From an uncultured archaeon (lineage in GTDB: Archaea; Aenigmatarchaeota; Aenigmatarchaeia; CG10238-14; SCSR01), in contig CAYITO010000004.1 in the NCBI GenBank assembly GCA_964366355.1, forward strand, positions 1 through 33,004: a stretch of 33,004 nucleotides of DNA, given 5' to 3'. Under the pieces are notes generated by a model. That model was not told the origin of the DNA. It did no database searches and saw only the letters and a list, made by a program, of their open reading frames with translations. Both the position numbers and the translations under genes were made by a program. Below, piece by piece: positions 1-33,004 of the stretch. Numbering within the stretch: position 1 is the stretch's first letter; each line of letters opens with the position of its first letter.

Positions 1-2
1 AG

Positions 3-281
3 CAGAAGCTGAACAAACACCTGCACCAACTCCAGAGATTGGCAGATGCCTACAATTTGGCCATCTATATTACTAATCAAGTTATGGCAAGGCCCGATAT
101 ACTATTTGGAGATCCTACAATGCCGATTGGAGGGCACGTTCTTGCACACCAGGCGACTTACAGATGCTATCTGAGGCGTGGCAGAGAAAACACGCGTGTA
201 TGCAAATTGGTTGACAGTCCAGGCCTCCCAGAGAGCGAGGCTGTGTTCAAGATTACAGAAACAGGGGTAAAGGACGTATAG
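3..281 (+). CDS. radA: DNA repair/recombination protein RadA, C-terminal part (5' end lies outside the window)
   Basis: Frame is open from base 3: [67 protein letters not shown], the RadA/Rad51 C-terminus. Confidence 0.97.
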
Positions 282-827
282 TTATCTTATCAAGCTGTAT
301 ATTGCCGGCCCGAATTGCGAGAAGAGTATATAGTTGAATATCACATTTGTGACAGCATATGGAAGGAAATTGCCAAGATTCTGAGGAAATGTAACTGCTG
401 TTAAAGCGAGGTTTATTACATTAATTCCAAGCATCAGGTAAATGCCCAGGGTAACAAAACTGAAGCCAGCCAAAGTTCCTGATAAAATTCCCGCAGCTAC
501 ATAAATGGGGACTACCCACAAGACATAGATTCCTGCAGAAAAATGGCCTACGGTTAAATGTGTGATTACCAAAAACAAACCGACTACTGCGCCGGTGCTT
601 GGACCAAAAACAAACCCTGCCAAAATAGTGGTAAACGTCGCCAGCTCCACGCCTATCGATTTTGCCATTTGGAACATCCCAACGAAGTAACTTATGACCA
701 AACTCGTGAGAATTAAAACTGCTAAAATGAAAAATTTCTGCAGAACCAATACCATCACCATCAGTGCAAATCCTAAAATCAAGTATCTCTTAAAATTCCT
801 GCTTTCAAATAAATCCCTTAGTTTCAT
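282..827 (-). CDS. Polytopic membrane protein, possibly ECF S-component-like
   Basis: About 6 hydrophobic segments; the ILAGFVFGPSTGAVVG motif resembles ECF S-components. ATG at 827 is preferred over 851 from TATA spacing. Confidence 0.55.
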   Translation of the reverse strand: MKLRDLFESRNFKRYLILGFALMVMVLVLQKFFILAVLILTSLVISYFVGMFQMAKSIGVELATFTTILAGFVFGPSTGAVVGLFLVITHLTVGHFSAGIYVLWVVPIYVAAGILSGTLAGFSFVTLGIYLMLGINVINLALTAVTFPQNLGNFLPYAVTNVIFNYILFSQFGPAIYSLIR

Positions 828-850
828 TAATTTCAAATCGCGGTTGAGCA

Positions 851-858
851 TTTAAATA
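851..858. promoter_or_regulatory. Putative bidirectional TATA box (TTTAAATA)
   Basis: Palindromic TTTAAA at 851-856 lies at typical archaeal leaderless spacing from both ATG 878 (+) and ATG 827 (-). Confidence 0.5.
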
Positions 859-877
859 ATGCAGTAGAATGTCATTT

Positions 878-1501
878 ATGAAAATCATCTACAGAGGTGC
901 GGAAAGCCTGATACGCCTAGAAGATTTCGAGGGTCAGGAAGCCATAGTCAAGGAAAGGATATCAAAGAATTATAGACTAAATCAGTTGGACGATAAGCTG
1001 AGGAAGGAGAGGACAAGAAAGGAGGTCAAGCTGCTTACCGAGGCAAGAAAAGTTGGCGTACCCACACCGAAAATATTGTACGCAGGTGAAAAGGACTCCA
1101 AGATAGTTATGGAAAATATTTCTGGCACTAGGGTTAAGGAATTCCTGAATTCTGCAAGTGAACTGGATGATAGAAGAGTCTGCCTCGAAATAGGGAGACT
1201 GGTCGGGAGACTGCACCATAACAACATAATACATGGCGATTTGACGACTTCAAACATGATTTTGAAAGGGGATCAAATTTTCTTCATAGACTTCAGCTTG
1301 GGCGAGATTTCTTCCAAGATAGAAGACAAAGGCGTCGATCTGAACCTGTTTATGGAAGCCCTAAATTCCACACATTTCAAGATTGCCGACAAGTGCTGGT
1401 CTAACTTTACGGATGGCTATAAGAAAGAATATTTGGATGCAGAACAAGTATTAGAAAAGGTTAAAGAGATTAAAAAACGTGTAAGATATGCTGAAAGATA
1501 G
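878..1501 (+). CDS. bud32: KEOPS complex kinase/ATPase Bud32
   Basis: RGAES, KER.SK.YR..LD..LR..RT..E, HGDLTTSN, FIDFSL and EDKGVDL motifs. Start is 878 or 869. Confidence 0.95.
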   Translation: MKIIYRGAESLIRLEDFEGQEAIVKERISKNYRLNQLDDKLRKERTRKEVKLLTEARKVGVPTPKILYAGEKDSKIVMENISGTRVKEFLNSASELDDRRVCLEIGRLVGRLHHNNIIHGDLTTSNMILKGDQIFFIDFSLGEISSKIEDKGVDLNLFMEALNSTHFKIADKCWSNFTDGYKKEYLDAEQVLEKVKEIKKRVRYAER

Positions 1502-1518
1502 GATAATTCAGTGATTTG

Positions 1519-1752
1519 ATGAATCTGTTTACGAAATTGAAGGGCAAGGACAAATTTGAAACTTTGGAGAACTACTCTATCGCGTTTATTTTGCTCGGCG
1601 GTTTAATTTTGTCCTCTGGAATGGGTCTTGTATCAGTTCTTTCGACAAAGGGGATACCGGCAATTCTGGCCATGCTGGGAAGCTTGATTGCATTTTTAGC
1701 AACTGTGGTTTTGATTATCATCTGGCTAATAAAAGAGTTCAAGAGTGATTAA
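1519..1752 (+). CDS. Small two-helix membrane protein of unknown function
   Basis: Two hydrophobic segments; fills the gap between bud32 and rps15, and its stop directly abuts the rps15 ATG. Confidence 0.75.
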   Translation: MNLFTKLKGKDKFETLENYSIAFILLGGLILSSGMGLVSVLSTKGIPAILAMLGSLIAFLATVVLIIIWLIKEFKSD

Positions 1753-2211
1753 ATGGCACGAATTTACTCAGGCAAAAAGGGAAAGCACACCAGCCATAAG
1801 CCGGCAATTAAGGTCAAGCCCAAATGGGTGAAGCAAACTGCTGAAGGGGTGGAGAATCTTGTTATAGAATTGGCAAAGAACAAATACAGTTCGGCCATGA
1901 TAGGCACTCTATTGAGGGACAGATACGGCGTGCCGGATGCCAAGCTGATAACAGGCAAGACAATCGGCCAGATAATGAAGGACAACAAGTTATATCCTGA
2001 TTATCCTGAAGATTTGTTGAACTTATTTAAGGGCGTTGTAACAGTTAGAGAGCATCTGAATTTGAATAAAAAAGACAAGCACAGCAGAAGAGGACTGGCC
2101 AATTTGGAGTCCAAGATCAGGCGCTTGATAAAGTATTATTCTAGGGAGGGCAAAATTCCTAAGGGCTTCGCATACGATTATCAGAAAGTAAAGTTGCTGG
2201 TGCAGAAATAA
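1753..2211 (+). CDS. rps15: 30S ribosomal protein uS15 (S13e/S15p)
   Basis: MARIYS.KKG.., IG..LRD.YGVP, PEDL.NL, KKDKHSRRGL..LESKIRRLIKYY. Confidence 0.97.
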   Translation: MARIYSGKKGKHTSHKPAIKVKPKWVKQTAEGVENLVIELAKNKYSSAMIGTLLRDRYGVPDAKLITGKTIGQIMKDNKLYPDYPEDLLNLFKGVVTVREHLNLNKKDKHSRRGLANLESKIRRLIKYYSREGKIPKGFAYDYQKVKLLVQK

Positions 2212-2269
2212 GCTCTCAGGCAAAACATAAAACTATGTCTTAATAATGATTTTAGATAATGTGATTTGA

Positions 2270-2821
2270 ATGGCAGCAAAAAAGATCAAAGAATGGTACA
2301 AAATAATGGCACCCGAATCTTTTGGGGGGAAGGAGATAGGCAAGACATTGGCTTTGGAACCCTCTACACTAGTCGGTAAAAGAATTGTCTTGAGTGCCAT
2401 GGAATTGACTGATAATTTTAGCAAGTATTATCTGAAGTTTTCATTCAGGATAACAAAAGTAGACGGGAAGCTGGCATTCGCAGAATTCGACGGGACAGAA
2501 TGCCTCAGGGATTATTTATCAAGGATGGTTTTGAGGCGGGTTAGGCGAATAGACACAATCCAAGACTTGATGACTAAAGACAAGAAAAAAATCAGGGTAA
2601 AGGGGCTTGGAGTCATCGGAAGAAGGGTTAAAAGCAGCATAAAGGTGAAAGTCAGCAATAAAATCAGGGAAGTCTTGAAATCCATGATTGAGGACATGAC
2701 TTTGGACGAATTCGTGCAGGAAATCCTCTCCGATGAAATCAAAAATGTAATCTTTGACGAAGTTCGCAGCACTTACCCTCTTAGGAATTTCGAAATTAGA
2801 AAAACCGAAGTTATCGCATAA
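2270..2821 (+). CDS. rps3ae: 30S ribosomal protein eS1 (S3Ae)
   Basis: KEWYKI.AP..FG..EIG.T, RDYL.R.V.R...RID, YPLR.FEIRK.EV; usual neighbour of rps15. Confidence 0.95.
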   Translation: MAAKKIKEWYKIMAPESFGGKEIGKTLALEPSTLVGKRIVLSAMELTDNFSKYYLKFSFRITKVDGKLAFAEFDGTECLRDYLSRMVLRRVRRIDTIQDLMTKDKKKIRVKGLGVIGRRVKSSIKVKVSNKIREVLKSMIEDMTLDEFVQEILSDEIKNVIFDEVRSTYPLRNFEIRKTEVIA

Positions 2822-3971
2822 GATATTTTATTGCAGGTATGCCGAAGATATTGAAGAGAAGCAGCAACGCTACAGCTATTGAAATGAACTTTATCAATTT
2901 CTTGCTTTTATTACCAAAGTATTTTTTAAGTATCTCCTCGTAGAACAATCCGCCATCAAGCGGTTTTATCGGCAGCATGTTTGCGAAGCCAACACCGAAG
3001 TTGAGTATATACAACCACACAATTAATCCAAAAAGCCAATTTAAAGGCGCTTCATACATTTTTAAACTATCTTTGATACCTGCATGTGTGGCCGCATTAC
3101 TAATTCCTATGTAAGAACCAGATTTATCATCAGGTCTGCTTATTGTCTTTAGCGTGAATATACCTTTTGTAGTAGAAACTTGAATTTCACTTCCAGGTTC
3201 CGTATCGTTTAATATTCTTGATAGATCTTGAATAGTTTTTACTTCTTTACCATTAATTGCATATATAGTTCCATTTAAGCCTACATTATACGCCGGTAAA
3301 TCTTTTACTGATTCAGAAAAAATAACCCCTTTGGTTTCGTAAAAAATTGGAAATAATCCTTCTGGAAAGAAGTCCGTTGGCAAAAAACTAATTAAAAAGA
3401 TTAAAAAAATCATCGCTAATACTATATTGATAAAACTACCGGCCGAAAGTATCCTTAGTTTTTTAAGAGTGCTTAATTTCTTTAGTTGCTTTTCATCAGG
3501 GTCTACAAATGCCCCTATAGGCAGGACCAGAAATGTAATCAGACCATAACTCTTTATTTTCACATTGTACAATCTGGCAAAAATGCCATGCATGCTTTCA
3601 TGGAAAAATATAATTATAAAAATCCCTATTATCCAATACCAGAACGGCACTCCAACTATTGGTGCTGGATAGGAAACACCTGTTACTGAAGGAAGAGCCA
3701 GTCCAAATGCCTGCTGGAATTGAAGGCTTAGTTGGATTATGAAATAAAGCCCTAAAAAGGTGGACAATATACCTACAGCGATGGATAGAATTCCTATTCC
3801 GGGCAATATCGCTTGGAATTTATTTGCAATTACATCTAGAATTTCTTTTCCACGATTCCATCTAATTATCGATATACCATTGTTATATGTTATGTTTTTT
3901 CTATTTTTTAGAAGGAGCAAACTAACCAGTGCGAAAAATATCAGCAATGATACAATTTCTAAATTTACCAT
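2811..3971 (-). CDS. Site-2 protease (M50) with PDZ-like insert
   Basis: HESMH zinc motif, GAFVDPDE, AGSF.N and NMLPIKPLDGG; PA...GL...I..ING segment is PDZ-like. Confidence 0.95.
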   Translation of the reverse strand: MVNLEIVSLLIFFALVSLLLLKNRKNITYNNGISIIRWNRGKEILDVIANKFQAILPGIGILSIAVGILSTFLGLYFIIQLSLQFQQAFGLALPSVTGVSYPAPIVGVPFWYWIIGIFIIIFFHESMHGIFARLYNVKIKSYGLITFLVLPIGAFVDPDEKQLKKLSTLKKLRILSAGSFINIVLAMIFLIFLISFLPTDFFPEGLFPIFYETKGVIFSESVKDLPAYNVGLNGTIYAINGKEVKTIQDLSRILNDTEPGSEIQVSTTKGIFTLKTISRPDDKSGSYIGISNAATHAGIKDSLKMYEAPLNWLFGLIVWLYILNFGVGFANMLPIKPLDGGLFYEEILKKYFGNKSKKLIKFISIAVALLLLFNIFGIPAIKYLMR

Positions 3972-4002
3972 TACAAAATTATCGGTTTTTTAATTTATTA
4001 GG

Positions 4003-4027
4003 ATGCAGGGGAAGAGATTTGAACTCA
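4003..4027. repeat. Duplicated tRNA-Leu 3' end (att-like direct repeat)
   Basis: atgcaggggAAgagatttgaactca (4003-4027) versus atgcaggggGTgagatttgaactca (4535-4559): 23 of 25 identical. Confidence 0.9.
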
Positions 4028-4067
4028 TAAAAATTACTAATTTAAATTGCTATCACAAATTAATAAT

Positions 4068-4277
4068 ATGAAGCAGCTCAGGGAATTTGGTATAGTAAAA
4101 CAATTTTTAAGCGAAATGAAAGATGTTAAAAAAAGATTAATGAGAGTTGAGAGTATGCTTGCCGAAGAACAACTGACGCCTGAAGACTGGAAGGAAATAA
4201 GAAAGTCCAGAGAAGAAATAAAAAAAGGAAGATATGTAACCTTGGAACAGTTGAAGAAAGAGCTGCGAAATAAATGA
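4068..4277 (+). CDS. Putative antitoxin (archaeal RelB-like)
   Basis: Small protein with acidic core and EEIKKGRYVTLEQLKKEL C-terminus; overlaps the relE-like gene; TTTAAA at 4041, 27 nt upstream of ATG 4068. Confidence 0.75.
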   Translation: MKQLREFGIVKQFLSEMKDVKKRLMRVESMLAEEQLTPEDWKEIRKSREEIKKGRYVTLEQLKKELRNK

Positions 4278-4525
4278 CTTTTTCAGTCATAGTTCCTAAG
4301 AGAATAAGTAAAAAGTTAAGAAAATATTCTGCCGATTTGCAAAATAAACTACTTAGGAAATTTGATGAATTGATAGATTTTCCTAAAGGTTTGGATATAA
4401 AGAAAATTGGAAAAATAACTTACAGAGTTAGAACCGGCGATTTTAGAATCATTCTAGATGTTTATTTTGATCGAAGAGTGATTGAAGTTGTTAAGTTAGA
4501 TGTTAGAGGACGAATTCACTATTAA
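4274..4525 (+). CDS. relE: RelE/ParE-family toxin
   Basis: 83 aa, basic; DIKKI...YRVRTGDFRII and R..I.Y C-terminus are typical of RelE/StbE. Confidence 0.85.
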   Translation: MTFSVIVPKRISKKLRKYSADLQNKLLRKFDELIDFPKGLDIKKIGKITYRVRTGDFRIILDVYFDRRVIEVVKLDVRGRIHY

Positions 4526-4535
4526 AATAAGAGTA

Positions 4536-4621
4536 TGCAGGGGGTGAGATTTGAACTCACGAAGGTACTAAACCACTAGCTTCTGAAGCTAGTCCGATTG
4601 ACCAGACTACGGGACCCCTGC
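4536..4621 (-). tRNA. tRNA-Leu(CAG), no intron, CCA not encoded
   Basis: Minus strand folds as acceptor GCAGGGG/CCCCTGC+A, anticodon arm CTAGC-TTCAGAA-GCTAG, long variable arm GGT-TTAGT-ACC and T arm GTGAG-TTCAAAT-CTCAC. Confidence 0.96.
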
Positions 4622-5296
4622 TTATCCATTGAGTTCCTTCAAATCCTTATGAGTATCTATAGATCTCCAGTTACACGAATCAGCCAATAAAAATGCATGC
4701 AATTCACAAGATTTAACAAGTTTCGGATATACATCAGTCTCTACGTCACCGTTTTTCACAAATAATTTTAATAGGTCTTTGGGAATAACCGTATAGCCAG
4801 CATTAATCCACTCTTTCATCCTTGGCTTTTCAACAAATTTTTTAAGTTTGATGCCATCTCCGGAATTTTCTATTTCCGCAATTCCGAATGGACTTTTAGG
4901 TCTTACAAGCGACACAATCGGTTTTGAAATTTTCTGAAATTCATTGATTAATTTGTCAATGGGAAAATCAGTTATCACATCCCCGTTGACTAGAATGAAA
5001 TCATCTTTTATCAAGTCTTTAGCATTATTCACGGCCCCTGCAGTCCCAAGCTTTTCCTTTTCCACAGAATAGCTTATCTTAACCCCGAATTTTTTCCCAT
5101 CACCAAAATAATTCTTTATCTCCTCGCTCTTGTAGCCGCACAGAAGTACAAAATTATTTATACCTGATTTTTTGATATGCTTAATCACATGCTCCAAAAT
5201 AGGCTTTCGATTCAGTTGTAGCATGACCTTCGGTATCTTCTCGGTATAAGGTCTGAGCCTTTCACCCAACCCTCCACACAAAATCACCGCTTGCAT
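4622..5296 (-). CDS. Sugar-phosphate nucleotidyltransferase (NTP_transferase family)
   Basis: AVILCGGLGERLRPYT..IPK.M, E.EKLGTAGA, NGDV, FVEKP, INAG. Confidence 0.93.
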   Translation of the reverse strand: MQAVILCGGLGERLRPYTEKIPKVMLQLNRKPILEHVIKHIKKSGINNFVLLCGYKSEEIKNYFGDGKKFGVKISYSVEKEKLGTAGAVNNAKDLIKDDFILVNGDVITDFPIDKLINEFQKISKPIVSLVRPKSPFGIAEIENSGDGIKLKKFVEKPRMKEWINAGYTVIPKDLLKLFVKNGDVETDVYPKLVKSCELHAFLLADSCNWRSIDTHKDLKELNG

Positions 5297-6093
5297 TATT
5301 TCACCATTATATCTATCCTTATCTTCATTTGCCTCGGTGCATACGGCAATACAGGTTTCTTACCCATGATAACATAACGCCTCTTCATCTTCTTTAATTC
5401 TTTGCCGATGGTTTCTAAAGCTTTTGTGAACAAATCTTCCTCCTTTCCTATACTGTAGAAATTGATGATACCTCCAGCTGGTTTTAGGCACTTTACGGCA
5501 GTATCGATAAACTCACCAGCTCCCAAGGGTAACGGCATGACAATCCTGTCACACTTGCCGTATAGTCCTTTGCATACTCTTTTGGCATCTCCTACTATCG
5601 GAACAATCTTGTGTGATAACTTGTTCATTCTTACATTATCTACTGCATATTTGTGAGCGTCAGGATTCAGTTCCACTGAATAAATTTTATTAACATTTGG
5701 TTGCTTTTTTGCAATTGCGATTGAAATGACAGAAATACCACCAAACATCACTAAAATGGTTTCATTAACATTCACCCGTTCTGCTATTCTCTGCCTTTCT
5801 GTAGACTCCCTCGGCGAAAAATAAACCTTTCTTGGATCAACTTTTAGGATATACCCAAACTCTCTGTGTAAAACTTCCGTATTCCTATCACCAGCAATTA
5901 TCTTGTATTCTGATTTTCTGAGCCTGCCTTTCCTGCCAGAAATCTTTTCAAGAACTGATTTCACATTTTTGTTGTTTTCCATTATTTCTTTTACAATCTT
6001 TTTTTTGGATTCTTTTGACCCTTTTGGCATTTCCAGCAATGCTACAGTCTTCTCTTTCGAGCCTACCAGATCAAACGCCATTCTTTTCACCAA
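5296..6093 (-). CDS. Trm5/Taw2 (Met-10+) family SAM-dependent tRNA modification enzyme
   Basis: FDLVG, HRE.G...KVD..KVYFSPR.STERQRI, MFGG, VELNP.A, DRIVMPLP. Confidence 0.88.
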   Translation of the reverse strand: MVKRMAFDLVGSKEKTVALLEMPKGSKESKKKIVKEIMENNKNVKSVLEKISGRKGRLRKSEYKIIAGDRNTEVLHREFGYILKVDPRKVYFSPRESTERQRIAERVNVNETILVMFGGISVISIAIAKKQPNVNKIYSVELNPDAHKYAVDNVRMNKLSHKIVPIVGDAKRVCKGLYGKCDRIVMPLPLGAGEFIDTAVKCLKPAGGIINFYSIGKEEDLFTKALETIGKELKKMKRRYVIMGKKPVLPYAPRQMKIRIDIMVK

Positions 6094-6166
6094 AATGCAA
6101 ATCTAGAATTGCACCCATTTTCATATGAATAAAAAAGATTTAAACATTGATTAACTTTTGTAGTGT

Positions 6167-6898
6167 ATGCTTACGCTAGTAGGATTAGGTTTGTTTGATG
6201 AACGAGATTTGACATTGAGAGGGCTGGAAGCCACTAAAAATGCAGACAAAGTTTACATCGAACTTTATACAGGAAGATGGGGTGGTAGTGTCGAACGCCT
6301 ATCCAAAACTATCGGTAAGGATATTGTAGAATTATTTAGAAAAGATCTAGAGGAAAATTCTTCTAAAATTTTAGATGAGGCGAAGAATAAAAAAATCACA
6401 ATCTTAGTTCAAGGTGACCCGCTCGTAGCAACAACGCATAATTCATTGTTGCTTGATGCCAGGAAAAAAAGGATCAAAACCGAAATCATACATAATGCAT
6501 CAATTGTCTCAGCAATTGCAGAAACAGGTTTGCACATTTACAAATTCGGCCCATCAGTCACAATACCCTTTCCTGAAAAAACTAAGGGGAAGGCACCAGA
6601 ATCTATTTTTGAGATTATTAAGGCGAACAAAAAAAGGGGGCTCCATACTTTATGCCTTCTGGATGTAGTTGCTGAAGAGGACAAGTATATGACAGTTACT
6701 CAAGGGTTGAGAATCCTATCTCTAGATAAAATGTTTGCCAAAGATAGATTAGTTGTTTTTTCTAAAGCAGGAAGCAACACGCCTTCAATATTTTATGACA
6801 CTGTCAGCAACCTGATTAAAAAAGATATAAAAGATATACCATCTGTAATAATCATTCCAGGCAAATTGCATTTCACTGAAAAGGAGTTTCTAGAATAA
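6167..6898 (+). CDS. dph5: Diphthine synthase
   Basis: LTLVGLGL.DE.D.TLRG, Y.E.YT, GDPLVATTH, HNASI, GLHIYKFG..VTIPF, GLHTLCLLD, IIPG.LHFTE.EFL. Confidence 0.96.
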   Translation: MLTLVGLGLFDERDLTLRGLEATKNADKVYIELYTGRWGGSVERLSKTIGKDIVELFRKDLEENSSKILDEAKNKKITILVQGDPLVATTHNSLLLDARKKRIKTEIIHNASIVSAIAETGLHIYKFGPSVTIPFPEKTKGKAPESIFEIIKANKKRGLHTLCLLDVVAEEDKYMTVTQGLRILSLDKMFAKDRLVVFSKAGSNTPSIFYDTVSNLIKKDIKDIPSVIIIPGKLHFTEKEFLE

Positions 6899-6905
6899 TC
6901 CGAGC

Positions 6906-7475
6906 TTATTTTCCGCCAGTTACCCAAAAAACCAGCAATCCAGTTACGACAATAAACAATAAAATAATCATGTCCTGACCAGACAAGCCTGGCAAGAAAC
7001 TGCCAGCCCTAGTGAAACCTAGAGCTACCAACCCGCCGCTGTTGATAAAAACACCAACAACGACAAGCACTAAAACGAGGGCTACATACTTTCCGAATTG
7101 ATAACCCCTACCAACCTGTCTTGGATTCCCTTGTGCATCCTGAGCAATAATAGGGGGTCCTAAAGTTTCGCCTAAAAGTACCAGAACAACAATCCCAATA
7201 ATCAAAGTTATCAAGGTTATTGTAGACTGCTGGAAGAATTGCCCAAAGAATCCGCTTAGCGTAATTCCAGCTGGTGTAAATCCTATCACGAATAGTGCTA
7301 CAGAAAATGCAATTATAGCGTTAAGCGCGTTTGTTATTCTTTCATTTGCTCGTCCAAAAATTCCAACTCTGGATAACAATCCATACAGCAATGCGAAAGT
7401 AATCAAAAAAGGCAGATAGAATGCGAATATGCCAGCATCCCTTGACACTGCAAGCAATTGGTCGAATATTCCCAT
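6906..7475 (-). CDS. Polytopic membrane protein, paralogue family A
   Basis: G.F.FYLPFLITFALLYGLL..GIFG..NAIIAFSVA...FFGQFF; about 5 TM segments. Confidence 0.85.
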   Translation of the reverse strand: MGIFDQLLAVSRDAGIFAFYLPFLITFALLYGLLSRVGIFGRANERITNALNAIIAFSVALFVIGFTPAGITLSGFFGQFFQQSTITLITLIIGIVVLVLLGETLGPPIIAQDAQGNPRQVGRGYQFGKYVALVLVLVVVGVFINSGGLVALGFTRAGSFLPGLSGQDMIILLFIVVTGLLVFWVTGGK

Positions 7476-7521
7476 TTTCAAACCTTTTTAATAGATAATT
7501 GACAATAAAAAGATAAATATA

Positions 7522-8079
7522 TCACTTGGTTTCCTTCTCTCCGCCAGCACCTAAACCCGCTATGCCTATAACAGTTACAGCCAATAGAACCACAACTACT
7601 ATGGTCAAAAGTATATCCTCAGGTATACCGCCAACCACCGTCTGCGGGAAGAACGCGTTCATCAACCCGCTTGAAATTACTATCCCAATTGATAGCAAGC
7701 CGCCAAGAAGTAAAAACGAAACAAGCATATTCCCCTTAAACTTCTCCTCCATAACTTCCCCCAAGCTCTTCTTTAAGAACATACCTGTCACAAGCAGGCC
7801 AACCATTACCGTCAGCAGCACAACAACCCCACTGAAGAAGAATTGCGCCAGCTGCTTTTCTATGTTAACACCTATCAGCACTGGGTAAGCCCAAACCATG
7901 AATGCAGCTACAAGAGCAACTACAGCATTAACCGCCACATTCCTCTCCGGCATGCCGAATATCTGGCTTCTCCTTAACAACCCATAGAATATCGCAGCCG
8001 TCAGCATGAATGGGAATAGGAACTGGAATGCGCCTATATCCTTCAACCGCAGTATTACTGTTTCAAATGGCGATACCAT
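7522..8079 (-). CDS. Polytopic membrane protein, paralogue family A
   Basis: GAFQFLFPFMLTAAIFYGLL..IFG..NAVVALVAA..LAQFF. Start moved to ATG 8079 to avoid overlap with the upstream gene. Confidence 0.85.
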   Translation of the reverse strand: MVSPFETVILRLKDIGAFQFLFPFMLTAAIFYGLLRRSQIFGMPERNVAVNAVVALVAAFMVWAYPVLIGVNIEKQLAQFFFSGVVVLLTVMVGLLVTGMFLKKSLGEVMEEKFKGNMLVSFLLLGGLLSIGIVISSGLMNAFFPQTVVGGIPEDILLTIVVVVLLAVTVIGIAGLGAGGEKETK

Positions 8080-8086
8080 GCAATCA

Positions 8087-8635
8087 CTACTTCTGCTCTC
8101 CTCCAGACATTGATGCGGATGCAAGCATGATAATTACCATGAAAATAATTAATCCAGCAACAATTAATATCACATCCCTAGGAGCGCTTGGACCTTCGCC
8201 CTCACCAGAACCTGATGTTATCACGCCAACCAACCCGCTTGTTACGAATAGAGCGATAGCAATGCCGATGAACATATACACTTTTGAAGGGCTGGCAAGC
8301 TTTTCCGACAGCGCTTTTGGAAAATCCGGGTAGAACATGCTTGCAAAAATCAAGGCAAGAATAAAAATCAACCCGACGATGGTTAGCTGCGTAAAGAAGG
8401 CTGACAACTGGGTTCCGAATGTCGATCCAATCAAAATAGGATAGCCGAATACAAGAAACGCAACCGAAAGTGAGACAACAGCAGCAAGTATCTGACCTTC
8501 CTTGGCCTCTGAAAAATATTTCGACTTCCTTAGCAATGCATAAATCAATACTGCGGTTAGGACAAACGGGAAGAAGAAGTTGTAAAAACCAAGATCGCCA
8601 AGCCCCTGCGCAACCGATTCAAAAATATTCGCCAT
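8087..8635 (-). CDS. Polytopic membrane protein, paralogue family A
   Basis: GFYNFFFPFVLTAVLIYALL..YF..AAVVSLSVA..GYPILIG..LSAFF; closest to 7522-8079. Confidence 0.85.
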   Translation of the reverse strand: MANIFESVAQGLGDLGFYNFFFPFVLTAVLIYALLRKSKYFSEAKEGQILAAVVSLSVAFLVFGYPILIGSTFGTQLSAFFTQLTIVGLIFILALIFASMFYPDFPKALSEKLASPSKVYMFIGIAIALFVTSGLVGVITSGSGEGEGPSAPRDVILIVAGLIIFMVIIMLASASMSGGEQK

Positions 8636-8674
8636 CAGCCTCAATTAATTAATTCTTCTGCAAGGAATTTAAGT

Positions 8675-9280
8675 TTAAGCTGTAAGAGGCATGCCCAATT
8701 TCGCCTTCATCACGTTTATTTTCTCGTTCACCTTGTTTATCTTCTTCTCTACATTCATCTCGGCCACAGGATTCCCTTTCGAACTTTTCAGTTTGGATAT
8801 AAGATGGTCCCTCTCCTGTTCGAGCCTCCTCAATTTCACCTCCATCCCAGATGTCGGTTCCCCGGCCTTTTTAATGATTCCTTTGAACAGGGATTTGCCT
8901 GGCGTCCCACCGCGTCTGAGCACCAGACGGAGAAAGATATCTATAACCTTGCCATAAACGAACCCCAAGGCTATCAACACAACGGATGCAAATAATGTCC
9001 CAGATTGCCCCAATGATTTTGTAAGATTGTCTATTACTGACAGGTATGGAGTTATTTTAGACGCCACTGCAGGTACAAAGTTTACAGTCACCAATCCTGC
9101 CGCTACGATTACACCTGCAATCAATCGCCATGTTATCTTTAGCCTAATCAAAGAAAGCAGGAAGAACACGGCAGAGAATGCCAGTATCGGCACAAGATAT
9201 TGGGACGGAACCAAATTCGAGACTTGACCCAAGTTCGGCAGTTGTTCGATAGGTAATGTAGGAATTTGGAATAATGCCAT
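8675..9280 (-). CDS. Membrane protein with basic C-terminal coiled coil; possible distant family A member
   Basis: Three hydrophobic segments (YLVPILAFSAVFFLL...) followed by a K/E-rich heptad tail. Confidence 0.75.
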   Translation of the reverse strand: MALFQIPTLPIEQLPNLGQVSNLVPSQYLVPILAFSAVFFLLSLIRLKITWRLIAGVIVAAGLVTVNFVPAVASKITPYLSVIDNLTKSLGQSGTLFASVVLIALGFVYGKVIDIFLRLVLRRGGTPGKSLFKGIIKKAGEPTSGMEVKLRRLEQERDHLISKLKSSKGNPVAEMNVEKKINKVNEKINVMKAKLGMPLTA

Positions 9281-9305
9281 TAATTAAGATATCTCTTATA
9301 AGAAT

Positions 9306-9794
9306 TTATTTTGCATACCTGACGATGATCATGATTACAGCTATGACTCCCAGAAGGACGAAGAGGAAAGGTGGGATGGGGAAGGCATCTGAAGACAGTC
9401 CCAGAAATCTAAGCACGTCAGTGTTGACCAGAAGATAGAAAGCCAGAATTGCGGCAACTATTAAAAGCCAAGAAGGTATAGGTTCCTCGGTCACAGAAGG
9501 TTTCCTTGCAATTCCCAATAAGAACGCTATGATGATGAAGATTACAAGGAATATCAGCAGTACAGCGGTGCCGGAAAACAGCTGCCTGAATAGCTGGATT
9601 ATTGGAAGGCCGGCAGGAGAAAATACAACCAGCAGGGAAATGCTGACGGCCAGCAGGACGCTCATCCTCTTGTCAGGGATTATCTTGGCTCTTACCAGGA
9701 CAGCATAAAGGATGGTGAAGATTATCAGGAAAGGTATTACAGTATCGAAAGCGCCGCTTCTAAACGCTTCTGATATTAAGTCTGTAATTGCCAT
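9306..9794 (-). CDS. Polytopic membrane protein, paralogue family A
   Basis: GAFDTVIPFLIIFTILYAVL...SVLLAVSISLL...FRQLF. Confidence 0.85.
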   Translation of the reverse strand: MAITDLISEAFRSGAFDTVIPFLIIFTILYAVLVRAKIIPDKRMSVLLAVSISLLVVFSPAGLPIIQLFRQLFSGTAVLLIFLVIFIIIAFLLGIARKPSVTEEPIPSWLLIVAAILAFYLLVNTDVLRFLGLSSDAFPIPPFLFVLLGVIAVIMIIVRYAK

Positions 9795-9810
9795 AATTTA
9801 ATTTTGGAGG

Positions 9811-10719
9811 TTAGAAAGAAATAGATGATTCGGGGCCTATGATATTCTTACCGCATTTTATTTCAGGCAATCCAAATCTTTCAGTAAGTTGCGTCCCTAT
9901 GCCTGGAAATTCTATCTTCGGTATGTTAACACCAAATGGAAATAGCGGAATCTGGCCCTCAAGGACCCAAAACAGGTAAACACCAATTAACGAGAAGACA
10001 ACAAGCATTATCCCTATATTCATTGGAGTAAATCGTCTTCTAGGACGTTCTCCTCCAGGAGGTCCTACTATTGTTGATGTGAATGTAAAACCAACTATGA
10101 TTATTATGGGAATTATCCACCAGTTAGTCCAACCAAAAACTAAGATATAAGCAGCTATGAAGAAATCAGTCAAATGTGTCAATGCAGCTATACGATTTCT
10201 ACCTTCATTGTCCGTCATCACCATAAATCCTATAATCCTCACAACAACTGCCAAGAAAAAGGAAAATGCATTAACAAACATCAACGGATCAGTCTGATGC
10301 AACATGAAAATGCTAAAGGCTGTGCTTATCAGCAATACTACACTCCAGTATTCTGCTCCTTTAATTAAACCTTTGTATCGTTCCTCATGTTCAGTCCATC
10401 TACCCCATCTAACTAGAGGTCCTGTAGTTCGTCCTAATAAAACCGAAAATAAAATAATCCCAAATACAATGTTAACAACAAATGGCACTACCTTCTGAGT
10501 TGCCAAACAAAACCTGCAGTCCAAAGTTGATAGAGTAGAGCATTGATCTGGCAAGAATCCAAATAAAGCTGTGATAGCGCCAACTATAGGCGGTTCCAAT
10601 ATTGGTGTTACAAGAATCGATTGAAGTAGAGGGATAAAGACAATTGTTATTACACCAAGAATCACAATCCCAAGCAGTAGGAATAAAACCAAAAGTATGA
10701 AGGCAATTTGACCTTTCAT
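9811..10719 (-). CDS. Polytopic Cys-motif membrane protein (family B) with class III-like N-terminus
   Basis: MKG|QIAFILLVLF; FGFLPDQC-x7-C-x2-C...KVVPF; C-terminal Cys. Confidence 0.8.
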   Translation of the reverse strand: MKGQIAFILLVLFLLLGIVILGVITIVFIPLLQSILVTPILEPPIVGAITALFGFLPDQCSTLSTLDCRFCLATQKVVPFVVNIVFGIILFSVLLGRTTGPLVRWGRWTEHEERYKGLIKGAEYWSVVLLISTAFSIFMLHQTDPLMFVNAFSFFLAVVVRIIGFMVMTDNEGRNRIAALTHLTDFFIAAYILVFGWTNWWIIPIIIIVGFTFTSTIVGPPGGERPRRRFTPMNIGIMLVVFSLIGVYLFWVLEGQIPLFPFGVNIPKIEFPGIGTQLTERFGLPEIKCGKNIIGPESSISF

Positions 10720-10725
10720 TAAAAA

Positions 10726-11346
10726 TCACTCTAAGAGAAAGCAGGGGCTTTGCATTATATCAATTACAGGCTGTACACTGAGTAGTCCTCCAGGTTGTGT
10801 CAAATTTGTATAGAATGTCCAGACTATGCCTATTGAAAACAATAGAACAAACATCCCAAGAAGAGGCGAAAGTGGGTGTATTGCATACAGAAAAGTTACA
10901 ACTATCACAATAGAAAATACAAGTATCAAAATTGATTGTAATTGGCTAATGCTTACGAAAAGAAGGTTTACATCTCTAGTATGTAGTGCGGCTAATCCTA
11001 ATGCTATCGATATCAAAATTGCTGCATAGTAGAATGAAGGAGTTACTCTTTTTAGATCAAACACTTCAGGTCTTCCTATAGCTTCTCCAGGCCTACCACC
11101 AAATATTCTAAAAACTATAAATACCATTGCGAAATAGGTTAGACCGAAGAAAAATGTGAAAGGAAGTATCTTTACTTGACCAAGGCATGCTATGCAATCG
11201 GAACTACTTAGTGAAAACGTACAAGCCTGTGGCAATGGGCCCAAAACGCCTCTTACCAAACCTCTTGAAACTAAGTCGGATTGGGCTATTACAATAGGTA
11301 ATAAGAGTAAAAAAGATAAGGTAAGAGTGCTCAAAATCCTTTTCAT
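10726..11346 (-). CDS. Polytopic Cys-motif membrane protein (family B) with Sec-type signal peptide
   Basis: MKRILS..VIA|Q; RGVLGPLPQAC-x8-C-x2-CLGQVKILPF.FFFGL.Y; C-terminal Cys. Start is 11346 or 11352. Confidence 0.82.
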   Translation of the reverse strand: MKRILSTLTLSFLLLLPIVIAQSDLVSRGLVRGVLGPLPQACTFSLSSSDCIACLGQVKILPFTFFFGLTYFAMVFIVFRIFGGRPGEAIGRPEVFDLKRVTPSFYYAAILISIALGLAALHTRDVNLLFVSISQLQSILILVFSIVIVVTFLYAIHPLSPLLGMFVLLFSIGIVWTFYTNLTQPGGLLSVQPVIDIMQSPCFLLE

Positions 11347-11391
11347 AAACAAACCAACTAATTAATTACTTAGTAGAAAATGTAAATATCC

Positions 11392-12165
11392 TTATTGACA
11401 AATGCCTAAACTGAAGTCTTCACTCGGTTTAAACAATTCAGGCAAGAAGCCAGCTCCTATATCTCCCCTTATGATCGCAAACAAAATTAAATAAAGTATA
11501 AGCAGGATAACTCCAACTATATTGCCAGTGAATGTGCCCCGCAAGAAATAAAAAGCGAATGTGAAGAATAAAGTCGCCCCAAATACAACGAAAAACGGTA
11601 CAATATCCTGACTTCCTGCAAATGATGCTGCAAACCCTATTAAAACTCCGAACATGACTAATGTCAAAACAAATAACACAACCATCCATATCGGATTCCC
11701 TCCGACATCTGGTGTAGCTCCAAAGGCATTTAAAATTCTGAAAACAAAGAATGCAATCACAGTAACCATAGACATGACGATTAAACTGCCTACCCAATCC
11801 CTGAATGTAGCTATTCTTGATAAAGCACTTCCTACATCAATTTGAACTATGAAAAATGACAGTGCAATGCTGATTAAAATAACACCAACTTGTATGCTGG
11901 GAACGTTTGCTGGAGGATGACCTTTAGTGAAAGATTTTACCCCAATAACCAAAATTAGATAAAACAAACCGAAGAAAAACGCCAACGGCAATAACTTTAC
12001 ATAGCCTAGGCAGTAAATACATACAGAACTTGTAACATCCGAACATGCATTGGGCAAATCACCAAGCAAGCCTCTTAAAACGCCTGTTGTAGCTTCTTTA
12101 TCAGCTTGAGCAAATACAGTTGGCAATAGTAACAGGAAAATTAGAATTGTTCTTTGGAAATTCAT
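11392..12165 (-). CDS. Polytopic Cys-motif membrane protein (family B) with Sec-type signal peptide
   Basis: ..VFA|Q; RGLLGDLPNAC-x7-C-x2-CLGYVKLLPL.FFFGLFY; C-terminal Cys. Confidence 0.82.
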   Translation of the reverse strand: MNFQRTILIFLLLLPTVFAQADKEATTGVLRGLLGDLPNACSDVTSSVCIYCLGYVKLLPLAFFFGLFYLILVIGVKSFTKGHPPANVPSIQVGVILISIALSFFIVQIDVGSALSRIATFRDWVGSLIVMSMVTVIAFFVFRILNAFGATPDVGGNPIWMVVLFVLTLVMFGVLIGFAASFAGSQDIVPFFVVFGATLFFTFAFYFLRGTFTGNIVGVILLILYLILFAIIRGDIGAGFLPELFKPSEDFSLGICQ

Positions 12166-12725
12166 TATACTACCCCAGTTGCTCTACGTCTTATCCTTCG
12201 GTTTATAAAACCAGTGATAAGCTCACCTAAACTTTCAATAGATTCTCCTAAACTTTGAAAAGATGGTTCTAAAAAAGTACTATATAAGTTTTTTAATTCC
12301 CCATAAACACCTCCACTACTTTCCCCAGAAATTGTCACTTTACTTAGTGTTGTGTGAAGACCTTCTTGCATTCCCCTTACCCTTTCTTGGTATCCGGGAG
12401 CAATTTCTTTTATAATAGAATTCGCCTCCTTTTCTATCTTATATAAATCTTCTTTTGTTATGTCACCACGTCTATATGCTTTTTCAGCCTCTGGGATGAC
12501 TTGACGTGCACTTCTCATATCTAAATAATCTTCATGAGCTCCCCGCAATCTAGCATAAGACCCACTTATATCACTTCCTACTTGATAAGGAACGCCAGCG
12601 GCACGAGCATAAATGTATCTACCAATGCTTCTCGTCCTATCCCCTATTCTATATCTAGCTAGCCCAACACCTACCAAAACTATGCCAAAAGCCAATATAA
12701 CCCAAAGGACTAATTCTGCTGCCAT
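12165..12725 (-). CDS. Single-pass membrane protein with ISGESSGGVYGEL motif
   Basis: N-terminal TM followed by basic residues; its stop overlaps the next ATG by one base; paralogous to 14111-14452. Confidence 0.75.
   Translation of the reverse strand: MAAELVLWVILAFGIVLVGVGLARYRIGDRTRSIGRYIYARAAGVPYQVGSDISGSYARLRGAHEDYLDMRSARQVIPEAEKAYRRGDITKEDLYKIEKEANSIIKEIAPGYQERVRGMQEGLHTTLSKVTISGESSGGVYGELKNLYSTFLEPSFQSLGESIESLGELITGFINRRIRRRATGVV
12293..12332. repeat. Perfect 40-bp direct repeat, copy 1
   Basis: ttaattccccataaacacctccactactttccccagaaat, identical to 14179-14218. Confidence 0.95.
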
Positions 12726-12788
12726 TCTCTCTAAATTAATTTCCTTTTTTACTAAAATAACAAATACCTAACAGTGCAAGTTTAATTC

Positions 12789-13097
12789 ATGGTATACATT
12801 CCTTTAATCCTCATATTACTTTTATTGTGGACAATAGACGGCTATCTAACATTCGGAGTTTTTAAGAAGTATGGTCCTGAAGCCGAAGAAAATCCAATAC
12901 TCAAACAACTGCTCCGTCATAATGTAAAATACTTTTTATTGTTCAAGCTTTTTGATGCTGTAGCATTTGTTGTTATAATTTTCTTGATAATTAACAAAAA
13001 CGAAATGATTGCTATAGTACTTTTGACTATTTTCATACTTTTGTATTCTTACGTTAATTTAAAGAATTATAAAGTTCTCAAGGAAAAGAAAGATTAG
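12789..13097 (+). CDS. Small membrane protein, DUF5658-like
   Basis: Three TM segments with the D..LT...G..E.NP pattern recalled for DUF5658. Confidence 0.65.
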   Translation: MVYIPLILILLLLWTIDGYLTFGVFKKYGPEAEENPILKQLLRHNVKYFLLFKLFDAVAFVVIIFLIINKNEMIAIVLLTIFILLYSYVNLKNYKVLKEKKD

Positions 13098-13115
13098 TAT
13101 AATAAATGTGCCCTT

Positions 13116-14087
13116 TTATTCAGACGGAATCGAAATGAGAGGTGAAGCTCTACTTTGACGTATACCTTCAGCCATGTTTTCACTCCATTCTGTCCTAGCA
13201 GCAGAAGTTACAGCTGCTTCAAATGCTCTCGCAAGCGCACCACCCTCAAGACCCCGCTGACGAAATGCATCTAATTGTGTACCATAAGCTTCTGCCTGTA
13301 AGGTGGCAGCCCGCCTTCTAGCTGTAGCAGAAGCAACAATAACCTCAGCTTGTTCTAGTTCTTTCATAATTTCAGGTGTATAATTAATTTCTGCTGTAAT
13401 GTCATCAACATGAAGATTCAATCTCCGTCCAAATTCTCGATTTAATTTAGGTAACTCCTTTCGAATATCATCTTCAAGGTTTTTTTGAGCGAGTGGTACT
13501 GTATATTTTTCCCTTGCTCTTTCAAGAGCAAGATTCCTAACTCTTGTTATTAAACCTGCTACAGCTTCCGAAAGACCTTCTTGAGTTTCTCTGTACCTTG
13601 TAATAAAATTGATAATCTCCGGTGCCAGTTCTCTGACAGGTCTTTTATCTCCTAGATCAATAGCGTCTCTTTGGGGTTTGGTCATAGCAAATCTAACGTA
13701 AATATTTAGTTTCATAACTCCTGGTACAGCTTCAAATTCCTGATTTTCTTGAGGTTCTACAACTGTTTCTCGTTTGAATACGGCATCTATATCAGTTGGA
13801 AAATTCAAGCTACCCAAGTAGAATTTATAACCACTATAAGTGAAAAGTCCACGAAAACGTATTCCCCATGGCGAAGCAGAATAAGTACCCGATAAAGCAT
13901 CTCTTTTAACATAAACAAAAGGAGCAGATGCAGCATTTAGTATGAAAGGGGTAAGAGGGATGAAAGAATACGGTTCAATAAATCTTTCAACATATCTTCC
14001 TTCTTCAGGTCTTCGTGCTCTATCAACTATGTCATATAATCCTTGTATTCTTTGCCTTCTATCAATTACAGCTTGTGCTTGAACCAT
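13116..14087 (-). CDS. Divergent SPFH (band 7/prohibitin)-like protein
   Basis: C-terminal half reads IRKEL..LNREFG..L.V.DI..I...PEIMKELEQ...A.A.RRAA.LQAEA, like the SPFH2 end plus Ala/Glu coiled coil. GGAGG Shine-Dalgarno at 14095-14099. Confidence 0.6.
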   Translation of the reverse strand: MVQAQAVIDRRQRIQGLYDIVDRARRPEEGRYVERFIEPYSFIPLTPFILNAASAPFVYVKRDALSGTYSASPWGIRFRGLFTYSGYKFYLGSLNFPTDIDAVFKRETVVEPQENQEFEAVPGVMKLNIYVRFAMTKPQRDAIDLGDKRPVRELAPEIINFITRYRETQEGLSEAVAGLITRVRNLALERAREKYTVPLAQKNLEDDIRKELPKLNREFGRRLNLHVDDITAEINYTPEIMKELEQAEVIVASATARRRAATLQAEAYGTQLDAFRQRGLEGGALARAFEAAVTSAARTEWSENMAEGIRQSRASPLISIPSE

Positions 14088-14110
14088 TGTAAAACCTCCA
14101 ACTACTTATC

Positions 14111-14452
14111 TTAAGGATGCAACTGCCTTCCAATATAATCTAACAAACCAGAAGTGCCAGAGGTATCAAACACATCCCTTAATTCCCCATAAACACCTCC
14201 ACTACTTTCCCCAGAAATCGCAGTTCTACTTAAAATTCCACCAAGACCCTCTCTAAGCCCTTCCGTACCTCTTTCATAAATAGGACGTAACCATGCCATA
14301 TACGCAGCAGCTTCATTCTGTGTTATTTGCCCCCGCCCTTGCATTCCATCTACCTCTCCCATAAGTTGGTAAGCTGCAGCTGAATCTCTAAATTCTCTAG
14401 CCCGTCCTACAGCATCATTCCTCATACGCTTAAAGACATTCATACCATTCAC
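14111..14452 (-). CDS. Hypothetical soluble protein with ISGESSGGVYGEL motif
   Basis: Aligns with the C-terminal half of 12165-12725 (RG.IT..., EGL...LS...ISGESSGGVYGEL). Start uncertain. Confidence 0.7.
   Translation of the reverse strand: MNGMNVFKRMRNDAVGRAREFRDSAAAYQLMGEVDGMQGRGQITQNEAAAYMAWLRPIYERGTEGLREGLGGILSRTAISGESSGGVYGELRDVFDTSGTSGLLDYIGRQLHP
14179..14218. repeat. Perfect 40-bp direct repeat, copy 2
   Basis: Identical to 12293-12332. Confidence 0.95.
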
Positions 14453-14577
14453 TAACTAATAGAAGCATAATTCATATTTAAACTTTTCTATTCTTCACTA
14501 TCTACTGGTAATAACTTATAAATCAAAAGAAAGTATAAGAAAAGTTTTTGGGAAACGATAAATTGATAATTAAAAAG

Positions 14578-15246
14578 TTAAACTCCTCTCTTCATCCTCT
14601 GCGCAAGATCGCTAAGCGCCCTCACGCTTTCTATCAGTGCCGGCAGCGTGTCCTTGAAAACCTTCTCAAGGCTGCCCATGCGCGTATTCACTTCAGTCGC
14701 CGTCTCGTGCAAACCTTCAATCCTGTCGAGAATTTGCTGGTTCTCGCTAGAGCGCGTCTCCAGCAATTGGTTTAGCTGCTGGAAAATGCTATCCACACGC
14801 TTCCCCAACTCCTGATACCTTATGCTGAATTCATTCAGCTTCTCATTGACCTCGGAAACCCTTGACTGGACTACATAATCAATATAATCTTCTGCCGGAT
14901 ATTGCTGCTGGTAATACTCCTGCGGCAACGGCGCCTCAGGCATCTGCGGCATTTCAACCTTCGGAGACAGCTCTTCTAGCGTCGGCAATTGCTCAGCGCT
15001 TGGCTGCTGCGGTTGGAATTGCTGCATCTGCTGCTGTTGCCTTGGTTGTTCAGCTGCAACATTCATCTTGATTGACTGCGTCAATGCTGTATCTATGGTT
15101 TCGGCCGGATAGCCCTCCTTCCTTAGGACATCAATCATCTCCGGCTCTGAAAATCCCCTTCCAGCCAGTTCCTGCACCCTCTCCATCGGAAGATACGTCT
15201 TTGCAGGACGCTGTTCTTTCTTTTTTAGAAAAGGCAGTTGAACCAT
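14578..15246 (-). CDS. Soluble protein: small helical N-domain, Q/P-rich linker, C-terminal coiled coil
   Basis: RVQEL..RGFSE.E.ID.LR.EGY...ID.AL, a poly-Q linker and heptads ending LEKVFKDTLPALIESVR.LS. Confidence 0.85.
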   Translation of the reverse strand: MVQLPFLKKKEQRPAKTYLPMERVQELAGRGFSEPEMIDVLRKEGYPAETIDTALTQSIKMNVAAEQPRQQQQMQQFQPQQPSAEQLPTLEELSPKVEMPQMPEAPLPQEYYQQQYPAEDYIDYVVQSRVSEVNEKLNEFSIRYQELGKRVDSIFQQLNQLLETRSSENQQILDRIEGLHETATEVNTRMGSLEKVFKDTLPALIESVRALSDLAQRMKRGV

Positions 15247-15286
15247 TAGCTCACTTTAATGAAATTCATTTTATTAATAATTAAAT

Positions 15287-15676
15287 CTACGCTTTCCTTG
15301 CAGACTTTTCCTCTAGAGCATTTTCCAGCTCGTCCTTCGTAACGAACTTAGAAGTTATTGGGTTGATAATTTCCAGATAGGTCTCCAGCTGCTTTACTTC
15401 TGTCTTGCTGGCTGTCTTACTAAGTTCTTTGTTTATCCTGGAAATATCATTTTCCATCGCAACAATCCTGTCTGATACAGCAGATATCTTGCTTCCTATC
15501 CTCTCAAGGCTCAGCTTCAAATCCGAAAGCTGCATAAGCAGCCTTTCTTCCAACGCAGAAAAACTCGCCTCAATCTTTTCAATCCTCTGCTCAGACGCCC
15601 TCAGCCTTCTAGCATCTTCATTGATTCTTCTCACAAGTTCGCTCATAACAGATTTTGTGTCAGCCCTATCTGCCAT
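15287..15676 (-). CDS. Coiled-coil protein of unknown function
   Basis: Continuous heptads ending in A.K.EVKQLETYLEIINP..FVTK.EL. Confidence 0.85.
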   Translation of the reverse strand: MADRADTKSVMSELVRRINEDARRLRASEQRIEKIEASFSALEERLLMQLSDLKLSLERIGSKISAVSDRIVAMENDISRINKELSKTASKTEVKQLETYLEIINPITSKFVTKDELENALEEKSARKA

Positions 15677-15685
15677 CAATAAAGA

Positions 15686-15704
15686 ATTTGTTTATACAAC
15701 AAAT
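15686..15704. promoter_or_regulatory. 7-5-7 inverted repeat overlapping TATA box(es) of divergent promoters
   Basis: ATTTGTT-TATAC-AACAAAT; TTTATACA at 15691 is 26 nt before ATG 15717. Confidence 0.55.
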
Positions 15705-15716
15705 AAATGTAATAAG

Positions 15717-17951
15717 ATGACTATTGATTACAAGGTTTCAGACGGGGTTTTGAGGATTAATTGCCTGAACTGGGCGATAGCCCCGAGCATAGAAGATTCT
15801 GATGCATGCATGGGAATTGTTGTAGACAAGCTGCTGGAAGCCAAAGACGCCGATAGAATAATTCTTGCAGAGACGAGGGAATACGAATACAACACCGAAC
15901 AAACAAGGATGCTGCGGGAGATAGCGGAACTTTATGACAAATTATTGAACGAGGAAAGAATTCTCAGCATAACAAAGTTGGGGCCGAGAGGCTGTGAAAA
16001 ATATTATCCGCAAAGGCTGGCGGATTTGCAATTCCTGCTTATTGAAGTCCTTAAGAAAGACCCGATTGGCGCGTACGTGAAAGTGAATACGCTGATTACG
16101 CATATGCAAAAGCAGCTGGCCTTGGAAGGCAGCACCTGCCACCAGCATTACCTCTCAAACGCCTTGGAACCGATTAAGAACATGATGGAAAAAACTACTC
16201 TTATCCAGAAAGTCAAGCCGCATATCAACAAATTCAGGTTCGGCGACCGCAAGCTTTACAGGGAAATTTTCACGCCGATAGTAAGACCCAACTTCATGCT
16301 GACACGTTTCATGCTTGACTATCCGCAAGGCGCCGTGCCTGTAGAGAAATATACGATTTCAGGAAACGCACTTGTTGAGATTCTAAAAGTGCCGAATGAT
16401 GTGCGATACGTGTATCATGTAATACCAAAAGAATTCCAGCTGTCAGAAGACAAATTCACAATTTTGGATGCGGCTAGGCGCTATCTTGCAGCCCACAGGC
16501 CATCGGAGGCGGAGGTGAAAGAGCCTGAAAGGGTCAGGGAGATTTTCTTCAACATCGGAGGCGATTTGATAAAGGACGTGGCGAGAAACGCCGGAATCAC
16601 GCTATCCCCTCTGGAAGTGCAGGAGCTTGCAAAGATTTTGGCTAGGTATACGGCAGGATTTGGTGTCTTGGAGCTTCTGCTTGCGGATGATAAAATACAG
16701 GACATTTTTGTAAATGCGCCGATAGGCTCAACTCCGTTGGAAATTTACCATTCTGATTTCGAGGAATGCAGGACAAACCTGATCCCGACAAAAGAGGATG
16801 CAGACGCATGGGCGACGAGATTCAGGCTTTATTCAGGAAGGCCTCTGGACGAAGCCAACCCAGTGCTGGACACAGAGCTTAATGTGCCTGGAGGAAGGGC
16901 GAGGGTTGCTGCAATGACAAGGTCTTTGTCGCCCGAAGGTTTGGCATTTGCATTCAGGCGCCACAGGGAAAAACCTTGGACATTCCCGCTGTTCATGAAC
17001 GTGAAATATTTTGATTCTTTGTACGCAGGATTGATGAGTTTTGTCATCGACGGTGGCAGGGCATTGCTTGTGGCTGGAGGGAGGGGAAGCGGCAAGACAT
17101 CACTTTTGAATGCGATGATGCTCGAGATAATGAGAAAATTCAGGATATGCGTTTTAGAGGACACGCCGGAATTGAACATTTCTTTGATGCGGCAATTGGG
17201 CTATAACATCCTGGGCATGAAGGCACGCTCGGTCATAACCCACATAGAAACAGAGCTGGCAGCTGACGAGGCACTGAGGACTGCATTGAGGCTCGGGGAC
17301 TCTTCCCTAATTATTGGCGAAGTCAGAAGCAAGGAGTCAGTCGCGCTTTTCGAGGCGATGAGAATCGGAGCATTGGCAAATGTCGTTGCAGGCACTATAC
17401 ACGGCGAATCAGCCTACGGAGTTTACGACAGGGTTGTCCACGACCTTGGCGTAGTTCCGACCAGCTTCAAGGCTTTGGATTTGATCACAATCTGCAACCA
17501 GCTTCGCTCACCGGACGGTTTGCACAGGTTTAGGCGCATCACCGAACTCACAGAAGTTAGAAAGCATTGGAAGGAAGACCCGCTTGACGAGGGGGGATTT
17601 GTCCCATTGATGCAATATTCTGCCAAAGAAGACCGGTTAAAGCCTACAGATACTTTGATAGATGGTGAGTCAGAGGTATTGAATGGGATAGCCAAGCGAG
17701 TCAGGGAGTGGCATGGCGCTTGGGACTTGGTCTGGGACAACATACTTTTGAGATCCAAAATAAAGGAGGAAATGGTGGAAGCCGCAAAGAAGCTGAACAG
17801 GTTTGATGTCTTGGAGGCGGAATGGATTACTGCCGGCAACGAAGCCTTCCATTTGATATCCGAAAGCGTGATGCAGGAGGTTGGGAGTCTGGATTCAAAA
17901 ATGATTTTTGAAAAGTGGGAGAGGTGGTTCAAGGAGAGGCTGAAAAAATGA
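15717..17951 (+). CDS. Type IV pilus/T2SS-family assembly ATPase (TadA/VirB11/ArlI-like) with long N-terminal domain
   Basis: Walker A GGRGSGKT, Asp box LEDTPEL, ALRLG, Walker B IIGEVR and GTIHG. The start is ATG 15717 rather than 15405. Confidence 0.95.
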   Translation: MTIDYKVSDGVLRINCLNWAIAPSIEDSDACMGIVVDKLLEAKDADRIILAETREYEYNTEQTRMLREIAELYDKLLNEERILSITKLGPRGCEKYYPQRLADLQFLLIEVLKKDPIGAYVKVNTLITHMQKQLALEGSTCHQHYLSNALEPIKNMMEKTTLIQKVKPHINKFRFGDRKLYREIFTPIVRPNFMLTRFMLDYPQGAVPVEKYTISGNALVEILKVPNDVRYVYHVIPKEFQLSEDKFTILDAARRYLAAHRPSEAEVKEPERVREIFFNIGGDLIKDVARNAGITLSPLEVQELAKILARYTAGFGVLELLLADDKIQDIFVNAPIGSTPLEIYHSDFEECRTNLIPTKEDADAWATRFRLYSGRPLDEANPVLDTELNVPGGRARVAAMTRSLSPEGLAFAFRRHREKPWTFPLFMNVKYFDSLYAGLMSFVIDGGRALLVAGGRGSGKTSLLNAMMLEIMRKFRICVLEDTPELNISLMRQLGYNILGMKARSVITHIETELAADEALRTALRLGDSSLIIGEVRSKESVALFEAMRIGALANVVAGTIHGESAYGVYDRVVHDLGVVPTSFKALDLITICNQLRSPDGLHRFRRITELTEVRKHWKEDPLDEGGFVPLMQYSAKEDRLKPTDTLIDGESEVLNGIAKRVREWHGAWDLVWDNILLRSKIKEEMVEAAKKLNRFDVLEAEWITAGNEAFHLISESVMQEVGSLDSKMIFEKWERWFKERLKK

Positions 17952-18013
17952 AGAATATAATTGCAAATCGATTTCTTAATTTATGGCAAACGACAATTTA
18001 ATTTAGATAGCTG

Positions 18014-20218
18014 ATGTCCCTAACAAAAGAATACGAAGATTTTATAAGGGAAGAAATATACCTGAAGAAGCTAACATTTTATGAAAGCCTTTGCCGCATG
18101 GCCGAAAAATTATTGCCGATACCGCCGCCAAATTTCATAGTTAAAAATTACAGGGAGGCAATACAATTCAGCCACTTGAAGATCACTCCAAAACAGGCAT
18201 TCTCTTTGACGGTTTTAGCAACACTCCTAATCGCAATCATACCGTTTTCTGTAGTGGCTTTTCTGAGTCTACCCAACGCAGTTTTTAGGTTAGATACGCT
18301 GGAGACGGAAAGAATTTCCGAAAATACACTTCTGATCAATGCAATGAACACAGGAAATTTTGATGTTTCCGGGTTCAGAGTTTTTGTAGATAATAAAACT
18401 GTGGAAATTACCAATGAGCCAACAGAACCTTTGCATTATAACGAAACAACCGTTATTGAAGCTGAGTGGGAAGGCGATTTTACAGATATCATGGTAGAAG
18501 CAAACAGAGAGGACATACCAGCTATTTTACAGGATACGTTTATAGTATCGATAATTTTGGGTTTCTTAACATTGCTCTACTTATCCAACTACCCTTTACA
18601 TTACTCCATTTTGTACAAAATCAGAGCTACTTCAGAGATGGTACGTTCTGTATTGTACATGACAATTTCCATGAGAATATCTCCAAACATAGAGAATGCC
18701 GTAAAATTCACCGCCAACAACTTGAAAGGGCCTTTGGCTTTGGATTTCAAGCAGATTCTTTGGGACGTATACACAAGAAAACACAATTCTGTATCAGACG
18801 CATTGGACGATTTCATAAATAAATGGAAAAAAGATAATGAGGAATTTACACAGGCCATATATTTAATCAAGTCATCCTCTTTCGAATCCCAGAAGAAATT
18901 AGATGAAAGCTTGGATGAAGCAGTAGAGATTATCCTGAGTGGCACGAAGGAAAGGATGGAGCATTTTGCCCAAGATTTGAGAACACCAGTTACACTTTTT
19001 AATGCACTCGGCATACTACTCCCAATTTTGGGACTTATATTCCTGCCAGTAATAGGAATTTTCTTGCAAGAGGTGGTAAAACCATTCTGGATAATTATAG
19101 GATACGACATCCTCATACCCTTTTCAGTTTACTTGTTGATGAACAATTATTTAGAAAAGAGACCTTATACATTCCATCATCCGGATATATCTAGGCATCC
19201 AAAATTCTCTGGAGATAAACCCTATGGCAAACCATTTATAATTTCAGCCATCGTCGCGATTTCACTGATAGCTGCTGGCTTATTTTTAATGGCGCAATCC
19301 ACCGAGCTATTTAGTTTTGAATTGCTGATTTACTCACTGCTTATCACTTGGGGCATCTCTGCCGGCATAATTATTTATACAATTACGACTACCGGCAAAA
19401 AACTGAAGCTGAGAGATGAAGTTGTGCAAATGGAGAATGAGTTTGCAGAGGGGCTGTTCCAACTTGGAAATCAATTGACTAGAGGCATCCCACTGGAAAC
19501 GGCTTTGAAAAATATCACACCAAAAATGAAAGAGTTGAAAATCTCGAAATTTTTCGAGACAATATTGTATAATATCGAAACCTTCGGCATGACTTTAGAA
19601 CAAGCCGTTTTTGATGAAAGGAGTGGTGCAATCGTATACTATCCATCACAAACGATTGAAGCTACTATGAGAGCAATAGTTGAAATTTCTAAGAAAGGCA
19701 TGGGTGCAGTTTCAAATGCGATGATTACAATTTCTAAATACCTGAAAGATGCCCACAAAGTTCAAGAAGATTTGAGAGAAACTATGGGGGAAACCACTTC
19801 TACCATGGAAATACAAGCGTTACTTTTAGCACCATTAGCATCAGGCATAGTGGTTGCATTGGCTGCAATGATAATGCAGATGCTGATTAGCCTTAGACAG
19901 TCTCTATTGTCCGTACAGGAATCTTTATTTGGCGGAGGGCTTGCCGGTGCAGCTGGCGGAGGATTTTTATCGTCTATAATAAACTTGGACCAAATCATCC
20001 CCGCACACTATTTTCAATTGATTGTTGGCATTTACATGATTGAAATCGTTGGCATGCTGGCTATTTTCTTGAGTACGATCAACAACGGCGAAGAGAGTTT
20101 GTTGAAAAAATTCAACCTCGGCAAGACACTGGCTTTAGCCACGATAATCTACAGTTTGACTTTAATTGTGGTTTATGCCATGTTTGCAAGCATAATACCG
20201 GCTGTAGGAGTGGTTTGA
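18014..20218 (+). CDS. TadB/TadC (GspF/ArlJ-like) membrane platform with two halves in one polypeptide
   Basis: Two cytoplasmic GspF-like domains (S.NIENA..F...GPLA.DF; E.EF...LFQLGN.L..G.PLE.A), each followed by TM helices; directly follows the ATPase. Confidence 0.88.
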   Translation: MSLTKEYEDFIREEIYLKKLTFYESLCRMAEKLLPIPPPNFIVKNYREAIQFSHLKITPKQAFSLTVLATLLIAIIPFSVVAFLSLPNAVFRLDTLETERISENTLLINAMNTGNFDVSGFRVFVDNKTVEITNEPTEPLHYNETTVIEAEWEGDFTDIMVEANREDIPAILQDTFIVSIILGFLTLLYLSNYPLHYSILYKIRATSEMVRSVLYMTISMRISPNIENAVKFTANNLKGPLALDFKQILWDVYTRKHNSVSDALDDFINKWKKDNEEFTQAIYLIKSSSFESQKKLDESLDEAVEIILSGTKERMEHFAQDLRTPVTLFNALGILLPILGLIFLPVIGIFLQEVVKPFWIIIGYDILIPFSVYLLMNNYLEKRPYTFHHPDISRHPKFSGDKPYGKPFIISAIVAISLIAAGLFLMAQSTELFSFELLIYSLLITWGISAGIIIYTITTTGKKLKLRDEVVQMENEFAEGLFQLGNQLTRGIPLETALKNITPKMKELKISKFFETILYNIETFGMTLEQAVFDERSGAIVYYPSQTIEATMRAIVEISKKGMGAVSNAMITISKYLKDAHKVQEDLRETMGETTSTMEIQALLLAPLASGIVVALAAMIMQMLISLRQSLLSVQESLFGGGLAGAAGGGFLSSIINLDQIIPAHYFQLIVGIYMIEIVGMLAIFLSTINNGEESLLKKFNLGKTLALATIIYSLTLIVVYAMFASIIPAVGVV

Positions 20219-21336
20219 TGCATAGGAAGGGAGTGAGCTCTGCAGTTTTGGGGGTTGTCGTCTCATTGATTGTCGGGACGCTTATACTTGCTTCAGCCCC
20301 TAGTAGTCTGGAAAATCTTTTAAAAGATTACTTAAAAACGAAGGTTGAGGCAGCACCGCCTCCGCGAGACAGACCGTCTCCTTCAACAGGCACAACTGTA
20401 GCTTTGGGATGCGGCAATTTTCCGCCTAAATTATCCAGTGCACAGGCAGATATACAATATGGAAAATACAGAGACTATATCGATCAAACTATTGGAGAAT
20501 TGCCAGGGACAGCTCCTTTGAAGGCTGTGCTAAACCCCCATGCATTTGTTGCCGCAATAGCTACTGAAGAAACAAGTTTCGAACATTATAATCCTGATGG
20601 CAGTGTGAAAAGAGGCAGTTCTGGCGAATATGGGATAATGCAGATAATGCCTATAGAAATAGAGGCGGCCGGCAAAGTATGCAAAGACAACGATATTGTA
20701 GATTCCAATAAAGATCTTGAAGATGTATTGAAAAATGTCAGATGCGGCGTTCATTACTTAAATCAAAAACTGCAAGATTGTGGAAATATTCTAGAAGACG
20801 CTGCAACCGCATATAATTCAGGCAGATGTGATTCCTCTGACAAGTCTTATGGAAAACGCGTGATTGGACATTATGAAGAATGGAAGAAATGCATTAAGCA
20901 GAAATATCTATGGCCTGTTTTATTCACAAATAGTGTCAGTGGCTATTGTTTTGGAGATCGTGCGCCAGAATCAAGGGACGGAATACATAAAGGAATAGAT
21001 GCAGCAGGTAGATTAGACGATAAGGTAATGGCAATAGCAAATGGTATAGTTGTAACAGTTGTTACAGGCTGTTCTGAAGGAGACAGACGTTGTGGCGGAG
21101 GTTTAGGTAATTATATCAAGATAAAACATGATGACGGACTTTATTCGGTGTATTCTCATCTATCTAAAGTATCTGTACAAAAAGACAAAAAAGTTGAGCA
21201 GGGATCGGAAATAGGGACTGTGGGTAACACAGGATATTCGCTTGGGGCACATTTGCATTTCGAAATACATGATAAAATGGACACATCTGTAAACCCATGT
21301 AATTTTCTAGATTGCAGTGCCACTAAATGTAGATGA
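20218..21336 (+). CDS. Pilin-like (class III signal) protein fused to lytic transglycosylase (SLT/GH23) and M23 peptidase domains
   Basis: MHRKG|VSSAVLGVVVSLIVG; SLT motifs AIATEETSF, GIMQI and AYNSG; M23 motifs HKGID, GNY..I.H, YSHLS, G.VGNTG.S.G.HLHFE. TGATG coupling to the platform gene. Confidence 0.9.
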   Translation: MHRKGVSSAVLGVVVSLIVGTLILASAPSSLENLLKDYLKTKVEAAPPPRDRPSPSTGTTVALGCGNFPPKLSSAQADIQYGKYRDYIDQTIGELPGTAPLKAVLNPHAFVAAIATEETSFEHYNPDGSVKRGSSGEYGIMQIMPIEIEAAGKVCKDNDIVDSNKDLEDVLKNVRCGVHYLNQKLQDCGNILEDAATAYNSGRCDSSDKSYGKRVIGHYEEWKKCIKQKYLWPVLFTNSVSGYCFGDRAPESRDGIHKGIDAAGRLDDKVMAIANGIVVTVVTGCSEGDRRCGGGLGNYIKIKHDDGLYSVYSHLSKVSVQKDKKVEQGSEIGTVGNTGYSLGAHLHFEIHDKMDTSVNPCNFLDCSATKCR

Positions 21337-21387
21337 TGATTGAAATAACTAAAAACAATATTACACTACAATTCCAAGATATTAATT

Positions 21388-21603
21388 ATGAACAAAGGGA
21401 TGACTGGAGAAGCCATAAGGACAGTTGTAATTCTGGTTATAGCTGTTATTGCGTTGGTGTTGCTCTGGATGTTCTTCTCCGGACAGCTAAAACTTACAGC
21501 CTTTTCATTTGAAGAGATAACTAAAGGATTTGCTAAAACATTCAACCTTTGTAAGAACTTTAAGTTCTTATTCCTTGAAAAGATTTGTGGCACACTAACA
21601 TGA
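21388..21603 (+). CDS. Small pilin-like protein
   Basis: MNKG|MTGEAIRTVVILVIAVIALVLLW; short two-Cys tail. Confidence 0.8.
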   Translation: MNKGMTGEAIRTVVILVIAVIALVLLWMFFSGQLKLTAFSFEEITKGFAKTFNLCKNFKFLFLEKICGTLT

Positions 21604-21641
21604 AATTTATGACACCAAAAGATAAATTAGAAGTTAATAAT

Positions 21642-22340
21642 ATGGAAAAAGGCGCCGTTACTACAATAGTTTTTCTCGTTCTGGGGGTTGTGGTTTTGCT
21701 TGGAGTAGCAGGGATATTTTTTAAAGGTACATCTACCGCAGACCCGTTTTCTGTCCTATCATGTTTCATCGCTGGCGGGAAGGATTGCGAACTGGGAAAA
21801 GAAGGAGCAAAAGGAGATGAAAGTAAAAAAATTACTGAGGATTTACAAAAGGCAATCAAATGTGCATACACAAGATGTTATGGAGAAAGTGGTGTACAAA
21901 AGGGATGTACTCTTCTTAAGACAAATGATATAACATGGGGGGATAAGGGTAAAATATCATGTTTTAGAGAATTTTGTAAAGGAAAAGAAGGTCCATTATG
22001 CGGAGAAGATAGTGAAAAGTATCCAGTAACATTTCAGTCAAATATAAGAGAACTAGATGTTATAAAACTTCATCCTAAAATTCCTCCAAACATGTACTTT
22101 AATAGCAAATGTGATTTCGCAGCTATTGTACTAGGTGAAGATGAGGTATCGATAGAGGAGAGACTATTGATTAATGGGAATGGACCGAAAGATTGTGATC
22201 AAAAATCTGGGGGGGAAGGGGAAAGAGGAAGACAGAAAGAATGCCGATTAAAATCCGATGTTCCTATAAATATTTACCATAAGGCCACTGGAGCAATTAA
22301 TCACATAATCTTGTGTTCAACAACCTTTCAATATAAATAA
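21642..22340 (+). CDS. Pilin-like protein with Cys-rich domain; N-terminal part of a frameshifted gene
   Basis: MEKG|AVTTIVFLVLGVVVLLG from ATG 21642; the L.KAI.CA..RC domain is shared with 23014-25368. Confidence 0.82.
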   Translation: MEKGAVTTIVFLVLGVVVLLGVAGIFFKGTSTADPFSVLSCFIAGGKDCELGKEGAKGDESKKITEDLQKAIKCAYTRCYGESGVQKGCTLLKTNDITWGDKGKISCFREFCKGKEGPLCGEDSEKYPVTFQSNIRELDVIKLHPKIPPNMYFNSKCDFAAIVLGEDEVSIEERLLINGNGPKDCDQKSGGEGERGRQKECRLKSDVPINIYHKATGAINHIILCSTTFQYK

Positions 22341-22968
22341 ACCAGGAGAGCAGCCAAAAGGTCCTGTAACATTCTTTGAAAAAGAGAATCAAGATTATCA
22401 AAAAAGTTCATCTATAGACATAGCCAGCGACACACCCAGCCTAGAGAATGTTGGTAAAGAACTTTTCGACGGCGTATCTTCAATAAGACTTTCAACCTCT
22501 GAATATGTTGTGGCATTATACGATAAAGTAGATTATAAAGGCAATTGCAGGACATTCTTCTCTAGTGTAGATAAACTCAGCGATTACGAATTTAACGACA
22601 AAACAAAGTCTGCTAAAGTCTGGAAAATTGGTTTCAAAGGTGTTATTTTACATGATAAACCATTCAATCCAGATTGGAATGTTTGGCACAAGGGCAATAA
22701 CGAATTTTATCTAGCTGACGAGCAAGTACATAAGCTAGAAGAGTCTGGTTGCGTTTCTAAAGATAACGGTGTAGAGTCGGTTGAAATGGGAACCAATGTA
22801 GATGTAGTTTTATACGAGGGAGATAATGTTTTGTATGTTACTGAATCAAGCGGTAATCTACCATCAGATAAAATAAATAAAGCAACCCATGTAAAAGTTT
22901 GTCCCAAAACTTCTAGCGCTTGCCTTAAGCAATCAGAAAAGAATTTGAAACAAAGTCAAACACCCTAA
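22309..22968 (+). pseudogene. Beta/gamma-crystallin domain reading frame, +1 continuation of 21642-22340
   Basis: Frame is open from 22309 with no start codon until GTG 22510 but reads VTFFEKEN..DTPSL..FDGVSSIRL..VVALYDKVDYKG.C.TF..L..FNDKTKSAKV, followed by a second degenerate copy (DNGVESVE..VVLYEG). Confidence 0.72.
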
Positions 22969-23013
22969 AGTCATCGCAGTAACCTTTCTTAATAACCAAC
23001 CGAAATATTATTT

Positions 23014-25368
23014 ATGAAAGGCCTAGCTATAGGTGCAGTAGTGATGCTCGTTCTAGCAGTTATAGTTCTGTTAGTTCTTGTGCCTAGGATGTTTCAAGCA
23101 GTGGGCATAGGAGATGCATTTGATCCCTTGGGTGTTAAAAAAAAGTTGGCATCAATAGAAATTGGCAATAACTTAGAAAAGGCAATTGCATGTGCGAAAG
23201 TAAGATGTTTCGAAGGATGCGGAAAAGCTAAGAGCATAAAATGGGAAGGAGGCACTTGTGCAGAATTTTGCGATCCCAACAAACTTAAAGAATACGGGCT
23301 TAAGGATGATAGTAAAGTTTGTGATGAAATTTCACGCGCCTATCCAGTGGAGTTTAGAACACCAGAAACTGGGGGCAGTGCGACAATACAAGCAGAGGAT
23401 TTAAGCGATATTTTTAGCTGTGTGGCAACTGCAACCGACAAATGTGGTACTGGCGGTTATGCTAGAGAAAAAGTCGGAGGCAAACCAGTTTTATACATAG
23501 ACAATTCTGCCATCGAATCAAAAGACACCGCTGGCGTTGGTGCCCTTCCATTTGGCCGTGAATGCCAAGAAAAATTCGATGTATGGAAGTATTCAGCAGA
23601 TGTAGCGGTACTAGCTGTACCAGGGACCGCATACTTCAAAGTGTTGAAAACTGGTGGTGTTCTTGTAAAATCAGTAAAAACAGCCACAAATGCCAAACTT
23701 GTTGGAGGAACTGCTGCAGGTCTCTTGACTGTAAGTGAATTTACGCAACTTGAAACAATTAGATCCGCTAATTTGAAACCCGCCCAAACAATTTATATAT
23801 GGGCTGATGACAGAGGGTTTGGAAAGATTAGTGGCCCCGGCGATATTTTCAAAAATATTGGAACCTTCTTTAAAGGAATGTACGAAACTGTAGGTAGCTT
23901 TAGACTTCCAGGCGGGACCACAGATCATGTTATGGTATGCGGCAAACTTCCCGAGGCACGATGTAAAGGAACACCTCTAGCATGTAACGCCCCCATTAGG
24001 TTGGAGTCAAACAAATGTGATTTAGGATGCGGCCTATCTAGTGAAATATCAGAATCTCTGGATGGTTGGTCTGGCGATACCGGCCTTCAAATAACAACCG
24101 ATAGCACTAACAAAAAATTAGGAACTAGTTCAATTAAAATAAGAGGCGAGTTATCAATCATCAGCAACAAATACGGCGTATTGAATAAATTCGTTGAATA
24201 TAAATTCAATGCACCAGCAGACTTAACTAAAGGTATAGCATTTTATACTAAATCGAGTTCTATTAGTAACAATATCGCTGTAATTCAGCTTACCGACAAT
24301 TCAGGCAATGAAGCAAGTACTAAAAAAACCCTTACCATAAGGAATGACTGGCAATACAATACCCCCAATAAAGATGATTTTCAATTGCATTCGCAATCTT
24401 TTGACTGGAGTAAAGTTGAAAAAATAAAATTTGAAGTTGGTAGTGATGGACCACCGTTTGAATTTTTATGGATAGATGGGCTTCAATTGCTCCAAAATGC
24501 CTGTACAGGACAGCCCCAATCCTGCAATAAATTTACTAGCAAGGGTACTTGTTTGTCGCAGCCAGGTTGTTGCTGGAGTTCAGATTGCGGGGATCTTAAT
24601 GTAAAATTAGGCGTCTCAAAGAACGATGAAAGATTTAAGAAATTTGAACAAGCAATAAGCGATGCAGGTGGAAAGCTTAATGCCGTGCTTATTTGGGGGT
24701 CCGATACACTTGATATTACAGATGATGTAAATGAAAATATTGTAAAATTGTTTAATTCACCGCGTTTAGCTGGCCTCGACAGTTGGGCGGATTACCAAGT
24801 ATGCAAGTATAAAAACAAACAGAATAACGATATTGTAATCCTTCCAGGCACGTGTACCCTTGAATTGCGAGGAGCCAATCAACCTTCCTATTGTGCTGGC
24901 AAAGAGGGCTTCAAACACTATCCGTTCAGATGCGGCTGTCCGAAAGATTATGGAGTAGCGGTAGGCGGCGGGCTTCTGGATGATTCATGCAAACCATTTG
25001 ATAAGAACAACATTGTTCAAACTATCATCCATCTGGATGCTGATAGAGTTGTTGGCGAAATAAAGGGCGAAGTTATTTATGACGAAACCGTTAAGGCAGA
25101 CGGCAACGACTTTAAGCTAGTTGTAGTTGCTTTGTTGGATAAAGATTTCGTAGTTATTAACGGCATTAAGGAAGATGAGATAAAGTTTGAGACCGACCGG
25201 CCAGAGTTTGATGCACTAGACGATATAGCATGTCAGGAAGATGGCGGTGTACTCTATTACACATGCAGAGTTGCTATAAGTTCTACTAAAGCTGGCACAT
25301 CAACTGTCAAATTCAACTATAAAGGTGTTGAAAGAGGATTGATACAGGTAACTTTTCTAGAATCATAA
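23014..25368 (+). CDS. Large multidomain pilin-like adhesin (Cys-rich domain, Gly/Ala-rich segment, CBM-like jelly roll)
   Basis: MKG|LAIGAVVMLVLAVIVLL; the DGW...K.G.SSIK...DL..I.FY.K...LTD..G...WQ...FDWSKV..I.F...WID.LQL pattern is galactose-binding-like. Confidence 0.8.
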   Translation: MKGLAIGAVVMLVLAVIVLLVLVPRMFQAVGIGDAFDPLGVKKKLASIEIGNNLEKAIACAKVRCFEGCGKAKSIKWEGGTCAEFCDPNKLKEYGLKDDSKVCDEISRAYPVEFRTPETGGSATIQAEDLSDIFSCVATATDKCGTGGYAREKVGGKPVLYIDNSAIESKDTAGVGALPFGRECQEKFDVWKYSADVAVLAVPGTAYFKVLKTGGVLVKSVKTATNAKLVGGTAAGLLTVSEFTQLETIRSANLKPAQTIYIWADDRGFGKISGPGDIFKNIGTFFKGMYETVGSFRLPGGTTDHVMVCGKLPEARCKGTPLACNAPIRLESNKCDLGCGLSSEISESLDGWSGDTGLQITTDSTNKKLGTSSIKIRGELSIISNKYGVLNKFVEYKFNAPADLTKGIAFYTKSSSISNNIAVIQLTDNSGNEASTKKTLTIRNDWQYNTPNKDDFQLHSQSFDWSKVEKIKFEVGSDGPPFEFLWIDGLQLLQNACTGQPQSCNKFTSKGTCLSQPGCCWSSDCGDLNVKLGVSKNDERFKKFEQAISDAGGKLNAVLIWGSDTLDITDDVNENIVKLFNSPRLAGLDSWADYQVCKYKNKQNNDIVILPGTCTLELRGANQPSYCAGKEGFKHYPFRCGCPKDYGVAVGGGLLDDSCKPFDKNNIVQTIIHLDADRVVGEIKGEVIYDETVKADGNDFKLVVVALLDKDFVVINGIKEDEIKFETDRPEFDALDDIACQEDGGVLYYTCRVAISSTKAGTSTVKFNYKGVERGLIQVTFLES

Positions 25369-25430
25369 GTTGGCAATTTCTTGGTAATTAGCTTTATATT
25401 CTACCCAATAGAAATTAGATTTAAGAGATT

Positions 25431-25901
25431 ATGAGAAAAGGGGTAGCCGTACCATACGTAATTGCAATCCTTCTAGGAATAGTTGTGATTGCCATAATAG
25501 GGTTTACTTTCTTCACATCAACTACAAGTATATCAGTACAAGACTGCCGGAACAAGTTGAGCACTTATTGTAGTTTGTGGAGTGCTACTGGTTATACCGG
25601 CAAGCCTTCTGGGGAATGGGATGATTTTGCGAAGGGATGTTCACAATTAGGTGTTGCAGATCCCAGCGAACCAGATTGTAGAGCCCGCATTGGAACTTTA
25701 CTAGGAGTGGGGGCAACATGTGAAAATAATGCAGAATGTCAGTCTAAAGTTTGTGAACCAAATTGTGTACCAACTTGCCCTACAGGTTTTGCATCTAGAG
25801 CAACTCCAACATGTACAAACGCAAGATGTAGTGTAACTTGTCTCAAAGCAGGCGAGGCAGATCAAACTGCAACCTGTTCTACACCCAAGAAGTGTAAATA
25901 A
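25431..25901 (+). CDS. Pilin-like protein, 4-Cys core plus Cys-rich tail
   Basis: MRKG|VAVPYVIAILLGIVV; CRNKLSTYCSLW; 14 Cys in total. Confidence 0.85.
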   Translation: MRKGVAVPYVIAILLGIVVIAIIGFTFFTSTTSISVQDCRNKLSTYCSLWSATGYTGKPSGEWDDFAKGCSQLGVADPSEPDCRARIGTLLGVGATCENNAECQSKVCEPNCVPTCPTGFASRATPTCTNARCSVTCLKAGEADQTATCSTPKKCK

Positions 25902-25939
25902 TTTTCTTTAAATTAATGTAAAAGCAAAATAATTAATTA

Positions 25940-26320
25940 ATGTCAAAAGGCGTGGCTGTCAGCTACATAATCGCAATAGTTTTGGGCATAGTAATTTTGG
26001 CATTGCTCGGGTTTTGGTTTAATAAAGAAGGTACTCTCTTTGGAAGTATTGCAGACCAGGAAACTTGTAAGGCAAAACTAATAGCATATTGCACTTCTTG
26101 GTCAACAAGCGGATATGATGATAATAAAAAGCCTGGTGAGAACGAAGATTTTTATGCTATACACAAGGATTGCGAGCCACATAAAAAATTACTTACTGGT
26201 GGTAAAACCGGTAACGACATCGAAACTAAATGTAAAGAGCTTCTTAGACAAACTAGCCAACCACCCACAGCACAACCTCGGCCCACATCTACTTCTCCAC
26301 AACGTCCTCCAGCACGCTAA
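25940..26320 (+). CDS. Pilin-like protein, 4-Cys core plus Pro/Thr/Ser/Gln tail
   Basis: MSKG|VAVSYIIAIVLGIVI; CKAKLIAYCTSW. Confidence 0.85.
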   Translation: MSKGVAVSYIIAIVLGIVILALLGFWFNKEGTLFGSIADQETCKAKLIAYCTSWSTSGYDDNKKPGENEDFYAIHKDCEPHKKLLTGGKTGNDIETKCKELLRQTSQPPTAQPRPTSTSPQRPPAR

Positions 26321-26377
26321 ATTAAAAAACCAACAGCGAATAAGAAGAATATTATAGAGGGAAGTTAAGATTAAATT

Positions 26378-26671
26378 ATGAAAGCAATCGCAGTAAATAC
26401 TATTTTTATAATCATAACCACACTTATGTTTTTCTTTTTTGCAATCGTGCTTACCTTTGGTTTCATCGATTTTTTTGGAACGGAAGCTACACAGATGGGT
26501 TGCGGTGTCAAGCTGTTAAATTACTGCACTTTTTGGGCTGTCAAAGATTTCGCAGAAGGCGACAAGCCGTATGAATGGGAGGAAAAATCACCAGAAGGAT
26601 GCGATAAGTTCCTCAAGGGCGTAGGCGCTAAAGGACCGTCAAAAGCCCAATGCAATCCAATAGTAAAATAA
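26378..26671 (+). CDS. Pilin-like protein, 4-Cys core only
   Basis: MKA|IAVNTIFIII; CGVKLLNYCTFW. Confidence 0.82.
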   Translation: MKAIAVNTIFIIITTLMFFFFAIVLTFGFIDFFGTEATQMGCGVKLLNYCTFWAVKDFAEGDKPYEWEEKSPEGCDKFLKGVGAKGPSKAQCNPIVK

Positions 26672-26691
26672 TAGAAAGGTAAATATTAACT

Positions 26692-27084
26692 ATGACACTC
26701 AGCGCTGTCGATGTTCTATTGTTTATTGCATATTTCGCCATTGCTGTATGGTTTGGCACAATGCTGTTCCCTAAAATAATAGAGGATGTACAGCAAAGTA
26801 TAGCGAGAACGTCTACACATGCCGTCGCTTTAGAATTATCTGGGTTAACCTCTTTAACTGGCGCAGCTACAGAAGATATAAAAATTGATTATGATATACA
26901 GGATGAAGTAGTGCATGAGGTGACTGTAAAAGGGAAGCTTATTAATGTAATCAGAGTTGACAATACTAAACAAAATTTCCTATACTCACTCCCATTTAAG
27001 TTTGCAATTGACGATACAGCAGTCGGAGCAAATTTCCGAATTTTTAAGCTGAATGATGAATATGGGATAGAGAAGATTGGATGA
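26692..27084 (+). CDS. Single-pass pilin-like protein without a basic leader
   Basis: N-terminal hydrophobic helix, then an amphipathic helix and beta-rich region; ATGA-coupled to the next gene. Confidence 0.65.
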   Translation: MTLSAVDVLLFIAYFAIAVWFGTMLFPKIIEDVQQSIARTSTHAVALELSGLTSLTGAATEDIKIDYDIQDEVVHEVTVKGKLINVIRVDNTKQNFLYSLPFKFAIDDTAVGANFRIFKLNDEYGIEKIG

Positions 27085-27611
27085 GAAGCAAAGGACAGCT
27101 TTCAAACATTTTTGTAAGACACTTTTTCTTTATGCTTGCGGTTGCACTTTTCTTTTTCCTGCTATTTTTATATTGGGGGGCTCAGATAAATGCCGAGGAA
27201 GTTCTAAATGAAAACGAAATTTTAATATCCAGAAAGATTGTGTATGCAAAAGTGCTTTTGAGTTCTTATATGCTGGCATATGAAGATGAAAATGGCGTAC
27301 ATGCTGGTATGTTAGATGAAAACAAAATAAAAAATTTGGACGAGGATAGACTGTTTGAAACTTATAGCTATCAAGCCGATGACATAGAAGTTAACGCCCC
27401 TGGAGGCGGCAGATTTATCCCCAAAAGCTATGCCCACCTAGTTAGGATCGAAGTGTTAGAACCGAAGACCGAAATTCTAAAAGAAGTCAAGCAGGTAAGA
27501 TACGGAGTTGGATTTGCCAATCCGATAGAATTTCCCCTAACAATTAGGGATGAACAAGGTAATGTAAAATTGGGCAGGATACTTGTTAACATAGTTCCGG
27601 TGGAGAGATGA
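27081..27611 (+). CDS. Minor pilin-like protein
   Basis: MRSKG|QLSNIF..FFFMLAVALFFFLL; ATGA overlaps on both sides. Confidence 0.75.
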   Translation: MRSKGQLSNIFVRHFFFMLAVALFFFLLFLYWGAQINAEEVLNENEILISRKIVYAKVLLSSYMLAYEDENGVHAGMLDENKIKNLDEDRLFETYSYQADDIEVNAPGGGRFIPKSYAHLVRIEVLEPKTEILKEVKQVRYGVGFANPIEFPLTIRDEQGNVKLGRILVNIVPVER

Positions 27612-28051
27612 AAGGCATACTTGATTTACCTATTTTGATCATTCTGCTAATTGTATTCATCCCATTTTTACTTGTAGGACCAGAGATCCTAAGGATTAAC
27701 ATACAAACCCAATACGCAATTAATTATAAGACTCTCATTGCTAAAGATACATTGCTTTCTATATTGTCAGTTACAAACCCCGATTTCCTAAACGATAACA
27801 AGCCAAAACTCACGTTGGAAATCATAGGAGAAAGGCTTTCGATAGCTGGCCAGAAGGTGGAATTTTTGATAAGTGATTTAGACAAGCTTGTGAAAAGCAA
27901 ATGCTACCTGTTAGAAAGCGGAAATGTTAAGCTTGCCGATAAAAGTTGTTCTGATCTTAAGGATCAAAAGTATCAAACGAATCCAGTCAAAATTGTTTTG
28001 CCTTTCCATCCAAAAAAACTTGTTGAAAATATTAGGCTGGCGATTAAATGA
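27608..28051 (+). CDS. Minor pilin-like protein
   Basis: MKG|ILDLPILIILLIVF; ATGA overlaps. Confidence 0.75.
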   Translation: MKGILDLPILIILLIVFIPFLLVGPEILRINIQTQYAINYKTLIAKDTLLSILSVTNPDFLNDNKPKLTLEIIGERLSIAGQKVEFLISDLDKLVKSKCYLLESGNVKLADKSCSDLKDQKYQTNPVKIVLPFHPKKLVENIRLAIK

Positions 28052-29172
28052 GAAAAGGTCTATCTATCGTGCATTTCATTATTTTCATACTTATTTTCCT
28101 TTACGCAGGCATTGGATTTATTTACATCTCTTCGTTTAGAGAAATCGAAACCATTCGAAAAGGCGTTGGTGAAATGCTTATAGCTGATGGCATAGATGAC
28201 ATGGAACTTTTAAGGAGAAATTTACAGCAAGCACTAAGCTATTCCTACTATCAATCATCGTTTGAAATTGCGAAGAATGGTGGCAATTCTGAAGCATCAG
28301 TAAAATGGAGATATTACGGTGATACATCAGGCTTTCCAACAGACTTTATAAAAATCTTGACTTCCAGAACACTTGAAATGCTAAACCAATATAGCCATCA
28401 GTTGACTGGCGGAAGAATTACAACAGTAGATTATACACAGGTTGATGTAGAAAGAGATGACAAGGAAGATAAAGAGCATATAAGCGCCTTTTCTAAGGAT
28501 GAGAAAAACAACGATAAGAAACTCAAAATAGTCGGAGGTTTGCTTGGTATTAAATATGAATTAGAAAACAAGGCAAATGTTTTTGCCAAGCTTCCTACTA
28601 AGACTTTAACTTTGTTTGGAATAGGTAAAGAAAATTTTGTGTCAATTGATAAAACAAAAGAAAAAATAATTGAAGCAATAACCGCAATCGGGTTTAAATC
28701 CAACTATAATGAAAATTTACAAACAACAACTGGAAGTATGGAACTATGCGGTATACAACCTACACAAGAGCAAGTTTTTAAAAACGAAAATGGTTTTGAA
28801 ATTTCAGAAGGCGAAAATCAAATTTTAGAGAATACAGATTCAAAATTAAATTCCTTAGGTGAAGAGCTAAGTACATCTACAGTTTCAACTAGATTATCTG
28901 TGGTTGATAAAAAAAGTAAGATAATCCCAACATGCACACCCAGTACAGGAGGATGTTGTGAACGATCTGAAAGTGGTTGTGTTAAAGAGTTTAAAATAAC
29001 AACATGCACATTCAAATATGTTGGTGCAGCCAAGGTTAAAGTTTCCATTTCAGATATAGCAAACAAATATCCAGTTTACGATTCCACACTTGATAAAAAC
29101 ATCATGAGCAATATCCAGTTAAACTTTAATGTGGTTTCTGGGAATGATTATAACCAAAAATTAATTCAATAA
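28048..29172 (+). CDS. Large minor pilin-like protein
   Basis: MRKG|LSIVHFIIFILIFLY; long helix ending in IAKNGG; Cys cluster near the C-terminus. Confidence 0.75.
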   Translation: MRKGLSIVHFIIFILIFLYAGIGFIYISSFREIETIRKGVGEMLIADGIDDMELLRRNLQQALSYSYYQSSFEIAKNGGNSEASVKWRYYGDTSGFPTDFIKILTSRTLEMLNQYSHQLTGGRITTVDYTQVDVERDDKEDKEHISAFSKDEKNNDKKLKIVGGLLGIKYELENKANVFAKLPTKTLTLFGIGKENFVSIDKTKEKIIEAITAIGFKSNYNENLQTTTGSMELCGIQPTQEQVFKNENGFEISEGENQILENTDSKLNSLGEELSTSTVSTRLSVVDKKSKIIPTCTPSTGGCCERSESGCVKEFKITTCTFKYVGAAKVKVSISDIANKYPVYDSTLDKNIMSNIQLNFNVVSGNDYNQKLIQ

Positions 29173-29191
29173 GTCCTCGTTGACTAAACAC

Positions 29192-31468
29192 CTATTGTGG
29201 AGCAGGGAATTTACATATGTCATTCGCGCCCCAAACTCCCCAATCCGCACCGTTGCTTGATATCTGACAAGCAATATCAATATTTCTATCTATCTCGTCA
29301 ATTCTTTGAACACATCTAGCATATCTATCCATATCAGCATCTTTAACCCAGCAATTACGTAATTTACAATATCTGATTCCTTGGGTTGTAGTAGCCCATT
29401 CCAGACAACTTCCAAGGGACCCACCATCTGTTTCGAAGAGACCTACACAGTCCCCACCAATTTTCTCCGCATGCGCAATTACATTAATTTGAAATAGCCC
29501 ATGAGAATACACAGTTCCATCTTTGCATCTATCAGTTCCACTCGGTTTGAGTGGATCGCCACCGCTTTCTTTATTGCAAATAGCTGACGCTTTAGGCGCA
29601 TTACTACCAAAACATGTATCCTTCAACTTATCTATAGTACAGCCACCACTAATATCGCGAGGACATTCAGATGTGGAGCCAAGTGGCTGTTCCCCTTCCT
29701 CAACTTTACCAATAGTCTCTGTACTCATAGGTATGTTAGCTTTTACAAATGTTGCCACATAATTATATTCCACCTCAGCCTTGAATTGGTATGCCCTAAA
29801 TTCAATTATGCCTTCAGTGTCAACTTTTTCTTGACTGCGCAATGACGGCGGAAAGTCATTTATCTGATACCTGCAAATATAAGTATGCTCTTTTAGTATC
29901 CTTGGAGCTAAATCTTCCACCTTTTTAATACTACCAAGTGTACCCTCCTCATCTTTGAATAGAATATTTTTAGCACTTGGCCCTAAAGACTCTAAAAAGC
30001 AATTGCCACCTAGAAACGGCAATATACCTTTAACTAGGTTTGTATATTCTTTTGGGAAAGTTCCTTCTGGAGTTTTAAAAGGAAATATCTTTACAGATTT
30101 TACCTCTATCTTGGCATCCTTCTCGTCCTTGTTTATCAGCCTAACTTTTACATCTTTCACATTGTGGATACAATACCCACCTGTTGAGCTGAATAAAGTT
30201 TCAGGTAATTTTTCGCATAGACCCCCACTATCTACAAAGTAACCATCGCCACCTTCACTCTCATCTCCGACTGTATAGAATGGAGGTATGACTACAACAT
30301 CCAAAGGTCCTGAAAAGGTATTGGGACAGTTATTGTTTTTGAAATTGGGATCTTGCTGCTTTGCCACAGCATCTTTGCTATCTTTGAAAATCAGCAGAGT
30401 GCCGATTCCAACGCCTTTCTTATCCTCCTTGTCGTATCTTATCTTGGCTTCAATATTCACCTCAGCTTTTATACCAGATTTGAATTCAATTTTTTTTGTG
30501 GTAATCAAGTCCACAGTTTTCTCGCCACTGGGTCCGGGCTCTATCAAGCAGCCATTAGGAGGCAAACAGCCCAAAGGAGTTAATAAATTAAATGCTATCG
30601 GCTTTTTGATATCCTTAATTTTCTTATCCGTTTCCCCTTTTATAAAGGAGCCTTCGGCATCTAAATTTATAATTTCATTCCCATCTTCAGTCTTTTCACT
30701 ATCCAGTGATTTACCTGGAGCAATTATAACATTCAAGGGCTTCTTGACATTCTCATCCAGCTTAATCTTAACAGTTAACTTATAGAACTCCCCTCTCAGT
30801 GGCCATGCAGGAGCTTGTATGCCGACAGAAATAGGCTTACCGCTTTCAATGACATTCCCCTCTTCATCAAGCTTTCTGTATTTGACATTGCCCTGCTCAT
30901 CCGTACCACACGCTATTTCTTCTTTTGTCTTTTCCTTTTCCCCTGGCACATCTATCTTTGGCAGAAAACTTACCTGCTCTGCTATAGAGTTCCATCCTGA
31001 AATGAATTGTTTTACTTGCGGTATTGCCAAAAGCGATTCTACACCCGCTGTTATAAGAGGTTTTACAATAAAAATTGGAATAAAGATTGTGAAAAGGTAG
31101 AATATTATGAGCTCAACGATAGCACGGCCCATTGGCGGTGGATGTAAGAAATATGGCGGCTGGGGTTCTGAATAGTTACTAGCTCTCAACCAGCCAAAAA
31201 GAAAGAACATTATCATTGGCAACCATCTGAAGAGAAGCTCGCCAAAACCTGGTAAAGGAAGTGCCTTTCCAAGCTCTCCCAATAAGTCTAAAAGGTTGTC
31301 TAACTGAAATGTCCAAACTATTGTAGGAATTACTGCAAATAAAATAAGAAAAATGATAAAACGCGGATTGCCAATTTTACTACCAAGACCTTTTCCTTTT
31401 CCTTTTGGCGGTGTTACACCACCTGGGGCTCCCACTGGATATCCTGGTTGGCCTGGTCTTAATTGCAT
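29192..31468 (-). CDS. Membrane-anchored surface protein with beta-rich ectodomain and C-terminal SLT/lysozyme-like domain
   Basis: Pro/Gly N-tail and about 3 TM helices; C-terminal ASAICNKESGGDP...SHGLFQIN...NIDIACQIS..G.DW..W. Confidence 0.82.
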   Translation of the reverse strand: MQLRPGQPGYPVGAPGGVTPPKGKGKGLGSKIGNPRFIIFLILFAVIPTIVWTFQLDNLLDLLGELGKALPLPGFGELLFRWLPMIMFFLFGWLRASNYSEPQPPYFLHPPPMGRAIVELIIFYLFTIFIPIFIVKPLITAGVESLLAIPQVKQFISGWNSIAEQVSFLPKIDVPGEKEKTKEEIACGTDEQGNVKYRKLDEEGNVIESGKPISVGIQAPAWPLRGEFYKLTVKIKLDENVKKPLNVIIAPGKSLDSEKTEDGNEIINLDAEGSFIKGETDKKIKDIKKPIAFNLLTPLGCLPPNGCLIEPGPSGEKTVDLITTKKIEFKSGIKAEVNIEAKIRYDKEDKKGVGIGTLLIFKDSKDAVAKQQDPNFKNNNCPNTFSGPLDVVVIPPFYTVGDESEGGDGYFVDSGGLCEKLPETLFSSTGGYCIHNVKDVKVRLINKDEKDAKIEVKSVKIFPFKTPEGTFPKEYTNLVKGILPFLGGNCFLESLGPSAKNILFKDEEGTLGSIKKVEDLAPRILKEHTYICRYQINDFPPSLRSQEKVDTEGIIEFRAYQFKAEVEYNYVATFVKANIPMSTETIGKVEEGEQPLGSTSECPRDISGGCTIDKLKDTCFGSNAPKASAICNKESGGDPLKPSGTDRCKDGTVYSHGLFQINVIAHAEKIGGDCVGLFETDGGSLGSCLEWATTTQGIRYCKLRNCWVKDADMDRYARCVQRIDEIDRNIDIACQISSNGADWGVWGANDICKFPAPQ

Positions 31469-31585
31469 TAGCACTGTTATCTAAAATACAATTTGTGATT
31501 CTAGAAATATTAACCTAAAGCTTTTAAATATTACCCTATAATTAACAGTAGGTTGTTCAAAACTACAGCAACAGGAGGTTTAGAA

Positions 31586-31873
31586 ATGCCAGAAAATCAA
31601 GTAAAAGCAGGAGACAATGTCGTCTTGATAGGAAAGAAACCACCAATGGCTTACGTCCTCGCGACAATAACTCAATTCAGCAACGGACATAATGAAGTCC
31701 ACATAAAAGCTCGGGGAAGAGCTATAAGCACGGCGGTGGACGTGGCAGAAATCGTCAGAAGAAGATTCCTAAAAGACGCACAAATAAGAGACATCAACAT
31801 CGGAACAGAAGAAATAACTTCAGATAAAGGAAAGCTAAACGTTTCCACAATTGCAATAGTTCTTGGGAAGTAA
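31586..31873 (+). CDS. albA: DNA/RNA-binding protein Alba
   Basis: [39 protein letters not shown]; GGAGG at 31574-31578 supports ATG 31586. Confidence 0.97.
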
Positions 31874-31881
31874 TTTCCTAG

Positions 31882-33004
31882 TCATCTCTCAAGGATGAAT
31901 GCTTTCTTAGCCAGAGGCTTTTCTCTGACTTCTTGTATCAGCATCTCCATCCTTTCGCCTGTACCAACAATTACCTCCTCTTCCAGGAATTTCCTTACGC
32001 GGTCAAGCTTTCTTGATTTTTCAGCATAGACAGTAAGCACTTTCTCGCCCTTCTTGATTCCATCACCGACTTTTTTGTAAATCTTCACCCCAGCCCCCTT
32101 GTCCTTCGGCGAGCCGGCAGCCCTGGCCAGTTCAACCATATGATTATTGTCAATCCACAGCAGATAGCCGGATTTCTCGGCTGCGATATCCAAACCAAAC
32201 CCCCCGATTTCTATCTGGTCAGGCTTTATGTCATGATTACCCCCCTGCTCCATGATTATTTCCCTCATCTTGCTTTCTGCCTTTCCTGATTTCAAAATCT
32301 CCATTGCCAACTGCTTTCCGTCACGCTTACCAACCATGCTAAACAAAATTCCAGCTATGTCAGTAACCTTGTCAACCAGATCAGGAATATTCTTAGTCCT
32401 CATCAAGACTTCCAATGCCTCAATTGCCTCAAGCGCAGGACCAACAGTATAGCCAATCGGCTGCTCACCATAGGTGATCGCACACCTTGTCTGAATCTCC
32501 ATCCTCTTGCCCAATTCTATGAAATCCTTCGCCAGCAAATTCGCATCACCAATTGTTTTTACCTTCGTTCCTCTCCCAGTCGGTATATCAATCACGACGT
32601 GAGTAGAACCTACAGCCTTTTTTTTAGCCATTATTGAAGGCAGCATTAGCGGATCTATAGCCAGCGGATATTCAACTTGAACAAAAATGTCATCTGCAGG
32701 TGCAAGCCTCAATGCTCCTCCCCATGTAATGCAACCATTTGTTTTTCCAACCACATCGTTTATTTCATCAATACCCAAATCGACAGGCATTAGGACTTCA
32801 GCCTTGTCGGCGGTGCCGGCGGCGCCCGTTATTGCCCTTGACGATGTTTTTGGTATAGTAAATCCTGCTGCAGCCACAATAGGAACTAAAAGCAAAGTAG
32901 TCTTGTCACCAATACAGCCTCCCACCGAGTGCTTGTCCAAAATCGGTTTCTTTCCCAAATTCAATTTCTCCCCGGTTTCGACCATCGCGTTCGCCAGACC
33001 CGTA
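31882..33004 (-). CDS. AMP phosphorylase (thymidine phosphorylase family), 5' end lies outside the window
   Basis: DKHSVGG..G.KT, PKTSSRAITGAAGTAD, WGGA..LAPADD, SIMAKK, G.QPIG..VGPALEA and ARAAGSPKDKGAG. Confidence 0.95.
   Translation of the reverse strand, partial: TGLANAMVETGEKLNLGKKPILDKHSVGGCIGDKTTLLLVPIVAAAGFTIPKTSSRAITGAAGTADKAEVLMPVDLGIDEINDVVGKTNGCITWGGALRLAPADDIFVQVEYPLAIDPLMLPSIMAKKKAVGSTHVVIDIPTGRGTKVKTIGDANLLAKDFIELGKRMEIQTRCAITYGEQPIGYTVGPALEAIEALEVLMRTKNIPDLVDKVTDIAGILFSMVGKRDGKQLAMEILKSGKAESKMREIIMEQGGNHDIKPDQIEIGGFGLDIAAEKSGYLLWIDNNHMVELARAAGSPKDKGAGVKIYKKVGDGIKKGEKVLTVYAEKSRKLDRVRKFLEEEVIVGTGERMEMLIQEVREKPLAKKAFILER

What the first reader, a model, noticed from the sequence alone, without database searches (positions are those of the whole stretch)
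6906..31468. Candidate system: archaeal type IV pilus locus armed with peptidoglycan hydrolases and coupled to a multi-paralogue membrane module
Seen: about 24.5 kb between dph5 and alba, made of two divergent arms. The right arm has an ATPase, a platform and eleven pilin-like genes with SLT+M23, crystallin, CBM-like and Cys-rich cargo, closed by a convergent surface protein with a second SLT domain. The left arm has two coiled-coil proteins, an SPFH-like protein and about eight related polytopic membrane proteins. Known: SLT and M23 domains cut the glycan and peptide parts of bacterial murein. Archaea lack murein, and pseudomurein is lysozyme-resistant. Characterised DPANN are contact-dependent symbionts of other archaea. 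Inference: a contact apparatus that binds a bacterial cell, opens its wall locally and builds a membrane junction or conduit, which would imply a bacterial host or prey. The role of the left arm is the most speculative part. I cannot confirm novelty without a literature and database search.
Basis: partly seen in the sequence, partly recalled or inferred. Interest (0 to 1): 0.92.

Follow-up and report, generated by a model that had tools for sequence, protein, structure and literature searches.

The report
Archaeal pilus locus carrying bacterial-wall-cutting enzymes
A tiny groundwater archaeon (Aenigmatarchaeota) has fused enzymes that cut bacterial cell walls onto the building blocks of its conserved surface-filament machine, which suggests how such archaea could attack or feed on bacteria.

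Summary
Window 15717-31474 encodes a type IV filament system: a FlaI/TadA-type ATPase, a fused double-T2SSF platform and ten pilin-like genes. One pilin-like gene carries intact SLT and M23 domains. A convergent membrane protein ends in a lysozyme-like domain, shown by family relatives and by a fold model. The divergent left arm is real but mixed. Two cytoplasmic coiled-coil genes and a family of small polytopic membrane paralogues lie beside the ATPase in relatives. About 4.6 kb of the arm (the 'SPFH-like' gene and a second membrane family) was found only in this genome. The ATPase is a single-copy core gene in 120 of 121 sampled genomes of the phylum. The hydrolase cargo is accessory: a same-genus relative lacks both wall-cutting modules. 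In another family of the order, SLT, M23, M15, NlpC/P60, Amidase_2 and M14 domains sit on pilin-like or anchor proteins of the same locus. Across the phylum, 27 of 49 SLT-bearing frames start with a pilin-like signal. The idea that DPANN murein hydrolases point to bacterial hosts is already published. The fusion to pilins and the link to this locus were not found in print. Nothing supports a 'membrane conduit' role for the left arm.

The parts
6906..7481 (-). Family A small polytopic membrane protein (paralogue 1)
   Evidence: It has 4-6 hydrophobic segments and pairs by BLASTP with g7522, g8087 and g9306. Relatives have orthologues next to dph5.
7522..8079 (-). Family A membrane protein, the best conserved paralogue (185 aa)
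   Evidence: 281 homologues reach E<=1e-3, and the named ones are Aenigmarchaeota. A few carry DUF350. Identity in relatives is 39-55%.
8087..8644 (-). Family A membrane protein (paralogue 3)
   Evidence: It is 31% identical to g7522 at E 3e-21. It has orthologues in 9 of 10 relatives.
8675..9280 (-). Membrane protein with a C-terminal charged, coiled-coil-like tail; belongs to no family
   Evidence: Hydropathy. No significant Pfam, PHROG or PADLOC hit.
9306..9794 (-). Family A membrane protein (divergent paralogue 4)
   Evidence: Weak BLASTP links to g6906, g7522 and g8087. Similar proteins occur in the left arms of relatives.
9811..12165 (-). Three family B membrane proteins (9811-10719, 10726-11352, 11392-12165) with a signal-like N-terminus and 4 Cys each; part of a low-GC insert found only in this genome
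   Evidence: They are paralogous. GC is 0.37-0.38 against 0.44-0.46 for family A. No link to the left-arm membrane proteins of relatives at E<=0.01.
12165..12725 (-). Single-TM protein, paralogue of g14111
   Evidence: 37% identity over 89 aa at E 5e-13.
12789..13097 (+). DUF5658 small membrane protein on the opposite strand
   Evidence: Pfam 1e-07. GC 0.288.
13116..14087 (-). 323-aa soluble protein, the 'SPFH-like' candidate
   Evidence: No HMM hit. In the Atlas feature search, 26 of 30 hits are Band_7 clusters at score 0.94 with a low shared-feature count. At E<=1e-3 it was found in 2 of 41 genomes: this one plus one marginal hit.
14111..14452 (-). 113-aa soluble paralogue of g12165
14578..15246 (-). 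Conserved cytoplasmic protein: small N-terminal helical domain, P/Q-rich linker, C-terminal coiled coil
   Evidence: It lies beside the ATPase in 10 of 10 fetched relatives, and also in G002 and G035 (N-terminus read by eye). Alignment A2 shows the three conserved modules.
15287..15676 (-). Conserved 129-aa coiled-coil protein, divergent from the ATPase across a 40-bp spacer
   Evidence: Present in 10 of 10 relatives. Alignment A4. Spacer length.
15717..17951 (+). FlaI/TadA-type secretion ATPase (744 aa), a core gene of the phylum
   Evidence: T2SSE 3.9e-16. TadA 1.5e-36 and FlaI 2.6e-32. Found in 41 of 41 relatives at 52-86% identity and in 120 of 121 genomes of the phylum at E<=1e-100.
18014..20218 (+). 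Polytopic platform protein with two T2SSF-like repeats
   Evidence: hhalign against this genome's canonical platform genes gives 96.3% (residues 456-609) and 91.5% (residues 180-342). Syntenic in all relatives examined.
20215..21336 (+). Pilin-like protein (MHRKG followed by a hydrophobic helix) with SLT and M23 domains; overlaps the platform stop codon by 4 nt
   Evidence: No full-length homologue among 5.8e9 protein clusters. Absent from same-genus G002.
21642..22340 (+). Cys-rich pilin-like protein (starts MEKG)
   Evidence: Orthologue in G002.
22510..22968 (+). Crystallin-like ORF with no signal; the frame is open 67 codons upstream without a start codon
   Evidence: Crystall 23.6 bits, cut-off 25. 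Frame read. Absent from G002.
23014..25368 (+). 784-aa pilin-like protein with 28 Cys; residues 325-500 form a beta-sandwich, CBM-like module
   Evidence: The G002 orthologue lacks residues 325-488.
25431..26671 (+). Three small paralogous pilins (25431-25901, 25940-26320, 26378-26671), candidates for the major subunit
   Evidence: They are paralogous. Their N-termini are conserved across relatives.
26692..29172 (+). Four further pilin-like genes with 4-nt overlaps (26692-27084, 27081-27611, 27608-28051, 28048-29172)
   Evidence: Orthologues in G002 and others.
29192..31474 (-). Convergent membrane protein (charged tail, TM segments, large Cys-rich ectodomain) ending in a lysozyme-like SLT_3 domain (29195-29725)
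   Evidence: The G002 orthologue (587 aa) matches residues 40-587 only, so it lacks this domain.

Best explanation
The locus is the Aenigmatarchaeota-wide type IV filament machine: ATPase, double-T2SSF platform, small major-type pilins and several modular minor pilins.

In this species two components gained bacterial-type wall-cutting modules. One is a pilin-like protein carrying SLT, which cuts the glycan, and M23, which cuts the peptide cross-link. The other is the convergent membrane anchor, which carries a lysozyme-like domain.

Inferred mechanism:
1. The genome's A24 prepilin peptidase processes the class-III-type N-termini.
2. The ATPase and platform insert the subunits into a filament or a short pseudopilus.
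3. The bulky hydrolase pilin ends up at the tip or base of that structure, and the anchor protein displays its lysozyme-like domain on the cell surface.
4. On contact with a bacterium, murein is cut locally. This would serve attachment to, penetration of, or feeding on a bacterial partner or prey.

Shown by computation: gene and domain identities, intact catalytic motifs, pilin-like N-termini, the conserved core with swappable cargo, and no own murein synthesis genes found. Inferred only: processing, assembly, position in the filament, enzyme activity and the target organism. The left arm probably supplies cytoplasmic and membrane accessory parts, but its role is unknown.
For: - Machine parts are identified. 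A prepilin peptidase A24 lies on contig C1.
- SLT and M23 are above cut-off, and the M23 zinc ligands align to active enzymes.
- The second lysozyme-like domain is supported by its family (37 of 50 relatives match SLT_3) and by its fold.
- In the 41-genome set there are 8 SLT places above cut-off. Six lie in frames with pilin-like N-termini and two in the convergent anchor. Six of the eight lie in or beside this locus.
- All 5 genomes of family f4 have a murein hydrolase domain in the locus: M23 (G027); SLT + Amidase_2 (G032); SLT (G035); NlpC/P60, M15_4 and NosD+SLT (G037); M15_4+SLT and SLT+M14 (G039).
- Across the phylum, 36 of 121 genomes have SLT above cut-off. By eye, 27 of 49 SLT-bearing frames have a pilin-like N-terminus. 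For comparison, 39 of 929 crude ORFs in this genome match my pilin pattern.
- No Mur ligase, PBP or SEDS gene was found in the genome.
- The modules are species-specific gains relative to same-genus G002.
Against: - No experiment, no expression data and no identified partner organism.
- Most of the closest relatives carry no hydrolase in the locus. SLT was found in 0 of 24 other f1 genomes of the relatives set, so wall-cutting is not the core function of the machine.
- Many SLT and M23 genes of the phylum lie outside the locus or lack a pilin-like start. Four M23 ORFs in f1 look cytoplasmic.
- Pilin-like N-termini are common in this genome (about 4% of ORFs). They may simply be a general export or anchoring route.
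- N-termini were classified by eye on my own crude ORF calls, without a signal-peptide predictor.
- Neither hydrolase carries a recognised murein-binding domain such as LysM or PG_binding_1.
Confidence: 0.6

Rival explanations
1. Contact-independent use. The hydrolases are surface-anchored or released enzymes that scavenge murein fragments and necromass, or that kill competitors much as a bacteriocin does. On this reading the pilin-like N-terminus is only an export or anchoring signal, comparable to the class-III signals on Sulfolobus sugar-binding proteins, and no filament carries the enzymes.
For: - Class-III-like N-termini are frequent in this genome: 39 of 929 crude ORFs, spread over at least four loci.
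- Pilin-like SLT proteins also occur as solitary genes far from any pilus locus, for example in G035:C2 and G027:C17.
- Secreted archaeal murein hydrolases that kill bacteria are documented experimentally (passages read in PMC12352652).
- The distribution is patchy, as it is for weaponised hydrolases.
Against: - The hydrolase modules are repeatedly placed inside this one locus, on its minor-pilin positions and on its convergent anchor.
- g20215 overlaps the platform gene by 4 nt.
- No recognised murein-binding domain was found that would target a freely diffusing enzyme.
Confidence: 0.25
2. One reading: the right arm opens the bacterial wall, and the left-arm membrane paralogues, the SPFH-like protein and the coiled-coil proteins build a membrane junction or conduit into the partner cell.
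For: - The two coiled-coil genes lie beside the ATPase in 10 of 10 fetched relatives, and also in G002 and G035.
- Family A paralogues are present in 9 of those 10 relatives and in G035. They are expanded in several left arms.
- The divergent spacer between the arms is only 40 bp.
Against: - The SPFH-like gene and family B were found only in this genome, inside a low-GC insert.
- The coiled-coil proteins have no TM segment.
- The housekeeping flanks dph5 and alba are conserved in position as well, so adjacency alone is weak evidence.
- No known pore or fusion family was detected.
- The core left arm is present in the many relatives that carry no hydrolase.
Confidence: 0.08
3. The enzymes act on a polymer other than murein: pseudomurein or a glycan of an archaeal host, or the organism's own envelope.
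For: - All cultivated DPANN have archaeal hosts (established knowledge, recalled).
- Lysozyme-fold and M23 domains can have other substrates.
Against: - Six families typical of murein turnover recur in the locus. They include Amidase_2, a MurNAc-L-Ala amidase, and M15_4.
- No Mur-ligase-type gene, which pseudomurein synthesis would need, was found in the genome.
- The relatives of the SLT_3 domain are mostly proteins that also carry T4SS_pilin (28 of 50). That Pfam profile is one of those used to detect T4SS pilins in Patescibacteria (passages read in PMC12102498).
Confidence: 0.05
4. Artefact: the hydrolase genes are bacterial or phage DNA that was mis-joined into the contig.
For: - The M23 part resembles bacterial proteins and phage tail or endolysin proteins.
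- g20215 has no full-length homologue.
Against: - The N-terminus is an archaeal pilin-type signal like those of its neighbours.
- A 1132-nt contig in run X1 spans 19193-20324 with no differences. Contigs bridge 21579-23560 and 28378-29870. Runs from two studies cover 28-30 of 30 bins. X1 may be the sample the window was assembled from.
- GC of 0.409 lies within the locus range.
- Both flanks are syntenic with G002.
Confidence: 0.02

Closest known systems
Modular type IV pilins (Streptococcus sanguinis PilB/PilC; Raynaud et al. 2021, PMC8179133, passages read)
   Same: An N-terminal class-III signal and pilin helix is followed by a grafted functional module. Such pilins are proposed to be tip-exposed minor subunits. 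That paper also notes peptidase modules (S74, M26).
   Different: This case is archaeal. The modules are murein hydrolases (SLT+M23, and in relatives Amidase_2, M14 and NosD+SLT). The passages I read mention no murein hydrolase module; the paper's Dataset S1 could not be seen. The bacterial IPR012902 motif was not tested here.
[quoted passage not shown]
   Same: These are DPANN archaea encoding GH23/SLT domains, and the authors interpret them as a sign of attachment to or attack on bacteria.
   Different: They belong to a different phylum and are giant proteins of up to 3000 aa. Neither paper contains the words pili or pilus (term counts). Here the domains sit on pilin-like and anchor proteins of a conserved type IV filament locus, together with peptidase and amidase partners.
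Secreted archaeal peptidoglycan hydrolases Woldo and Danwoldo of Halogranum (Strock 2025, PMC12352652, passages read)
   Same: Archaeal M23 and glycosidase enzymes with demonstrated bactericidal activity, patchy distribution and domain shuffling.
   Different: Those enzymes are exported by Tat and carry PG_binding_1 domains. That survey found Sec or Tat signals on only 32% of archaeal hydrolases, and the term 'class III signal' does not occur in it. Here export would go through the pilin pathway, and no murein-binding domain is recognised.
Specialised wall-cutting enzymes of trans-envelope machines: VirB1 and EtgA, the pilin+lysozyme proteins related to the SLT_3 domain, and the phage phi29 gp13 tail enzyme
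   Same: A lysozyme or lytic transglycosylase, often paired with a peptidase, is attached to a filament, needle or tail to open murein locally.
- EtgA (Z 6.6) and phi29 gp13 (Z 3.3) appear in the fold search.
- Of 50 relatives of the SLT_3 domain, 28 carry T4SS_pilin.
- Peptidase and lysozyme genes next to virB4 are reported as essential for epibiotic growth of a Patescibacterium (passage read in PMC12102498).
   Different: Bacterial systems cut the producer's own wall. Here the producer has no wall of that kind. The carrier here is a type IV filament, not a T4SS, a T3SS or a phage tail. The lysozyme+M23 architecture of phi29 gp13 is recalled, not tested here.
Sulfolobus bindosome assembly system (Bas)
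   Same: It works in a similar way: non-pilin surface proteins with class-III signals are handled by a dedicated ATPase and platform together with small pilin-like proteins (recalled knowledge).
   Different: This locus is not a member. The BasE model scores 47 bits against a cut-off of 1000. The cargo is hydrolases rather than sugar-binding proteins.

Membership tests
Archaeal type IV pilus / type IV filament system | Secretion ATPase of the T2SSE (FlaI/TadA/PilB) family | tested here: met
   PF00437 at 59.1 bits against a cut-off of 24.9. TadA 1.5e-36 and FlaI 2.6e-32, both below the equivalog cut-offs.
Archaeal type IV pilus / type IV filament system | Polytopic platform protein of the T2SSF (FlaJ/TadC/PilC) family | tested here: met
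   No Pfam or NCBIfam hit. A profile-profile comparison with the genome's own split platform genes gives 96.3% and 91.5% for two repeats. Those comparison genes were identified from their position next to T2SSE ATPases, not by Pfam.
Archaeal type IV pilus / type IV filament system | Substrates with class-III (prepilin) signal peptides | tested here: met
   Eight ORFs match the pattern M-x(0-9)-[KR]-[GA] followed by a hydrophobic helix. Two more have an N-terminal helix. The pattern is my own and no dedicated predictor was run.
Archaeal type IV pilus / type IV filament system | Prepilin peptidase (A24) available | tested here: met
   PF01478 at 46.4 bits at G000:C1:11434-11772. It is not in the locus.
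Archaeal type IV pilus / type IV filament system | A filament is actually assembled | not testable with these tools
   Needs EM or proteomics.
SLT / GH23 lytic transglycosylase (g20215 residues 109-206) | Family HMM above cut-off, plus the catalytic Glu-Ser/Thr, GxMQ and AYNxG motifs | tested here: met
   PF01464 at 51.3 bits against 21.3. The sequence shows ATEETS, GIMQI and AYNSG. The motif definitions are recalled.
Peptidase M23 (g20215 residues 257-361) | HxxxD and HxH zinc ligands | tested here: met
   HKGID and HLH align to TagE and zoocin A in the printed alignments. Lysostaphin is a listed hit. PF01551 scores 92 bits.
SLT_3 lysozyme-like domain (g29192 C-terminus) | Family HMM above the curated cut-off | tested here: inconclusive
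   25.8 bits against 27 for the domain alone. A whole-genome scan did not report it. Of 50 relatives, 37 match SLT_3, best 1.6e-10.
SLT_3 lysozyme-like domain (g29192 C-terminus) | Lysozyme-type fold with a conserved Glu-Ser and GLFQIN | tested here: met
   pLDDT 90.6. All top Foldseek rows are c-type lysozymes, with prob 0.87-0.93 for the first six rows and E>=0.05. VIA gives Z 8.6 to Bombyx lysozyme and Z 6.6-5.9 to EtgA, DslA, Slt70, MltE and MltC. E53 and S54 are near-invariant; G76, Q79 and N81 are invariant.
Beta/gamma-crystallin (g22510) | Family HMM above cut-off with paired Greek-key motifs | tested here: inconclusive
   19.9 and 23.6 bits against a cut-off of 25. Only one motif is matched.
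SPFH / Band 7 (g13116) | Band_7 domain | tested here: inconclusive
   No Pfam or NCBIfam hit, even at E<=5. The Atlas feature search scores 0.94 with 128-134 shared features, which the tool itself calls low.
Carbohydrate-binding module (g23014 residues 325-500) | CBM-type beta-sandwich | tested here: inconclusive
   The Atlas model aligns to CBM_11-containing models at TM 0.70-0.76 by query. The whole-protein model is poor, with pLDDT 0.45. No Pfam hit.
Sulfolobus bindosome system (BasE) | BasE equivalog score | tested here: not met
   47.1 bits against a cut-off of 1000.

The most novel reading that the evidence does not exclude
Aenigmatarchaeota share one near-universal, probably essential type IV filament that serves as their cell-contact organ. 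Lineages that graft murein-cutting modules onto its minor pilins and its anchor protein have switched to, or added, bacterial partners or prey. SLT, M23, M15, NlpC/P60, Amidase_2 and M14 modules are shuffled at species level. This would be cross-domain episymbiosis or predation by an archaeon, delivered by a hydrolase-tipped pilus. The conserved left-arm proteins would form the cytoplasmic and membrane base of that contact site.
Probability: 0.3. Interest if true: 0.88.

Novelty: new variant of a known kind. Interest (0 to 1): 0.72.

Why it matters
No archaeon is known to live on or prey on a bacterium by contact, and the hosts of Aenigmatarchaeota are unknown.

- The locus gives a concrete molecular hypothesis to test: a pilin-delivered set of murein hydrolases.
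- It offers a marker that separates candidate bacteria-targeting lineages from their hydrolase-free sister species. The marker is the presence of murein hydrolase modules in a conserved locus.
- It suggests an export route for archaeal peptidoglycan hydrolases. In the published survey, 68% of them lack a Sec or Tat signal (PMC12352652, passage read).
- The phylum-wide, single-copy ATPase, which is often interrupted by an intein-like insert, marks the machine itself as central to the biology of this phylum.

Tried and rejected
- Complex prediction of the ATPase (A1) with the conserved coiled-coil protein g14578 (A2) scored 0.18 against a mark of 0.32. The tool's verdict was 'no answer', so this says nothing for or against binding.
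- A single-sequence AF2 model of the g29192 C-terminus failed (pLDDT 38.7). I repeated it with a 50-row alignment.
- A PDB sequence search with the whole of g29192 found nothing.
- A PDB profile search with A2 gave only generic coiled-coil matches.
- PHROGs and PADLOC gave no hit for the eight insert and left-arm proteins. g15287 gave two weak coiled-coil-type matches, to DruG and LmuB, which I take as composition effects.
- g13116 shows no similarity to the 362-aa ORF at the same place in G002.
- The SLT_3 family scan over 41 genomes reported nothing anywhere, controls included, so it is uninformative.
- No RNA holder was listed for the stretch, so nothing can be said about expression.
- Logan contigs are short. 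Some bins in X4 and X5 had no cover, and the loose ends are those expected in metagenomes.
- A prophage origin for g20215 was considered because of its PHROG tail and endolysin matches. I rejected it: no phage genes lie nearby and the protein has a pilin-type start.
- Literature searches found no paper that links DPANN or Aenigmatarchaeota pilins or type IV pili to peptidoglycan hydrolases. Supplementary tables were closed and may list such proteins, for example S2 Table of PMC12352652, Supplementary Table 3 of PMC8204110 and Dataset S1 of PMC8179133.

Full report
**Source and setting.** The window is contig C4 of an 847-kb, 73-contig genome that is 88.5% complete. Its closest public relatives carry titles naming Candidatus Aenigmatarchaeota. 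Runs that hold the stretch are labelled groundwater metagenomes. All gene calls below are my own ORF calls, not a curated annotation.

**Right arm (15717-31474).**
- The ATPase matches T2SSE (3.9e-16) and resembles TadA and FlaI most closely. Alignment with relatives puts its start at 15717.
- The 734-aa polytopic protein that follows has no Pfam or NCBIfam hit. A profile built from 12 orthologues shows two internal repeats that match this genome's own split platform genes (96.3% and 91.5%). It is therefore a fused double-T2SSF platform.
- Ten ORFs follow that have one N-terminal hydrophobic helix. Eight begin with a short polar leader ending in K/R-G or K-A, for example MHRKG, MEKG, MKG, MRKG, MSKG and MKA. 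Several overlap by 4 nt.
- A prepilin peptidase (A24) is encoded elsewhere in the genome.
- The genome has five T2SSE matches. Three of them lie in further pilus-type loci with split platform genes.

**The hydrolase cargo.**
- g20215 overlaps the platform stop codon. It has a pilin-like start followed by SLT (1e-13) and M23 (2.8e-26).
- The SLT part shows ATEETS, GIMQI and AYNSG (the motif definitions are recalled). In the printed alignments the M23 part aligns its HKGID and HLH to TagE, zoocin A and a phage Gp16; lysostaphin is also a listed hit.
- g20215 has no full-length homologue among 5.8 billion protein clusters. The best hits cover only the M23 part and, where named, are bacterial-type murein endopeptidases.
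- The convergent 760-aa protein has a charged N-terminal tail, TM segments and a Cys-rich ectodomain. Its last ~170 residues score 25.8 bits against SLT_3, just under the cut-off of 27.
- That terminal domain has 527 relatives at E<=1e-3 among 1.84 billion representatives, nearly always at a C-terminus. I took 49 of the shorter relatives plus the query. Of these 50 sequences, 37 match SLT_3 and 28 also carry T4SS_pilin.
- With that alignment the AF2 model reaches pLDDT 90.6. Foldseek returns only c-type lysozymes at the top, with weak E-values. VIA-align returns lysozyme (Z 8.6), EtgA, DslA, Slt70, MltE and MltC (Z 6.6-5.9).
- The crystallin call stays below cut-off. The frame of g22510 is open 67 codons upstream without a start codon, so it may be a frameshifted tail of g21585.
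- The 'CBM-like' module of g23014 rests on an Atlas structural lead only.

**Conservation of the machine.**
- The ATPase has one orthologue in 41 of 41 close relatives at 52-86% identity. It is present in 120 of 121 genomes sampled across the phylum at E<=1e-100. In roughly a dozen genomes the match is split in frames of about 900-1800 aa, as an intein would cause.
- I fetched ten relatives and found the same order in them: family A membrane genes, a variable stretch, g14578, g15287, then divergently the ATPase, the platform, 8-12 pilin-like genes and a convergent membrane protein.
- g14578 and g15287 are present in 10 of 10, and also in G002 and G035. Family A is present in 9 of 10 and in G035.
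- By eye, dph5 flanks the locus in 7 of 10 and alba in 6 of 10. Conserved adjacency therefore also covers unrelated housekeeping genes.

**Variation of the cargo.**
- Same-genus G002 keeps every pilin and the convergent protein. It lacks g20215, g22510, residues 325-488 of g23014 and the terminal lysozyme-like domain.
- In the 41-genome set, SLT is above cut-off at 8 places in 6 genomes. Six of the frames have pilin-like starts and two are the convergent protein. Six of the eight lie in or next to the locus.
- All five genomes of family f4 carry murein hydrolase domains in the locus:
  - G027: the convergent protein carries M23.
  - G032: a 791-aa pilin-like protein carries SLT + Amidase_2.
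  - G035: the convergent protein carries SLT.
  - G037: the convergent protein carries NlpC/P60, a facing 680-aa frame carries M15_4, and a pilin-like protein carries NosD+SLT.
  - G039: the convergent protein carries M15_4+SLT, and an 829-aa pilin-like protein carries SLT+M14 with a weak M23.
- Against the pattern:
  - Four M23 ORFs in f1 have no signal.
  - Four places were not examined: G025:C24, G027:C14, G001:C58 and G009:C40.
  - G035:C12 was also not examined.
  - SLT was found in none of the 24 other f1 genomes of that set.
- Across the phylum, 36 of 121 genomes have SLT above cut-off. I read the N-termini of 49 SLT-bearing frames by eye:
  - 27 are pilin-like.
  - 9 are large polytopic or charged-tail-plus-TM proteins.
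  - 3 are Tat-like.
  - 5 have some other N-terminal helix.
  - 2 are Sec- or lipoprotein-like.
  - 3 are truncated or have no signal.
- The background in this genome is 39 of 929 crude ORFs, which includes some false positives.

**Left arm.**
- BLASTP splits the polytopic proteins into family A (g6906, g7522, g8087, g9306), family B (g9811, g10726, g11392) and a singleton.
- Family A has 281 homologues. Where named, they come from Aenigmarchaeota, and a few are labelled DUF350.
- The stretch 9811-14452 has lower GC. It holds family B, DUF5658, the g12165/g14111 pair and g13116.
- g13116 was found in 2 of 41 genomes: this one plus one marginal hit. Family B shows no link to the left-arm membrane proteins of relatives, which instead form their own family A-like expansions.
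- 'SPFH-like' is a language-model lead without HMM support.
- The two conserved coiled-coil proteins lack TM segments.

**Rivals.**
- The organism's own wall as substrate is unlikely. No Mur ligase, PBP or SEDS gene was found, with the caveat of 88.5% completeness.
- A chimeric assembly is unlikely.
- Contact-independent scavenging or competition cannot be excluded, because pilin-type starts are common here and some pilin-SLT genes stand alone.

**What is already known.**
- Murein transglycosylases in Woesearchaeota and Pacearchaeota, and the inference of bacterial partners, are in print (passages of PMC8204110 and PMC9723730).
- Bactericidal archaeal hydrolases are in print. Only 32% of them carry Sec or Tat signals (PMC12352652, passages).
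- Modular pilins are in print for bacteria (PMC8179133, passages).
- Seven full-text searches found no paper joining these for archaea or for Aenigmatarchaeota. Supplements were closed.

**Verdict.** The finding is a real, non-chimeric locus. It is a new variant of known kinds: an archaeal type IV filament system whose modular pilins and anchor protein carry swappable murein hydrolases.

Noticed in passing
ATPase orthologues, e.g. G009:C12:10926-14708, G039:C1:49435-53175, G033:C7: In roughly a dozen of the 121 genomes the ATPase match is split around residue 484 or 540, within open frames of about 900-1800 aa. That is the pattern an intein would produce in this highly conserved gene.
   Followed up: no
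window 22309-22968: The crystallin-like ORF has no start codon for 67 in-frame codons upstream of its GTG, and it lies in a different frame from g21585. It may be a frameshifted C-terminal module of that pilin-like gene. Contigs from run X2 cover 21579-23560 with no differences.
   Followed up: partly
window 9811-14452: A low-GC insert (0.29-0.39, apart from g14111 at 0.44, against 0.44-0.50 for the flanking genes) sits between the conserved coiled-coil pair and family A. Its genes were not found in relatives with these queries, and none hit PHROGs or PADLOC.
   Followed up: partly
relatives of P0121 (window 29195-29725): Of 50 relatives of the lysozyme-like domain, 28 also carry the T4SS_pilin family (PF18895). 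This suggests the domain family circulates as pilin+lysozyme fusions of type IV secretion systems. Their taxa could not be looked up because the listing of cluster members was off.
   Followed up: partly
G000:C7:8963-17773, C21:825-6846, C33:1-5058: There are three further pilus-type loci, each with an ATPase, two split ~290-aa platform genes and their own pilins. The C7 locus also has a MinD/ParA-like gene (judged by eye).
   Followed up: no
G000:C25:8323-10257: A 644-aa protein with 32 Cys has a Sec-type signal, two Somatomedin_B domains (7.8e-12) and a sub-threshold SLT match (19.9 bits).
   Followed up: partly
L055 (G035:C15) 15312-19374 and L056/L040 (G039:C1): In family f4 a second platform-like gene, with its own set of pilin-like genes, follows the convergent protein. 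These genomes therefore carry a tandem second pilin cluster before alba. The 829-aa SLT+M14 pilin of G039 lies in that cluster.
   Followed up: partly
window 4047-4525: Two small overlapping ORFs of 76 and 83 aa look by eye like an antitoxin/RelE-type toxin pair. No tool was run on them.
   Followed up: no

What the first reader, a model, noticed from the sequence alone, without database searches (positions are those of the whole stretch)
20218..21336. Archaeal pilin-like protein fused to two complementary murein hydrolases (SLT + M23)
Seen: a class III leader RKG|, a hydrophobic helix and a Pro-rich linker. These are followed by an SLT domain (about 20460-20885) with the catalytic E-T motif, GIMQ and AYNSG, and an M23 domain (about 20905-21310) with HxxxD (HKGID) and HxH (HLH). 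The gene is translationally coupled (TGATG) to the platform gene, and its many Cys suggest extracellular disulfides. Known: these motifs define active GH23 transglycosylases and zinc M23 endopeptidases. Inference: a wall-cutting subunit displayed on or at the base of a pilus and aimed at bacteria.
Basis: partly seen in the sequence, partly recalled or inferred. Interest (0 to 1): 0.9.

Follow-up and report, generated by a model that had tools for sequence, protein, structure and literature searches.

The report
Archaeal mini-pilin fused to wall-cutting enzymes
A tiny-genome groundwater archaeon has fused the small pilin-like gene of its pilus operon to two enzymes that cut bacterial cell walls, which suggests that its pilus machinery helps it breach bacteria.

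Summary
Window 20218-21336(+) is an intact 372-aa gene. It has a KG leader, one hydrophobic helix, a Pro-rich linker, an SLT/GH23 domain (E118-T119, GIMQ, AYNSG) and an M23 domain (H257xxxD261, H314, H345xH347). It overlaps the stop of the upstream membrane gene (TGATG). Contigs from four runs in two studies show no misassembly.

New here: two same-genus genomes carry the whole pilus-like locus in the same order but no hydrolase. At that position they have a 47-48-aa mini-ORF (MNNKG + helix) overlapping the platform stop. P0001 residues 1-48 align to it without gaps, and it is that ORF's best match in this genome. So the gene is a recent in-frame fusion of an operon-resident mini-pilin with an SLT-M23 cassette. 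The cassette's only close relatives sit in giant metagenomic membrane proteins.

Other M23 proteins with KG + hydrophobic N-termini exist. M23 genes lie beside this locus type in at least 8 of the 24 order genomes that have M23. A second lysozyme-like domain was added to another gene of the same locus.

Best reading: a modular pilin-like murein hydrolase that works like a phage tail lysin. Cleavage, pilus display and the bacterial target are inferred. It is a new variant of known kinds.

The parts
15717..17951 (+). TadA/FlaI-like secretion ATPase. The likely true start is M105 of the 15405-17951 ORF.
   Evidence: Pfam T2SSE 58.8 bits. NCBIfam TadA-family E 1.9e-36 and FlaI E 3.6e-32, both below their cut-offs. 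Orthologues (57-92% identity) begin at the residue that aligns with aa 105.
18014..20218 (+). Polytopic membrane protein, the putative platform (FlaJ/TadC/T2SSF-like). It carries an 83-aa insert (aa 91-173) that same-genus orthologues lack.
   Evidence: No Pfam or NCBIfam hit. Eight TM-like segments. Homologues in 114 of 118 genomes of the order, always next to the ATPase where inspected. Atlas lead to T2SSF clusters. The insert is seen as split matches 1-90 and 174-733.
20218..21336 (+). P0001, the chimeric mini-pilin / SLT / M23 gene (372 aa).
20218..20349 (+). Mini-pilin module, aa 1-44: leader MHRKG, hydrophobic helix aa 6-27, short amphipathic helix aa 29-44.
   Evidence: Ungapped identity to the G002 mini-ORF is 14 of 48, and to the G001 mini-ORF 12 of 47. 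It is the top phmmer hit of the G002 mini-ORF among 8680 ORFs of this genome, E 0.0045. Position is the same, with the start overlapping the platform stop.
20350..20427 (+). Pro/Ser/Thr-rich linker, aa 45-70.
   Evidence: Sequence. pLDDT below 50 for aa 42-70.
20539..20832 (+). SLT / GH23 lytic-transglycosylase-like domain. Pfam envelope aa 108-205; the helical domain spans about aa 74-225 in the model.
20983..21297 (+). M23 zinc endopeptidase domain (aa 256-360) with a Cys-x6-Cys loop (C285, C292).
21298..21333 (+). C-terminal Cys motif NPCNFLDCSATKCR. The NPC..(L/V).C core (P360, C361, C366) is shared with all three relatives; P0122 and P0123 share more of it and P0136 less (NPCLFVNC).
21388..21603 (+). 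71-aa pilin-like protein (MNKG + hydrophobic), a paralogue of the mini-pilin module.
   Evidence: Top hit (E 8.4e-4) of the HMM built from four mini-ORFs. An orthologue is present in G001 and G002.
21642..29172 (+). Run of ten further genes, nine of them with pilin-like or N-terminal-helix starts: 21642, 23014, 25431, 25940, 26378, 26692, 27081, 27608, 28048. The tenth, 22510-22968, has no such start. Several are Cys-rich.
   Evidence: Translations. Seven of the 46 genome-wide motif hits fall in 20215-29172. All nine with such starts are syntenic in G002; 22510-22968 has no counterpart among the G002 ORFs examined. Cys content.
29192..31474 (-). P0271, a 760-aa membrane protein convergent on the last pilin-like gene. 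It has a C-terminal Cys-rich lysozyme-like (SLT_3-type) domain, aa ~600-760, which the G002 orthologue lacks.
   Evidence: Pfam SLT_3 E 7e-4, below cut-off. Atlas score 0.96 to phage SLT_3 clusters. The G002 orthologue is 587 aa, 42% identical, and ends before this domain with only 26 bp to the next gene.

Best explanation
P0001 is a modular, pilin-like murein hydrolase made by a recent gene fusion.

In this order of small-genome (DPANN-type) archaea, a conserved type IV pilus-like (Tad/Epd-like) operon encodes a 47-51-aa mini-pilin-like peptide right after the platform gene. The peptide has a short K/R-G leader, one hydrophobic helix and a ~20-aa tail. In the lineage of this genome, that ORF was extended in frame, through a Pro-rich linker, by an SLT(GH23)-M23 cassette.

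Shown:
- the fusion architecture;
- intact catalytic motifs in both domains;
- operon position and overlap with the platform stop;
- the pre-fusion state in sister genomes.

Inferred:
- the protein is inserted in the membrane by its N-terminal helix;
- the genome's single A24 prepilin peptidase cuts it after G5;
- there, on a flexible ~25-aa tether, the SLT domain cuts glycan strands and the M23 domain cuts peptide cross-links of a bacterium's peptidoglycan. This opens the wall locally for attachment, penetration or feeding, as a phage tail lysin does.
For: Domains.
- SLT scores 51.3 bits and M23 92 bits, both above the Pfam cut-offs, and all catalytic motifs are present.
- In the AF2 model, the M23 part has pLDDT 92-98 and the SLT part 75-95.
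- Foldseek matches M23 structures at probability 1.0. Two-domain phage wall-degrading proteins also match: phi29 gp13 (3csq_D, 336 columns) and the cyanophage A4 pre-ejectosome (9k2v_A, 455 columns). BFVD returns tape-measure and 'Morphogenesis protein 1 hydrolase' hits.

Pilin-like module.
- G002 and G001 (same genus) keep the whole locus in order. Identities are ATPase 87-92% and platform 74-78%; the nine genes with pilin-like starts and the P0271 orthologue are also there.
- In place of the hydrolase, both have a 47-48-aa ORF starting MNNKG that overlaps the platform stop (ATGA).
- Family-f4 relatives G039 and G059 have a 51-aa MKG mini-ORF at the same place.
- P0001 aa 1-48 matches the G002 peptide at 14 of 48 positions without gaps.
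- P0001 is that peptide's best hit among 8680 ORFs of this genome, E 0.0045. An HMM of the four mini-ORFs ranks the neighbouring 71-aa pilin and P0001 first, at E about 9e-4; the next hit is at 0.12.
- The K-G is conserved in all five peptides. The ASA of P0001 is not.

Machinery.
- A Peptidase_A24 gene is present at 46.4 bits, above cut-off.
- Seven of the 46 class III-like N-termini among 2678 ORFs lie in 20215-29172.

Recurrence elsewhere.
- P0136 (1215 aa) has ..RKG + helix, then SLT, M23 and a GH domain.
- P0145 and P0157 have MKKG / MKG + helix and M23.
- G055 has a 644-aa protein with ..SKA + helix, a GH5-like domain and M23, among pilin-like genes. G047 has a 336-aa SLT protein with MKA + helix.

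Link between locus and wall hydrolysis.
- Nine of 31 M23 matches, in 8 of the 24 genomes with M23 (118 searched), lie within 15 kb of a listed platform homologue. This is a lower bound, because 136 platform matches were not listed.
- P0271 in the same locus gained a lysozyme-like domain.

The target is not the cell's own wall.
- No Mur ligase and no PBP transpeptidase were found in the genome at 88.5% completeness.
Against: - No experiment or RNA data exist. No RNA run holds the locus.
- Class III processing is inferred from a motif. The same N-terminus can be read as a Sec signal or anchor with an A-S-A|P site at aa 25-28, and an archaeal signal peptidase I is present at 61.6 bits.
- The module has no globular pilin head. 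It is only a helix plus a tail, so it may be a membrane-anchored accessory peptide of the machine rather than a filament subunit.
- The similarity to the mini-ORFs is weak in absolute terms (16-18 bits) and partly reflects hydrophobic composition.
- If the mini-ORF were the major subunit, loading every copy with a 35-kDa cargo would be odd.
- The upstream 'platform' has no family-level hit.
- M23 and platform genes lie together in only five genera (g1, g6, g30, g37, g39). Kin are not independent, one of the nine matches is below the Pfam cut-off, and many M23 genes of the order lie elsewhere.
- The large M23 proteins of relatives and P0271 show no detectable homology to each other.
- The bacterial target is deduced only from the known substrate of the two families.
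Confidence: 0.55

Rival explanations
1. Ordinary secreted or membrane-tethered murein hydrolase. The N-terminus acts as a Sec signal peptide (cut at ASA|P) or as an uncleaved anchor. The enzyme is released or sits on the membrane independently of the pilus. It serves antibacterial competition or scavenging of wall fragments. Its place in the operon only provides expression.
For: - An A-x-A motif lies at aa 25-27 after the hydrophobic stretch.
- An archaeal signal peptidase I is present.
- Archaeal peptidoglycan hydrolases used as secreted weapons have been shown experimentally (PMC12352652, passages).
- Other DPANN murein hydrolases are large extracellular proteins with no stated pilus link (PMC8204110, passages).
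- The closest cassette homologues (P0122, L019) sit in multi-TM giants, not in pilins.
Against: - The A-x-A is not conserved in the four orthologous mini-ORFs, whereas K-G directly before the helix is.
- The hydrophobic stretch (about 22 aa) starts right after KG, as in the neighbouring pilin-like genes.
- The N-terminal module predates the fusion as a component of the pilus operon.
- KG + helix N-termini recur on other M23 and SLT proteins.
Confidence: 0.3
2. A recent, neutral or not yet functional chimera. The cassette landed by chance at the 3' end of the mini-ORF, and the product is not used, or even disables the mini-pilin.
For: - The fusion is seen only in this genome. It was not found in 0 of 3 same-genus genomes by protein search, and two of those show the unfused junction.
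- No RNA data exist.
Against: - The reading frame is intact.
- All catalytic residues and 9 shared Cys are conserved against homologues that are only 37-44% identical.
- GC (0.397) equals the genome average (0.394).
- The same sequence occurs in contigs of two studies without differences.
- A second lytic domain was added in the same locus.
Confidence: 0.07
3. A housekeeping 'space-maker' for the cell's own envelope, like VirB1 or FlgJ. It would open the archaeon's own wall so that the pilus can pass.
For: In bacteria, SLT domains are typical accessory enzymes of trans-envelope machines (recalled knowledge). The gene sits inside the machine's operon.
Against: - No Mur ligase or PBP transpeptidase was found in the genome (88.5% complete).
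- Murein is not known in archaea.
- Sister genomes run the same operon without the enzyme.
Confidence: 0.03

Closest known systems
Phage virion-associated peptidoglycan hydrolases of the phi29 gp13 type (lysozyme-like N-domain + M23 C-domain). The same pair also occurs inside tape-measure and ejectosome proteins.
   Same: Same two activities in the same order, joined by a linker, carried on a filamentous or tail device that meets a bacterial wall from outside.
- Foldseek aligns both domains to 3csq_D (336 columns, E 1.7e-7) and to 9k2v_A.
- BFVD returns 'Morphogenesis protein 1 hydrolase', 'Lysozyme/metalloendopeptidase' and tape-measure hits.
- Twenty-six viral contigs carry SLT+M23 at 26-28% identity, for example inside a 2282-aa ORF.
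   Different: The gene is chromosomal in an archaeon, not part of a virion. The N-terminus is a pilin-like helix. Sequence identity is only 15-28%. It carries a Cys-rich, probably disulfide-bonded variant of both domains.
Modular type IV pilins (Streptococcus sanguinis PilB/PilC; Raynaud et al. 2021, PMC8179133, passages read)
   Same: [quoted passage not shown] The paper's survey of bacteria reports more than 1,200 such proteins in 264 architectures, including a peptidase module.
   Different: That survey used the bacterial IPR012902 signature, and the word 'archaea' does not occur in the paper's main text. The module here is a bare helix plus tail (Flp-like) with no globular pilin head. The cargo is two murein hydrolases. 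Processing and assembly have not been tested.
[quoted passage not shown] 2021, PMC8204110; GH23 in Woesearchaeota, Vigneron et al. 2022, PMC9723730; passages read)
   Same: DPANN-type archaea encode GH23/SLT domains thought to act on bacterial walls. This genome also has such larger proteins: P0271, and the ORF on contig C25.
   Different: Those proteins are up to 3,000 aa long, and no M23 partner, pilin-like N-terminus or pilus-operon context is mentioned in the passages read. P0001 is 372 aa. Membership of fam00969 could not be tested, because supplements are closed.
Archaeal weaponised peptidoglycan hydrolases (Strock et al. 2025, PMC12352652; passages read)
   Same: An M23 domain in archaea, acquired from bacteria, with a patchy distribution. 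That paper notes M23 homologues in four Nanoarchaeia genomes.
   Different: The characterised halobacterial enzymes pair M23 with PG_binding_1 domains and are secreted toxins. Here there is no binding domain, a second catalytic domain instead, and a pilus-operon setting.
[quoted passage not shown]
   Same: There is precedent in archaea for functional, non-structural proteins that carry pilin-type signal peptides, are cut by PibD, and depend on a pilus-like assembly system.
   Different: The cargo there is solute-binding proteins, not enzymes that attack another cell.

Membership tests
SLT / GH23 lytic transglycosylase (PF01464) | Profile score above the curated cut-off | tested here: met
   51.3 bits against 21.3, E 1e-13, aa 108-205. 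The same result came from the whole-genome search.
SLT / GH23 lytic transglycosylase (PF01464) | Catalytic Glu in the E-S/T motif, plus the G-[LI]-M-Q and A-Y-N-x-G motifs | tested here: met
   E118-T119 aligns with the 'ES' of phage SLT domains. GIMQ is at 139-142 and AYNSG at 198-202. E118 is invariant in P0122 and P0123. The motif names are recalled knowledge.
SLT / GH23 lytic transglycosylase (PF01464) | Lysozyme-like all-alpha fold | tested here: inconclusive
   The model is helical, with pLDDT 75-95 over aa 110-230, and the two-domain hit to phi29 gp13 covers it. No separate fold search of this domain was run. phmmer against the PDB found nothing for aa 60-235.
SLT / GH23 lytic transglycosylase (PF01464) | Cleaves MurNAc-GlcNAc bonds and forms 1,6-anhydro-MurNAc | not testable with these tools
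   Needs an enzyme assay.
Peptidase M23 (PF01551), active subgroup | Profile score above the cut-off, and the M23 fold | tested here: met
   92 bits against 28.7. There are 32 PDB sequence hits, the best at E 1.3e-15. Foldseek gives probability 1.0, with TM (target) 0.77 to the DipM LytM domain and to StM23.
Peptidase M23 (PF01551), active subgroup | Zinc and catalytic residues HxxxD, a central His, and HxH. These are lost in the inactive LytM factors EnvC/NlpD. | tested here: met
   H257, D261, H314, H345 and H347 are present, and these columns are at least 90% conserved in 48 sequences. The assignment of roles to residues is recalled from LytM/lysostaphin.
Archaeal type IV pilin-like protein (class III signal peptide) | Short leader with a positive residue at -2 and G/A at -1, directly followed by about 20 uncharged hydrophobic residues | tested here: met
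   MHRK(-2)G(-1)|V, followed by an uncharged stretch to aa 27. The rule is from PMC3387779. It passes the same crude filter as its neighbours, 46 of 2678 ORFs genome-wide. The FlaFind pattern itself is only recalled, because the paper is not held.
Archaeal type IV pilin-like protein (class III signal peptide) | Encoded with a secretion ATPase, a platform protein and other pilin-like genes, with a prepilin peptidase in the genome | tested here: met
Archaeal type IV pilin-like protein (class III signal peptide) | Cleavage by the A24 prepilin peptidase and assembly into a filament | not testable with these tools
   Needs a co-expression cleavage assay, proteomics or microscopy.
Archaeal type IV pilin-like protein (class III signal peptide) | Globular (beta-sheet) pilin head after the N-terminal helix | tested here: not met
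   The ancestral module is only 47-51 aa, a helix plus a short tail. In P0001 the helix is followed by a linker and the enzymes. It therefore resembles Flp-type mini-pilins at most. I do not file it as a canonical pilin.
Modular pilins (sensu Raynaud et al. 2021) | N-terminal pilin module, short linker, functional module not specific to pilus biology | tested here: inconclusive
   The architecture fits. The pilin nature of the module rests on motif, operon position and orthology to the mini-ORF, not on demonstrated assembly.
DPANN large extracellular LT-domain proteins (fam00969) | Membership of the protein family defined by Castelle et al. 2021 | not tested
Size (372 aa against up to 3,000 aa) argues against simple membership.

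The most novel reading that the evidence does not exclude
This would be the first archaeal modular type IV pilin with enzymatic cargo: a pilus that carries its own two-enzyme 'drill' for bacterial peptidoglycan. The birth of the gene is caught in the act, as an in-frame capture of an SLT-M23 cassette by the operon's mini-pilin gene, with sister genomes still unfused. If true, one of the order's near-universal pilus-like systems is a cross-domain host-attack or attachment device, and at least some of these DPANN archaea live on bacteria rather than on archaea.
Probability: 0.4. Interest if true: 0.85.

Novelty: new variant of a known kind. Interest (0 to 1): 0.68.

Why it matters
Hosts and attack mechanisms of most DPANN archaea are unknown. 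Murein hydrolase genes have been the main genomic hint that some of them target bacteria, but nothing had tied those enzymes to a delivery structure.

Here a complete glycan-cutting plus peptide-cutting pair is physically fused to a component of a pilus-like operon found in 114 of 118 genomes of the order. Related lineages place M23 enzymes beside the same operon. This gives a concrete, testable mechanism: a pilus-mounted lysin, analogous to a phage tail lysin.

It also supplies a clean natural before/after pair of genomes for the fusion, and an enzyme small enough (about 310 aa without the anchor) to express and assay. It would extend the 'modular pilin' principle from bacteria to archaea.

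Tried and rejected
- Word-based homologue searches of the whole protein, of aa 56-235 and of longer proteins found no full-length relative and gave no useful names.
- The genome-contig scan returned only one weak bacterial M23 hit.
- phmmer of the SLT part and of the P0271 C-terminus against the PDB found nothing meaningful.
- The first AF2 model, from alignment A2, left the SLT part below pLDDT 50 and was replaced by the A4 model.
- P0122 showed no similarity to the platform protein or to P0271, so the cassette was not split off a fused platform gene.
- hhalign of the relatives' large M23 proteins against P0271 gave no homology, probability 0.6%. I therefore call them positional analogues only.
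- P0145 against the last pilin-like gene (28048-29172) was not significant, E 0.68 for the N-terminal stretch.
- The M23 tree has 47 rows, which I chose from more than 83,000 hits, and 126 columns. It was built with the quick method and is poorly resolved. P0001 groups with P0122, P0123, P0136, P0145, P0157 and P0212 at SH-aLRT 87 only, and apart from the relatives' M23 cluster. No donor can be named.
- The bacterial-type promoter and terminator scan gave counts no higher than shuffles (49 against 42.3; 17 against 13.3). It does not apply to archaea.
- GC and GC3 do not mark the cassette as foreign.
- No RNA holder was listed among the sequencing runs, so nothing can be said about expression.
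- Complex prediction was not used. Helix-helix packing of hydrophobic pilin stems would not have changed my odds.
- Literature searches listed no paper whose title, abstract start or read passages describe an archaeal pilin-fused murein hydrolase, or a pilus-operon link for DPANN hydrolases. I read passages only.
- Closed supplements may already list this protein or architecture: Raynaud Dataset S1, Castelle Supplementary Table 3, Strock S2 Table.

Full report
WHAT IS THERE

Window 20218-21336(+) is an uninterrupted 372-aa ORF, P0001. Its ATG shares one base with the TGA of the upstream gene (TGATG), and an AGGAG lies 7 nt upstream.

The protein begins MHRKG. An uncharged hydrophobic stretch follows; the only TM-like segment is aa 4-32. 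Next come a short helix (aa 29-44) and a Pro/Ser/Thr-rich stretch, which is modelled as disordered with pLDDT below 50 for aa 42-70.

Pfam finds two domains, both far above their curated cut-offs:
- SLT at aa 108-205, E 1e-13, 51.3 bits.
- Peptidase_M23 at aa 256-360, E 2.7e-26, 92 bits.

E118 aligns with the catalytic-motif Glu of phage SLT domains. The M23 His and Asp columns are at least 90% conserved in a 48-sequence alignment. The M23 domain is therefore of the active kind, not a degenerate LytM factor.

The protein has twelve cysteines (3.2%), the 93rd percentile of 853 ORFs in this genome. Nine are invariant in the two closest homologues.

STRUCTURE

The first AF2 run left the SLT part unresolved. 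A second alignment, enriched in SLT sequences, gave mean pLDDT 76.8, with the SLT part at 75-95 and the M23 part at 92-98.

Foldseek against the PDB is dominated by M23 enzymes: Csd1/2, DipM, ShyA, lysostaphin and LytM. It also aligns both domains to the phi29 tail enzyme gp13 (3csq_D, 336 columns) and to a cyanophage pre-ejectosome protein. The viral library returns tape-measure proteins, 'Morphogenesis protein 1 hydrolase' and 'Lysozyme/metalloendopeptidase'. Twenty-six viral contigs encode the same domain pair at 26-28% identity, for example inside a 2282-aa ORF.

The SLT-then-M23 pair is therefore a known device of phage particles for breaching bacterial walls.

CONTEXT

The window is archaeal: S3Ae, S15 with the S13/S15 N-domain, Alba and TYW2 are present. 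The genome is 847 kb in 73 contigs at 88.5% completeness, which fits a DPANN-type organism. The run labels say groundwater.

Upstream lie two genes:
- A TadA/FlaI-like ATPase. Its real start is probably at 15717.
- A 734-aa protein with eight TM-like segments and no family hit. I accept it as the platform protein on position, on conservation (114 of 118 genomes of the order) and on an Atlas lead to archaeal T2SSF clusters.

Downstream, to 29172, run ten further genes. Nine of them start with M-x-K-G or a similar motif plus a hydrophobic helix. Under a crude class III filter, 7 of the 46 hits among 2678 ORFs of the genome fall in these 9 kb.

The genome has one A24 prepilin peptidase, an archaeal signal peptidase I and five T2SSE-type ATPases. 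No Mur ligase or PBP transpeptidase was found.

ASSEMBLY

A separate 1425-bp metagenome contig covers the gene and both junctions with 2 mismatches. Contigs of four runs from two studies lie on 19000-22400 without differences, and three of them bridge the platform/P0001 junction. Misassembly is excluded as far as contigs can show.

THE KEY COMPARISON

No same-genus genome (0 of 3) has a match to P0001, yet all three have the platform orthologue at 74-78% identity.

In G002 the entire locus is syntenic, from the gene before the ATPase to the gene after P0271. Between the platform gene and the first small pilin there is no hydrolase. Instead there is a 48-aa ORF, MNNKGMHRTMLLFIIGMILIILILAFFSSGLYNIIKEYIEKRITIGDK, whose ATG overlaps the platform's TGA. 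G001 has the same arrangement, with MNNKGLHRVILLF... at 47 aa. Two family-f4 relatives have 51-aa MKG mini-ORFs at the same place.

P0001 residues 1-48 align to the G002 peptide without gaps, with 14 identities and 30 similar positions. In a search of all 8680 ORFs of at least 40 aa in this genome, P0001 is the G002 peptide's best hit (E 0.0045). It is one of the two best hits of an HMM of the four mini-ORFs (E about 9e-4), the other being the adjacent 71-aa pilin; the next hit is at E 0.12.

P0001 is thus the operon's own mini-pilin-like gene, extended by a linker and a hydrolase cassette. The K-G before the helix is conserved in all five peptides. The A-S-A that could serve signal peptidase I in P0001 is not conserved. 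This tips the N-terminus towards the class III reading but does not prove it.

WHERE THE CASSETTE COMES FROM

An exhaustive HMMER scan of 1.84 billion representatives gave 83,431 hits, nearly all to the M23 domain alone. Only two cover the whole cassette:
- P0122, 1452 aa, with the cassette at residues 1018-1332. HMMER reports 44% identity over the matched stretches; BLASTP gives 37% over 343 columns, E 7e-47.
- P0123, a fragment of a similar protein.

Locus L019 shows the 795-aa C-terminal part of such a giant, with TM segments ahead of the cassette. These homologues share the Cys pattern and the C-terminal NPC..LDC motif.

In a small and poorly resolved M23 tree, P0001 groups with these and with P0136, P0145, P0157 and P0212, apart from the M23 domains of its order relatives. 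Three of those neighbours themselves begin with (R)KG + helix, and P0136 also carries SLT before M23. The cassette's GC equals the genome's. No donor can be named.

HYDROLASES AND THIS PILUS LOCUS ACROSS THE ORDER

M23 occurs in 24 of 118 genomes. Nine of the 31 matches, in 8 genomes of 5 genera, lie within 15 kb of a listed platform homologue. This is a lower bound, since 136 platform matches were not listed.

In G039, G059 and G057, a 510-699-aa membrane protein with a C-terminal M23 domain lies convergent on the last pilin-like gene. In the window that position is held by P0271. P0271 carries a C-terminal lysozyme-like domain (Pfam SLT_3 E 7e-4, below cut-off; Atlas score 0.96), which its G002 orthologue lacks. 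I found no homology between P0271 and those M23 proteins.

G055 has a protein with ..SKA + helix, a GH5-like domain and M23 among pilin-like genes. G047 has an SLT protein with a similar N-terminus.

The link is recurrent but not universal, and related genomes are not independent samples.

MECHANISM

Shown:
- a two-enzyme murein hydrolase with intact active-site motifs;
- its fusion to an operon-resident pilin-like helix;
- its coupling to the platform gene;
- no murein synthesis genes found in the organism.

Inferred:
- cleavage after G5 by the A24 peptidase;
- handling by the ATPase/platform machine;
- presentation on or at the base of the filament on a flexible tether;
- combined cutting of glycan strands (SLT) and peptide bridges (M23) of a bacterial sacculus at the point of contact.

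I put this at 0.55. The main rival, at 0.30, is a Sec-type secreted or anchored enzyme without a structural pilus link. A neutral chimera (0.07) and a role in the cell's own envelope (0.03) are unlikely.

COMPARISON WITH WHAT IS KNOWN

- Murein transglycosylases in Woese- and Pacearchaeota are in print (PMC8204110, PMC9723730).
- So are M23 homologues in Nanoarchaeia and active archaeal peptidoglycan hydrolases (PMC12352652).
- Modular pilins are described for bacteria (PMC8179133).
- Class III signals on non-pilin proteins are known from the Sulfolobus bindosome (PMC3387779).
- For all of these papers I read passages only.

None of my six literature searches listed a paper describing a pilin-fused murein hydrolase in archaea, or a pilus-operon link for DPANN hydrolases. 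Supplementary tables that might list such proteins were closed.

I therefore rate it a new variant of known kinds, not a new category. Statements about LytM residue roles, VirB1/FlgJ, Flp pilins and the FlaFind pattern are recalled, not from a call.

LIMITS

- There are no RNA data.
- There are no taxon names for the genomes or for the library proteins.
- The co-localisation count was read by me from two output tables.
- Weak-similarity arguments on short hydrophobic peptides carry composition bias.

Noticed in passing
window 29192-31474 (-), C-terminal part 29195-29677: The 760-aa membrane protein P0271, convergent on the last pilin-like gene, ends in a Cys-rich lysozyme-like domain. Pfam SLT_3 gives E 7e-4, below cut-off; the Atlas gives 0.96 to phage SLT_3 clusters. 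The same-genus orthologue in G002 (587 aa, 42% identity) stops before this domain. This is a second lineage-specific gain of a wall-lytic module in the same locus.
   Followed up: partly
window 18284-18532 (aa 91-173 of the platform protein): The platform protein carries an 83-aa insert that the G001, G002 and G003 orthologues lack (matches split 1-90 / 174-733). Fragments similar to aa ~77-250, with several stop codons, lie elsewhere in G001 (C11) and G002 (C100).
   Followed up: no
window 15405-15716: The mechanical 848-aa ATPase ORF starts at a TTG that overlaps the minus-strand ORF 15287-15679. Orthologues begin at the residue aligned with aa 105 (MTIDYKV..), so the real start is probably ATG 15717.
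   Followed up: partly
L165 about 6615-6761 (G002); L158 (G001); L148 and L145 (G039, G059), directly after the platform genes: A conserved 47-51-aa mini-ORF (M(NN)KG + helix + charged tail) follows the platform gene in 4 of 4 related loci inspected. It is short enough to be missed by gene callers.
   Followed up: yes
G000 contig C25, locus L002 1423-3180 (-): A large Cys- and Thr/Pro-rich extracellular protein, open at the locus end, has a C-terminal SLT-like motif pair (..CESSW.. and ..GPFQYMPSTW..). Pfam SLT gives E 2.9e-4, below cut-off. It is a third candidate murein hydrolase in this genome.
   Followed up: no
L146 6799-8733 (G055): A 644-aa protein with a pilin-like N-terminus (..SKA + helix), a GH5/TIM-barrel glycosidase-like region and a C-terminal M23 domain. 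It sits among pilin-like genes and next to a HerA/DUF87 ATPase rather than a T2SSE ATPase.
   Followed up: partly
window 6906-12165 (-): Two sets of tandem paralogous multi-TM ORFs with no Pfam hit. One set is 6906, 7522, 8087 and 9306, sharing an N-terminal ..GAF.F.(L/F)PF.LT....Y.LL motif. The other is 10726 and 11392, sharing a signal-like start and a Cys motif.
   Followed up: no
window 22510-22968 (+): A 152-aa ORF inside the pilin-like gene run has a weak beta/gamma-crystallin hit (E 7.9e-4, below cut-off) and no pilin-like N-terminus.
   Followed up: no
G001 contigs C47 and C58: The same-genus genome G001, which lacks P0001, has two M23 matches on other contigs (57.6 and 28.6 bits). M23 genes therefore exist in the genus outside this locus.
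   Followed up: no
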